Shown: positions 1-41,838 of the stretch, piece by piece
Layout of the letters: each line of letters opens with the position of its first letter
Position numbering within the stretch: position 1 is the first letter of the stretch
Made by a program: the position numbers and the translations under genes
IMG/VR virus record: IMGVR_UViG_3300033232_000028
Location: 1-41,838 of that record
Reading direction: 5' to 3' (one strand)
DNA: 41,838 nucleotides
From: a virus
Notes under the pieces: model-generated
Database searches by the model: none
The model's input: the letters and a program-made list of their open reading frames with translations, nothing else
Told to the model about the DNA's origin: nothing

Positions 1-127
1 CAACTACAAGTCTTGTAGAAATTTCAATCCCGCTACCACAAACAATGCGAGCTGTGCCCACGTTTTCTTATTCTTTTGTACAACTACTGGACGGTATTGG
101 TTCCATTGGTATACAGGGAATTTCTCA
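1..127. repeat. Terminal overlap, identical to 41712-41838 (circular-closure redundancy)
   Basis: Base-by-base comparison of the first 127 nt with the last 127 nt shows exact identity. The overlap lies inside an open reading frame. Confidence 0.95.
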
Positions 128-257
128 TGTACGAAGTTCTATCTCCTCGGTTGGAGTAGGCTTCACGACGGCTAGTGGAGTTAGTTCTGGAGGTGGCGTA
201 GTTCTGAGGGCAGCTTCAAGTACTTCTGGTGCTATTTCACTAGCTTCAGAATTATAA
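1..257 (+). CDS. Tail fibre protein, C-terminal end (continuation of the ORF starting at 40487 across the circular junction)
   Basis: The frame is open from window start to the TAA at 255-257. 40487 to (41711+257) is 1482 nt, or 494 codons in frame. The track ORF 45..257 is the tail of this frame. Confidence 0.8.
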   Translation, partial: TTSLVEISIPLPQTMRAVPTFSYSFVQLLDGIGSIGIQGISHVRSSISSVGVGFTTASGVSSGGGVVLRAASSTSGAISLASEL

Positions 258-325
258 AGGATTTCAATCTGGTGCTACTAAAATTTACCGCCACCACACC
301 CTTCTTCCTGCAGATACATAAATAA

Positions 326-649
326 ATGTACAAACTGACCAAACACACCGGCATCACCCGCCTTGCAGATAATGCAAGCATCCCAAACGACCCAGCCAAT
401 ACTGATTATGCTGAATATCTTGAGTGGCTTGCAGCAGGTAATACACCTACTCCTGCTGATCCAATAGCAAATCCTAGGATTACTGAAATCAAAGCTCGAC
501 TCGCTCGGATTGATATTGAATCTATTCGTGCGTTACGAGCTAAATCAGTAGGTAAAGGCAAGCCAGCTGATGACACAAAACTAACTGCTCTTGATACAGA
601 GGCTGATGACCTTCGTGCAGAGTTAGCAACTACTCCTGAGTTTGTATAA
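326..649 (+). CDS. Hypothetical protein, tail-fibre-associated (possible fibre assembly/chaperone-like)
   Basis: 107-aa ORF immediately downstream of the tail fibre. The N-terminal ...IPNDPANTDYAEYLEWL... pattern resembles small proteins often found beside phage fibre genes. The C-terminal half looks coiled. Confidence 0.55.
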   Translation: MYKLTKHTGITRLADNASIPNDPANTDYAEYLEWLAAGNTPTPADPIANPRITEIKARLARIDIESIRALRAKSVGKGKPADDTKLTALDTEADDLRAELATTPEFV

Positions 650-656
650 ATAAGCT

Positions 657-1118
657 ATGCATACTCTAATGGTAGGAGGGGCTGACAGTTATGTAGGAGA
701 GTCTTTAGTTGGAGGAGCAACTGAAGCTATATTTACATATATAAGTACTGGCTCACTGAATTTATCTGGTACAGTCTCTACCTCAAAAACTAAAGGCTTT
801 ATAGGTGGAGCTTCATATGGACTCAGTTTCACAGGGGCAGCAAGCAGAAGCAGGCAGCAAGTTAGAAACTCTGTAGGCTCAATTGAATTCTCAGGAGCAG
901 CAATTAAGCTTCGTACTAAGAATCACATAGCTAATGGAGATATCTTATTTGCTGCTGTATCTCCATCCTTTAGACTTACACGAGGTGCATCTATCTGGGA
1001 AGGCACAGGTGCAGTTCCTGGAGGTTCACTAGATTCAGGAGGAAGTATCTGGGAAGGTAATACAAGTCCAGGAGGTGTAGTAGTTTCAGCCAGTAATAAC
1101 ATTTGGAGAAGTGTGTGA
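657..1118 (+). CDS. Hypothetical Gly/Ser-rich protein (probable virion/tail accessory)
   Basis: 153-aa ORF packed tightly in the late arm, with an internal duplicated SIWEG motif. No recognisable domain. Confidence 0.5.
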   Translation: MHTLMVGGADSYVGESLVGGATEAIFTYISTGSLNLSGTVSTSKTKGFIGGASYGLSFTGAASRSRQQVRNSVGSIEFSGAAIKLRTKNHIANGDILFAAVSPSFRLTRGASIWEGTGAVPGGSLDSGGSIWEGNTSPGGVVVSASNNIWRSV

Positions 1119-1705
1119 GTGGTCAATATATAAGGTGGAATGACCCAGATGATGAGTATATAGTCGAAGTCGCTTCACCTAGTAATGAAGAAACTGTGGA
1201 AGGCTTTAATACTCCATTTGGATTTTTAACCGATCTTCATTGTGTTAAGATCAAAGAAGCAGGATCAAGCAGTCGAGCACTTTGGAAACTAACTCAGGAG
1301 TTTAGATATAATAGTCTGATCTATGGACTCATCATCGTTCCTGCTGGATTCATTACTGACTTCGCTTCTGTACCTCGCCTACCATTGGCTTACTGGCTGG
1401 CTGGTGATACTGCTCACGCTTCTGCTGTAGTGCATGATTGGCTATGTAAGAATGATTACATGCAGCATAAGGTATCTTGGTCTGAAGCTGCTGATGTATT
1501 CTATGAAGCTATGGAATACGAAGGTACTCCAGCTTGGAGGAGACTTATGATGCAACTAGGTGTTAAGCTTGCACCTAATAAGAGACTTTCGTTTGAAGAC
1601 TATATAAAAAATGAGATGCGCTCACAGCTGGAATTAAATCTACCTGAGATTCAGGATGACTTAACTTTTGCCATGGAAGTAACTGATAAAGAAGGGGCAG
1701 TATGA
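1115..1705 (+). CDS. DUF1353-like protein
   Basis: The GFITDFASVPR motif is typical of DUF1353. I prefer the GTG at 1115 as start: it overlaps the upstream TGA (GTGA) and has GGAGAAG 5 nt upstream. The track start is the TTG at 1103. Confidence 0.65.
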   Translation: MSGQYIRWNDPDDEYIVEVASPSNEETVEGFNTPFGFLTDLHCVKIKEAGSSSRALWKLTQEFRYNSLIYGLIIVPAGFITDFASVPRLPLAYWLAGDTAHASAVVHDWLCKNDYMQHKVSWSEAADVFYEAMEYEGTPAWRRLMMQLGVKLAPNKRLSFEDYIKNEMRSQLELNLPEIQDDLTFAMEVTDKEGAV

Positions 1706-1956
1706 TGGGAAGAATGCAATTGAACTACTTTAGTCCGGTACGCCAAGCTCTCAATGCAGAGATAGCATCTCATGCAGGATTGCAAGAGTATTTGAAGAAA
1801 CATGACACCTCAGAATTTGAAGTACGCCTAGCAGAGATTGCTAGATACTGCGGTGTCATGCTTGATGGGGAATATGACCAGCATGATATTGATAATATCT
1901 GTGGTCTATGTCTTGAGGAGTTAAGAAAAAAGAGTACGATTATACTGACACATTAA
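1702..1956 (+). CDS. Hypothetical protein (84 aa), last gene of the late arm
   Basis: ATGA start/stop overlap with the upstream gene. No recognisable motif. Confidence 0.55.
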   Translation: MMGRMQLNYFSPVRQALNAEIASHAGLQEYLKKHDTSEFEVRLAEIARYCGVMLDGEYDQHDIDNICGLCLEELRKKSTIILTH

Positions 1957-1960
1957 TACA

Positions 1961-2245
1961 TTAAAACGGAACGTCATCATCAAATAGAGGGGTACCTTCT
2001 TTTGGAGGTACTCCTCTTTTTAATTTGCTCTCACTGATAAGGCTGCCATCTAGGATACAGGCATCTTCATAGAGTTCATTTGGCAGTCCAAACCAGTCAA
2101 TATTATCGTGTGCCCAGACAATGTATCCTGGAGAAGTATTCATAACCTCTCGCACTGTCTTACCTTTGTGCTTGCCAAAGTTAAGAACTGACTCCAAGGT
2201 AAACACTGTAACTGCTGCACCCTCACTTTTTGTGCTCATTTTCAA
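1961..2245 (-). CDS. Small protein with a DUF3820/ExoX-C-terminal-like motif and an SSB-tip-like C-terminus (DDDVPF)
   Basis: The FGKHKGKTVREV...PGYIVW motif is present. The C-terminal codons read ttt gat gat gac gtt ccg ttt taa. There is a 4-nt overlap with the upstream gene. Confidence 0.7.
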   Translation of the reverse strand: MKMSTKSEGAAVTVFTLESVLNFGKHKGKTVREVMNTSPGYIVWAHDNIDWFGLPNELYEDACILDGSLISESKLKRGVPPKEGTPLFDDDVPF

Positions 2246-2472
2246 ATCTCCTCTCTGTACTTCTTAGTTGCCCAGTACTCAATGTCATGCAGTTTAGCTT
2301 GAATATCTGCACAGTTAGCTCTGATAACTGCAAGTAATATTCTGTTAGGCTCAGGCTGCCGCATGTTAAGTTCCATCTCAGCAATCAGCTCATTAATCTT
2401 AATGGTTGCTTCACTTGCTTTAATTTGGATTTCAGTGCTACTGTTATCTGGAGGTGTTGAGATTGTGCTCAT
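2242..2472 (-). CDS. Hypothetical protein (76 aa)
   Basis: 4-nt overlaps with both neighbours suggest translational coupling. Predicted helical. Confidence 0.55.
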   Translation of the reverse strand: MSTISTPPDNSSTEIQIKASEATIKINELIAEMELNMRQPEPNRILLAVIRANCADIQAKLHDIEYWATKKYREEI

Positions 2473-3755
2473 GATAATGCATCCTTTTCTTCTTTGGTTA
2501 GGAGATTGAAATTTACAGTATTACTCTTGAATCCTGTGTCAGCTTCTTTAAGTACTTTCTTCTTAGGCAGAAATCCCTTTGGAGTTGACTGGATTTTATC
2601 TGCTCTGGATAAGTTTTCAAGCACAGTTGTCAGTTCAGTTGCCTTATCCAAATCCTTATGTACAAACTGCCAAAGCTTTACTGCATTGACTGGTTCAAGT
2701 GAAGCTTCAATAACTTGTAAAATCTTATGTGCTACATCTGCATGTTTAGCTTTACCGAATTCACCAAGTGCTTTTGGCATGAAGTGTTCAGCATATGATA
2801 GTGTCGTATTCGCATAGATTACATCCTCCTCTGTTACAGTTGATGAAAACCTGATTGTCGCAAGTAGCATACACAACTTAAGTAGATGTGTGAATCGTCG
2901 ATTGGAATAGGATTCAAAGCGCGCATCTTCTAGGTCTCCCCAGCCTTTATAAATCACATCTAATAAGTCTTTAGCTGAAGGTGATAACGTGAGCGCGCCT
3001 ACACTTATTGCATGTGTCTTAATCTCTCTGAGAGCAGTAACAAGTTCAAGAGTGTGCTTTGGGCAAGGAGGCTCTGGCCAAGTAATCTTAGCCCGAGTTC
3101 TCTCTCCGTAAATCATGAGAGTACGACTAAAAAATCCTTGACCTAGAATCTCAATAGGGAAAGCTGCACTAAATCCAGTAGGAGTGTTACCTCCTAGGAT
3201 ATTAATGGTTGGGTTCATAATCTGAACACTCTTGGAGTTCTTTACTTTAGATTCAAATTGTCCACTGTAATCCCAGAGTTCACCAAGGTCAGTTACAAAG
3301 TCAAGTATATTGTTACCGAAGAAAGTATTGAATTCTCCTGCAACAATAAACATTTCGGAGACAGTCGAGGTGTCATCTTCTCTAGCTCCAAACAAAGTTT
3401 GCTCAAGAAAATCTTCACCATTGCTGGCTCCAACCCCATTAGACTCTGCCATATCAATAAAGAACTTTTCTTTGGTAGTCTTTGTCGGACTGAAATGAGT
3501 GTAGCCTGACTGTCTAAGAAGTCCCTTAGCAATATTAATTGCGGATGATTTCCTACTACCTGCACTTCCAATGAGTAGAGTGTATAAGTTTGGGTAGAGT
3601 GTAAAGTGTCCATGATGTAAGTAGATATCTCTCGATAAGTATGCTGCTACACAACTTAAGATACTCCAGCGATGGAATATTGCTGGAGGTTCGGTATCAG
3701 ATGTGTAGTGCAGATAACTTGTTATTAGATCATTAGGGCTGGAAGGGTTTGTCAC
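2469..3755 (-). CDS. P-loop NTPase, DUF3987-like (candidate replicative helicase / D5-type helicase-like)
   Basis: Walker A-like LLIGSAGSRKSS follows a hydrophobic N-terminal region, as in DUF3987 proteins. It lies directly downstream of the DNA polymerase. Confidence 0.55.
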   Translation of the reverse strand: MTNPSSPNDLITSYLHYTSDTEPPAIFHRWSILSCVAAYLSRDIYLHHGHFTLYPNLYTLLIGSAGSRKSSAINIAKGLLRQSGYTHFSPTKTTKEKFFIDMAESNGVGASNGEDFLEQTLFGAREDDTSTVSEMFIVAGEFNTFFGNNILDFVTDLGELWDYSGQFESKVKNSKSVQIMNPTINILGGNTPTGFSAAFPIEILGQGFFSRTLMIYGERTRAKITWPEPPCPKHTLELVTALREIKTHAISVGALTLSPSAKDLLDVIYKGWGDLEDARFESYSNRRFTHLLKLCMLLATIRFSSTVTEEDVIYANTTLSYAEHFMPKALGEFGKAKHADVAHKILQVIEASLEPVNAVKLWQFVHKDLDKATELTTVLENLSRADKIQSTPKGFLPKKKVLKEADTGFKSNTVNFNLLTKEEKDALS

Positions 3756-3771
3756 GTTTTATATTATCTCA

Positions 3772-6114
3772 TTAACCTAGGTCTGACCAATACTTACCGC
3801 CAAACTTAGCGTCAGAAGGTACAGTGAATGTTCTAGTCTTACCATCGTAACCGCGTACTGTTACTGGAATCTCCATGCACTCTGCTACTTTCTTGCTGAT
3901 ATGCTCATGGCCAATGCGGTATTGATGAAAGATAGAATCATGAATCTGTCCAAGTAGTTTAAAGTTAGCTGCATACTTTGGATTAATTGCAATCTCATAG
4001 AACACTCTCATGAAAGCTTTATTTAATGTCATCGCATTAAGAGATTGAGGTTCATGAGCTATATAGCTGTTCTTATGTAGCTTGTTCTTATCTGGGTGTC
4101 CAAAGCATCTACGAGTCCAGCCACCTGTCTGAGAATACCACTCAGCCACATTATAGCAAGACCTACTCCATTCATCCTGTTCGTGAGGTTGATGAATAGC
4201 TGCTGATTTCAGATGCCTTGTTGTTACCAGTTGATGAACCATTCCAACATAGTAGTTAGCAGAGATTCCTGGGTAAGTCTTGTGGAATGCAGCAAGAAGG
4301 TAAGCTGCTACCTGCTGTGCTCCCCAAGAAGTAGGAAGCTTGAGCAGCCTTCTGGCTTCAAAGGTTTTCTCAAGTCCCATCGTATCTACTAAGGTGTTAT
4401 CTCCCATGTTATAGTTTGCTCCATGGTTGACACGCTTGGCAAGATCACGAATCTTTTTGTCGAGAGTTTTGTGTAATTTATTAGAGTAGATTGCATCATA
4501 TGGTATGCCAAAGAAAGCACTTGCATTGAGAGAATGGAAATCAGAGTCTCCGCTGACTGCAGCAATAAGGTTCTCATCTCCTGCAATATGCGCAGTATCT
4601 CTAGACTCTGCTTGTTCAAGGTCTGCTTCGCCAAATAAGAAATCGTTATCAGCGACAATTGTTTGTTTGACACTAGGCCCACGGGGAATGTTTTGAAGTT
4701 GGAGGCCACACCAAAAGTGATGCTCTCTACTTGCTAGTCTCCCTGTATCTGTACCGTGCGGAATGAGAGAGTATAAGATTCTTCCCTTAAACTCTTTAGC
4801 TCCTGATTTGTCTTTTGCATTTGATAGGTATGTTGAGACAAGTTTTCTTGCCCCTCTAAGCTCTAAGATTTCACCAAAGATTCTGGCATTAAGTGGATGC
4901 AGATAAGAACCTTTCACAAGGTGCTTCTCATCACTTGAGTCCCACTGCTTACGAGACACTAATGGCGAGTCCCTCAAACCGAGAACTTTCATTAATGTAA
5001 GTACTTGCTTAGGCGATCCTGGGTTAATAGGTACACCTACCATTGCATGTAGAGAGCACAAATGCTTATTTATAATTACATCTTGTTCAAGCCTTGCACG
5101 CTCAAGTGCTGTCATGTCCCTTTTGATTCCTGTCATCTCAGAAAGAATGCAAGGAAAGTTAATTGGGAACTCAGCTAAATAGTTTCTTTGTGCCCACTCT
5201 GGCGCTTGCTGAATCCAAGATATAAACACAAGTGCAGTACTCCATACATCTAGAGCGTTGTACTTGTAGTATTCTTGAAGATCAGTTGTTTGAGCTAGGT
5301 CTTTCCAGTAACGACCATCACGAATAAGGAATGCAGACAAGAATGCAAGATCCTTAGGAAGCTCACTGAGCCATGCATGGAACATGGTAGCAGTATCATA
5401 CATGTATCCCCAGAGAATTATGTTGAAGCGTAGCAGATATGAGATATCATATTTACCGTTTTGCAGAATCTTTGGAATCTCTAGCGCTGCAAACTTCCTG
5501 CATATTGCTACTGCAAACTCAGAATCAAAAGGTACCACATAGCAGGTGATAGTAATAGCATTCCCACTAACCCGAACAGCGGCAAAGCCGATGCAAGTGA
5601 TAGTAAGAGGGTCTTTCTTCGTTTCAATATCGACTGCAATATAGTCTGCTTGTTGAAGATCCTGATATATTGTTTCCCAGTTAGATGCAGTTACAAGTGT
5701 CCAGTTGAATTGATTAAGAGCAGGGAGTCGTAACGCTGACCATTCTTTTGGAGCAGTTAGTTTAGAGAGAAACTTTTCAGTTACATAAGGTGCATATGGA
5801 ATACTGAGCAGCTGCTCCAAAGGATTGATTGCTACTACTTCAAGACCACTTGATGTTACAAACAGTGAGCCTGCATAGGAATCTAATGTAGGAAGCTTAC
5901 GACTCCAATCTTTAGAAGTCATCAACTTAGATAGAAGAACCTGTGAAGTAGTAAACACTCCGGTGATGCTACGCTTCTTACAGTACATCTCCACTTCGGC
6001 CAGTGTGCTGATAGGTTCAGTGATTACATAAACTTCGGATGTACGCACAAGAGTTTTAAGTCGAGGAACATATGGCACATCGGAGTAAGTACCAAGGAAT
6101 AGAAGTTTAGGCAT
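3772..6114 (-). CDS. Family A DNA polymerase with 3'-5' exonuclease domain
   Basis: Exo motifs are IAVDIET, NGKYDISYL and YNALDV. Pol motif A is DLEQAESR, motif B is RDLAKRVNHGANY, and motif C is QIHDSI. AGGAG RBS. Confidence 0.9.
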   Translation of the reverse strand: MPKLLFLGTYSDVPYVPRLKTLVRTSEVYVITEPISTLAEVEMYCKKRSITGVFTTSQVLLSKLMTSKDWSRKLPTLDSYAGSLFVTSSGLEVVAINPLEQLLSIPYAPYVTEKFLSKLTAPKEWSALRLPALNQFNWTLVTASNWETIYQDLQQADYIAVDIETKKDPLTITCIGFAAVRVSGNAITITCYVVPFDSEFAVAICRKFAALEIPKILQNGKYDISYLLRFNIILWGYMYDTATMFHAWLSELPKDLAFLSAFLIRDGRYWKDLAQTTDLQEYYKYNALDVWSTALVFISWIQQAPEWAQRNYLAEFPINFPCILSEMTGIKRDMTALERARLEQDVIINKHLCSLHAMVGVPINPGSPKQVLTLMKVLGLRDSPLVSRKQWDSSDEKHLVKGSYLHPLNARIFGEILELRGARKLVSTYLSNAKDKSGAKEFKGRILYSLIPHGTDTGRLASREHHFWCGLQLQNIPRGPSVKQTIVADNDFLFGEADLEQAESRDTAHIAGDENLIAAVSGDSDFHSLNASAFFGIPYDAIYSNKLHKTLDKKIRDLAKRVNHGANYNMGDNTLVDTMGLEKTFEARRLLKLPTSWGAQQVAAYLLAAFHKTYPGISANYYVGMVHQLVTTRHLKSAAIHQPHEQDEWSRSCYNVAEWYSQTGGWTRRCFGHPDKNKLHKNSYIAHEPQSLNAMTLNKAFMRVFYEIAINPKYAANFKLLGQIHDSIFHQYRIGHEHISKKVAECMEIPVTVRGYDGKTRTFTVPSDAKFGGKYWSDLG

Positions 6115-6140
6115 ATGAGTATGTTACTCCTGTTATCATA

Positions 6141-6184
6141 GAAAAGCTCCCCAAAAGAAATAGTACTAACTTCTTCTGAGGAGC
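6141..6184 (-). terminator. Rho-independent terminator downstream of 6224..6667
   Basis: Minus strand: GCUCCUCAGAAGAA - 10-nt loop - UUCUUUUGGGGAGC (14 bp including 2 G-U pairs), followed by UUUUC. Confidence 0.8.
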
Positions 6185-6223
6185 AGGTCTATACTAACTA
6201 GATGTTAGCATTTGCCTTTAGTC

Positions 6224-6667
6224 TTACAGAACAGTCACACTTTTCAAAGCTTGGTACTGCTTGGTTGCATCTTTCTTATCAGTGCGAACACCAAACACTA
6301 CCATACAAACAGTACCTTCAGCAGCTTCCATCATCTCACGGCTAGTCATACCGTCAGGCAAACCCAGGCCTTCTTTAATAGAAGTAAGAGTTTTCTTAAG
6401 ATCACCTTGACCGAACTCATTGTTCAGCAGGAAGCCAACAGAAGTAGTTGCACCTGCAGCAGGAGCCTCAGCTGTAGGATCACTCAGCTCAACAACTTCA
6501 TTATTGGTGAAGCTAAGTTCAACTCCCATGTTCTCGCCCATCTTCTTAACAGTCATTTTAACTGAGCCATTGTAAGCACCTGCCGGGAAGATTTTAAACT
6601 CAGGCAAGTCAGCCAGATCATCCAGAGTGGAGTCAAGCAGGGAGTCAATGCTGGTTGCGTCGTTCAT
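6224..6667 (-). CDS. Abundantly expressed hypothetical protein with an acidic N-terminus (function unknown; SSB-type role only a guess)
   Basis: 147-aa ORF with CTG/CGT/GGT-rich codon usage unlike its neighbours. It has its own downstream terminator and an upstream spacer of about 110 nt. Confidence 0.75.
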   Translation of the reverse strand: MNDATSIDSLLDSTLDDLADLPEFKIFPAGAYNGSVKMTVKKMGENMGVELSFTNNEVVELSDPTAEAPAAGATTSVGFLLNNEFGQGDLKKTLTSIKEGLGLPDGMTSREMMEAAEGTVCMVVFGVRTDKKDATKQYQALKSVTVL

Positions 6668-6748
6668 GATGTTATTTCCTTTTCAATTAAGTTAGATTAC
6701 ATTAAATTACAATTACTTCCAGTTCACACAAGATACTACAGGTTACTG

Positions 6749-6780
6749 CACTCTATCACTCTATCACTCTATCACTCTAT
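6749..6780. repeat. Tandem repeat (cactctat)x4
   Basis: Four perfect 8-bp units. The TAG stop of 6777..7127 lies in the first unit when read on the minus strand. Confidence 0.95.
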
Positions 6781-7127
6781 CTGTTTCTATCAATGTCATA
6801 GAAATGTGGAGAGTGCAACTCAGGAGCTTGTGTCTCTCCTAAATGCTGTGGCGTTTCTGGGTACTTCTCAAGTCTTGCAATTTCTGCCTCAGCGTAGAAC
6901 TTAATCTTCTTAGCATCACGCAGTTGAGAAGAGTGAGATACTTTTCCGTAGCGATAACATGCCCGGAATATTTCTCCAATCTGTGAATTCATATTACGAA
7001 ATGAAATCAAGTCTTGAAGCTGTGAAGTTCCCGCAGGTAGTTCATAGTAAGAAGCTGTACTGCCATCACTGATTGTTGGTGTGGAATACGCTGTTTGTAC
7101 AGATGTTCGTGGTGAAGCTGGCATCAC
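6777..7127 (-). CDS. Hypothetical protein (116 aa)
   Basis: 4-nt overlap with the upstream DHH gene. No recognisable motif. Confidence 0.55.
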   Translation of the reverse strand: MMPASPRTSVQTAYSTPTISDGSTASYYELPAGTSQLQDLISFRNMNSQIGEIFRACYRYGKVSHSSQLRDAKKIKFYAEAEIARLEKYPETPQHLGETQAPELHSPHFYDIDRNR

Positions 7128-8206
7128 AACTCTCTCCTGTTAGGGTAAAAGAACTTATTCAATAATTCAATCGAGGACAGCTTAAAACCTGCTGCATTCT
7201 TGTGGCCACCTCCACCAAACTTAGCTGCAATCGCTGACACATCGAAGTCACCATTAGAACGAAGTGAGCATTCAACTGCTCCCTGAGTGTCTATATGCCA
7301 ACAGAGTCCATAGGTTCCAGACTCAGTTGCAAGGTGATGACCTACGTCAGAAGCTAGATGCTTAGGGCAATTAGCTGCAAGGCCTACTACTGCAACTTGG
7401 CGAGACATTGAAAGAGTCTTACCATCTTCGTGAGGATTATCAATTACATGAGATTCAAAGAACGTAAGTGAGCATTCACGTTTGGATGCAGCAATGATTG
7501 ATTGTACATTCTGGTTATGTGCTCTTAGGATTGCAGCACCTTCAATGCGCATATCAACATAAATAGCATTGATAGGATGTTTGTCCAACTCTAAGAACAT
7601 GCTGTTCCACTGTTCAAAACTCCAAGGAGCATAAGACCACAATGCTTTATTGAACTCTTTAGTTCCGTCAATCTTAAATTGCCAGCGATCATAGTCATCA
7701 ATGTGCTGAATCAGCTTAGGAGTCCCCTCTGATGGATGAAAGTAGTTCCAAGCAATCAATGCCCCAGAGCTGGTGTTATCTAAGATCACATGATGCAATG
7801 AGTTATAGCTAAACTTACCAATAGCTACTGCATCACAGAAATCATTACAGCTAGTATTAACTGGGAGACCGTACATATCAAATGCAGACTTGTGATGATC
7901 CAGCCAGATAACATTACTGCATCCAGAGAACAATGCTTCCATGATACTAACTGGAAAGCTGAAGTCTAAGATGTAAACCACTCGATCAGTTGTGCTGTAC
8001 TCAATATCTCCTACAGTAAGATACCCTGTCTCTACATTAAACTTAAAGCCATTGTAACTGACAGGTACATAGATTGCACCCTCAGCTCCTAAAGATTTCC
8101 ATGCTGCAAAGGCTGCACCAAAACCGTCAGCACAGTTAGCGTGATAGAGAACTAGAGGTAAGTTAGTGTTAGTGTTAGTGTTAGTGTTAGTGTTAGTTGT
8201 ATTCAT
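7124..8206 (-). CDS. DHH/DHHA1-family phosphoesterase (RecJ/NrnA-like)
   Basis: Motifs are YHANCADGFGAA, LDHHKS (DHH) and GGGGHKNAAGF (DHHA1). The N-terminus MNT(TN)6 is encoded by a hexanucleotide repeat. Confidence 0.8.
   Translation of the reverse strand: MNTTNTNTNTNTNTNLPLVLYHANCADGFGAAFAAWKSLGAEGAIYVPVSYNGFKFNVETGYLTVGDIEYSTTDRVVYILDFSFPVSIMEALFSGCSNVIWLDHHKSAFDMYGLPVNTSCNDFCDAVAIGKFSYNSLHHVILDNTSSGALIAWNYFHPSEGTPKLIQHIDDYDRWQFKIDGTKEFNKALWSYAPWSFEQWNSMFLELDKHPINAIYVDMRIEGAAILRAHNQNVQSIIAASKRECSLTFFESHVIDNPHEDGKTLSMSRQVAVVGLAANCPKHLASDVGHHLATESGTYGLCWHIDTQGAVECSLRSNGDFDVSAIAAKFGGGGHKNAAGFKLSSIELLNKFFYPNRREL
8162..8197. repeat. Tandem repeat (gttagt)x6, coding (ACT AAC)x6 on the minus strand
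   Basis: Six perfect 6-bp units form codons 4-15 of the DHH gene. Confidence 0.95.
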
Positions 8207-9105
8207 TTAGTTGCATCCTTTCTAGCTTTCAGATTAGCAAATGCTCGTTCAGCAGGAGTCTGATGTACAGAAGAAGTAACAGCAGCTGGAGTTTGAACAG
8301 TCGCATCCCTTGCAAATGTAGCACCAGTAAAAATCGGAAGTAGTGAGGGGATTGCAAGCTTCTCTATCTCAAAGTCAGTGCGGCTTTTAGTGAGCACATT
8401 AGGTAATGCAGTTGAAGAAGAAAATGCTACATGCTTTCTGTTTCTTACATCACAGTACACTACGTGCCCAAATGCTTTAGCTACTTCAGTGCTCATTGCA
8501 GCAGATCCGAATGTAGGAACTAGTTTAGTTTTCCCATCTTCCATTGCGGCTTCCTGTGCATGAAAGATTACAACAAGATTAAATGTTGCTGCTTGCATCT
8601 GAGATAGTGCAAACTCCGTATGCTTACGCAATGATCCCCAATCATCACGCTCAGGTTTAGCATCTACTGGCTTAGCTTTCATTATGTGGGCAAGGATTGA
8701 ATTGCTCCACTGAGTACCAGAGTCTATCACGACAATATCGTTGCTGTCAAGTAGGCTAAAGTCTAATATATCGAATGCTGTAGGATTAGCTTTAGTACAG
8801 ATTGCACAAGAATTCTTACCGTGAATATGACAAATATTAGCCTTACCTGCTCGGAACAGCGTAGCAAGAGTATCTGCTGCTATTGGATATGAGGCGCTAT
8901 CGGGAAGTCTGATCAGATCAATGTTAGCTTGTTGCGCAGGTGAGAGTTTAAGTAGTGTCTCTGCTCCGTTCTCAATGTCAAGCCAATGCAGTCGATACAT
9001 AGAGGAGAGTTCAGCTACTAGAGTTGTTTTACCGCTGCCTGGTAATCCTACCACAGCTACTCGCTGAGGCATGGATGACCCTGCAAAGCTATCAGAGAGT
9101 TTCAT
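8203..9105 (-). CDS. AAA_24/Sak4-like ATPase (RecA-fold recombination/replication accessory)
   Basis: Walker A is VVGLPGSGKTT. VVIDSGT, DWG, NLVVIFHAQE and KSRTDF follow in the order typical of AAA_24. There is a Cys/His insertion, CHIHGKNSCAIC. Confidence 0.7.
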   Translation of the reverse strand: MKLSDSFAGSSMPQRVAVVGLPGSGKTTLVAELSSMYRLHWLDIENGAETLLKLSPAQQANIDLIRLPDSASYPIAADTLATLFRAGKANICHIHGKNSCAICTKANPTAFDILDFSLLDSNDIVVIDSGTQWSNSILAHIMKAKPVDAKPERDDWGSLRKHTEFALSQMQAATFNLVVIFHAQEAAMEDGKTKLVPTFGSAAMSTEVAKAFGHVVYCDVRNRKHVAFSSSTALPNVLTKSRTDFEIEKLAIPSLLPIFTGATFARDATVQTPAAVTSSVHQTPAERAFANLKARKDATK

Positions 9106-9117
9106 TAGATGTACTCC

Positions 9118-9396
9118 TTATGATGCAGTTGATGTTGCTGCCATGTGTTGATAGATTAATTTCATGCCATTGATGTCTTTAGCAACCTGAGTTGTAATGG
9201 ATTCATTAGCTTTTGCTACAGCAGATGCTCCAAGTATAAAGGCAGCATACAGGAGAGCAGATGGAAGTTCCTTGTCTGGGTTAGATTCTTGTAGCTGCTC
9301 AATGTAAGTAGAAAAGACTGCAAGTAGCTTGTTGTTAGCTTCAATTGCTTCGATTGCTTCAGGAGTGAGAGGAGGTTGGTTGGATGGCTGTGTCAT
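9118..9396 (-). CDS. Hypothetical protein (92 aa)
   Basis: ORF with an AAGGA upstream. No recognisable motif. Confidence 0.5.
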   Translation of the reverse strand: MTQPSNQPPLTPEAIEAIEANNKLLAVFSTYIEQLQESNPDKELPSALLYAAFILGASAVAKANESITTQVAKDINGMKLIYQHMAATSTAS

Positions 9397-9431
9397 GGTA
9401 TTGGGTATCCTTTTAGAGGTAATTACTAAAT

Positions 9432-9464
9432 TTAGGTTGTACTTAGGTTGTACTTAGGTTGTAC
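9432..9464. repeat. Tandem repeat (ttaggttgtac)x3
   Basis: Three perfect 11-bp units. The first unit on the minus strand encodes the last codons and the TAA stop of the nuclease gene. Confidence 0.95.
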
Positions 9465-10392
9465 TCTTAGCCAGCTGTGCTTCAATTAAATCTTCCACAC
9501 TGAGTGAGATGTGGAATGCTGCATGATCTTCTAGAATCTTAACTTCTTGCTCCTGGGTAATTGGAACAGTCAGCAAGGATGTTGAGAGTGTGCATGTATT
9601 AAGATAGTCACACTCCCGATAGTAATTGAAACAAGATTCTCCATGCATAGGATAGACTCCAGCACTCTCGTAGAGTCTAATTGTCTCACAGTCCAGAAGA
9701 AGTTCCTGAATCCAGAGAGCGCGTTGCAGGTAACTCTTTTTAAAAGGTAGAGGGAAGTACTCTCTACTCTTAGTCATGTATACAAGATAGAGTACTTCAT
9801 AAGCTGAGAGTGAGGGGAACAATACATCAAGTACAATGCTGTATCCAATTGCTTGCGCTGAGTTCTTAAATGTGGCAGGGTTAATTGATGCAGAGCCTGT
9901 AGTCTTAACTTCCAGAATCTTAATTGCACCAGTAACTTTATGCCTCAATACAGCATCCACATAGCCACGGTATTTAAATCCATTAGGTAGATGAATGATG
10001 AAGGAGAGTTCTACTGCTGGAACTTCTGTGTCTGAATCTGCTGGAGTATAATACACTAACTCGTAATCATCTAGCAGAGTTGACTCACGCACATACTGGA
10101 ACCGCTCAATTGCAAGCATTGCTTCCCAGAAAGACTTACGCATCTTAGTATCTTCTGCCATTAAGTCTGCTTCCCAAGTAAGGAATGCATTCCAGTAGAT
10201 GGTATCTAAGTCCTTATGCTGGAGTACATCTTGAAGTCCTGCTCCTACTACATGGCCAAGAGAGAATGTTACTTGAGACTTTTCATCTACACTAGCCCTA
10301 GCAGTTCCAAGCTTAGATAGTTGGAACTTCCTTGGACAGGCGTGGAGTAGGAGGTTAGAGGAATAGCTGAGTTGTTTGAGTCTTGTGTCCAT
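9454..10392 (-). CDS. PD-(D/E)XK nuclease, Cas4/RecB-like with a 4-Cys cluster
   Basis: N-terminal HACPRKF. The nuclease core is GYVDAV...ILEVKT, with a QAIGY motif. The C-terminal cysteines are CFNYYRECDYLNTC. Confidence 0.8.
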   Translation of the reverse strand: MDTRLKQLSYSSNLLLHACPRKFQLSKLGTARASVDEKSQVTFSLGHVVGAGLQDVLQHKDLDTIYWNAFLTWEADLMAEDTKMRKSFWEAMLAIERFQYVRESTLLDDYELVYYTPADSDTEVPAVELSFIIHLPNGFKYRGYVDAVLRHKVTGAIKILEVKTTGSASINPATFKNSAQAIGYSIVLDVLFPSLSAYEVLYLVYMTKSREYFPLPFKKSYLQRALWIQELLLDCETIRLYESAGVYPMHGESCFNYYRECDYLNTCTLSTSLLTVPITQEQEVKILEDHAAFHISLSVEDLIEAQLAKSTT

Positions 10393-10811
10393 GATAGGTA
10401 TGATATCATCCAGTTAAGCACTTCTTTTTGAATGTGATACCTGCAACAGCAACGTAGATACCAGAGAGCGTGAGAGAATATACGGAATTTAAAGCTATTA
10501 AGTTTAGTTGAATGTGCTTTATCTACATAATTCCACACTGTCATAATATGCTCAGGAGGGAAGTCAACGTGCGAAGACATAATATGATTAACTACTGGGA
10601 GAGATAATCCCCAAAGCCTAAATTTAGTTATATCTTCAGCCTCGTCTATAATCCCAGAGTTTATGATTGCAATTACAAGATATACATCGAGATGTGGATC
10701 ATATTCACCAAGAGGGTGTGTAAGTGCAGGTTTAGACTCTTTAAGTGCAGCAATCTTTGATCTATCAATCTTAACTTGATTAGTTGAGGAGATCATGAGA
10801 GTTTCTTTCAA
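10287..10811 (-). CDS. Hypothetical protein (track start TTG 10811; ATG at 10796 more likely)
   Basis: The ORF overlaps the well-supported nuclease start by 106 nt in another frame, so the true 3' end is uncertain. Confidence 0.4.
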   Translation of the reverse strand: MKETLMISSTNQVKIDRSKIAALKESKPALTHPLGEYDPHLDVYLVIAIINSGIIDEAEDITKFRLWGLSLPVVNHIMSSHVDFPPEHIMTVWNYVDKAHSTKLNSFKFRIFSHALWYLRCCCRYHIQKEVLNWMISYLSWTQDSNNSAIPLTSYSTPVQGSSNYLSLELLGLV

Positions 10812-11094
10812 TCACAGCCACACTAAGATACTTCTCTTTCATGAGTTCTAGAATTTTTATCAATGCTTCAGATGTTGCAGCTTGTGATGCAGGTACAGGA
10901 ATTGCAAGTCTCAATGAGATATCCTCATACAAGGCAATGAATACCATAAGAAGGACTTGAGCTACTTTTTTAGGTGCAGCCGGGTCTAGGTTATCACAAA
11001 GATAACCACGAATGTGACCTTCAGTTCCAATGTTACAAGGTAAATCAAACACGGATTTAACTATACGGAGAGGGGCTGGCTGTAAGTGTTTCAC
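10780..11094 (-). CDS. Hypothetical protein (104 aa, GTG start)
   Basis: GGGAGA lies upstream of the GTG. No recognisable motif. Confidence 0.45.
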   Translation of the reverse strand: MKHLQPAPLRIVKSVFDLPCNIGTEGHIRGYLCDNLDPAAPKKVAQVLLMVFIALYEDISLRLAIPVPASQAATSEALIKILELMKEKYLSVAVIERNSHDLLN

Positions 11095-11109
11095 CGCAGT
11101 ATCTCCCTG

Positions 11110-11409
11110 TCAGAAGTCATCAAGGTCAAGATTTTTAAGAGCTTTCTTCTTAGGTTTAGATACTTCAACTAGATGGATCTTAGTTACATGCTGGAGTCCA
11201 GAGACAATTACTTTAATCTCTGATTCCTCAAGAAGGGTTACTACCTCAGGATCCGCTTTAAGTTGAGTATGGATTGTACGTAGGAGGGAAGGAATTAGAG
11301 GGTGAGCAGAAAGAAGATGTGCTTGAAGTGCTGCAATCTTTTCTTTAATGTCATCCACTCCAGATAGCATTGTAGTTGTTGATGTTGATGGCGCAGTTGC
11401 TGTGTTCAT
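11110..11409 (-). CDS. Hypothetical protein (99 aa) with an acidic-aromatic C-terminus ...LDLDDF
   Basis: ORF in the tightly packed operon. The C-terminal tail was read from the track translation. Confidence 0.55.
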   Translation of the reverse strand: MNTATAPSTSTTTMLSGVDDIKEKIAALQAHLLSAHPLIPSLLRTIHTQLKADPEVVTLLEESEIKVIVSGLQHVTKIHLVEVSKPKKKALKNLDLDDF

Positions 11410-11410
11410 T

Positions 11411-11647
11411 TCATAGATCCTCAGGTGAAAGATATAGTTTCAATCTAAAAAAGATCATGTTACCTTCACTTTTTGAAAGTACCTTTGCATTCCTATTTGC
11501 TTCAGCTAATTCATACCTGAATCCAGTGTCCATAGTTCTCTCTTTCAGGACAGCTTTAATTAGGCGTGCATGTAGATGTGCTGGATGCACAACTGTGACA
11601 CGTTTCTTTTGTTTTAACTGTAGCCAAATAGGAGTGTACTTACGCAT
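11411..11647 (-). CDS. Hypothetical basic protein (78 aa)
   Basis: ORF abutting the next gene. No recognisable motif. Confidence 0.5.
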   Translation of the reverse strand: MRKYTPIWLQLKQKKRVTVVHPAHLHARLIKAVLKERTMDTGFRYELAEANRNAKVLSKSEGNMIFFRLKLYLSPEDL

Positions 11648-11673
11648 TGGGTGATGATGTAATAATAACTACT

Positions 11674-11700
11674 GATTGGATTGAGCGATTGAGCGATTTG
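11674..11700. repeat. Imperfect tandem repeat (gattgagc), about 3 copies
   Basis: gattg-gattgagc-gattgagc-gatttg, in the spacer between 11708..11851 and 11411..11647. Confidence 0.8.
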
Positions 11701-11707
11701 AATTATG

Positions 11708-11851
11708 TTACTTCATAGTGTTGTGGCCAAGCCAGAGCATTACCCCTAGGATGCCAAGGAATATAACTATTCCGAAGAAAGCTTCAATAGGATTCGGTTT
11801 AGTGGCAGAGATAAGTACAAGGATAATGAAAGGTATGAGATACTTTAACAT
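11708..11851 (-). CDS. Small membrane protein (47 aa, two hydrophobic segments)
   Basis: ATG at 11851 is preceded by GGAAAGGAGAAG. The track start at 11908 is a GTG extension. The sequence is MLKYLIPFIILVLISA...FFGIVIFLGILGVMLWL. Confidence 0.6.
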   Translation of the reverse strand: MLKYLIPFIILVLISATKPNPIEAFFGIVIFLGILGVMLWLGHNTMK

Positions 11852-12036
11852 AATTGCTTCTCCTTTCCTATCACCACTACAGTACCGAGTTGTCCAGACC
11901 GCGAACACTGTAATGGATCAAGGAAAACACACCAACTAATTATAACGCTACAACTTACACTTCACGTTTCATTAGGCGATGTTACTGTAAGTTTGCACTG
12001 ACTTCAAGTTGAGCGGTCAGATAAAACTCTCTCAGC

Positions 12037-12711
12037 TTACAGATTAGCCAGCAGTTCTTCCTCCGACATATTCATCAACTTATCAGCCTTTTCAGTCAGG
12101 AAGTTAATGCACTCGACATACTGTTCTGCATTCGTTGCGCCTTCAGTATAGATACCGAGTTGATCCACCAGCAGACCCAAGACTTTCTTGTTGGTTTTAA
12201 CAGCAGCAAACTTGTTAGCAAAGTTACGAGCTGCATTCTCCACTTTGTCCACAGTCTTACCAGTGAGCGAAGGCATAACAGCGATGTAGTCTTTGATAAA
12301 CTCTTCCCACGTTTCTTTGGGAATACCGCCGCCACGACGTTCTGCTTTCGGCAGCGATGCAATCTTATCCCACAACAGCTCCTCATACGGGAAACTAGTT
12401 GCATCAATATCTTCGTTCTCATTAATAATTTCACGAGCACGACTAACAACAACATCGGCAGCAGCTTCAAGCAGAAGTTCCAGACCTTTACCGCCAGTTT
12501 CCAGAATCTTAACAAGACCTTCAACCGAAGGCTTCAAGACTGGGAGAGTAATAGTCGGACGCTTGTACTCAACACCAGTCTTTTCATCGGTGACTTTACG
12601 GAAAGAGAAGTTAACCTCTTGCACATCCACAGTGTTATCGAAGTTAGCTTGCACATCAGATACTGCAGGAGTAGAGGAGGGAGCAGCGGGGTTTTGGTTT
12701 TCTTCAGACAT
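12037..12711 (-). CDS. Highly expressed standalone hypothetical protein (224 aa)
   Basis: ATG at 12711 follows AAAGGA. A consensus promoter lies about 100 nt upstream of the ATG. Codon usage is CTG/CGT-rich like the capsid gene, and four of six frames are open across it. Confidence 0.8.
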   Translation of the reverse strand: MSEENQNPAAPSSTPAVSDVQANFDNTVDVQEVNFSFRKVTDEKTGVEYKRPTITLPVLKPSVEGLVKILETGGKGLELLLEAAADVVVSRAREIINENEDIDATSFPYEELLWDKIASLPKAERRGGGIPKETWEEFIKDYIAVMPSLTGKTVDKVENAARNFANKFAAVKTNKKVLGLLVDQLGIYTEGATNAEQYVECINFLTEKADKLMNMSEEELLANL

Positions 12712-12808
12712 TTTAATTCCTTTCAATTGAAGTTAGAAACAACGTTGTTGGAAGCGGGGTTTAGAATGGAATTAAGCAAGAGGCTTCCGTTGCTCAATCC
12801 ATACATGC

Positions 12809-12837
12809 ATTATGCCATAGAGGCCGGAGGATGTCAA
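12809..12837 (-). promoter_or_regulatory. Near-consensus sigma70-type promoter, TTGACA-N17-CATAAT
   Basis: The minus strand reads TTGACA (12837-12832), a 17-nt spacer, then CATAAT (12814-12809). It sits in the 153-nt spacer upstream of 12037..12711. Confidence 0.8.
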
Positions 12838-12864
12838 CCCCTGTCGGATAATGATGTATCTTGA

Positions 12865-13071
12865 TTACTTTGCAATCTCTTTAGATGTAATCAATCCTAG
12901 ATCAACAAAGTATTCAAGCATGTAATGCGCATACTCAATTATGAACTCATGCCCTTCGTAATTAAGTATGTGATGCCCTTCATTACATGATTTATTATAT
13001 AGAACTAGGAAGTCTAAGGCTTTCTTCCTGTTCCATTTGATTACAAGGTATGCAGGTTTGATTGTTGTCAT
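12865..13071 (-). CDS. Hypothetical protein (68 aa from ATG 13071)
   Basis: GGAGAGGAG lies upstream. ATGA overlap with the upstream stop. The track start is the TTG at 13092. Confidence 0.5.
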   Translation of the reverse strand: MTTIKPAYLVIKWNRKKALDFLVLYNKSCNEGHHILNYEGHEFIIEYAHYMLEYFVDLGLITSKEIAK

Positions 13072-13304
13072 GACTCTATTACTCCTCTCCAATGTGTAGG
13101 TGGATGCACTGTTTCAACTTCATGTGATTCTCTAATTGCACTTTCAACAGTTACAACAAAGAGTCCCCAGTATCCATTCTTATATCGTTGGTAGCCTCCT
13201 GTAGTTATATGATCTTTAACCTCATAGATACCTTCATTAACTGGAGGTGTAGATGCAGGAATCCAATCAGATAGCACAACTTCCACTAGGTTATTTAAAT
13301 CCAT
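13068..13304 (-). CDS. Hypothetical protein, DUF551-like (W..P...PP motif)
   Basis: The N-terminus SDWIPASTPPVNEGIYEV resembles DUF551. AAGGGG RBS. Confidence 0.5.
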   Translation of the reverse strand: MDLNNLVEVVLSDWIPASTPPVNEGIYEVKDHITTGGYQRYKNGYWGLFVVTVESAIRESHEVETVHPPTHWRGVIES

Positions 13305-13315
13305 TGATTTTCCCC

Positions 13316-13552
13316 TTAGCGTCTATTAAATCCTTGCTCTGATCTGTCTGACCATTTGCAGTTATCTTTACAGTAGTTTCTATTAACTTCCTTTCTATCA
13401 AGTGTAGTTGTCTCAGCTTCAAATACTTTTCCACACAAGCATAGGCATTCCCAATAAGTAGTCCACTTCTTTCGTTTAGGTTCATATACTTTGCGAGAGA
13501 GTGATGGCACACTGATATCACCTAATTGAGTACCTGCTAATTTGTAAGTCAT
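13316..13552 (-). CDS. Small zinc-ribbon-like protein (78 aa)
   Basis: The pattern L.G...G...V....W.C.C.CG....L......C...C is common in small phage proteins. I prefer it over the overlapping frame 13291..13521. Confidence 0.55.
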   Translation of the reverse strand: MTYKLAGTQLGDISVPSLSRKVYEPKRKKWTTYWECLCLCGKVFEAETTTLDRKEVNRNYCKDNCKWSDRSEQGFNRR

Positions 13553-13639
13553 TAAAGTTTCTGCCTTCTGTAATGGATAAGCTTCTACTATTTACAAAAG
13601 GCAGAGTATTTTAATACTTAGGGTTCCAACTCATCTCAT

Positions 13640-15412
13640 TCAATTACCTAGGTACCTGCCCTTAAAGAACTCTGCTTTCTCAGCAAGAGTGTTACCTTTG
13701 ATCTTCTGACTGATTACACCTTTAACAAATGTATCAGGCTCACAAATAACATAGACTTCTGAGCGTGCTCGGGTGAGAGCAGTATACAGAAGCTCACGCT
13801 GTAGCATGGTAGCATGTGATTGATGCAGCATTACAAATACTTTCTCCCACTCAGCACCTTGAGACTTATGTACTGTGAGAGCGTACCCATGCAGCATAGA
13901 ATTAACTTCACTTGCTGTTTCTAGTGTGACTTCTTCACCAGAATCAATCATCTGAACTGTGATAATGTGAGAGGCAGCTGTTACTCTAGCTTCACCATTA
14001 GAGGTTGATGACATTTCAGATAGCATCTTCTCTACATCTTCCTCTGTAAGTCCAAGCTCATTAGCTGCTGTTACTTCACGAGCAGCTAGTATTGCTTCTT
14101 CTGAACCTTGTTCACACCCCCAATAATCTAGAGTCGGTGAAGCTGGCTTAGGCTTCTTAGTTCCTGTGTATGATGCATTCTTATTGATTGATACTATGAT
14201 CGCATCTTCTTTATCATACATTACTCGATCACCTGGAGAAAAGTAATGAAATAAGAAACCTGCAATTACTTCATAAGTTGTTGCACCTCTCTTTCTTGCC
14301 AGATGATTAGCAATGTTTTTATTTAATTCTAGTGTACCGAATGATTTATTAAATGGACACAGTACAATGTGTTCTTCTGGATCATAGGCTCCTAGATCAA
14401 TTGCTTGCTTAAGGAATGCAGCAGCAGTAGCTAGAGCATCTTCACCTCGTAATTGTTTCTTCCAAGGATGAAATGTAATCTTACCATCTTCAGTTTGTTC
14501 AACGTGTTTGGATTTAAAACTGAATGTCTCTCCATTTTTAATTGCTGTAGCGTACTTAATGATAGGAGAATTAGCTGCTTGTCTGTAAATCTCTGTTAGT
14601 TCGATTACAGGCAATTCTTGCATCCGATAGCCTAGAACAGCTGAACCAAATACTGGGGGCAGCTGATTGATATCTCCTAGATAAATCTTTTGTACGTGGT
14701 GAGGGGATGCTATATTAATCTCTTCTTCAAGTTCAAGAGATACCATTGATGCTTCATCAATCACAATAGTTTTAATTGATTGATCTAATGGGTTGCGTGA
14801 AGATCGTGATGGAACAAATCGCATAGTTTTCTTATCTTCACCTGTTTCAGGATCAAATACTTCATAGTATTCAGGTTGATATTCAAGTAACTTATGGATT
14901 GTGATGCAGTTGTCTTTGAAGTCAGCGCTAACAGCTCGTTTAAGATTATTAACTGCGCGCCTAGTAAATGATGTTAGCACTACTGAAGGCGTACCAATTG
15001 GAAGATATTTATGTACACCTTCTAATTGTACTGCTCCAACTTTCTGTGCAAGTGCAGCAATTACAGCTTTGATACAAGTAGTTTTACCTGTACCTGCTGC
15101 TCCAATTAGAACACAATCAGCTCCAGAGAGAACTAGATTCATAAACTCTTGCTGGCGCTGATTTAATACAATGTCTCCAGAAAACTGCGCATGAGGAATG
15201 AGAGTCTCAGCAGCTTGTTTGAGTGCTGTATCTACAGAAGTTGAGTCTACAGAAGTTACAGATGCCACTTTAGATAGGTCTATATGTACTCCTGGGAGTG
15301 TAGATTGCTCTCTAGATTGCTCTCTAGATTGCTGAAGTTTCTTAAGTGCTTGGGCGGCTCTAGCTTTAGCTAGTAATTCAGCTAGAGGAGTTGGTCTCAT
15401 TGAGGTACTCAT
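13640..15412 (-). CDS. SF1 helicase, RecD/Dda-like
   Basis: Walker A is LIGAAGTGKTT and Walker B is IVIDEASMV. Also present are LGDINQLPPV and the C-terminal TVHKSQGAEW, LYTALTRA motifs. Confidence 0.9.
   Translation of the reverse strand: MSTSMRPTPLAELLAKARAAQALKKLQQSREQSREQSTLPGVHIDLSKVASVTSVDSTSVDTALKQAAETLIPHAQFSGDIVLNQRQQEFMNLVLSGADCVLIGAAGTGKTTCIKAVIAALAQKVGAVQLEGVHKYLPIGTPSVVLTSFTRRAVNNLKRAVSADFKDNCITIHKLLEYQPEYYEVFDPETGEDKKTMRFVPSRSSRNPLDQSIKTIVIDEASMVSLELEEEINIASPHHVQKIYLGDINQLPPVFGSAVLGYRMQELPVIELTEIYRQAANSPIIKYATAIKNGETFSFKSKHVEQTEDGKITFHPWKKQLRGEDALATAAAFLKQAIDLGAYDPEEHIVLCPFNKSFGTLELNKNIANHLARKRGATTYEVIAGFLFHYFSPGDRVMYDKEDAIIVSINKNASYTGTKKPKPASPTLDYWGCEQGSEEAILAAREVTAANELGLTEEDVEKMLSEMSSTSNGEARVTAASHIITVQMIDSGEEVTLETASEVNSMLHGYALTVHKSQGAEWEKVFVMLHQSHATMLQRELLYTALTRARSEVYVICEPDTFVKGVISQKIKGNTLAEKAEFFKGRYLGN
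15301..15334. repeat. In-frame tandem repeat (tagattgctctc), about 2.8 copies
   Basis: Encodes SREQSREQS in the helicase N-terminus. A second 12-bp pair (tctacagaagtt) lies at 15231-15258. Confidence 0.9.
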
Positions 15413-15675
15413 AGTGTATTAACTCCTTTTACTTTACCTGTTGCATGCAGGTGGCAGATGTTATAGTGTCGTACTTTCTTCTTAGGTGTCCAGTGCGCGT
15501 GCTTACATGTAAGTATATCAACAGGTTTAGTTGGTGCTGGAAAGTAGGAACAAGTTAAACAAGAGTGTCCATCGCGCATGAGTGCTTGCACGCGAGAGTT
15601 ATTTGTTACTGTCTCACTTTTTTGTGCAGCATCTACTGCGTGATTAGCTAGGATATATTTAGAAGTTGGTCGCAT
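15409..15675 (-). CDS. Cys/His-rich small protein (88 aa)
   Basis: CLTC...CKH...CHLH pattern. ATGA overlap with the helicase start. Confidence 0.55.
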   Translation of the reverse strand: MRPTSKYILANHAVDAAQKSETVTNNSRVQALMRDGHSCLTCSYFPAPTKPVDILTCKHAHWTPKKKVRHYNICHLHATGKVKGVNTL

Positions 15676-15689
15676 TAGATGTTTATACC

Positions 15690-16064
15690 TTAAGTTTTTC
15701 TTGCTCGAATATGGACACTAGAGGCTGATACTAGAACAGTTGGATGTAAGCCTTCATATGAATGCAATGGTACTCTGAACGAGAGGGCTACCTGAGCAGT
15801 TGATGCCGCAATACAATCAGCTAGGGTACACTTATGAAAGATTACTCTAAATAGCCTTCCATCTTTATAAATAGCTCCACCTCCAGCATCTAATTGGGTC
15901 AATAAGTGTGATGTTTCCCAATACAGAATGAAATGATGCAGGAGACAAGAATCTCGTACTGCTACAGGTACACTCCACTCAGTCTGAATGATCTTTTTAA
16001 TGTGAGAGATTCTATGAGAAGGGATTACATTGTGAAGATTTAGTTTATTAATTTGATTATGCAT
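15690..16064 (-). CDS. Hypothetical protein (124 aa)
   Basis: ORF in the packed operon. No recognisable motif. Confidence 0.5.
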   Translation of the reverse strand: MHNQINKLNLHNVIPSHRISHIKKIIQTEWSVPVAVRDSCLLHHFILYWETSHLLTQLDAGGGAIYKDGRLFRVIFHKCTLADCIAASTAQVALSFRVPLHSYEGLHPTVLVSASSVHIRARKT

Positions 16065-16083
16065 CTTGTGGCTCTCCCTCTAT

Positions 16084-17214
16084 TTAGATATCTTCATGCT
16101 TATGCAAGGTTGTTACAGTAACTACTTCTGCATCAGTAGCTCGTCTAGCTGGAGCAGGAGAATCACTCTGAAAATCACTCTGAGAATCACTCTTATCAGA
16201 TTTTGAGGAAGTTATTACTTCTCCTATTGCTCCATACTGCTGTTTCATTCTGTATCTTGCTTTAGCTCTTACAAATTCAATTTCACTAGAGTAATTTGTT
16301 CTAACTGGCATTTCTGTAGGTGCATTCTGCATCATTACCAGCTTGTTAGTTGTTTCTACTACATCCTCAGAGGAGAGTGTCCCATTCTTAAATGCTACAA
16401 TATCGAAGTCAGAGAGACATAGGTAACTGCTTTGTGAGCGTTTTCCTGCCCGCAATAAATCCATTAAAGATGCAGCACTGATCGAACCATGAGGAATATG
16501 CTCTTCACAATGAGTAATCAATTCTTCCACATCCGCTGCAGGATACTGAAATATCTTTTCTTCACGAATACATGCAGTAATGATTTCTTTCCAGTAGTTA
16601 GCTAATGTTATTGGATTTTTTGTTAGAGGATGTAAAAGTACGAATGATGGAAACTGTCCAGCTAATTCCGCCCAATTAGCAAGAGCGATAGAGTATTTTT
16701 TAGCATTCTTTAGTTGTGTTGATTTAATCATACGCTCTAGTGCATACTCGCGCCTTGATATTCTCTCTTGTTCTGTTTGTTCTTTATATCCGCGCATGAA
16801 TTCAAGGAATGATTCATGCCAAGCTTCTACCCAATGCTTTACATTTTCAAGAGTGCAAGTGTCCCGAGTAATTGCAAATGATGGGAGTACAAACTTAGGA
16901 TGATGAATCAGATTAATTTTACCAATGATTTTGATCAATGGCTCCATATTAGTTGCTACTAATGCATCAGTGTTATTTGTTCTATGAACTGCATGTCTCC
17001 ACTCAAGTAATGATGTTGAATTCATGAGAGCAAGAAATAGGAGATATGAGTCAGTGGTTGTTAATTCTCCGGCACTCCATTTAGAGGAGTAACTTAGCAG
17101 CTTGTGTTGAGGTAATAGGAATACTGGATGGGAACATTCAGAATTGTTTAATGCCATTGGAAAGTGGTCGCATTTAAATACGATTCCACTGTATGCACAT
17201 GTTATTGTTGCCAT
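16084..17214 (-). CDS. Hypothetical protein (376 aa) with an N-terminal Cys/His cluster
   Basis: AAAGGAG RBS. The N-terminus is CAYSGIVFKCDH...ECSH. The C-terminus carries the low-complexity SDKSDSQSDFQSDS tail. Function unknown. Confidence 0.65.
   Translation of the reverse strand: MATITCAYSGIVFKCDHFPMALNNSECSHPVFLLPQHKLLSYSSKWSAGELTTTDSYLLFLALMNSTSLLEWRHAVHRTNNTDALVATNMEPLIKIIGKINLIHHPKFVLPSFAITRDTCTLENVKHWVEAWHESFLEFMRGYKEQTEQERISRREYALERMIKSTQLKNAKKYSIALANWAELAGQFPSFVLLHPLTKNPITLANYWKEIITACIREEKIFQYPAADVEELITHCEEHIPHGSISAASLMDLLRAGKRSQSSYLCLSDFDIVAFKNGTLSSEDVVETTNKLVMMQNAPTEMPVRTNYSSEIEFVRAKARYRMKQQYGAIGEVITSSKSDKSDSQSDFQSDSPAPARRATDAEVVTVTTLHKHEDI
16160..16195. repeat. In-frame imperfect tandem repeat, 12 bp x3
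   Basis: gaatcactctga / aaatcactctga / gaatcactctta, within the 3' end of 16084..17214. Confidence 0.85.
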
Positions 17215-17260
17215 CTCTTTTAAACTCCTTTAATGATAGACTCAGTTGAGTTAACTTAGA

Positions 17261-17286
17261 TTGCTGTATTGAGTTGCTGTATTGAG
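17261..17286. repeat. Tandem repeat (ttgctgtattgag)x2
   Basis: Two perfect 13-bp units directly abut the TAA stop (17287-17289) of 17287..17490. Confidence 0.9.
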
Positions 17287-17490
17287 TTATCTTGTATTTA
17301 CAAACCGTTCAATAGTTCCAATTGCATTTAGATATGCTGGATCATCCAATGTGCATACTTCCCTGATTACTACTAATGCTGCTTTTACTTCCCTGATATG
17401 TGGAGGAGTAATACTGAGAGGTACTACTGCATTCACATGTGCTACTGATACATCTACTGGATTAGCTGGGTCTATTTGAATTTCTAGCAT
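17287..17490 (-). CDS. Hypothetical protein (67 aa)
   Basis: ORF only. An opposite-strand ORF of equal size also exists. Operon context favours the minus strand. Confidence 0.45.
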   Translation of the reverse strand: MLEIQIDPANPVDVSVAHVNAVVPLSITPPHIREVKAALVVIREVCTLDDPAYLNAIGTIERFVNTR

Positions 17491-17538
17491 AATGTTATTA
17501 TAACCTCATATTATTAAGTTGTTGTTAGGATTGCACTC

Positions 17539-18186
17539 TTATACATCTGTGAACTTAGATGCTGCTACTTCTGGCTCAATCTCAGCGCCTGTTACTAATG
17601 AGCTAAGTACTGTTAGTTCTGCATCTTGAGTAGGGGTAAGACCTGACTCCATTGATAGCATAAACAACGTATTCATTCTTTCTTCTTGACTCTCCTTAGT
17701 TGGATATAACTGCTTAATTGCTTCAATTGATAAAGCTGTTTCATTGATTGATTGAAAGCTTGATCCTACACAGTGGGGCGAAGGTACTACCCTTGCTGCT
17801 GTTTGTCTATTTAATACAGCTTGTGCTAACTTATCTTTAGTACTTAGTTTCCAATATACATTCATTGGAGAGAACATAAAAGCTTCTCTCTTTCTTTTAA
17901 GTTTAGCTTGCGAAAAGGTGAATGTATCTGGATTATCAGGAAGTACTGAGGTATCAGCAATGAATTGTATTAATCCAGCAGTACCTCTCCACGCTTCTAT
18001 AATATCTTGTACTCCGTAGTTAGCATACATATTTCTCCAAGCTTTATAATAAGCTGGATACTCTTGTTTAATTGCTGCTTGCTTCTCAGTTGCAGATTCT
18101 AAATCTGGAGCATAAATATTTGCAATACTTTCATTATATTCTACCTCTAAATGTTCTGTTTGGCTCATTGTAATCGTGGCTTCCAT
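17539..18186 (-). CDS. Hypothetical protein, possible DNA-binding protein (Y..W..M ... W....F..F..D pattern)
   Basis: YKAWRNMYANYG...AWRGTAGLIQFIADT resembles a motif recurrent in phage DNA-binding and homing-endonuclease-associated domains. The match is weak. Confidence 0.5.
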   Translation of the reverse strand: MEATITMSQTEHLEVEYNESIANIYAPDLESATEKQAAIKQEYPAYYKAWRNMYANYGVQDIIEAWRGTAGLIQFIADTSVLPDNPDTFTFSQAKLKRKREAFMFSPMNVYWKLSTKDKLAQAVLNRQTAARVVPSPHCVGSSFQSINETALSIEAIKQLYPTKESQEERMNTLFMLSMESGLTPTQDAELTVLSSLVTGAEIEPEVAASKFTDV

Positions 18187-18208
18187 TGTGTAATTAAGTT
18201 AAATTTAC

Positions 18209-18370
18209 TTACAAATCAAACAAATCTTCACAGTATTCAGTGTCATCATCAAGTACTACCTGTTTAGGTTGTTGTTTTAATGATATTCCTGCTGCTACTG
18301 CATTCCTAGGTTTATATCCTATTTCATAGTGCAAACAGTGATGTGGACATATCTCTATTAACTTAGCCAT
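18209..18370 (-). CDS. Hypothetical small protein (53 aa from ATG 18370)
   Basis: The ATG overlaps the stop of the upstream small ORF (tATGGCTAA). The track start is the GTG at 18394. Confidence 0.5.
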   Translation of the reverse strand: MAKLIEICPHHCLHYEIGYKPRNAVAAGISLKQQPKQVVLDDDTEYCEDLFDL

Positions 18371-18500
18371 AAATTCCGGGCCAACCTCTATCACCTTTAG
18401 ATACTTTAAATGTCCATCCAGCTTGTCTTAGGCGAGTCGCTATTAGAGAGGATGTAGTTAGTATCTTTAATTGAACCTTGTATAATTCTAGGCTTTTCAT
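18363..18500 (-). CDS. Unannotated small ORF (45 aa, MKSLELYKVQLKILTTSSLIATRLRQAGWTFKVSKGDRGWPGIYG)
   Basis: ATG at 18500 with AAAGAGGG 6 nt upstream. It is the first ORF behind a perfect consensus promoter. It falls below the 60-aa cutoff of the track. Confidence 0.55.
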   Translation of the reverse strand: MKSLELYKVQLKILTTSSLIATRLRQAGWTFKVSKGDRGWPGIYG

Positions 18501-18512
18501 AGGAACCCTCTT

Positions 18513-18542
18513 TAATCATAATCATAATTATAATCATAATCA
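18513..18542. repeat. Tandem repeat (taatca)x5, one taatta variant
   Basis: The hexamer array supplies the -10 and most of the spacer of the promoter at 18527-18555. Confidence 0.9.
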
Positions 18543-18555
18543 TGTTTTTTGTCAA
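18527..18555 (-). promoter_or_regulatory. Perfect consensus sigma70-type promoter, TTGACA-N17-TATAAT
   Basis: The minus strand reads TTGACA (18555-18550), a 17-nt spacer, then TATAAT (18532-18527). The ATG of the small ORF is about 27 nt downstream of the -10. Confidence 0.85.
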
Positions 18556-18632
18556 CCCCCCTGTCCCATCCTGTATTTTGGATGGTGTTATCTATACTCT
18601 TTGTTATCCCTATGCCTAACTATGTTATCCCT

Positions 18633-18675
18633 ATACCTAGATACCTAGATACCATACCTAGATACCTAGATACCT
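18633..18675. repeat. Iteron-like array: 21-bp unit atacctagatacctagatacc x2 (atacctag x5 in total)
   Basis: Read directly from the sequence. It is flanked by tgttatccctat x2 (18601-18612 and 18622-18633). Confidence 0.9.
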
Positions 18676-18862
18676 TATTACCCTGCATGGCTACGGTTCG
18701 TTTGTCTATATTACCCCCCTTCTTAAATTTTAAACATAAGAGGAGGAGAGATAGATAACAACTAGAGATTATAGGTAGACAGATAACAACACGTGAATAG
18801 GAGTAATAACATTAGGAGAGGGGAGAAAAAAGGGGTCAGGGAAAGGGGGGTCAAATCATTTT

Positions 18863-18904
18863 ATGAATATGATTATGAATATGATTATGAATATGAATAT
18901 GATT
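18863..18904. repeat. Tandem repeat (atgaatatgatt), about 3.5 copies
   Basis: 12-bp units. The array is an approximate reverse complement of the taatca array at 18513-18542. Confidence 0.9.
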
Positions 18905-18916
18905 AAATGGGGTTTT

Positions 18917-18952
18917 AAAAAACTGTCTACAAACTTAATCGAATGTAGACAG
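18917..18952 (-). terminator. Rho-independent terminator downstream of 19012..19656
   Basis: Minus strand: CTGTCTACA - 12-nt loop - TGTAGACAG (9-bp perfect stem), followed by TTTTTT. Confidence 0.8.
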
Positions 18953-18956
18953 TAGA

Positions 18957-18998
18957 TTAAAAACATCTAATTAAAAACATCTAATTAGAATCATCTAA
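18957..18998. repeat. Tandem repeat, 14 bp x3 (ttaaaaacatctaa, third copy variant)
   Basis: Lies 13 nt downstream of the stop of 19012..19656. It contains the core ATCTAAT, which is shared with the array at 21175-21216. Confidence 0.9.
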
Positions 18999-19011
18999 TT
19001 CAAACTCGCAA

Positions 19012-19656
19012 TTAAAGCGCCATCAACAAATCATTATCTGATTTTTTAGTCAATCGTTCAGTGAATCGAATTCTCAAATAATCTTCCGAATCAACAAATT
19101 CCAATGCTTTAATCATGTTAGCAGATTGTGAGGAATTGAATGAGGCAGCACCAGAAGCAAGTTTAGCAAATGAATCTTCATAACCTTTCAGAATCACAGT
19201 CAGTTTTGTTTCTTGATCAGAAGATGGAGCAGAATCTTCTGGAATTCCAAGCTTAGATGCAAACGCGAGCATTAATGGCTCTTTCAGTGATTCAGTAAAC
19301 CAAGCTCGAATATCATCACCTGTAAGGCGGCCAGATTCAGCCTGAAGATAGCTGACAACAGCACTTAATGCAATATCGTCATCACTGATTGAAACTGACC
19401 CAGACTCGATTTTAGTTCTGACAATCTTATCCTGCACTGAATGCACAAGACCTAGAAACTCATTCTTGAGTACTCCTAGATACGGCTCAACTTGTTCCCA
19501 GTCAGTAATCGGGATGCTAACAGCACGTGATGGTGGCTTAACTCCTGTTGCCTTATCAACCTTATAAGTCACCTTTGCAAGTCTTTGCCCCTCAAGAGGC
19601 TTAGTTTTACCGCTGACATAGCTGGTGACAGAATGGATGCTGGAGATATTAGACAT
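19012..19656 (-). CDS. Early hypothetical protein (214 aa)
   Basis: Third ORF of the first minus-strand unit, followed by a strong terminator. It shows by-eye similarity to 12037..12711. Confidence 0.7.
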   Translation of the reverse strand: MSNISSIHSVTSYVSGKTKPLEGQRLAKVTYKVDKATGVKPPSRAVSIPITDWEQVEPYLGVLKNEFLGLVHSVQDKIVRTKIESGSVSISDDDIALSAVVSYLQAESGRLTGDDIRAWFTESLKEPLMLAFASKLGIPEDSAPSSDQETKLTVILKGYEDSFAKLASGAASFNSSQSANMIKALEFVDSEDYLRIRFTERLTKKSDNDLLMAL

Positions 19657-19670
19657 GATAGGCTCACTTT

Positions 19671-19694
19671 CAATTAATCAATTAATCAATTAAA
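19671..19694. repeat. Tandem repeat (caattaat)x3, third copy caattaaa
   Basis: Lies immediately upstream of the start region of 19012..19656. Confidence 0.9.
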
Positions 19695-19762
19695 TTACAT
19701 TCCGGCAAGATTGCCGACACAGCCACCAAGTTATTAGAGGCTGTATCTGTAACCTTATCCTG

Positions 19763-19927
19763 TTACCTTGTTGGATACTTACCAAACATCATGTAATAGC
19801 ATGAGTCAAAATCAACCCCAAGTTTAGCGCAATGCCGCGCAAATGCCCAGTGTCCCCACTGTTTAATCTTAGCTTCTGCTTTCTCAATCTTGATGGTTTC
19901 CATTGTTGTTTCCATTGTTGTTTCCAT
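19763..19927 (-). CDS. Unannotated small early ORF (54 aa, METTMETTMETIKIEKAEAKIKQWGHWAFARHCAKLGVDFDSCYYMMFGKYPTR)
   Basis: The start overlaps the upstream stop (TAATG). The first 11 codons are a 12-bp tandem repeat. Below the track cutoff. Confidence 0.5.
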   Translation of the reverse strand: METTMETTMETIKIEKAEAKIKQWGHWAFARHCAKLGVDFDSCYYMMFGKYPTR

Positions 19928-19931
19928 TATG
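19896..19931. repeat. Tandem repeat (gtttccattgtt)x3, third copy ends atg
   Basis: Encodes METT METT MET on the minus strand. Confidence 0.95.
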
Positions 19932-20088
19932 CTATCACCTCATAAACATTGTTAAACCTGCCATAACCAAACAGCTTAGGGCTAAGTATTTGTGCGCTCC
20001 TGAGACTCTTAGCAATGATACAGCCTAGCCGCTTACCTGTTGTAATGTCAATGACAATGTAATGGTTGTAATGGTTGTAATGGTTCAT
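19927..20088 (-). CDS. Unannotated small early ORF (53 aa, MNHYNHYNHYIVIDITTGKRLGCIIAKSLRSAQILSPKLFGYGRFNNVYEVIA)
   Basis: ATG at 20088 is preceded by GGAGAGGGAAG. It is the first ORF of the minus-strand arm, and its N-terminus is a 9-bp tandem repeat. Confidence 0.5.
   Translation of the reverse strand: MNHYNHYNHYIVIDITTGKRLGCIIAKSLRSAQILSPKLFGYGRFNNVYEVIA
20059..20085. repeat. Tandem repeat (gtaatggtt)x3
   Basis: Encodes (NHY)x3 on the minus strand. Confidence 0.95.
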
Positions 20089-20538
20089 ACTATCTTCCCT
20101 CTCCTATCTCCGTTGTTGATGTAGTTATTATAGTCATTCCCTTCAAGTTACCTATAGTACATTCATACTAATTTGCATAGTACATTCATACCACTGAGTG
20201 AGCAAGTGAGCAAGTGAGCTATCAAGTAAGTACCCACTAACATAACTATCTCCTGCAAGCAAGACTCATGCCAGCAACCAAGTAAGTAAGTGCTCACTAA
20301 CAAAGTGCCTACCCCCTGAGCCTTTTTTACAATCTGGCCGCTATCCTATCCTATAACGTTTACCAGATTTTCCTAAAAAATTTACAAAAACTCCACATAG
20401 TCAGGTAACTAACTACTTCATTCTGCAAACCCTACTAACACTAACTGCACTTCTCTGTCATAATGTTCATAATGTTACTATTCTGTAAGACAATAGCATA
20501 CACTCCATCTGCGCATACACTCCTGTAGGACTCTAATC
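20089..20538. promoter_or_regulatory. Divergent noncoding control region between the early (minus) and late (plus) arms
   Basis: 450 bp without credible ORFs, dense in direct repeats. These include atagtacattcatac x2 (20154, 20177), gtgagcaa x3 (20198-20221), caagtaagta..cactaaca x2 (20223, 20279), ctatc x3 (20341) and cataatgtt x2 (20459). Only weak -35/-10 candidates are present. Confidence 0.6.
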
Positions 20539-21180
20539 ATGCAATCTACACCAGCTGCACAATCTAACATTCAATCAAGTACTCATGGCATCGCTTCCAG
20601 CACTGAGGAGCGAGCACTTGTTTTACTTGGCCAAGGCATTTCACCTGAAGCAACTGCTTCTGCTTGTGGAGTATCAGTATCCAGAATCTCACAACTTCTC
20701 TCTGAGGACTCATTCGCTGCTGCTGTTGCAGCTCTCAGGTATGAAGCACTTCAGAAACACAATGCCCAAGATTCTCAGTATGATGAAATAGAATCAGCAT
20801 TAACTAAGAAATTCAAAGAGTCTATTCCTCTCATGATGAGACCGATGGAGATACTGAAAGGATTACAAGTAATTAATGCACAGAAAAGAAGAGGAAGTTC
20901 TGCTCCTGAATCTATCCTCGAAAAGCAACAAGTAGTTAATATCACTCTACCATCTGTTATCATTAACAACTTCACCAACGCAGCTCTAACTACCAATATC
21001 CACAACCAAGTAGTTAAGGTTGGTGATACTGATCTAACCACAATGCAATCTGGCACACTGCTGAATTCGCATAAAGTAGCAGAAGGATTAAGAAATGAAT
21101 CAGTCATTCAAGAACGAGTTAGAGAACTCACAGCTCCAACAATCCAAGAGCCTCCCAAATCAAAATACGAAGATATCTAA
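20539..21180 (+). CDS. terS: Terminase small subunit-like DNA-binding protein
   Basis: First late gene, directly upstream of terL. It has an N-terminal HTH-like segment, LLGQGISPEATASACGVSVSRISQLL. Confidence 0.5.
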   Translation: MQSTPAAQSNIQSSTHGIASSTEERALVLLGQGISPEATASACGVSVSRISQLLSEDSFAAAVAALRYEALQKHNAQDSQYDEIESALTKKFKESIPLMMRPMEILKGLQVINAQKRRGSSAPESILEKQQVVNITLPSVIINNFTNAALTTNIHNQVVKVGDTDLTTMQSGTLLNSHKVAEGLRNESVIQERVRELTAPTIQEPPKSKYEDI

Positions 21181-21216
21181 TACATCTAATATATCTAATA
21201 TATCTAATATATCTGA
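21175..21216. repeat. Tandem repeat (atctaatat), about 4.5 copies
   Basis: 9-bp units. The TAA stop of the terS-like gene (21178-21180) lies in the first unit. Confidence 0.95.
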
Positions 21217-21360
21217 TCATGTAGCTAGAAACAAGGCTGCTGCGTTAGTAATACTGCATCGTCTCTCTGCATCTCTTCAAATGGATACAGCCTCAATGGT
21301 AGAAAGAACTAGCATAATCACAAGGACTGAAGAACTATAAGCTATGAGAAACTATATCAA

Positions 21361-22857
21361 ATGAGTGACAACCTCGATAGCAGTAATGATGTATCAGCAT
21401 CAACTGCTGAAATCCAACAAGCTGCTAAAGAGTCTCTTGACTTCTTAGCATCTCTTGCTATGCCTGCTGTATTTACCTTTCTGTATCCTCCAGTATTTCA
21501 AGCTGTGTGGAGATGGCTACTTGAGTACACTTACAAGGTACGAGACTTCAGCCAACTAGCTCTTGGCCTACCTCGCGGCTTCAGTAAGACAACAACAATT
21601 AAAATCTACATCCTGTTCTGCATTCTATTCACCTCCAAGAAGTTCATTCTAGTTATAGGCTCAACAGCTACTCTAGCTGAGAACATTCTCGCTGACGTAA
21701 TTGATATGCTGGAGGAGCCTAACATTAAGAAAGTATTCGGTGACTGGAAACTAGGAGTAGAGAAGGACACCCAAGCAATTAAGAAGTTCGGATTCAGAGG
21801 ACGTAACATCATCCTTGCAGGACTTGGAGCAGGATCTTCACTTCGTGGCCTTAACCTTAAGAACCAGCGGCCTGATGTAATGATCTTTGAAGATATCCAG
21901 ACTCGTGAATGTGCAGATAGCGAAACCCAAAGTGATGCTCTCCTTCGCTGGATGGTAGGTACTGCTATGAAAGCTAAGTCGCCTACTGGCTGCCTGTTCA
22001 TATTTGTAGGTAACATGTATCCTACTAAGCACTCAATTCTTAAGAAGCTCAAGACTAACCCTACTTGGATCAAATTCATTACTGGCGGTATTCTTGCTAC
22101 TGGTGAATCTTTGTGGGAAGACCTGCAACCAGTAGAACAACTTAAGGCTGAATTTGCTAATGACTTAGCGATGGGACATCCTGAAATCTTCTATGCAGAA
22201 GTTCTTAATGATGACACTGCCGTAGCAAACAACTTAATTGATCTATCACTGATTCCTACTTATCCATTTGATGAAGTAGGTGAGATTCCAACTGGTAACT
22301 TTGTTATCATTGATCCTGCAACAGATAAGCCTGGAGCAGATGCTGTTTCAATAGGTTACTTTGAAGTATACGACACTAAGCCTGTACTTGTACATCTAAC
22401 TGAAGGGAGCCTGTCACCCTCAGACACAATTAGAATTGCACTTAAGTACTGTCTTACCCACAACTGTCGCTTAGTAGCAATTGAATCTAACTCATACCAA
22501 TACACGCTTAAGTTCTGGTTTGAGCATATCTGTCAACAGATGGGTATTCAAGGTATTGAAGCTGTAGACATTTACTCAGGAGTAATATCTAAAAACTCTA
22601 GAATCCTGACAATGTTTAAGTCATACCAAAGCGAAGAATTCTACATTCATCCTAGATGTAAAGCAGCTGCTCACCTCCAGATGTCTCAGTTTAATCCACT
22701 TAAGCGAGATAATACTGATGGAGTATTAGATCTACTTACTTATGCCCCTAAAGTAGTTGAGATGTATGGACAGTATGTGATGAGCCTTAACGTAATTAAC
22801 TCTGAAGATTACTCTCAACTAGAACTAACTGATGAGTGCAGTTCTTCACCCTTCTAA
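21361..22857 (+). CDS. terL: Terminase large subunit
   Basis: Walker A-like GLPRGFSKTT and Walker B-like DVMIFEDIQ. Nuclease-domain acidic motifs are VIIDPATD and VAIESNSYQ. Size is 498 aa. Confidence 0.85.
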   Translation: MSDNLDSSNDVSASTAEIQQAAKESLDFLASLAMPAVFTFLYPPVFQAVWRWLLEYTYKVRDFSQLALGLPRGFSKTTTIKIYILFCILFTSKKFILVIGSTATLAENILADVIDMLEEPNIKKVFGDWKLGVEKDTQAIKKFGFRGRNIILAGLGAGSSLRGLNLKNQRPDVMIFEDIQTRECADSETQSDALLRWMVGTAMKAKSPTGCLFIFVGNMYPTKHSILKKLKTNPTWIKFITGGILATGESLWEDLQPVEQLKAEFANDLAMGHPEIFYAEVLNDDTAVANNLIDLSLIPTYPFDEVGEIPTGNFVIIDPATDKPGADAVSIGYFEVYDTKPVLVHLTEGSLSPSDTIRIALKYCLTHNCRLVAIESNSYQYTLKFWFEHICQQMGIQGIEAVDIYSGVISKNSRILTMFKSYQSEEFYIHPRCKAAAHLQMSQFNPLKRDNTDGVLDLLTYAPKVVEMYGQYVMSLNVINSEDYSQLELTDECSSSPF

Positions 22858-23198
22858 CGGATCTCTCTATGCAACCTGATTCTGACGCCATCAATGTACT
22901 TGAACTTATCAATGCTTCTCATGGTGATCTCTTAATGAAACGAGCAGACTTACCTGATGATGATCCTCTCCAGCAACTTATTGCTCCATTTGAACATAGA
23001 GCATTTGCTAGAGAGCAAGCTCAGCAGAATCCAATAGCTACAGCTATTACTATGCCATTCATGATCCCCGGTTATGCAATGATGAAAGCATTAGGACTTC
23101 AATCAGGACGTACTCCAGCTTCCATTGAGCAAGTTAAACAAGGCTATCTTGGCTTGCATGAAGGCCTTAAAGCTTCACTGTTTGGCACACGCAAGTAG
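22836..23198 (+). CDS. Hypothetical protein (120 aa; alternative ATG at 22869)
   Basis: ORF between terL and portal. The GTG start overlaps the end of terL. Confidence 0.5.
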   Translation: MQFFTLLTDLSMQPDSDAINVLELINASHGDLLMKRADLPDDDPLQQLIAPFEHRAFAREQAQQNPIATAITMPFMIPGYAMMKALGLQSGRTPASIEQVKQGYLGLHEGLKASLFGTRK

Positions 23199-23228
23199 TT
23201 TCAAGCTAGTTTCAAGCTAGTTTCAAGC
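23196..23228. repeat. Tandem repeat (tagtttcaagc)x3
   Basis: Three perfect 11-bp units. The first TAG is the stop codon of 22836..23198. Confidence 0.95.
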
Positions 23229-23279
23229 TGTCACTTAATTATCTCACTCAACCATTTTAACGGGCTTTCCTATCTTGTT

Positions 23280-25271
23280 ATGGCAACTATTCCTAACACT
23301 CCAATGCTTTTATCTGCTGACTCTCAGGCAGGTTTGCTTAACTTCCACAGCCAAGCTATTCAACTCTCCTCCAAACTCTGGAACCTTCGTTCACAATTTG
23401 AACGCGCAGATAAAGCATACATGCGTGAAGTGGATAATACAACTGAGAACCAGCGTGCAGTCTTATCTAACGTGTACGGCGATCCTACTAAGTTTCGCAA
23501 CATCACTGTTCCAGTAGTGCTTCCTCAAGTAGAAGGCGCTGTTGTATACCAATCTTCAGTCTTTCTTACTGGCAATCCTATCATTGGTGTTGTAGCTTCT
23601 CCTGAATTCCAAGATGAAGCTACTCAGATGAACTCTGTAATTGAAGAACAACAGATTCGTGGTGGATGGGTAGCTGAATTCCAGAAACACTTCCGTGATG
23701 GATTCAAGTACAACCTTGCAGCTATGGAAGTTTCTTGGTGCAGAGAAGTAACTGCATCTCTTGAGACTGATCTTTACTTCTCAGCTACTCAAGCTAAACC
23801 TAAAGAAACAATCTGGGAAGGTAATAAGATTAAGAAGCTTGACCTGTATAACACTCATTGGGATACTCGGGTTCACCCAACTAAAGTATCTACCCACGGC
23901 GAGTTTGCAGGTTACACTGAGCTAATGTCTCGTGTAGCTCTTAAGAACTTCTTCGCTACATTGCCTTCAACTACCAATGTTAAAGAGGCTTTTGAATCAT
24001 CTGTAGGAGGCAATGGTAACATCTACTATACTCCAATTCTTAATCCAAATAGTTTTGTAGATGATAACATCACCTCCCAAGGTGGTCGCATGGATTGGAT
24101 GGCTTGGGTACATGCATCTAAGTCAGAAGTTAAAATTGACTACAAGAACATGTATGAAGTCTCCACCATGTATGTTCGTATTATTCCCTCAGATTTTAAA
24201 CTGAGAGTTCCCTCTGCTAATACTCCTCAAATCTGGAAACTCATCATTGTTAATCATACTGTGATTGTGTATGCTGAGCGTCAAACTAATGCTCACGGTC
24301 GCATTCCGATTCTGTTCTCTCAGCCTCTTGATGATGGCTTAGGACATCAAACTAAAGCTCTTGCTGAGAACGTAATGCCGATGCAAGCACTAGCTTCTGC
24401 TCTCTGGAATGCTAACATTGCTGCTCGTAGGCGCGCAATTTCTGATCGTGGAATCTATGATCCATCTAAGATTGATGCCAAACATATCAATAGTGATGTA
24501 CCTAATGCTAAGATTCCTGTTCGACCTTCTGCTTATGGTCAGCCAGTTAATAGCGCATACTATCCTATTCCTTTCCGTGATGACCAAGCAGGCACAATCA
24601 CGCAAGAAGCCTCCTCTGTTACTGCAATGGCTAACATGGCATCTGGTCAGAACCAAGTAAGACAAGGACAGTTTGTTAAAGGTAACAAAACACAGTCTGA
24701 ATTCGACACTGTGATGGGTAATGCTAACGGTAGAGACCAATCTACTTCTATGCTGCTAGAAGCTCAACTCTTTACCCCGCTTAAAGAGATTATTAAGCTT
24801 AACAACTTGCAGTACCAAGGTGGCACTTCTATCTACAATCGGGAGGAAGGTAGAGTAATTGAAGTTGATCCAATTAAACTTCGTAAAGCTATCCTTGCAT
24901 TTAAGATGTCAGACGGCTTGCTTCCTACTGATAAATTAATCAATGCAGATACTCTCAGAAATGCAATCTCTGCTCTCTCTACATCTCCACAGCTTGGAGC
25001 TGGATACAACATTGCAGCAGCATTCAGTTACCTTATGAAAACACAAGGAGTTGATTTGAAGCCGTTTGAAAAGAGTGCAGAGCAATTAGCTTATGAGCAA
25101 GCAGTAAGTGCTTGGCAACAAACTGTTATTGAAGCGCTTAAGGAAGGGGCATCTAAGGAACAGTTACCTCCTCAACCTACGCCAGAGCAATTCAACTATG
25201 TACCTTCTAACCAAGTAGCATCTTCAGAACAGCAGCCTGGCCAAATGCAAGCTACTTCAGGAGTATTATAA
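23280..25271 (+). CDS. Portal protein
   Basis: 663-aa ORF just downstream of terL and upstream of the scaffold and capsid genes. The call rests on size and synteny. Confidence 0.7.
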   Translation: MATIPNTPMLLSADSQAGLLNFHSQAIQLSSKLWNLRSQFERADKAYMREVDNTTENQRAVLSNVYGDPTKFRNITVPVVLPQVEGAVVYQSSVFLTGNPIIGVVASPEFQDEATQMNSVIEEQQIRGGWVAEFQKHFRDGFKYNLAAMEVSWCREVTASLETDLYFSATQAKPKETIWEGNKIKKLDLYNTHWDTRVHPTKVSTHGEFAGYTELMSRVALKNFFATLPSTTNVKEAFESSVGGNGNIYYTPILNPNSFVDDNITSQGGRMDWMAWVHASKSEVKIDYKNMYEVSTMYVRIIPSDFKLRVPSANTPQIWKLIIVNHTVIVYAERQTNAHGRIPILFSQPLDDGLGHQTKALAENVMPMQALASALWNANIAARRRAISDRGIYDPSKIDAKHINSDVPNAKIPVRPSAYGQPVNSAYYPIPFRDDQAGTITQEASSVTAMANMASGQNQVRQGQFVKGNKTQSEFDTVMGNANGRDQSTSMLLEAQLFTPLKEIIKLNNLQYQGGTSIYNREEGRVIEVDPIKLRKAILAFKMSDGLLPTDKLINADTLRNAISALSTSPQLGAGYNIAAAFSYLMKTQGVDLKPFEKSAEQLAYEQAVSAWQQTVIEALKEGASKEQLPPQPTPEQFNYVPSNQVASSEQQPGQMQATSGVL

Positions 25272-25275
25272 TAAA

Positions 25276-25578
25276 ATGACACACTTATCCCGTGATGTAC
25301 AAACATTGTTTACTAAATTTCAATTAACCAAAGAGGAGGAATTAGCAGCCATTCAATTTACAACTCACCAGCGAATGTATATTCAAAACATTATTGCTGA
25401 AGCTGCGGAAGAAAAGGTTTGGCTGTCCTTTGATCCAAGTAATCCAAGTGCATTTATGCAAAGAGAGGCAGAACTTCAAGGTACTATCAGAACCTTAACT
25501 GCTCTACTCTCTGCTCATGATGACTACATAGTAGAATCCACAATAGCTTCTCAATCCCAATCTAACCTTTCGGAGTAA
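25276..25578 (+). CDS. Hypothetical protein (100 aa)
   Basis: ORF between the portal and scaffold genes. Confidence 0.55.
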   Translation: MTHLSRDVQTLFTKFQLTKEEELAAIQFTTHQRMYIQNIIAEAAEEKVWLSFDPSNPSAFMQREAELQGTIRTLTALLSAHDDYIVESTIASQSQSNLSE

Positions 25579-25584
25579 TTAATA

Positions 25585-26304
25585 ATGAGCATCCTCGACA
25601 TTTTTTCTTCTAAGCCTGCACCTGCTGCACCTGTTGCCACTACAGATACCTCAGCAACTCCTGCTGATGAAACTCAAACTGCAGCTCCAAATGCTGACGC
25701 AACTTCAAACAAGTCTGCTGATGTCAGTACAACCCCGCTTGACGGTTTTACTAAGCTGTGGGAAACTGATGCTAGCTCAACGGACACAACTAACCAATCC
25801 CTGTTTGGTGATCTTGATCCTAAGAAAGTATTTGAAGCTGCAAAAGGTGCTAACTTTGCAGGAGCAATCAGCCCAGAAGTTCTTCAAGCTGTAGCTGCTG
25901 GTGGAGATGGCGCAACTGCTGCACTGCAACAAGCAATTAACTCCTCTACTCAAGCTGCTTTCGCACAGGCTATGATCGCATCAACTAAGTTGATCGAACA
26001 AGCTATCACTAAAACCAATGCTAAGAATCTCGCTGATTTGCCAGGACTTGTTAAACGGCACACTGCAGCAGACTCTCTGCATACGGAAAATCCTGCACTA
26101 TCTAATCCCGCTGCTGCACCTATTATCGCTGCTGTTCAAGCACAACTTGCACTCAAGCATCCTGATGCAACAGCAAGTCAGTTGAAAGCTATGGCAACAG
26201 ATTACCTTAGTAACTTCGCTGAAGTGGTTAAACCTACTAAAGCTCCTGAATCTAAGAAAGTTGATGTCGGCGCAACTGACTGGAGCACTTTTCTTACTTC
26301 GTAA
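25585..26304 (+). CDS. Scaffolding protein (by position)
   Basis: 239 aa, Ala/Thr/Asp-rich with a low-complexity N-terminus. It lies directly upstream of the major capsid gene. Confidence 0.55.
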   Translation: MSILDIFSSKPAPAAPVATTDTSATPADETQTAAPNADATSNKSADVSTTPLDGFTKLWETDASSTDTTNQSLFGDLDPKKVFEAAKGANFAGAISPEVLQAVAAGGDGATAALQQAINSSTQAAFAQAMIASTKLIEQAITKTNAKNLADLPGLVKRHTAADSLHTENPALSNPAAAPIIAAVQAQLALKHPDATASQLKAMATDYLSNFAEVVKPTKAPESKKVDVGATDWSTFLTS

Positions 26305-26321
26305 CACCTGCAGTTAAGCAG

Positions 26322-26341
26322 TTCAATTCAATTTAATTCAA
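26322..26341. repeat. Pentamer array ttcaa-ttcaa-tttaa-ttcaa
   Basis: Lies immediately upstream of the AGGAGA RBS of the capsid gene. Confidence 0.8.
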
Positions 26342-26354
26342 TAGGAGAAACACA

Positions 26355-27572
26355 ATGGCTGTATTTGAAGGTAATTTTAATAGCTCGATGCTGACTCAAG
26401 ATCTTGCAAAGAAGTCGTTTGCAGGTATGATTACGCGTCTGATGCCTAACGGCTCGGCTCCACTGTTCGGCATGACTTCTATGCTCGGTGATGAAACTGC
26501 TGTAGCTGTTGAGCACGGCTTTTTCAGCAAGACTATGCTGTTCCCTGAAACTACTGCAGCTGCTGCGTTGGTTGGTGACACGACTCTGACTGTTGGTGAT
26601 TCTAGCCAGATGATTCCTGGCATGATCCTGCAATCTTCGCTGACTCGTGAGAACATGATTGTGGATTCCGTTACTAACGGCACCACTATTGTTGTTACTC
26701 GTGCTGTTGGTACTGTGGCTGCTACTGGAATCGCTGATGGCACTGTTCTGTATCAAGTTGGTACTGCATTCGAAGAAGGCTCCACTCGTCCGCAAGCACT
26801 GAACAACACGCCTGTTCGCATTACTAACCTCACGCAAATCTTCCGTAATACGTGGGCACTTACTGATACGGCTCGCGCTATTCAAGTGATTGCAGGTGAA
26901 ACCAACATTGCTGAGTCCCGTCAAGATTGTGCAGCTTTCCATGCTGCTGATATTGAGAAAGCTTTGTTCTTTGGTCAGAAATCTAGCAGCACTCGTAATG
27001 GTCGCCCCTTCCGCACTATGGAAGGTCTGATTGCAGCGATCAATAATACCAACTACTACAGCCCAATTTACGCTGGTGTGCCTAACGTAACTGCTGCTGG
27101 CGCAACCACTACGTATGCTCAACTGGAAACTGCTCTTGATCCTGTGTTCAACCAGAATACTGATCCGAAGATTGCTAACGAGCGTACACTGTTTGTCGGT
27201 GGCACTGCTCGTAAAGTGCTTAACGGTATCGGTAAGTTGTATGGCGATTACGAAATTGTTGATGGTCAGACTTCTTATGGTTTGCAATTCACGACCTTTA
27301 AGACTAGTCGTGGTACGTTCCGTATGATTGAGCATCCGCTGTTTAACACTAACACCACTTGGAGCAAAATGGCTGTTGCTGTTGACTTGTCCACTTTCAA
27401 GGTTGCTTACTTGGGTGATCGCAAGACGCAGAGCAAAGAGTTCAACACTGATGGTAATGCTGCTGATAACGGTATCGACGCTGTTGGTGGTACTCTGACC
27501 ACGGAGCTGACTTGTGTTGTTAAGAATGCTCCTGCTAATGCTGTCATTTACGGTCTGACTGCTGCAGCGTAA
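26355..27572 (+). CDS. Major capsid protein
   Basis: 405 aa with a strong RBS and strongly biased CTG/CGT/GGT codon usage. A terminator lies downstream, and the position after the scaffold gene fits. Confidence 0.75.
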   Translation: MAVFEGNFNSSMLTQDLAKKSFAGMITRLMPNGSAPLFGMTSMLGDETAVAVEHGFFSKTMLFPETTAAAALVGDTTLTVGDSSQMIPGMILQSSLTRENMIVDSVTNGTTIVVTRAVGTVAATGIADGTVLYQVGTAFEEGSTRPQALNNTPVRITNLTQIFRNTWALTDTARAIQVIAGETNIAESRQDCAAFHAADIEKALFFGQKSSSTRNGRPFRTMEGLIAAINNTNYYSPIYAGVPNVTAAGATTTYAQLETALDPVFNQNTDPKIANERTLFVGGTARKVLNGIGKLYGDYEIVDGQTSYGLQFTTFKTSRGTFRMIEHPLFNTNTTWSKMAVAVDLSTFKVAYLGDRKTQSKEFNTDGNAADNGIDAVGGTLTTELTCVVKNAPANAVIYGLTAAA

Positions 27573-27579
27573 ACCCCCT

Positions 27580-27620
27580 GAGAGAGGACGACCTTAATTG
27601 TTGTCCTTCTCTCTTTTCTC
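27580..27620 (+). terminator. Rho-independent terminator after the capsid gene
   Basis: GAGAGAGGAC - 13-nt loop - GTCCTTCTCTC (10 bp with a 1-nt bulge), followed by TTTTCTC. Confidence 0.75.
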
Positions 27621-27654
27621 TACTCTCCAAATCTAAACACAGGAATTATATATC

Positions 27655-28092
27655 ATGGCAATGGCTAAAGTGTTTCACAATTCTGTTCCCAACTGCAAAG
27701 TTATCCACCCAAATGGGCGTCAGATCATCTTTGCAAATGGCAAATGTATTACCTCTATTAAAGTTGATATTGATTATCTTGAAAGCCTTGTAGCTTCTGG
27801 TGATCAATTCATAAGTGTCGATCCTAATGAGCTTGAAATTGATACGGAAGATTTGACCGAAGCTGGCCGCATTAAGAAGCTGCAGCGTGAAGCTGTTGAA
27901 GCATATAAAGCTCAAGTTGCTTTGGCATCTGCTCAAGTATCCAAGTCTACTGAGAACCAAGGAGTCCTTCCTATGACTTCTGCTCAAGTTGTTAATTCGC
28001 TTGAGTCCAACGGTGCAGCAAGTACTGAAAGTAAACCTGCTAGCCTCGAAGGTATTGCGGGCGCCAAAGTTAACCTGACTCCTGCCAAGTAA
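27655..28092 (+). CDS. Hypothetical virion-module protein (145 aa)
   Basis: ORF after the capsid terminator. No recognisable motif. Confidence 0.55.
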   Translation: MAMAKVFHNSVPNCKVIHPNGRQIIFANGKCITSIKVDIDYLESLVASGDQFISVDPNELEIDTEDLTEAGRIKKLQREAVEAYKAQVALASAQVSKSTENQGVLPMTSAQVVNSLESNGAASTESKPASLEGIAGAKVNLTPAK

Positions 28093-28105
28093 GTTCACTC
28101 TAACG

Positions 28106-28128
28106 AGAATCTTTGAAAGAATCTTTGA
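28106..28128. repeat. Direct repeat (agaatctttga)x2
   Basis: Two 11-bp copies separated by 1 nt, ending 1 nt before the ATG at 28130. No Shine-Dalgarno sequence is visible there. Confidence 0.85.
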
Positions 28129-28129
28129 T

Positions 28130-28723
28130 ATGCCAAACGCAGCCTTTACAGCTTTGCTTACAGATGTATACAGCATCACTAATAGGAGTGACCTTGTAGC
28201 TGAGACTACTCTTGCTGTAAGGGCTGCGACTCTGAAGCTTCACCAGAGTGATTTTTATCCTAAAGACTTGTCTGAGGCTAAGGTGCAATTTGCATCTTCA
28301 GATTATTTCCAGTCTTTAGCTTACAGCTCTTTGTTCCCTAGATTCCGTAATCTCGCATACATCCGTAAATACGAGAATGGTGCGCCAACAAGTACACTTA
28401 AAGTTATTGAACCTACAAATATCTTTGATTCATATGGTGTAGCTAAAGAAGATGTATGCTATATGGCAGGTACAGTAATCCAGATTAAATCATCTACAGC
28501 AGTTCAAGATGTTCTACTCGGCTTCTATCAAAACCCTATCACTGATCCTGAAACTTATTCTTCTTGGATTGATGATAATTACAGGTATGCAATTGTAGTT
28601 GAAGCTGTTGCTACCGTATTCAAGATGATTGGCTTTGATGAGCAAGCCTCTATGTATAAGAATATTGCAGCTGAGTGGGCAATGCAAGTTAAAAACTCCA
28701 ATATACTAGCTGAAGGTTATTAA
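28130..28723 (+). CDS. Head-tail adaptor / tail tubular A-type protein (by position)
   Basis: 197-aa ORF in the T7-like slot after the capsid gene. The call rests on synteny only. Confidence 0.4.
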   Translation: MPNAAFTALLTDVYSITNRSDLVAETTLAVRAATLKLHQSDFYPKDLSEAKVQFASSDYFQSLAYSSLFPRFRNLAYIRKYENGAPTSTLKVIEPTNIFDSYGVAKEDVCYMAGTVIQIKSSTAVQDVLLGFYQNPITDPETYSSWIDDNYRYAIVVEAVATVFKMIGFDEQASMYKNIAAEWAMQVKNSNILAEGY

Positions 28724-28735
28724 GGATTTATTAAG

Positions 28736-29053
28736 ATGTCAGATTGGTTTAACCTATTGACAGGCAATGAGTGGCAGCATTACATTCCGTTTGCAGCGCT
28801 TGTAGCAAAACAGCCTATACCAGAAAATAGACCAGCTGCAACAAGAATAATTGAGCAGGGCTTTGTTGGATTAATAGCCTCTGCTGTCACCTTACTTGCC
28901 ACAGTTCAAATTATGCAGAATGATATTGAGGCTTTAAAGAAAGACGCTGATAAGAGAGAGGCGATTGCTGCTAAAGCTGTTGCTGACTCTGAGGTACGTG
29001 TTACAAGTCAAATTCAAGAACTGCGTTCAATTATGTTGCGCGCAAATAGATAG
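28736..29053 (+). CDS. Membrane-anchored coiled-coil protein (holin or i-spanin-like candidate, or virion protein)
   Basis: One hydrophobic segment, GFVGLIASAVTLLATVQIM, is followed by a charged helical region. Confidence 0.5.
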   Translation: MSDWFNLLTGNEWQHYIPFAALVAKQPIPENRPAATRIIEQGFVGLIASAVTLLATVQIMQNDIEALKKDADKREAIAAKAVADSEVRVTSQIQELRSIMLRANR

Positions 29054-29082
29054 CTTAATAGCTTAATAGCTTAATAGCTTAA
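29051..29082. repeat. Tandem repeat (tagcttaa)x4
   Basis: Four perfect 8-bp units. The first TAG is the stop codon of 28736..29053. Confidence 0.95.
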
Positions 29083-29101
29083 TAACTCGGTAAATAATTC
29101 A

Positions 29102-30625
29102 ATGGCACAGCAACAGTACAGAGCTAACTTGTTATCTGCAAACTTCCCATTTCTGTCTGAGAACTTTGGGCGCTCTGTTATTGTTGGTCAGTACGATCAA
29201 AATACATCTAAAGCTGCTGAAGCTTCTGCTGGAAACGATAAGACATCTAATGCAGGTATCCCGCAGATGTACTATTGTCATAATGTAGTACCTACTCAGC
29301 AAGGTCTGCAGTCTGTAGGATACCATCAATTAACTGGTACTGCAGGTAATGGAGCTTTTCGCGGGGTGTTAGCTCTGCGTGACTCTCTGGATCGTAAAGC
29401 TTATCTAGGTTATGACTCAGCAGGTAACATCTATGTAACAACTTCCCCATACAATGCTTGGGTATACAAAGCCACACTAGGTGCAGGTAAGCTGATTACT
29501 CGCGCGTATGTACAAGGTGTAACTTACATCTACATTGCAAACGTAGGATGTTACAAATATAATTTCAACACTAACGCTCTTGAAGCTGTAACTCTAACAG
29601 GACTCACAGCCAGTGCTGTCCTTGGAGTAACTGCACTTAGTGGGTACCTTCTTGTATGGACAGCAGATACAATTGCTTGGAGCGCTATTGCTGACCCAAC
29701 TGATTTTGTACCTTCTCTCTCCACAGGCGCAGGCGGAGGTTCAGTAGAAGGTGCAGCGGGTGCATTGCTTATGTGTGCAGCAGCTAACGTAGGTATTATC
29801 GGCTATACAACTGGTAATGTGATTTCTGCTAACTACACAGGTAACAGCCAGTATCCATTCATCTTTAGAGCCTTACCCTCCTCTGGTGGACTCAAGCTAG
29901 TTCAGCACGCTGACTATGACTCACTCTCTGGCCAGCAGTACGCTTACACTACTTCTGGATTACAACTGTTCGACGTACAGCGCGCTCAAACAGTTCTTCC
30001 AGAAATTACTGATTTCATCTCTGGAACTGAATTCGAAGACTGCAACTCCTCTACAGCAGTCATCACCAAAGAGAAGTTATCTACTGCAATGGTTAAATCC
30101 ATCAAGGTTGTAGCAAATAGATATCTTATTGTATCTTATGGTAAGACTTCACTGACTCATGCAATCTTGTATGACACGCAGCTTAAGCGTTTTGGTAAGC
30201 TTAAGATTACTCATGTCAGTGTAGTAGACCTAATTCTAGGGGAAGAATCTGCTGATGTAGCTAAGAACAGTATTGGCTTTGTTCTTGCTAACGGATCAAT
30301 TCAAGTTGTTGATTGGGATTCCTCAGTTGAAGCTACTGATGCAATTGCGTTTCTAGGTAAGTATCAACTCACGCGTTCCAGACTGCTTCAACTTGATGCT
30401 GTTGAATTTGAGAACATTGAGGTAGGAGATGTTTTCACAGCTAAAGATCTTGTAGCACTTGACGGTAAGAATACAGTATCTAATACTCTTACATTAGCAG
30501 AATCTGCAGGATTGTATAGAAAATACAATTGCAGGCTTGTTGGAACTAACCACACTCTTGCATTGAGTGGCTCATTCAGACTTAACACACTGCTTCTTAC
30601 ATTTAATGTACACGGAAAAAGATAG
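29102..30625 (+). CDS. Tail/nozzle structural protein (by position)
   Basis: 507-aa ORF downstream of the adaptor-like gene, beta-rich in composition. The call rests on synteny only. Confidence 0.45.
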   Translation: MAQQQYRANLLSANFPFLSENFGRSVIVGQYDQNTSKAAEASAGNDKTSNAGIPQMYYCHNVVPTQQGLQSVGYHQLTGTAGNGAFRGVLALRDSLDRKAYLGYDSAGNIYVTTSPYNAWVYKATLGAGKLITRAYVQGVTYIYIANVGCYKYNFNTNALEAVTLTGLTASAVLGVTALSGYLLVWTADTIAWSAIADPTDFVPSLSTGAGGGSVEGAAGALLMCAAANVGIIGYTTGNVISANYTGNSQYPFIFRALPSSGGLKLVQHADYDSLSGQQYAYTTSGLQLFDVQRAQTVLPEITDFISGTEFEDCNSSTAVITKEKLSTAMVKSIKVVANRYLIVSYGKTSLTHAILYDTQLKRFGKLKITHVSVVDLILGEESADVAKNSIGFVLANGSIQVVDWDSSVEATDAIAFLGKYQLTRSRLLQLDAVEFENIEVGDVFTAKDLVALDGKNTVSNTLTLAESAGLYRKYNCRLVGTNHTLALSGSFRLNTLLLTFNVHGKR

Positions 30626-30633
30626 GAGTTGAA

Positions 30634-31137
30634 ATGAGCGTACAATCTTATGCACTTAACCTTGGGCTTAATGCTGTACCTGATGACTCTCTTGACCCAG
30701 AAGTGTGGGCAGAGCTTAATAAGGTATTTGCTGCGCTTAAAGCTCTAGCTGACTCTATGGACTCAGGAGTGCATCCCGGCCTAATTGGTACTCCTGGCTC
30801 TCAGATTAAAGCGCAAATATACTCAGTAATGTATCGTCAGCCTCAGGTAGCAATTCCTGCAGGTACAGTGTGTATGTTCGATAAAGGAGTGCCTAGACCT
30901 TGTAGTGCTACTTACCCCTTTGCAGATGGCATTGCCGAAGTAGACATTGCTGCTAATACTCCTGGCCCATTCATTATGTTTGGACTTGTGTACTATGTTC
31001 CAGGCGGGCTGGTTTCTGGATCAAGATACTACATTAATACTGGAGGCTCTGGAGCAATTACAACTGATGCTGGAGGCAGATTTGTAGGTCAAGCCTTCTC
31101 AGCTCATTCACTCTTTTTTGATCCTCAGAGATTCTAA
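30634..31137 (+). CDS. Tail-associated protein, paralogue of 31152..31814
   Basis: The N-terminal DPEVWAELNKVFAALKALA matches DPKLWLELSRVHSAIKEMA of the next gene. Confidence 0.5.
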   Translation: MSVQSYALNLGLNAVPDDSLDPEVWAELNKVFAALKALADSMDSGVHPGLIGTPGSQIKAQIYSVMYRQPQVAIPAGTVCMFDKGVPRPCSATYPFADGIAEVDIAANTPGPFIMFGLVYYVPGGLVSGSRYYINTGGSGAITTDAGGRFVGQAFSAHSLFFDPQRF

Positions 31138-31151
31138 CAGGAATACTTGCT

Positions 31152-31814
31152 ATGTCTCTAATTGATATGTCAGCAGCTGAAGCAATCTCAAGGACACTTA
31201 ACAGTGCTCCTAACTCAAGAGTTGATCCTAAGCTGTGGCTTGAACTCTCAAGAGTGCACTCAGCTATTAAGGAGATGGCAGCTCTTACTGATGCAACCAG
31301 TAATCCACCTGGAGGTACATATAATGATGTACCAGTTAATATGTACCTGCAAGAGCAGACAGTTGTAACTGCTCGTGCTGCTCAAGCTGTGCTTGCATAT
31401 CGACCTGTTAGATTGATACTCACAGCTGGTGAACTCCAAGCCTACTGGCCAGCATACAGCTCTGCTCCTACAATCTTCACTCGCGCTGATGCAGTTTCTA
31501 CTGCTGATGTAGCTGTTGGAGAACTTGGACACTTCATTCTTAGAGGAATAGCAGCTGCTAGAGTAGCTAACTTAACTACAGCCTATCTTGATTGGTTTAA
31601 GAGTAGACTGTTTGCAAACGGCCAGCCAACAGGTTCTAATGGAGGCCACTATTTTGATGCTAATGGAGGCTCCTCAGGTTCAACTTTTGCTAACCGAGAC
31701 TATGCAATCTGTGGAGTACTTCTTCATACATATCAAGCGGCTGCACCTCTGAGCACTTGTCTTATGTACTTTAACCCTGAACGCACTTGGAACGATAAGG
31801 GATATACATCTTAA
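31152..31814 (+). CDS. Tail-associated protein, paralogue of 30634..31137
   Basis: Shares the N-terminal motif but has a divergent, longer C-terminus. Confidence 0.5.
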   Translation: MSLIDMSAAEAISRTLNSAPNSRVDPKLWLELSRVHSAIKEMAALTDATSNPPGGTYNDVPVNMYLQEQTVVTARAAQAVLAYRPVRLILTAGELQAYWPAYSSAPTIFTRADAVSTADVAVGELGHFILRGIAAARVANLTTAYLDWFKSRLFANGQPTGSNGGHYFDANGGSSGSTFANRDYAICGVLLHTYQAAAPLSTCLMYFNPERTWNDKGYTS

Positions 31815-31819
31815 CTATT

Positions 31820-32278
31820 ATGAAATTATCAGATCATTTTACTCTTGCAGAAGCAACATTTTCTAGAACTGCTTCTAAGCGACGCATCGACAATACACCT
31901 TCTGAGGCGGAGATTCAGACATTAACTAAGTGTGCCACTCAGCTTGAAAAGGTACGAGCACTTCTCGGCAATCGCCCAGTCACTGTATCTTCTTGGTTCC
32001 GCTCTCCTCAGCTTAGTATTGCAATTGGATCCTCTGCTCGCTCTCAGCACTGTAAAGCTGAAGCAGTTGATTTTATGTGCCACTCCTTTGGATCAGTTCG
32101 CTCTATCTGCGAGCGCATTATTGATCACAAGGAGCTAATTAAATACGATCAACTTATTCTTGAGAATGGTTGGGTACATATCTCATTTGCAATTGTATCC
32201 CGTAAAATCCCTCGTGGCCAAGTCCTTACAATAACCCCAGATGGGAAAACTCATCTTGGACTTGTACACTATAAATAA
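31820..32278 (+). CDS. Peptidase M15 family cell-wall hydrolase (endolysin)
   Basis: SSWFRSPQLS...SQHCKAEAVDF...GWVHISF fits the H-x6-D...H zinc-site pattern of Peptidase_M15_3 / VanY-like enzymes. Confidence 0.7.
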   Translation: MKLSDHFTLAEATFSRTASKRRIDNTPSEAEIQTLTKCATQLEKVRALLGNRPVTVSSWFRSPQLSIAIGSSARSQHCKAEAVDFMCHSFGSVRSICERIIDHKELIKYDQLILENGWVHISFAIVSRKIPRGQVLTITPDGKTHLGLVHYK

Positions 32279-32325
32279 GATAGCAAGACTTATCAATACA
32301 CCTACATACACAGGAGCTATACATT

Positions 32326-33234
32326 ATGGCTGAAGCAACTAATCTTCTCTCTGCATTTCTTCCTAAGAAAGATGCAACTTCTAAAGGTACTGCAACTGAG
32401 ACAACTAAGACTGATCTTAGCGAAGATGCGATCAGTGAGATTATTAGAGGTATGATGGAATCTGACTCAGGTCTCGCATCTATTCTGCAAGGTCAAGCAG
32501 GTAAAGGTTTGTATAACTCTTCTACTTCTCAGCTGCTTACCAATGACTTAGCTGCACGTGTTGCTGGTAAAGCTGCACTTGCCTCTGCTCCTACTACACG
32601 TACTGTCTCTGAAACTAAGAAGCAGAGTGCAGGAGGTGTTGATCCTAAGATGGCTGCTGGCCTGAAGTTGATGGAAGCCCTTGTTGGTAAAGCCTTTGGT
32701 TCAGCTCCTAGGAATGGTCAGCAGCAAGGTCAGCAGCAAGGTAGAGCTAATCCAAATGGCTCATTTCAATCTATGTTAGATCAAGTACTTGGAAGAAAGG
32801 GGAAACAGAATGAGGATGGAGCCTTTGCAGATGGTGGAGCTGCTTTTAGTAGTCTTGGTGATAGCGGATTTAATCCTGCTGGCAGTTTTGACTTCTCTGC
32901 TCCTAGCTTAGGCTTCACCGGAGGTGGAGGTTCTGGCAACTTCGGAGGAGGCTTTGGCTCTAACTTTGACTTCGGAGGCTTTGGTGGTGGAGGATTTGAT
33001 TCACTCTCCTTCGGACTTGGCGGAGGCGGTTATGATTACAACCCTTTCAGTATGACTGGAGGTAATAACTTCTCTCTAGGTAATACTATGGGCAATTCCT
33101 TTGGTGGAGGTAGCGGTTACGACTTCGGAGGAGGTTTCAATACTCCTTCTTCTTCCTTTGGTGGAAATTCCAACAGCTTCTATGAGCCTGCTAATTACGG
33201 CTTTGGTTCTGGCGGCTCCAGTTTCTGGATGTAA
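32326..33234 (+). CDS. Internal-virion/ejection-type protein with a Gly/Phe-rich disordered C-terminal half
   Basis: 302 aa. From about residue 165 the sequence is almost entirely G, F, S, N and D, with many FG/GF dipeptides. It lies upstream of the two large ejection-type proteins. Confidence 0.5.
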   Translation: MAEATNLLSAFLPKKDATSKGTATETTKTDLSEDAISEIIRGMMESDSGLASILQGQAGKGLYNSSTSQLLTNDLAARVAGKAALASAPTTRTVSETKKQSAGGVDPKMAAGLKLMEALVGKAFGSAPRNGQQQGQQQGRANPNGSFQSMLDQVLGRKGKQNEDGAFADGGAAFSSLGDSGFNPAGSFDFSAPSLGFTGGGGSGNFGGGFGSNFDFGGFGGGGFDSLSFGLGGGGYDYNPFSMTGGNNFSLGNTMGNSFGGGSGYDFGGGFNTPSSSFGGNSNSFYEPANYGFGSGGSSFWM

Positions 33235-33257
33235 TTAGGAAGTCAGGAGATCACATT

Positions 33258-34901
33258 ATGGCAGATCAAAATAGGTTACTTGATGCACTTAATACTTCAG
33301 CTGAAGCTTCTAATGATGCAAGCAAGCAGAAAGATATGCTTACCTCTGTACTCCAGCAGATGGGATTACTTCAACAAGAATCAGCTAAGGCCATTGATAA
33401 GTCAGTGGCAGCTACTAATGTTGTAGAAGGTACAGCTCTAGAAGGACAGCAGCGCGCACAAGATGATGCTCGTACTTACGCAGCCTCAGTAGGAGCACTT
33501 GGCACTAGCCCTGAAGCATTACTTGTACGTTTAGGTGTTGACTTGAATGCCCAACTGGAGGCATCTAAGTCTGCGCGTGATAACCTTGTAGCTAAGCAGT
33601 CAATCAATATGATTGATAATCCTCTTGGATGGCTTCATGCTCAAATGACTGTGGAAGCTGACCAAGCTAACTACAACATTGCACAGCAGGCAGCTTCTGG
33701 AATATCTAAAGATATTGCTACAGCTACTCAAGCAGTTGATTCTTTTGGTAGAACTCAAGCAGCCTTGGCTGTTAAGATCACTGATGCTTCACGAGTTGCA
33801 GCAGCTAATGCAAGGATCGCAGAAGCAGAAGGGGCTAAAGCTAACGCACTGCGTGGCCATCTTAAAGATGAAGTTGCAATTGCTGGTACTATTCAAAATG
33901 CTTCAGCTGCTCAAGCTCAAGAGGCGCAGCGCAGACTTGGCATGATTGTAAATCAGGAACAACTTGCACTTGAGCGTGAACGCTTTGAGATGTCTAAGCA
34001 GCAGTTTGCTTGGGAGAAAGAATCTAAGCAACTTGCACTTAAGAGTAAAACTGCTGCAGAAACAACTAAACAGCAACTGCTTGCCCAATATAACGTAGGT
34101 GCAGAAGTTCTGGGATTACCTGCGGAAACTAATTTTGATCTACTCATGGCACGAGTTGAACTCGGTGGAACTGACAAGACTCGAATCAGTGCAGCTATGG
34201 AAGCAGGAGGTAATACTTTAGCAGCTAAAGCTTCACGCACTGCTGGAAGTCCTGCAGGTGCTGCATCTATGATGGCTAAAGGTGTGTATCCTAGATCTAA
34301 TGATGCAAGCTTTGCTTCAATGAAGAAATACTTTGCTGAAACTTGGAGAGATAAAGTTGCAATCAGTGGAGGTAAAGAAGAAGTTGTCATTGCTAATGTG
34401 AATGCTCAAGTCAAAGCTGATGCTGAGAGGTTTGCTAAGAATGCAACTGCTTCTGGATCTTTCTATGCACCTCCTCCAATTGAAGTGCTGACTGCTACTA
34501 AGTCTGTGCAAGCAACTCCGCTGTATAAGAAAGTACTCGCTACTGCTGGTAAAAATCTTAAGACTGCTGATCCTGAGCCAATTGTTAAGCTTGCATATGC
34601 GGCTGCTTCTGAAGGAGTAATCACTTTTGAGCAAGCAGCTACTGGACTGACTGAGTTGTACGGTCAAGCAGTTGCAGTTAACAATCACACTAACAGATAC
34701 GCTCAACTTGGGATACCTTCTCAGGAGAGTTTCACAGTGCTTAAAGATGGCAAGTCTGTTAATTTGACAGATTACTCAGAGACTCTCAGAGCGCTTGCAG
34801 TCATGAAGGCTCAAGAGATGGATGCGTTCACTAAAGCTGGAATGCTGAATATGCCGTTTAGCTCTGTGATTGCTCCGTTTGTATCTGCTGTTAAAAACTA
34901 A
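33258..34901 (+). CDS. Internal virion protein (coiled-coil, gp15-like position)
   Basis: 547 aa, Ala/Gln/Glu-rich and helical. The call rests on synteny. Confidence 0.45.
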   Translation: MADQNRLLDALNTSAEASNDASKQKDMLTSVLQQMGLLQQESAKAIDKSVAATNVVEGTALEGQQRAQDDARTYAASVGALGTSPEALLVRLGVDLNAQLEASKSARDNLVAKQSINMIDNPLGWLHAQMTVEADQANYNIAQQAASGISKDIATATQAVDSFGRTQAALAVKITDASRVAAANARIAEAEGAKANALRGHLKDEVAIAGTIQNASAAQAQEAQRRLGMIVNQEQLALERERFEMSKQQFAWEKESKQLALKSKTAAETTKQQLLAQYNVGAEVLGLPAETNFDLLMARVELGGTDKTRISAAMEAGGNTLAAKASRTAGSPAGAASMMAKGVYPRSNDASFASMKKYFAETWRDKVAISGGKEEVVIANVNAQVKADAERFAKNATASGSFYAPPPIEVLTATKSVQATPLYKKVLATAGKNLKTADPEPIVKLAYAAASEGVITFEQAATGLTELYGQAVAVNNHTNRYAQLGIPSQESFTVLKDGKSVNLTDYSETLRALAVMKAQEMDAFTKAGMLNMPFSSVIAPFVSAVKN

Positions 34902-34926
34902 TTAAACCTTAGGAAACTACATTCTC

Positions 34927-37900
34927 ATGGCAACTCTTGAATCATTTGGCGGTGATGGAGCAGCTGAAGCTTCTTCTTTGTTTGTAGCTGCTGATGTACA
35001 TAACGTAGCAAACAATGGAGCCTCCTTCTGGGATGATCCAATGAGCACTGTCAGCGGTATTCCTAAGTTTATCGGGCTTGGTATTGCAAGTGGAGTCAAT
35101 CAAGTATACAATATTGCTCCTACTATTGGCAACTGGTTTGGAGGTAATTACGAGCAAAATAAGCTTGCAGATACTCTTGCCTCTTATGATTCAGACATAG
35201 CAAAGTACTACGAGGAGCATCAAGATGGTATTGATGTTCTTGGTTTTGTGCTCTCTAGCATTGTTCCAGGAACTGCAGGCGTTAAAGTACTTCGGGCTGG
35301 ACAGACAGCTCTAAATACGGCTGTTGAGACTGGTGCCATTGGTGTCAACATGTCTAAGGCTACTGGCTTGCTTGCACCTTCTACTACTAAAAATATTATT
35401 GCTGCCACTGAGCAGATGATTACTGGCGGCACTCCATTTAAGCTTACTCAGACTAATTTGCTGAGAGGTCTTGGTGCAGGTGTTGGACAATCAGTTCTAG
35501 AAGGTGCTGCATTTGAGATTGCAGTAGCTGCTACAATGTACAACTCTCCTGTACTTGAAGATCAAGACTTTGGCGATCTAATTTCTAATGTCGTGTGGGG
35601 TGCTGGACTTTTTGGAGTAATTGGTGGAGCCTTTCAGGCAGCTTCTACAATTGGAGCTGTTAAGAAAGGTTTGAAAGCTTTTGATTCTGAAGCCTCTCCT
35701 TGGAGTCATATTGAAGTTCCACGAGAAGGTACTGCTACTTCTGATCGTATCCTAATGCTGAATGAGCAGAGACTTTCCATGCCCTCAGTCATAAGCGGGG
35801 CCAAATACGAGGCTAAGTTAGTTGAGCTTGGTAAAGCTAAGCAAGGATCTCTTGAAACTATGCTGAGGAAAGAGATGCAAGACCTTGCTGGAGGAGACAC
35901 TGTTGCAGCAGAGTTGTTGTATAAAAACCTTCTCGCTCAAGACGGTAAAACTGCTACTTCTAACTTTTGGGAACTCAAAGATGTTGTGCGACTTAAAGAG
36001 CGTACAGCTGGTGAGAAGTTATTGGATAAAGTACTCAAGCGGAAAGGAAACTTAGATGAAGTCGTTGAAGCTCTGGATCACCACCAAGCGTTCTTGGTTA
36101 CTCGCGGTGCGCAAGCTGGTAAAGTATTGGATGAAGCTCCAGCATTTAAACACCACGCAGATACGATTAAGCCTAATCAAGAAGTTATTCTTAGCCCTAA
36201 AGGCATTCAAGTAGGCAAGACTCTTACTCATATTAAAGAGGCAGGTTTTGATATTATCAGAGCTTCTTCAATTGACACAGAAGTCCGTACTGCCTGGGCA
36301 CGTAAGTACTTCCAGCCTAAAGAAGGTACAATTATTGAAGCAACTGATCTTCCACTTCTGGATGCAGCTTATGCTAAAGTACTTGATGAAGGTGTGCCAA
36401 TTCCACTGATTAAAGTTGGAGATATTACATTCCAACCTGCAACTGCTGATGAGTTTCTGAGTGCAATTGCTCAGTTTAAAGATGATGTAGCCCGACAGCT
36501 GCTTAAGACTAGAAAAACTTTATCTCATGATGAAGTAGCTAAGATGGTTAACGTTAAGGCTGATTACCTTTCAGGTGCTCGGCAAGCAGGCTCCCAAGTT
36601 GATAACCTGTTTGCAGATTTGACTGAGATTAAAGCATTCAATGCAGCGCAAGGAACTTCTGTTGAGAACCTTCTTGATGTACCTTCTACTCTTAAGCTTG
36701 CATATAAGAAAGACAGAGTAACTGATACTGACGGTAACTGGCTGCAAGGCATGGAAGCAATTGCTAGGCAGCAACGTCTGTACGCTGATGATGCAGCTAG
36801 AGCTTCCCATATTATTCTTGGAGCAGATGCTGAAAAGTTGATTCCAATTACTATGGAGGAGATTCAGAAAGCTAACCGCATGGGAGCAGGTGCATCTTTT
36901 ATATCATTTGCAGCTGACAACTATGGATCGCTTGGGGCTAAGTTTGAGTATCTAGGTAAAGTCACTGTTGATATCATTAGCGATAAAAAAGCTGCTGTTC
37001 GTGAAGTGATGGAGCCTCTGCTGTATAAGCTCCAGAATGATCAAGCTGCCACGATTGAGTGGAGTAAGCTGATGCAATCTGTTAGAGGCTCTGAGCATGC
37101 ATTTAAACTATCTGATGATGGAACATCTTTAGTTCTTGCTGATGAAAGAGCAGCTAAAGCACTTGCTGATGCAGGTGAAGATATTCCAACTATTGCACTA
37201 GAGTCAGAAACTGTTCGTAATCTTGCACGTGCTCACATTGAGCTTAATGCTAAGCGAGTTGAAAACTTAAGAGCACTCAGAGCTTCTCAAGGTTTAGAGA
37301 CTAACATGAAGGCTGATACCTTCTATGCTCCTCCTCCTAACCCGAAAGACTATCCTTACTTCGCATTTGTAGTTGATCCTACGATTACAGGTACAGGACA
37401 CTCTAAGATGCTGTATGCTGCATCTGAAGCTGAACTCAAAACTCAGATGTCTACAGTTCGTGCGCAGTTTCCTGAATTTAAAGTGCTTGAGAAAGGTGCA
37501 GCAGAAAGTTATTATAAAGCAGTAGGTAAGTTTGACTATGAGAAAACTCTCAATGAGAACTACATTGATACAGCGCTTAAGCGTAAAGGTGTCTCTGCGC
37601 CATTCTTAATCAAGACTGATCCTAAGCTTGTAAGTGAGGAGCTGTTTCAGTGGCATTTGGGAGCTGAAGCTGGTGTTGTACGCGAGACTGTCTCTAATCA
37701 ATATGCTACTCAGTTTGAAGCATTGAAGCATCTCGGGGAACAATACACATTAGCTGCTACCTCTAAATATGGCGGAGCTTCTCTTGCTAAGTATGCAGAA
37801 AGCACTGTTCAGAATCCGTATACTGATTACATCAAGACAGCTCTTGGCATTAACAAAGCTAATGAGTATCCTTTCTGGATGCCTGTTCAGAAGATGCTGG

Positions 37901-39690
37901 ATAATAAGTTCTCACAGCTGTGGGCTGGAGTTAAGTCTGCATCTGTAGATATCAAGTCCTCTGCTGATCTCCAGAAGATTAATACTTTGCTTCAAGAAGC
38001 TGGATATAAAGGCGCATACTATGATGCGGCACTGAATAGCGCAGTAAACTCCTCGCTTCCTAGAGGCGCTCTCACTGCTTACGTACAAGAGTCTAATGCG
38101 GTGCTGTCATTATTTGCACTGAGAATGGATCCACTTAATGCTCTCAACAACGTGATTGGCTCCAATGTCCTACTTAATACTGAGATTCGCTCACTACTTG
38201 CTAATATTACAGGTAGGTCTGTGGAAGCTGCTGGAGAGTTGGCCGCATTAACTAAGCTTAAACTTCCTGGAACTGATAAAGCAGTTTTGAACCATGGAAG
38301 ATTGCTAACTAATGCAATTAAGAATTTTGCATCTTCTGATAAAAAGTATCATGAATTCTATAAGGCTAATAAGTTTACTACTGATGTGCGAGAGCAGTAC
38401 CTGAGCACTCTTGATATGATGGCATTGCGCCAAGGAGAGACTGTAACTTCTCTGAGTGTTAAGCGTAAGGAATTGGTAGAGCTAGGTAAGAAGTGGGCAG
38501 GTAAAGCTGAAGGCTTATCAGGTAACAAACTCGCTGAAGAATTCAACCGCTTTGTAGCTGCTGATGTAATGAGACAGATTACTGATGTAGCAGTTAAGCA
38601 TGGAGCAATGGACACAAAAACAGCATTGTCCTATATCAATACTTTTGTCAATCGTACTCAAGGTAACTTCATGGCGGCCCAGCGTCCTATGATGTTTCAA
38701 GGGCCAGTTGGACAAGCTGTTGGATTGTTTCAAACGTATCAATTTACATTGCTCCAGAACTTGTTCCGTCATGCAGCTGAAGGCTCTAAGAAAGATATGG
38801 CTATGCTGCTTGGTCTCCAAGGCTCTATCTACGGTATGAACGGATTGCCTGCATTCAATGCAATTAACACGCATATTGTAGGTAATGCCTCAGGCAATAA
38901 GGAACACCGGGATTTGTACTCTGCAATCTATGGTGGAGCAGGTAAGGATGCTGGAGACTGGTTGATGTATGGTCTTGCTTCTAACATGTTTCTGCATCCT
39001 GATCTTAAGGTTAACATGTATACCCGTGGCGATATTAATCCTAGACATGTAACTATCATTCCTACTAATCCTGCTGATGTGCCCTTCATTAGTGCTCAAG
39101 CTAAGTTCTTTGGTAATATGTTTGAAACCTTAGGTAAGCTTGGGTCTGGAGGTAATATAGGTAATATCGTTCTTCAAGGAGTTGAACACAATGGTATGAG
39201 TCGACCTCTCGCAGGACTTGCTCAGACTATGCAAGCAGCTACTAATCCGCATACACAAGTAATCTCTACAAACAAGCAAGGTAACATTGTAGGCTCTAAT
39301 GATCTCGTGTCTCTCATGACTCTTGGTAGACTCCTTGGGGGTAAACCTCTTGATGAAGCGCTCACGCAAGATGCATTCTTTAGACAGAAAGCTTACACAT
39401 CTGCTAATGCTGCTAAGGTTGCTAAGTTGGGAGAGATTGTTAAGAGCACAATGATGGCTGGCGGATCACCTACTGAAGGGCAGATGACAAACTTCATGGA
39501 GCAGTATGTGGGAGCTGGAGGCAAGCAAGATAAATTTAACCAATTCATGCTAAGACAGCTTAAGAACGCAACTAAGTCTCAAGCAGAACAAGTACGAGAC
39601 TCACTAACCAAACCATATTCACAGACACTGCAACAGATGATGGGAGGTTATGATCCAACGCCTGTACCCCAAGGTGAAGTACTTGAGTAA
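34927..39690 (+). CDS. Large internal virion / DNA-ejection protein (gp16-like position)
   Basis: 1587-aa ORF, the largest in the genome, immediately before the fibre module. I recognised no transglycosylase motif. Confidence 0.6.
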   Translation: MATLESFGGDGAAEASSLFVAADVHNVANNGASFWDDPMSTVSGIPKFIGLGIASGVNQVYNIAPTIGNWFGGNYEQNKLADTLASYDSDIAKYYEEHQDGIDVLGFVLSSIVPGTAGVKVLRAGQTALNTAVETGAIGVNMSKATGLLAPSTTKNIIAATEQMITGGTPFKLTQTNLLRGLGAGVGQSVLEGAAFEIAVAATMYNSPVLEDQDFGDLISNVVWGAGLFGVIGGAFQAASTIGAVKKGLKAFDSEASPWSHIEVPREGTATSDRILMLNEQRLSMPSVISGAKYEAKLVELGKAKQGSLETMLRKEMQDLAGGDTVAAELLYKNLLAQDGKTATSNFWELKDVVRLKERTAGEKLLDKVLKRKGNLDEVVEALDHHQAFLVTRGAQAGKVLDEAPAFKHHADTIKPNQEVILSPKGIQVGKTLTHIKEAGFDIIRASSIDTEVRTAWARKYFQPKEGTIIEATDLPLLDAAYAKVLDEGVPIPLIKVGDITFQPATADEFLSAIAQFKDDVARQLLKTRKTLSHDEVAKMVNVKADYLSGARQAGSQVDNLFADLTEIKAFNAAQGTSVENLLDVPSTLKLAYKKDRVTDTDGNWLQGMEAIARQQRLYADDAARASHIILGADAEKLIPITMEEIQKANRMGAGASFISFAADNYGSLGAKFEYLGKVTVDIISDKKAAVREVMEPLLYKLQNDQAATIEWSKLMQSVRGSEHAFKLSDDGTSLVLADERAAKALADAGEDIPTIALESETVRNLARAHIELNAKRVENLRALRASQGLETNMKADTFYAPPPNPKDYPYFAFVVDPTITGTGHSKMLYAASEAELKTQMSTVRAQFPEFKVLEKGAAESYYKAVGKFDYEKTLNENYIDTALKRKGVSAPFLIKTDPKLVSEELFQWHLGAEAGVVRETVSNQYATQFEALKHLGEQYTLAATSKYGGASLAKYAESTVQNPYTDYIKTALGINKANEYPFWMPVQKMLDNKFSQLWAGVKSASVDIKSSADLQKINTLLQEAGYKGAYYDAALNSAVNSSLPRGALTAYVQESNAVLSLFALRMDPLNALNNVIGSNVLLNTEIRSLLANITGRSVEAAGELAALTKLKLPGTDKAVLNHGRLLTNAIKNFASSDKKYHEFYKANKFTTDVREQYLSTLDMMALRQGETVTSLSVKRKELVELGKKWAGKAEGLSGNKLAEEFNRFVAADVMRQITDVAVKHGAMDTKTALSYINTFVNRTQGNFMAAQRPMMFQGPVGQAVGLFQTYQFTLLQNLFRHAAEGSKKDMAMLLGLQGSIYGMNGLPAFNAINTHIVGNASGNKEHRDLYSAIYGGAGKDAGDWLMYGLASNMFLHPDLKVNMYTRGDINPRHVTIIPTNPADVPFISAQAKFFGNMFETLGKLGSGGNIGNIVLQGVEHNGMSRPLAGLAQTMQAATNPHTQVISTNKQGNIVGSNDLVSLMTLGRLLGGKPLDEALTQDAFFRQKAYTSANAAKVAKLGEIVKSTMMAGGSPTEGQMTNFMEQYVGAGGKQDKFNQFMLRQLKNATKSQAEQVRDSLTKPYSQTLQQMMGGYDPTPVPQGEVLE

Positions 39691-39763
39691 GAATCATATA
39701 CTTGTACTAAGTTGAATACACAGTACAGTTGAAATTCGCAATCCACAGGAGAGGTATCTTATT

Positions 39764-40054
39764 ATGGGTCAAACTTTTGAACACACTTCAGCAGTTCCTG
39801 CTGCTAAGCCTTTCACCATTGGCCCAATTAAAAACAATCGTTGGGTAATGTGTGAAGGTAAGGTTGGAATTGTTACTAAGCTGTCAAAGGAAGGAGCCTT
39901 TTTTAATGCTGTAGGTGAGAATGGAATTACCTACATGTCACGCTTTGTTGATCCGTTCTCACTAGTTCTTGCAAGTTGGGAGCAGATACCTGTAATTAGG
40001 CGCCCTACTCTTGAACGCGCCTATGAACTCGGGTATGCAATTCCGCAAGATTAA
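39764..40054 (+). CDS. Hypothetical protein (96 aa)
   Basis: GGAGAGG RBS. No recognisable motif. Confidence 0.55.
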   Translation: MGQTFEHTSAVPAAKPFTIGPIKNNRWVMCEGKVGIVTKLSKEGAFFNAVGENGITYMSRFVDPFSLVLASWEQIPVIRRPTLERAYELGYAIPQD

Positions 40055-40080
40055 CACACTCTTAATAGGAAATCTTATTT

Positions 40081-40485
40081 ATGTCTCTTAACGTACCAGA
40101 CTCAGCAGAGCTGTTAGCACTTAAAGCTTTCATTGGGCACACAGCACAGTCTGAAAATGCAGTACTTGGGCTGTTCACTTCCAACATCACTCCTTCAGAT
40201 ACTGACACTGCAGCTACTTATACTGCAATTGAAGCAGCTGGAGCTGACTATGCACGCAAAGCAATTGCGCGAGCTTCTTGGAATGTAGGCTTTAATCCAA
40301 TTACATATGCTGCTCAGACTTGGACATTCACTGGAGCGCTGGCAGGAAGCGCAACTATCTATGGCTATTTTGTGCTTCGTGCAACATCTCTTGACATCAT
40401 GTGGAGTGAAGCTTTTGATTCTGGCTTCCAACCTCTTGCTAACGGTGATGCTCTCATTGTTAATTTGCAGCTAGGAGCTAATTAA
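40081..40485 (+). CDS. Small tail-fibre-proximal structural protein
   Basis: 134 aa. The LLALKAF...LGLFTSNITPSDTDTAATYTAIE pattern is common in small proteins preceding phage fibre genes. Confidence 0.55.
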   Translation: MSLNVPDSAELLALKAFIGHTAQSENAVLGLFTSNITPSDTDTAATYTAIEAAGADYARKAIARASWNVGFNPITYAAQTWTFTGALAGSATIYGYFVLRATSLDIMWSEAFDSGFQPLANGDALIVNLQLGAN

Positions 40486-40486
40486 A

Positions 40487-41838
40487 ATGGCATTTACAAT
40501 TCCTGATAAAGACGAAGGTCTAAATAACCTCCAAAGTGTTTGGTTCCAAGAGTACATTGATGTGCTTGTGGCTGGAGTAGGTAGCAATGATGCAGTAATT
40601 TCTGGCTGCGCTGTTACTCCTTCTGCTGGCATGACACTCGCAGTTGCTGCTGGCTTGGTTAACTCTGTAGGCGTAGCCTATACTGTAGGTGTTGCTAACC
40701 CAGTGATTGGTGCAGCTGATGCAACTTATGCACGGCTGGACTTTGTTGTAGTTACTTCTGCTGGAGCAGTTGCTGTTCGTGCTGGAACTGCTGCTCTTAA
40801 TCCTAAACCTCCTGCAAAAACTGCTGGTGATGTTGTACTTGCTGTTGTGTATGTGCCTGCAGGAAGTGTAGCTGTTGGAGCTAATCAGCTTGTTGATATG
40901 CGGGTTGGAGTAAGTCCTAAGTTAGCAGCAATTGTTAATGGCTCAATGGGCGCATTCAGCCACCGCAACAAGATCATCAACGGAGCGATGGTGATTGCGC
41001 AGAGGGGGACTAGTTTCCCCACCACTATTAACCACACGCACTACCTTGACCAGTGGCGGTTGAACTTCATTGGTGGCGCTTATTCAATAGCACAGTCCAC
41101 AGATGTACCGCCCAGTGGAGAATTTCAGTACAGTATGCGTGCTACTGTCACCACTGCTAACCCTACTGTTGAGGCTGGGGAGACTGGGTGCTTACACCAC
41201 AGGATTGAGGGTTACGCCGTTCGTGATTTGGTGGGGCGCACATTCACTGTATCGTTCTGGGTACGAAGCCCTAAGACGGGTGTGCATTGTTTGTCGTTTA
41301 GAAACAGTACTGCTGATCGCAGTTATATTGCGGAATACACCGTCGATACTGTGAACACGTGGGAGTATAAAACGATCACTGTGACTGGTGGTTTGCCAAC
41401 TGATGGTACTTGGAATTTTACAAACGGTATCGGGCTGCAGGTGTGGTTTACTTTCCTAATCGGCTCCAGTTTTACCACAACAGCAGGTTCATGGGTCACT
41501 GGGGATTATCTCGGCAGCCCGAACCAAGTGAACTGTATGGACACAATTGGCAACGTTGTGGCTATCACTGGTGTACAACTTGAAGCTGGCCCAGTGGCTA
41601 CCTCATTCGAGCACCGTCCGATTGGTACTGAGTTGGCTTTGTGTCAGAGGTACTACTACCGTAATTCTGATGGTGGGTCTGGTTTGGCTACTTTTGGCGT
41701 AGGTGTCGCAACAACTACAAGTCTTGTAGAAATTTCAATCCCGCTACCACAAACAATGCGAGCTGTGCCCACGTTTTCTTATTCTTTTGTACAACTACTG
41801 GACGGTATTGGTTCCATTGGTATACAGGGAATTTCTCA
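40487..41838 (+). CDS. Tail fibre protein (5' part; ORF continues across the junction to 257, 493 aa in total)
   Basis: The ATG lies 1 nt after the upstream TAA and there is no stop before the window end. The sequence is Gly/Ala/Val-rich, with NKIINGAMVIAQRG and GVQLEAGPVATSFE motifs typical of phage fibre receptor-binding regions. Confidence 0.8.
   Translation, partial: MAFTIPDKDEGLNNLQSVWFQEYIDVLVAGVGSNDAVISGCAVTPSAGMTLAVAAGLVNSVGVAYTVGVANPVIGAADATYARLDFVVVTSAGAVAVRAGTAALNPKPPAKTAGDVVLAVVYVPAGSVAVGANQLVDMRVGVSPKLAAIVNGSMGAFSHRNKIINGAMVIAQRGTSFPTTINHTHYLDQWRLNFIGGAYSIAQSTDVPPSGEFQYSMRATVTTANPTVEAGETGCLHHRIEGYAVRDLVGRTFTVSFWVRSPKTGVHCLSFRNSTADRSYIAEYTVDTVNTWEYKTITVTGGLPTDGTWNFTNGIGLQVWFTFLIGSSFTTTAGSWVTGDYLGSPNQVNCMDTIGNVVAITGVQLEAGPVATSFEHRPIGTELALCQRYYYRNSDGGSGLATFGVGVATTTSLVEISIPLPQTMRAVPTFSYSFVQLLDGIGSIGIQGIS
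41712..41838. repeat. Terminal overlap, identical to 1-127
   Basis: Exact 127-nt identity with the window start. Confidence 0.95.

Follow-up and report, generated by a model that had tools for sequence, protein, structure and literature searches.

Short tandem repeats in viral genomes are already known to obey general placement rules (PMC12699852), and a whole array syndrome has been described for Borg elements, whose tandem repeats have flanking partial repeats (PMC9879509). The window analysed here, a stretch of 41,838 nucleotides (IMGVR_UViG_3300033232_000028), is a metagenome-assembled contig (JGI) that represents a complete 41.7-kb environmental podophage genome, 91% coding, with 9.3% of bases non-coding. 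It is a small-phage counterpart of the tandem-repeat richness of the giant archaeal Borg elements, and the partial-copy remainders of its arrays resemble the flanking partial repeats of those elements (PMC9879509). The original prediction for this DNA, that boundary-anchored duplication is not a described feature of any phage group, agrees with the literature, although the general rules (PMC12699852) and the Borg arrays (PMC9879509) were known. We consider it probable, though some way from certain, that the arrays are recent products of unusually active tandem duplication filtered by purifying selection. They would then survive only where they are harmless: at stop codons, in spacers, and in frame within floppy protein linkers.

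Arrays were detected with TRF and an exact-period scan, combined with inspection of sequence context. Perfect arrays with a unit of 4-30 bp, two or more copies and a length of 18 bp or more number 20 in the window, compared with 0.18 +/- 0.38 in 100 dinucleotide-preserving shuffles; those of 24 bp or more number 15, compared with 0.01. Most arrays are 100% perfect (TRF), and they are 18-49 bp long and low in copy number (2-6). The predicted excess was therefore confirmed, and every locus listed was recovered, exactly or to within 1-5 nt. The list was incomplete, lacking arrays at 18513..18543, 18633..18675, 18861..18902, 20197..20219, 20458..20476, 25616..25633 and 39150..39167. Two listed loci are poor as repeats (28106..28128, just 1.9 copies; 26322..26342, 87% perfect) but are real duplications by comparison with relatives. 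The density of arrays of at least 24 bp is 0.36/kb in the window, 0.050/kb in its own family (1.4 Mb; Poisson P = 7e-9 for the window against this rate) and 0.004/kb in 80 T7-like IMG/VR loci (1.6 Mb), which places the window about 80-fold above T7-like phages. Perfect arrays in reference genomes number two in 119X, two in Tiera, four in T7, one in lambda and four in EBPR podovirus-3, and are mostly minimal (2 x 9 bp).

In a metagenome-assembled contig, arrays above the assembler k-mer could have mis-estimated copy number, and de Bruijn graph loops or amplification chimeras could create them outright. Such an artefact is extremely improbable here. The arrays are below typical read length, T7-like contigs from the same collection are nearly array-free, and identical arrays occur in independent assemblies or samples (L084/85/86, L005/L006, and L209/210/211, assembled separately as L209 (ENA, k127), L210 (ENA, k141) and L211 (JGI)). 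Nor are the frame rule and stop-side placement described below expected from artefacts.

Placement is non-random, as predicted: 12 of the 20 arrays lie at least 50% in intergenic DNA, which makes up 9.3% of bases (P = 2.5e-8). Unit length is divisible by three in all eight intragenic arrays, as had been claimed, against three of 12 non-coding ones (P = 0.0014). Family-wide the figures are 49/51 intragenic and 9/36 intergenic (P = 1e-12), and 24 of the 51 intragenic arrays fall in the terminal 10% of genes (P = 1e-5), so the placement rules are valid across relatives and not just in the window. The claim that intergenic units are mostly not multiples of three stands except for its 9-bp case at 21173..21214 (+) (ATATCTAAT x4.7, 93% perfect), which obeys the frame rule because it lies in frame ((SNI)n) within a conserved small ORF (21095-21340) overlapping the end of the small-terminase gene (20539-21180).

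The in-frame arrays occupy linkers that are gapped or variable among orthologs. At 8162..8197 (-), ACTAAC x6 encodes MNT(TN)6 at the N-terminus of a DHH phosphoesterase (7124-8206), and alignment with orthologs begins only at aa 13-18. A 12-bp unit x2.75 at 15301..15333 (-) encodes QSREQSREQS (aa 27-37) in a linker of the Dda-like helicase that is gapped or variable among orthologs, and another in-frame one (x2.8, 95% perfect) at 16161..16193 (-) falls in the tail (SDKSDSQSDFQSDS) of gene 16084-17214, a variable C-terminal stretch. The array at 20058..20085 (-), AACCATTAC x3.1, follows directly behind the ATG of gene 19927-20088 to give M(NHY)3, while CTGCACCTG x2 at 25616..25633 (+) lies, in frame, in the N-terminal part of gene 25585-26304, a region rich in Pro and Ala. 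The array at 32716..32742 (+) (12 bp x2.25, GQQQGQQQG) was formerly assigned to a terminal tail but sits in the middle of the 302-aa product of gene 32326-33234 (aa 131-139); its counterpart in L006 shows a single GQNQ together with a gap.

Seven arrays carry the stop of the upstream gene inside their first unit. Six had been predicted and were confirmed. In 6749..6781 (-), GATAGAGT x4.1 (sense), the first unit holds the TAG of gene 6777-7127 and the array extends 28 nt downstream. The array at 9432..9465 (-), AGTACAACCTA x3.1, starts 9 nt ahead of the TAA of an exonuclease gene (9454-10392), which straddles the boundary between the first two units. The first base of 17261..17288 (-), AACTCAATACAGC x2.15, is the second nucleotide of the TAA of gene 17287-17490. 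The degenerate first unit of 21173..21214 holds the small-terminase TAA, 23196..23229 (+), TAGTTTCAAGC x3.1, has its first base on the TAG of gene 22836-23198, and in 29050..29084 (+), ATAGCTTA x4.4, which occupies 31 of 48 spacer nucleotides, the TAG of gene 28736-29053 forms nt 2-4 of the first unit. The seventh, 19896..19928 (-), AATGGAAACAAC x2.75 (in frame, METTMETTMET), is added here because its first unit contains the TAA of gene 19927-20088, together with the ATG of gene 19763-19927. Two further arrays lie shortly past stops: 11679..11698 (-), AATCGCTC x2.5, in a spacer 9 nt past the stop of gene 11708-11908, and 18956..19004 (-), 14 bp x3.5 and 88% perfect, closely 3' of the stop of gene 19012-19656.

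The suspected enrichment at gene ends holds against random placement within the same spacer, with five anchored arrays observed and 1.7 expected using crude gene calls (P = 0.014). In relatives the values are 15 and 9.6 (P = 0.015), counting the near-identical L084-L086 as three. In co-directional spacers across the family, 27 of 36 arrays are closer to the preceding stop than to the following start (P = 0.004), with median gaps of 2 nt and 31 nt, respectively. Stop anchoring beyond plain intergenic location is thus real but moderate.

This pattern could mean that the arrays are selected functional elements of gene ends, namely translational insulators, uncoupling spacers or RNA/DNA binding platforms. 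A stop-containing unit not divisible by three, repeated at least three times, places stops in all three frames, and four of the seven stop-anchored arrays (6749, 9432, 23196, 29050) do so. The stop-side bias throughout the family is consistent with such a role, as are the overlap of certain arrays with -10-like or -35-like hexamers and the recurrence of independent arrays at the small-terminase stop (in the window, and as a 12-bp array at the same site in L002/L209) and in the 19.7-kb spacer. In the latter, TTAATTGA x3 at 19670..19693 (-) lies 13 nt 5' of the ATG of gene 19012-19656, and the orthologous spacer of L006 has an unrelated 8-bp x2.6 array. We nevertheless regard selected function as unlikely. 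Three-frame stops are the automatic outcome of duplicating such a unit, and in arrays off stops the stop triplets are equally frequent in sense and antisense (11 vs 11 units), which leaves the proposed insulation of translation or transcription without support. The units differ between loci, as had been noted, and no 5-mer above chance is common to the 104 distinct units, so no single binding protein is involved; support for operators was likewise not found. Promoter-like matches in the region show no excess (38 vs 51 in shuffles). The closest relatives keep the same genes with the arrays missing or single-copy, and no array occurs in 18 kb of the L212 sister lineage.

A few arrays overlap promoter elements in the large control regions, of which there are two (18395-19011 and 20089-20538). 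In the 617-bp spacer, the hexamer array (TAATCA)5.2 at 18513..18543 (-) includes the -10 box of a sigma-70 promoter that matches the consensus perfectly, and the array is conserved in L006; it is probably functional and not a young duplication. Its reverse-complement partner at 18861..18902 (-), (TTATGA/ATATGA)n of 12 bp x3.5, lies ~320-330 nt away, with arms 85-89% complementary. The same spacer carries a ATACCTAG-based array at 18633..18675 (-), readable as 21 bp x2 or as 8 bp x5.8 with indels. The 450-bp divergent region holds an 8-bp unit x2.9 at 20197..20219 (-) and TCATAATGT x2.1 at 20458..20476 (+), in which a -10-like CATAAT is doubled upstream of the structural operon. Given the promoter overlap and the one conserved inverted hexamer pair, a few control-region arrays may serve regulation, whether from the outset or by later recruitment.

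Doubled -10-like hexamers (18513, 18861 and 20458) are also what contingency loci might show, where high-frequency copy-number switching varies expression or protein function within a population, and perfect arrays are expected under continual slippage. L209, L210 and L211, 99.9% identical genomes from three independent studies belonging to a sister lineage as array-rich as the window, differ by a single indel of at least 4 bp, a (CCATTC) array of 4.5 vs 3.5 copies in the promoter-bearing divergent region. This one change lends the predicted contingency variation a little weight, but we think such switching quite unlikely. No copy-number change was found in L084/85/86, which share 3-8 arrays at 0.2-0.6% divergence, so lability is moderate; array copy number is labile in the family, with a single observed event. 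Frame switching is impossible with intragenic units that are multiples of three in every window case and nearly all family ones, copy numbers are low, most arrays lie 3' of stops, a position in which copy number has no evident effect on phenotype, and receptor-binding or surface proteins are not over-represented among the affected genes.

Comparison of orthologous junctions indicates that the arrays are young and have independent origins. In relatives at ~87-89% nucleotide identity they are missing or present as single-copy seeds. The array at 26322..26342 (+), TTCAA x4.2, closely 5' of the capsid-gene ribosome-binding site, corresponds there to a single TTCAAT, and 28106..28128 (+), AGAATCTTTGAA x1.9, directly 5' of the ATG of gene 28130-28723, to one copy, AGAATCTTCGAC. 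L001 (portal 88% aa identity) has no array in a region that holds three in the window. About 10% of junctions in relatives bear arrays with unrelated units (DNA polymerase 5/41; portal 5/17), and no unit common to two genomes at the same junction was found. Array richness belongs to the phage family as a whole, with a patchy distribution, and density differs sharply between sister lineages.

Several stop-anchored arrays adjoin small accessory genes that relatives lack or have exchanged for others (L202 has a replacement for gene 28736-29053, and L001 lacks gene 22836-23198), and for junctions with arrays, relatives offer few orthologous counterparts. The arrays might on these grounds mark places where illegitimate or modular recombination exchanged accessory genes and left scars or linkers, which we consider very unlikely. 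Recombination leaves dispersed flanking repeats or common boundary sequences at its joints and does not produce 3-6 head-to-tail copies, and the lack of shared units at orthologous junctions removes support for the linkers originally suggested. At 26322 and 28106 the flanking genes are conserved and collinear in single-copy relatives, and arrays that lie in frame within conserved genes (the helicase and the DHH phosphoesterase, and the portal tail in relatives) are incompatible with module joints.

The favoured reading is tandem duplication followed by selection, and we infer that slippage generates the arrays and that selection sorts them. Slipped-strand mispairing, as phage DNA is replicated or undergoes recombination-dependent repair, would duplicate a segment of 5-14 bp that has a few bases of microhomology at its flanks, and later slippage would expand it. 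Duplications probably occur genome-wide. As the genome is 91% coding, selection would remove all but three classes: arrays in non-coding DNA outside the ribosome-binding/promoter zone, on or just past a stop codon, where the first copy leaves the gene intact; arrays with the start codon or at protein ends; and in-frame arrays in variable linkers. Such a filter would yield both the apparent anchoring to gene boundaries and units divisible by three only inside genes. 'Boundary-anchored' would then largely describe the residue left by purifying selection, and tolerance accounts for the ~3-fold stop anchoring only if the remainder of each spacer is constrained.

Of the four explanations originally offered, with no choice made among them, a lineage-specific high rate of slippage or duplication at tolerated sites is supported by the perfect arrays, single-copy relatives, unrelated units, uneven lineages and microhomology signature, the last seen in partial-copy remainders averaging 2.5 nt against ~0.37 by chance. 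A cause for the raised rate was not found, since the proofreading motifs of the phage polymerase are intact and no gene tracked array density. The strong 8-bp mode (20 of the 39 units with a length indivisible by three) counts against this reading, as generic slippage does not predict it. The 9 bp x2 array at 39150..39167 (+), in frame in a 1587-aa virion protein, is minimal and of about the size found in ordinary phages.

Tandem Repeats Finder reported 42 rows with a score of at least 30 in the window, and an exact-period scan (units of 4-30 bp, at least 2 copies, at least 18 bp) recovered 20 perfect arrays, 15 of them at least 24 bp long. One hundred dinucleotide-preserving shuffles gave 0.18 ± 0.38 arrays of at least 18 bp and 0.01 of at least 24 bp. 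Shuffles are always exceeded by real genomes, so real-genome baselines were used. The phages 119X, Tiera, T7, lambda and EBPR podovirus-3 carry 1-4 arrays each, nearly all of the minimal 2 x 9 bp kind. Arrays of at least 24 bp occur at 0.36 per kb in the window, 0.050 per kb in its own family (1.38 Mb) and 0.004 per kb in 80 T7-like IMG/VR loci (L122-L201, 1.59 Mb), and the array count of the window departs strongly from the family rate (Poisson P = 7e-9). In a published survey, the short-tandem-repeat density of bacterial viruses was close to that of simulated genomes (PMC12699852). Taken with our baselines, this makes the window a strong outlier, about 80-fold above the T7-like rate, and its family as a whole moderately elevated. 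The original prediction of about 20 tandem-repeat loci with non-random placement was therefore confirmed, as 12 of the 20 arrays are mostly intergenic (P = 2.5e-8), and the window is far richer than both its shuffles and the related podophages.

A few other lineages of the family are equally rich, namely L084-L086 (0.49 per kb) and L002 with L209-L211 (0.33-0.51 per kb). The sister lineage L212 (capsid 85% amino acid identity) has no arrays in 18 kb and the relative L206 has few. The array-free L212 beside these array-rich lineages indicates that array abundance is patchy among close lineages. The window and this patchy subset of relatives are some 10-100 times richer in arrays than phages at near-chance density (PMC12699852). 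De novo arrays are almost absent from the T7-like baseline. There, 34 of 35 intergenic arrays have 11-bp units, and these look like one locus conserved across those phages.

The window begins and ends with an exact 127-bp overlap (1-127 = 41712-41838), which indicates a complete genome of 41,711 unique bp (~41.7 kb), either circularly closed or terminally redundant. A structural arm on the plus strand runs from 20539 through 41838 and round to 1956, and encodes the small and large terminase subunits, portal, a scaffold-like protein, an SU10-type major capsid protein and a 1587-aa virion protein. The replication arm (1961-20088, minus strand) encodes primase, family A DNA polymerase, a DHH phosphoesterase, a Sak4-like annealase, exonuclease and a Dda-like helicase. 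Scans of the window for Rfam families and tRNAs were both empty. Nucleotide searches with the window matched no GenBank phage, and the nearest cultured phages, Pseudomonas phage 119X/PaP2 and Polaromonas phage Tiera, match its architecture but have a portal identity of only ~33%. The 119X/PaP2-like podophages (Fredfastierviridae) share the two-arm architecture and gene order of the window but have no nucleotide similarity to it. Judged on these features, the window is probably a distant relative of that group and not a member of the same family. Its uncultured relatives number in the hundreds in IMG/VR and other metagenomes. Exact-protein look-ups with the capsid and Sak4-like proteins found no second contig, and in one metagenome scan with the portal the nearest genome was 81% identical at the amino acid level, with none closer. 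The closest relatives are the fragments L202-L205 (87-89% nucleotide identity), which were reached via the capsid protein cluster of the window.

Array placement in the window was assigned using a manual gene model that is 90.7% coding. Unit lengths are multiples of 3 in all 8 intragenic arrays compared with 3 of the 12 non-coding ones (P = 0.0014). The 9-bp array at 21173-21214, which had been regarded as an intergenic exception, proved to lie in frame inside a small ORF (21095-21340, 81 aa), so it too obeys the frame rule. This ORF shares the final 86 nt of the small-terminase gene, read in a different frame, and is conserved in the relatives L001, L002, L003, L005 and L006. Its middle linker is variable and has gained repeats independently in two lineages. 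In seven arrays of the window (6749, 9432, 17261, 19896, 21173, 23196 and 29050) the first unit contains the stop of the upstream gene and the array continues downstream, while three (8162, 19896 and 20058) begin at or just after a start codon. Compared with arrays placed at random inside the same spacers, stop anchoring is enriched about 3-fold in the window (5 observed, 1.7 expected, P = 0.014, using crude gene calls) and 1.6-fold in the relatives (15 and 9.6, P = 0.015, with the near-identical L084-L086 counted separately).

The relatives follow the same rules. Intergenic DNA makes up 7.8% of family bases and holds 36 of 87 arrays. Among non-redundant relatives, units divisible by 3 occur in 49 of 51 intragenic but only 9 of 36 intergenic arrays (P = 1e-12), and 24 of the 51 intragenic arrays fall in the terminal 10% of a gene (P = 1e-5). 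Between co-directional genes, 27 of 36 spacer arrays are closer to the stop than to the next start (P = 0.004); median distances are 2 nt from the stop and 31 nt from the next start, and 16 arrays overlap the stop. The expected enrichment near the ends of coding sequences was thus found, as a stop-side bias, in both window and family, and the repetition of the placement rules across relatives identifies them as a family property, not an oddity of a single assembly. Viral short tandem repeats in general are enriched just outside gene ends and favour in-frame units in coding DNA (PMC12699852). The window shares both tendencies and differs from that survey in its outlier density, which a few relatives match.

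The arrays are most simply accounted for by tandem duplication and slippage at a raised rate, combined with purifying selection. New arrays would be generated at the raised rate and then sorted by selection. Where a stop codon lies inside the duplicated segment the protein would be unchanged and the array tolerated, while the zone before the next start, being needed for translation and transcription signals, would be kept free of arrays. Within genes, only in-frame events in tolerant linkers would survive. Boundary anchoring is then best explained as the survivorship pattern of high-rate tandem duplication in a gene-dense genome. The alternative that the arrays were selected as three-frame terminators or insulators is not supported, since stops in three frames arise automatically when a stop-containing unit of a length not divisible by 3 is duplicated. 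In addition, stop triplets in arrays located off stops are equally frequent in sense and antisense (11 and 11), giving no sense bias, and close relatives manage without the arrays of the window.

Two arrays have single-copy counterparts in the closest relatives. The 12-bp tandem duplication of the window at site 28106 is matched in L202-L205 by one copy of AGAATCTTCGAC followed by ATG, and in place of the TTCAA x4.2 array at site 26322 these relatives have one TTCAAT ahead of the ribosome-binding site. Conversely, an in-frame 9-bp x2.8 array is present in L202 and absent from L204 and the window. Orthologues are gapped or cannot be aligned across the stretches that hold the in-frame arrays of the window, as with GQQQGQQQG against a single GQNQ in L006, and L002 and L209 carry an independent (PTST)n array at the exact site of the (SNI)n array of the window. 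Arrays occupy ~10% of junctions in relatives, always with unrelated units. Orthologues of the array-bearing junctions of the window have arrays in 1 of 8 cases compared with 21 of 207 elsewhere, a comparison with too few relatives to be informative.

Copy number was compared between near-identical genomes. L209, L210 and L211 (99.9% identical, from three independent studies and as array-rich as the window) differ by a single indel of at least 4 bp, a copy change in a (CCATTC) array in the divergent control region that precedes the small-terminase gene, with 4.5 copies in L209 (3861-3887), 3.5 in L210 (3867-3887) and 4.5 in L211 (43-69). L084, L085 and L086 (99.4-99.8% identical) have their arrays in common with unchanged copy number. 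Other near-identical pairs of relatives differ by 10 indels of at least 4 bp, one of tandem type, too few for a mutation spectrum. Single-copy seeds, unrelated arrays, copy change and recurrence together indicate that the arrays are real DNA of recent and independent birth, with moderate lability. That they are assembly artefacts is extremely improbable: reads are longer than the arrays, which keep to codon-frame rules and turn up again in independent assemblies, and T7-like contigs of the same collection are without them. A role as recombination linkers is very unlikely, given that a unit is never common to two genomes at one junction and that arrays have been born between conserved collinear genes.

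Arrays in control regions are probably a different subset. The 617-bp spacer at 18395-19011 forms a nested dyad of ~400 bp (18504-18914). Its outer arms (18513-18543 and 18861-18902) are (TAATCA)n and the reverse complement (TGATTA)n, the next arms (18555-18567 and 18839-18851) are the C-rich and G-rich ACCCCCCTGTCCC and GGGAAAGGGGGGT, and the inner arms (18583-18639 and 18751-18791) have the form TGTTATC... and ...GATAACA; a hairpin (18913-18962) lies beside the dyad. The inverted hexamer pair also occurs in L006 (portal 74% amino acid identity) at 5426-5452 and 5744-5773, and in no other family locus compared. A perfect sigma-70 promoter (12/12; TTGACA, 17 nt, TATAAT) on the minus strand at 18555-18527 reads into the genes at 18209-18394 and onward, and its -10 box is a variant unit within the (TAATCA)n array. 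A second good promoter is found at 12837-12809 (TTGACA, 17 nt, CATAAT, with TG), and array 20458 contains a duplicated CATAAT box ahead of the structural operon. In a scan for promoters and terminators the overall hits were not above those in shuffles. From their sequence, the window promoters suggest a host with canonical sigma-70 promoters, the control-region arrays look like regulatory architecture and not neutral debris, and the nested dyad is a candidate origin or operator region.

Contingency loci are the phase-variable repeats of Haemophilus, Neisseria, Campylobacter and some of their phages. In the classical case a gene is switched on or off by out-of-frame units within its ORF or by a change in promoter spacing. 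Such loci resemble the arrays of the window in being short tandem repeats of labile copy number, some of which lie in promoter regions here, and the arrays of the two control regions alone could act in this way, via promoter structure or spacing. Most arrays here, however, are downstream of stops, copy numbers are low, and the intragenic units (8 of 8 in the window and 49 of 51 in the family are multiples of 3) provide no frame switch. We therefore consider it unlikely that the arrays are contingency loci.

Clues to the process that forms the arrays came from the units themselves. Among 104 distinct units from the window and family, the top-ranking 5-mer has 9 occurrences where 2 are expected, an excess that loses significance once corrected. 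With no common motif among them, the units argue against a single binding protein, nicking site or primase site. Partial copies at array ends average 2.5 nt compared with ~0.37 by chance, the footprint expected if a microhomology-flanked segment is duplicated by slipped mispairing. The sense strand of window arrays is modestly enriched in A (37.5%, genome 29.8%) and depleted in G (14.6%, genome 21.1%), and that of family spacer arrays is 36.6% A. GC content did not correlate with array density (rho = 0.21, P = 0.12), and a comparison of gene presence or absence with array density, which is confounded by locus coverage, gave nothing convincing. An exonuclease-deficient polymerase was rejected as the cause, as the Exo I (DIET), Exo II (QNGKYD) and Exo III (YYxYNAxD) motifs are intact and conserved. 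The same polymerase (3772-6114) has lineage-specific insertions at aa 128-132, 384-391 and 646-649 relative to at least 90% of family members, and substitutions at the otherwise conserved positions I105, Y110, I363 and I451.

Unit lengths peak at 8 bp, which accounts for 20 of the 39 units not divisible by 3 among the 104 distinct window and family arrays, and for 6 non-coding arrays of the window. Detection required at least 2.5 copies of an 8-bp unit and only 2 copies of 10-11 bp units, so the stricter demand falls on the 8-bp class and the peak is not a detection effect. Generic slippage does not predict this excess. It could reflect a lineage-specific, active duplication process with a preferred step of ~8 bp, possibly tied to the phage's own replication and recombination module (family A polymerase, primase, Dda-like helicase, Sak4-like annealase and exonuclease), that continually seeds spacers and peptide repeats at gene ends; or the stop-codon arrays might themselves be selected, as three-frame terminators or spacers. 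We regard this pair of proposals as speculative and rather doubtful.

Slipped-strand mispairing is the textbook route to VNTRs in bacteria and phages. The arrays of the window share with such systems head-to-tail perfect copies, end partials of microhomology size, whole-unit changes and the removal of frame-breakers, but are dominated by de novo duplication of non-repetitive 8-14-mers instead of mono- to tetranucleotide tracts. Slippage has also been discussed for the repeats of Borgs (PMC9879509), extrachromosomal elements of archaea in which tandem direct repeats are pervasive and perfect, and of a type that the host genome almost entirely lacks (Schoelmerich et al. 2023, PMC9879509; Al-Shayeb et al. 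2022, PMC9605863). Like Borgs, the window has many perfect head-to-tail arrays with a unit unique to each locus. Genic units are all divisible by 3 (49 of 51 in the family here) and encode amino-acid repeats in disordered or variable regions, while intergenic units divisible by 3 are a minority in both (14-38% in Borgs, 25% here). Both have arrays bordered by partial repeats, an excess of adenine on the coding strand (here ~37%, compared with 30%), and close relatives in which arrays are missing or different. Copy number varies in Borgs, and here changed once within a sister lineage represented by three 99.9%-identical assemblies.

The two systems differ in that the window is a 42-kb bacterial podophage and Borgs are archaeal elements of ~1 Mb. 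Example Borg units are 18-21 nt in 6-8 copies (PMC9879509), compared with 5-14 bp in 2-6 copies with a mode of 8 bp here, and the window encodes a family A polymerase with proofreading motifs where PolB is proposed for Borgs. The stop-side bias, quantified here, is a further difference. The window and some relatives thus show the Borg syndrome: their arrays are perfect, young and different at each locus, and it is only within genes that they are in frame. Literature searches found no prior description of such a feature in a phage, in agreement with the original prediction. The phenomenon belongs, on a smaller scale, to the kind described for Borgs, and the rules of its placement are already known generally (PMC12699852). 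We found no evidence of a new functional system; the window is a clear outlier of moderate interest with an odd 8-bp preference.

Mycobacteriophage start-associated sequences and stoperators, and the iterons of plasmids and phages, resemble the window in having short repeats between genes near starts or stops, as do the shared intergenic TAACTGA direct repeats of Beggiatoaceae (PMC4679880). Each of these systems uses a single consensus again and again across loci, implying a single binding factor. Here, in contrast, each locus has its own unit, and no consensus is reused across loci except in the inverted (TAATCA)n/(TGATTA)n pair in 18395-19011, which alone is operator- or iteron-like.

If the duplication rate is phage-encoded, a 42-kb podophage would be far easier than Borgs for finding the driver of de novo tandem duplication, and the birth of spacers, N- and C-terminal peptide repeats and duplicated promoter boxes could be watched. 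A real duplication process, or real selection of arrays, would place a Borg-like repeat generator in a genetically tractable, phage-sized system. If only relaxed selection or a host effect is involved, the window would be an ordinary illustration of mutation and purifying selection, and a warning that selection by itself yields non-random placement when a genome is gene-dense.

Several further features were observed in the structural arm. The spacer after the capsid gene (27573-27654; 3240-3316 in L202) contains a hairpin, GAGAGAAGG...CCTTCTCTC, followed by a T-rich run and kept in relatives, which is likely to be a terminator; the apparent arrays of L202 and L205 in this spacer are part of the CT-rich 3' side of the hairpin. 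The gene upstream of array 29050 (28736-29053) is replaced in L202 (4412-4702) by a non-homologous small gene of similar size, and with both flanks 87% identical the difference is, on alignment, a local gene-cassette swap. The neighbouring genes at 30634-31137 and 31152-31814 cross-match each other's orthologues in tblastn searches at 23-27% identity, and appear to be an old tandem gene duplication.

Follow-up and report, generated by a model that had tools for sequence, protein, structure and literature searches.

What is the function of the repeat-dense gap that lies at the head of the replication genes of this phage? The window analysed here (the whole stretch of DNA, 41,838 nucleotides) is a complete circular phage genome of 41.7 kb with two opposed transcription blocks, and this gap of ∼510 bp is the only one in the whole genome that is dense in repeats. 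Read on the minus strand, it lies downstream of a conserved early gene that encodes a protein of 214 amino acids, and upstream of the operon of replication genes. A first-pass annotation had called the region 18501-19011 a candidate origin or regulatory hub, and all the features it listed were found where it had placed them. The region contains a discrete non-coding element, single-copy in the genome, that extends from 18504 to 18916, or as far as 18952 if the terminator is included. We suggest that it is a candidate replication origin, joined to the promoter of the replication operon, in which an A/T-rich unwinding centre lies between two opposed iteron arrays. We would put the probability of this at about 40%; it remains the best single reading of the element, and its main rival is a purely transcriptional operator region.

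The early gene immediately upstream of the element (19012..19656, minus strand) provides an anchor for comparisons. Its 214-amino acid product has 43 homologues at E ≤ 1e-3, and no match to it was found in Pfam, PHROG, NCBIfam or the PDB; a structure predicted for it by AlphaFold2 (pLDDT 74) has no significant structural neighbour. Neither tblastn with this protein nor blastn with the region gave a match in 50,697 phage records. On the other side of the element the first 'gene' of the downstream operon (18209..18500, minus strand) is a decayed SprT-like metalloprotease without a catalytic core. In tblastn against the protein of a related phage (L004), ORF 18363-18500 aligns with residues 1-40 and ORF 18209-18394 with residues 91-147, in two different frames; the Pfam match to SprT-like proteins is that of the L004 product. 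The operon encodes a Dda-like helicase, a PD-(D/E)XK nuclease, an AAA_24 ATPase, a DHH phosphoesterase, PolA and a DUF3987 protein, the gene for which (2469-3755) is ∼15 kb away from the element. The small terminase gene (terS, 20539-21180) lies ∼1.5 kb from the element. Searches of Pfam, PHROG, NCBIfam and PDB sequences with the 215- and 376-amino acid proteins of the phage were empty, and no tRNA or tmRNA was found in the window.

Following the minus strand from the stop codon of the 214-amino acid gene, there is directly a tandem repeat of the 14-nt unit ATTAAAAACATCTA (18956..19004; 3.5 copies with 88% matches by TRF), i.e. the 14-bp array noted earlier outside the right arm, where relatives have other small tandem repeats. 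Next is a predicted intrinsic terminator (18917..18952, minus strand) that would close the upstream early operon. Its 10-bp stem, CTGTCTACA...TGTAGACAG, is followed by T6 (U6 in the RNA), with a calculated ΔG of -16.8 kcal/mol and z = -6.9; a G+C-containing hairpin with a U-run is what is expected for a Rho-independent terminator. At the corresponding position L001, L002, L004, L006, L010, L043, L044 and several distant relatives have an equivalent hairpin and T-run, in agreement with the strong terminator that had been proposed.

The element itself begins with arm A (18853..18916, located by TRF and repeat search). This has an outer box, AAAACCCCATTTAATC (18901-18916, minus strand), and an array of about seven hexamers ATGAAT/ATGATT reading on the plus strand at 18861-18905, called by TRF as (TATGAA/TTATGAATATGA) at 18861-18902. 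By duplex instability arm A ranks first in the genome in windows of 100 bp and second in windows of 50 bp. Its inner box, GACCCCCCTTTCCCTGACCCCTTTTTT (18825..18852, read on the minus strand), contains G:C runs and a TGACC motif, and the motif TGACCCCTTTTTT is retained in most relatives. The following half of the core is pyrimidine-rich and G-poor (18741..18824, minus strand). It contains GTTGTTATCT twice, with two copies of AGATAACAAC within the repeat pair 18749-18771 and 18777-18799; across relatives its sequence varies while its composition and length are kept. The centre of the element (18691..18740, minus strand) comprises an A/T-rich stretch (18720-18740), a G6 run (18714-18719) and the motifs TAATATAGAC (18704-18713) and AAACGAACCGTAG (18691-18703), and the genome has no second exact copy of the centre motif. 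Beyond this the other half of the core is purine-rich and C-poor (18562..18690, minus strand). Its repeats are (CTAGGTAT)n, found by TRF as 5.8 copies of ATACCTAG at 18633-18675, and a 21-nt pair at 18599-18640 that contains GGGATAACA (CTxTGTTATCCCTAT, twice), and there is a small hairpin CCATCC...GGATGG at 18566-18585.

The core is followed by a second G6 run (18556-18561; a third C6/G6 run is at 18845-18850, in the inner box), which leads directly into a predicted promoter of sigma-70 type (18527..18561, minus strand). TTGACA (18555-18550) and TATAAT (18532-18527) are separated by 17 nt, within the 16-18 bp typical of such promoters; all 12 of the 12 positions match the consensus, and this is the only such site in the genome. 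Arm B (18504..18546, also from TRF and repeat search) is superimposed on it. Five hexamers ATGATT/ATAATT reading on the minus strand (18513-18543; TRF gives (TAATCA)x5.2) cover the promoter spacer, the -10 element and the start of the transcript, and an outer box GATTAAAGAGGGTT (18504-18517) contains the likely ribosome-binding site. The hexamers of both arms point away from the centre.

The two arrays form an inverted pair of 40 nt with 85% complementarity. Comparison of arm A with the reverse complement of arm B gives a score of 50, where shuffled sequences averaged 17 and did not exceed 28, so the imperfect inverted arms described in the first-pass annotation are real. The hexamer word ATGATTATGATT, allowing up to one mismatch, occurs nine times in the genome, every time within the two arms, where 0.49 occurrences are expected. 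Perfect short tandem repeats are by contrast enriched throughout the genome (16 observed and 0.25 expected, i.e. ∼60-fold), and 12 of the 16 lie outside this region. The density of repeats is thus less special than it seems, and what sets the element apart is the pairing of the arrays and the conservation of its layout.

This layout is shared by at least 22 related phages, all metagenomic and uncultivated, in which the 214-amino acid protein has 29-88% identity. The order on the minus strand is an intrinsic terminator, an array of short tandem repeats, G:C runs, the pyrimidine-rich half, the near-pure A/T centre, a run of G or C, TAAAAATAGAC, the purine-rich half, and finally a G-run directly followed by TTGACA-N17-TATAAT inside a second array of the same repeat. 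The element is invariably directly upstream of the replication-gene operon. When the centres of 22 loci are aligned, A/T reaches ≥82% in 17 of the 20 columns upstream of the run; the run consists of 3-9 G or C, and is followed by T-A-A-A-A-A-(T)-A-G-A-C, oriented alike in every one of the loci. Within clades the centre and the -35 element are a constant 169-173 or 139-142 nt apart, while the sequence between them is hypervariable. The G:C runs are kept even where the neighbouring 214-amino acid protein is only 29-40% identical. A G-run with TTGAC(A/T/C/G), a spacer of 17-19 nt and a -10-like hexamer is found in 16 of the 20 loci listed; two of the exceptions are cut by contig ends, yet GGGTTGACA or GGGTTTGACA is visible. 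The promoter recognised in the left arm by the first-pass annotation is therefore not only perfect but conserved across relatives. There is no conserved reading frame, since peptide similarities between relatives occur in all six frames over the same blocks of DNA. This indicates conservation of nucleotide sequence, and bears out the earlier view that the gap holds no credible ORF.

The same comparison, which the first-pass annotation had itself proposed, removes the signature on which its origin was based. The layout is present as a unit in the related phages, but the core iterons are not conserved: five copies of ATACCTAG and two of TGTTATCCCTAT had been offered as the mark of an origin, and L001, L043 and L044, the closest relatives (82-88% identity in the neighbouring protein), lack them. 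The repeats of the purine-rich half ((CTAGGTAT)n and the 21-nt pair) are likewise not kept in these three. The core 'iterons' look like lineage-specific tandem expansions, and exact-pattern scans of viral contigs for the ATACCTAG repeat, which gave no match, are in keeping with this. What is conserved in their stead is the outer arrays, the G:C runs, the A/T-rich centre with TAAAAATAGAC and the fixed spacing. A cultured relative by PolA (30% identity), Polaromonas phage Tiera, has a gap of 781 bp at the head of its replication operon that holds a 68-bp direct repeat; it has neither this architecture nor a homologue of the 214-amino acid protein, and so provides no usable model.

The motif of the arrays differs among phages, being ATGATT, AATCAA/ATCCAA, AACCAA, GGGCATAG or TTGNCA (with a period of 8 nt), but within any one genome both arrays have the same one. 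The window has arms of the class found in L008, while its core, 214-amino acid gene and small terminase (TerS) are closest to those of L001 and L044 (82-93% identity), so both arms have changed together. L008 and L009 differ solely by two extra ATGATT units, showing that copy number can vary, as that of iterons does. Among distant relatives, similarity between the arms is equal or higher in direct orientation (scores of 43 direct and 24 inverted in L039, and 30 and 28 in L025), as expected of arrays that bind a protein and not of a hairpin.

Given L008-class arms on an L001/L044-class backbone, a protein that reads the arrays was sought among window proteins as one unusually close to the L008 type. 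There was no clear candidate among the early proteins, PolA, DUF3987, AAA_24, TerS and the 215- and 376-amino acid proteins. The DUF3987, 376-, 215- and 214-amino acid proteins and all the other early proteins track the general phylogeny; window DUF3987 is 78% identical to the L008 type and 81% to the L004 type, and the winged-helix region of the helicase is highly conserved. TerS is 93% identical to that of L044, 86% to that of L001 and 61% to that of L008. Its helix-turn-helix is near-identical to those of L001 and L044 (one conservative S/A difference) although the arm motifs differ, and L008 shares the arm motif of the window despite the low identity of its TerS.

How might such an element initiate replication? 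A phage-encoded DNA-binding protein would occupy both arrays of short repeats (∼5-8 copies each) that flank the core, and at the near-pure A/T centre with TAAAAATAGAC the duplex would open to receive the replicative helicase. The centre has the appearance of an unwinding site because of its A/T columns, its run of G or C, its conserved motif, its fixed distance from the -35 element and the instability of the arms. The melted zone would be bounded by the G:C runs. The helicase loaded there would be the MCM-like DUF3987 protein of the phage, with its C-terminal winged helix. The predicted structure of this protein matches MCM helicases (Foldseek E about 1e-6), and its C-terminus forms a helix-helix-helix-strand-strand unit that is winged-helix-like. 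In the literature DUF3987 is assigned to the MCM-related replicative helicases of SF6, with a wHTH at the C-terminus (PMC4889955). The strong promoter within the downstream array would fire away from the centre, so that the replication genes are expressed and negative supercoiling is put into the core, and the protein that binds the arrays could also shut the promoter. The upstream terminator would shield the locus against early transcription. The element most likely combines the main promoter of the operon for the host RNA polymerase with the putative origin.

Several observations count against an origin. The extremes of cumulative GC skew are at 11.8 and 32.6 kb, away from the element at 18.7 kb, and none of the GC, AT and purine skews has an extreme there. 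This was the check suggested at the outset, and it is uninformative: in a phage of 42 kb whose two transcription blocks are opposed, skew says little in either direction. The search turned up no phage protein that follows the class of the arms in its sequence, and the conserved winged helix of the helicase fits poorly with arm motifs that vary. Arrays that overlap a promoter are equally expected of a plain operator, and with tandem repeats arising genome-wide the structure of the arrays may be partly mutational. A DnaA-dependent origin resembling oriC was rejected: there is no cluster of DnaA boxes (TTATCCACA) in the element, only look-alikes matching at 7 of 9 positions (TTATCCCTA), and the DnaA-box-like words TGTTATCC are confined to the subclade of the window, being absent from L002, L004, L008 and distant relatives.

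If the element were a purely transcriptional control region, the arrays would be operators for a repressor or timer protein of the phage, which would bind both of them, possibly looping the core of ∼300 bp, and thereby switch the promoter of the replication operon on or off with no part in initiation. We consider this rather unlikely, though it has much to commend it. In every relative, as here, arm B covers the spacer, -10 element and start site of what in this genome is the only consensus promoter, and the arrangement of terminator and promoter is that of a boundary between early and middle genes. Tandem repeats of 6-8 bp are typical of operators bound by ribbon-helix-helix proteins, such as the 8-bp met boxes of MetJ and the 7-bp heptads of omega. 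A palindrome that resembles an operator, TTATCATTATTGATAA, lies over the -10 element in some arms (L044, L012 and L006), and constant spacing from the centre to the -35 element is compatible with a looped complex. Yet it is not obvious why a promoter switch should need a core of 270 bp whose A/T-rich centre and motif are so deeply conserved, and such a switch would leave unexplained the retention of the G:C runs in the most diverged relatives. Moreover, a second promoter of similar flavour (GGGGTTGACA-N17-CATAAT, 12840-12812) is without any arrays, and the search for a regulator that covaries with the arms was no more successful than that for an initiator. It is also improbable that the region has no specific function beyond terminator and promoter, as a spacer prone to repeats or what is left of an old palindromic duplication or MITE insertion. 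The genome-wide enrichment of tandem repeats, the drifting copy number of the arrays and the lack of conservation of the core repeats would all be accommodated. However, the order, the spacing, the centre motif and the G:C runs are kept where the neighbouring protein is 29-40% identical, at which distance neutral DNA would be randomised; and both arms change together. A MITE or other non-autonomous transposon, as had been entertained earlier, is rejected. Inverted termini are present, but the element is single-copy, has no target-site duplication, and occupies the same syntenic site in at least 22 phages, i.e. in every relative examined that had sufficient sequence and a recognisable layout. 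An inverton is rejected too, given the single orientation of the centre motif in 22 of 22 loci and a promoter that lies in an arm instead of in the segment enclosed by the two; a recombinase domain was detected in none of the proteins scanned.

The inverted arms could instead form a long imperfect hairpin, in RNA reading through the terminator or in single-stranded DNA, with arm A paired to arm B and the pyrimidine-rich half to the purine-rich half. It might act as a signal for RNase III-type processing or masking of translation, or as a priming hairpin of the kind seen in M13 ori(-) and plasmid ssoA. Folding of the 416 nt as a whole gives z = -6.05 for the minus strand and -5.35 for the plus strand, and the strand in the direction of the genes folds better in 10 of 15 loci. 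Quasi-palindromy runs through the core in the clade of the window (the L008 self-alignment score is 94-146), and in L001 GTAGTTACCTTATT pairs with AATAAGGTAACTAC; the arms vary among genomes but stay complementary within each, and the outer boxes AACCCCATTTAATC and GATTAAATGGGGTT would mask the ribosome-binding site. We nevertheless disfavour this as very improbable. The mismatches have no strand bias (138 G:T and 111 A:C, which is not decisive), and there are 301 transversion mismatches and many gaps. Changes in the outer boxes are uncompensated in L004, L006, L008 and the window, and G:C runs change strand without a matching switch in the partner run. The arms have unequal copy numbers, which differ even between the near-identical L008 and L009, and in distant relatives their similarity is as high in direct as in inverted orientation. 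Arm A lies beyond the strong terminator, and most of arm B is upstream of the start of the transcript. No Rfam family matched, either at gathering thresholds over the whole window or at E ≤ 1 over 18300-19200, and a known structured RNA is rejected. The small RNA locus suggested earlier fares no better on this count: its candidate promoter, TTCACG-N18-TATAAT, exists at 18797-18768 (minus strand), but it is not kept in relatives. Least probable of all, and likewise disfavoured, is a packaging (pac) site, at which the small terminase would bind the two arrays and cut in the core, as at P1 pac or SPP1 pacL/pacR. The element is indeed single-copy, with two repeat arrays around a core and the terS gene close by, and a circular assembly is compatible with headful packaging. 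TerS, however, follows the backbone of the phage and not its arm motif, and the element is tied to the replication operon and not to terS, from which it is separated by intervening genes in some relatives. The ends of relatives' contigs are scattered over many positions; those that fall inside the arms (L001, L041 and L042) are attributable to assembly breaks in repeats.

We note that the array units resemble promoter hexamers. In the clade of the window they can be read as TATGAT/TATAAT/TATCAT, which are -10-like, and in a distant clade as TTGACA/TTGGCA/TTGCCA with a period of 8 nt, which are -35-like; others have TTGATT/TTGGTT. It is conceivable, if improbable, that the element belongs to an undescribed type of origin-promoter module of phages with MCM-like (DUF3987) helicases. 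A sigma factor of the host, or a sigma-like factor of the phage, would then be gathered on both sides of the centre in place of a classical initiator, and replication would start by transcription-coupled opening or from a primer RNA. Alternatively the arms might re-form a duplex promoter when the region is single-stranded, as in M13 ori(-) or ssoA. If true, this would explain both the absence of an initiator covarying with the arms among the proteins checked and the inclusion of the only consensus promoter of the genome in one of the arrays.

Phages with DUF3987 helicases form a very large and mostly uncultivated group (2974 homologues of the helicase at E ≤ 1e-30), and we know of no origin defined so far for this lineage. 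A conserved and readily recognised cis-element provides it with a concrete candidate, one with a built-in promoter. The paired arrays, changing their motif jointly, constitute a natural experiment on the co-evolution of a cis-acting site with its reader, and the array motif might serve as a marker of specificity or incompatibility by which to classify these phages. Even if it is only a regulatory region, the element would still be the main early-to-middle switch of the lineage.

The element may be compared with several known systems. The arrays bound by ribbon-helix-helix proteins (MetJ met boxes, omega heptads and ParR/parC) are also strictly tandem units of 6-8 bp in 4-8 copies and in direct or inverted sets, and they overlap promoters as arm B does; in R1 parC the repeats lie on both sides of the promoter. 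None of the phage proteins could be recognised as a ribbon-helix-helix or partition protein, and nothing in those systems corresponds to the conserved core of 270 bp. In P1 pac, sets of hexamers flank the cut site, and SPP1 has pacL and pacR; these are single-copy cis sites with two sets of short repeats around a central region, as here. They differ from the element in that its arrays do not covary with the small terminase, and that it is linked to the replication operon and carries the promoter of that operon. In the iteron origins (lambda ori, P4 ori/crr and the iteron plasmids) the repeats overlap the rep promoter, such that one protein could both initiate and autoregulate. The element is like these in having repeated sites of initiator type that adjoin an A/T-rich unwinding region and overlap the promoter of replication genes, with repeat sequences that coevolve and are specific to the replicon. 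Its repeats are however 6-8 nt and strictly tandem, compared with 17-22 nt, and no initiator of Rep, O or alpha type was identified in this phage.

The closest parallel is probably with the origins of the staphylococcal pathogenicity islands (SaPIs). These have 6-12 penta- or hexanucleotide iterons, half of them on each side of an A/T-rich region and in opposite directions, and a helicase that loads itself and belongs to the same AAA+ clade binds the iterons through its winged helix (PMC9371898). There are differences, two of which weigh against the origin: the arrays are ∼300 bp apart here and ∼80 bp apart in the SaPIs, and SaPI origins are immediately downstream of rep whereas the element is far from its helicase gene. 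In addition a composition-skewed core with a conserved centre motif lies between the arrays here, a strong promoter lies inside one of them, and the array motif showed no relation to the helicase sequence. DUF3987 and SaPI Rep have no sequence homology that we could find, and searches of PDB sequences were empty. In both, nevertheless, short tandem iterons (5-6 nt in the SaPIs and 6-8 nt here) lie on both sides of an A/T-rich region as two oppositely oriented sets of variable number, with an iteron sequence that is specific to each element, and in both the replicon encodes an MCM-related AAA+ helicase with a C-terminal winged helix (PMC4889955), in this phage as judged from the predicted structure.

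The two ends of the record (1-127 and 41712-41838) are identical over 127 bp, the usual mark of circular closure, so that this is a complete circular assembly with a real length of 41,711 bp. It is a phage genome. A nucleotide search of 50,697 deposited phage genomes gave no match, and no isolate has a DNA polymerase more than 32% identical to its own. A minus-strand block running from about 20300 down to about 2000 encodes a Dda-like SF1 helicase, a PD-(D/E)XK nuclease, an AAA_24 ATPase, a DHH phosphoesterase, a family-A DNA polymerase and a DUF3987 protein. The plus-strand block starts at 20539 with a small terminase-like protein (20539-21180; weak HTH_23 and PHROG terminase matches) and continues onward; SU10-type capsid and portal genes are found in relatives. 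The element lies inside the minus-strand block, between the gene for a 214-aa protein (19012-19656, minus strand) and the first ORF of the replication operon. Note that the cultured Polaromonas phage Tiera, with a similar genome plan and a polymerase 30% identical, has a 781-bp non-coding gap heading its replication operon (43391-44172) that contains a 68-bp direct repeat; the architecture of the element is absent from that gap.

All the features that the first-pass annotation listed for its candidate origin or regulatory hub are present. There are hexamer arrays at 18513-18543 (arm B) and 18861-18902 (arm A), 5.8 copies of ATACCTAG (18633-18675), a 21-nt repeat pair containing TGTTATCCCTAT, a pair of AGATAACAAC, C6 and G6 runs and a 14-nt array of 3.5 copies (18956-19004). 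The terminator (18917-18952, minus strand) has a calculated dG of -16.8 kcal/mol (z = -6.9). The TTGACA-N17-TATAAT promoter (18555-18527, minus strand) matches at 12 of 12 positions, and is the sole such site in the genome. The arm word occurs nine times, always within the arms (0.49 expected), and the exact motif of the centre (i.e. the A/T-rich mid-core stretch with its G6 run, 18691-18740) occurs once. Arm A aligns with the reverse complement of arm B with a score of 50, shuffled sequences reaching at most 28, and folding of the whole 416 nt gives z of about -6 on either strand.

Short tandem repeats are a habit of the whole genome (16 perfect examples, 0.25 expected), so repeat density alone is not what sets the island apart. 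Twelve of the 16 lie outside the element, nearly all just 5′ of start codons or spanning them (6749-6781, 8162-8197, 9432-9465, 11679-11698, 15301-15333, 19670-19693, 19896-19928, 20058-20085, 20197-20219, 21184-21214, 23196-23229 and 29050-29084). Their units are 6-12 nt long in 2.5-6 copies, with no two alike; in two cases the start codon is part of the unit, and the encoded proteins begin METTMETTMET... and MNHYNHYNHY... Relatives have repeats of this kind too, made of other units. Possible causes are slippage of the polymerase, multiple starts or selection on the length of the leader.

The 214-aa protein has 43 metagenomic homologues, and the DNA around many of their genes was compared in the gene direction (the window minus strand). 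The parts occur in a common order in at least 22 loci. The stop codon is followed by small tandem repeats, a terminator (hairpin and T-run), array A of a short tandem motif, a G:C homopolymer run with a TGACCCCTTTTTT-like box, and a pyrimidine-rich half. Next come a nearly pure A/T stretch terminated by AATTTTAAAG, a G or C run of 3-9 nt, TAAAAATAGAC and then CCGTA(A)G, and a purine-rich half. A G-run then directly adjoins TTGAC(A/T/C/G)-N17-19 and a -10-like hexamer, with array B, of the same motif as array A, spanning spacer, -10 and start site, before the ribosome-binding site and the first gene of the replication operon. The promoter pattern is present in 16 of the 20 loci listed, two others being truncated by contig ends. 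Of the 20 columns that precede the run in the centre, 17 have an A/T content of 82% or more (22 loci). The centre lies 169-173 nt from the promoter in seven of the nine window-clade loci listed and 139-142 nt in six distant loci; the distance is kept despite hypervariable intervening sequence. All six frames are conserved over the same blocks, so the conservation is of nucleotides and not coding. The 214-aa gene is separated from the element by one to three small genes in certain distant relatives, and the element therefore travels with the downstream operon.

The first gene-like region past the promoter (18209-18500, minus strand) is a decayed SprT-like metalloprotease. Its remains are two ORFs, each in its own frame, that correspond to residues 1-40 and 91-147 of an intact protein of 148 aa in a relative (L004), the middle with its HExxH-like CHEMAH motif being deleted. 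A similar promoter, GGGGTTGACA-N17-CATAAT (12812-12840, minus strand), lies upstream of a conserved 229-aa gene (12037-12726) and has no flanking arrays; a G-run adjoining the -35 may be a promoter feature particular to this lineage.

The core repeats, read in the first-pass annotation as iteron-like elements, are not conserved. Three related contigs (L001, L043 and L044) have unrelated sequence there, with a nearly identical adjacent centre and a neighbouring 214-aa protein 82-88% identical to that of the window. The arrays are kept as arrays while their motif differs: ATGATT in the window and L008, AATCAA/ATCCAA in L001, L004, L006, L012, L043 and L044, AACCAA in L002, GGGCATAG in L010, and TTGNCA with an 8-nt period in the distant clade. 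Comparison of each arm A with the reverse complement of each arm B across genomes gives clear classes. The window arms fall in the L008 class, whereas its core, 214-aa gene (82-88%) and small terminase (86-93%) group with L001, L043 and L044; both arms have thus changed together and are therefore functionally tied. Copy number is free to drift, since arm B differs by two extra ATGATT units between L008 and L009. The family-wide constant is two arrays of one short motif flanking the core, which look like arrays of protein-binding sites. Contigs L041 and L042 end at one identical base of arm A, and L001 ends in arm B (at 11109); these breaks in three independent assemblies are a repeat assembly artefact and not genome termini.

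A replication origin combined with a promoter and its control is the best explanation of the element (probability roughly 0.4), because a single-copy, complex and deeply conserved cis-element heads the replication operon, and because matched arrays flank an A/T-rich centre, one of them carrying the operon promoter. From this anatomy we infer that binding at the arrays would be followed by duplex opening at the centre and loading of the helicase, assisted by supercoiling behind the outward-firing promoter, while the terminator would insulate the element. The extremes of GC skew fall at 11.8 and 32.6 kb and not at the element, where the first-pass annotation would have had one. Formally this is half of what that annotation would have taken to refute its reading, yet it carries little weight in a phage so small and with two transcription blocks of opposite direction.

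Chief among the rivals is an operator region with a purely transcriptional role, which we consider rather unlikely. The units of the arrays look like -10 hexamers in the window clade and like TTGACA in the distant clade; this likeness to promoter elements keeps open a more unusual reading of low probability, in which the arrays might be read by a sigma factor or by RNA polymerase itself. That the element is a repeat-prone, largely non-functional spacer is improbable. A long hairpin would fit the clearly inverted arms of the window clade (scores 39-60 inverted, 14-22 direct), where quasi-palindromy reaches into the core. As a family-wide function it is nonetheless quite improbable: mismatches lack strand bias (138 G:T and 111 A:C, with 301 transversions), changes in the outer boxes are uncompensated, the arms have unequal copy numbers, strand switches of the G:C runs are independent, and arms of distant relatives match equally well or better in direct orientation (e.g. 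43 direct against 24 inverted in L039). A pac site is very improbable, as the helix-turn-helix of the small terminase is nearly the same in the window as in L001/L044 (a single S/A difference) while the arms differ. MITE, inverton, DnaA-box origin and known-RNA readings were rejected, as the element lacks features that define them.

A reader of the arrays was sought by covariation among the early proteins, PolA, the DUF3987, AAA_24, 215-aa and 376-aa proteins and the small terminase, none of which is closer to the L008 type than general phylogeny predicts. The 376-aa protein (16084-17214, minus strand; HKHEDI), the 215-aa protein (17539-18186, minus strand; SKFTDV) and the small terminase (SKYEDI), otherwise unrelated, share a C-terminal tail K-[Y/F/H]-[E/T]-D-[I/V]. 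Among ORFs of at least 40 aa only these three end in K-x-[E/T]-D-[I/V], a tail that relatives keep; one more (11411-11647) has the looser ending [E/T]-D-[I/V/L]. The tail common to the three looks like a docking peptide for one partner. The 214-aa protein gave no match in family and structural-neighbour searches; its medium-confidence model has three short N-terminal strands and then a helical bundle. The C-terminal tail of this conserved early protein is acidic, reading DNDLLMAL in the window against a consensus of DDDLLMAL. This tail and the abundance of the protein (first operon) resemble those of phage single-strand-binding proteins, a likeness on which any assignment would be purely speculative.

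No Rfam family, isolate or publication describing the element was located. The DUF3987 protein offers an informative analogy. Its predicted structure resembles MCM helicases (E about 1e-6) and has a winged-helix-like unit at its end, which accords with the literature, where DUF3987 is placed among the MCM-related replicative helicases of SF6 that carry a wHTH at the C-terminus (PMC4889955). SaPI origins are bound via a winged helix by self-loading helicases that belong to this AAA+ clade, and are described as having 6-12 iterons of five or six nucleotides, divided equally between the two flanks of an A/T-rich region and opposed in direction (PMC9371898). This is the nearest known layout to the element, which, if an origin, would be a variant of the iteron-plus-unwinding-element kind and not a separate category.
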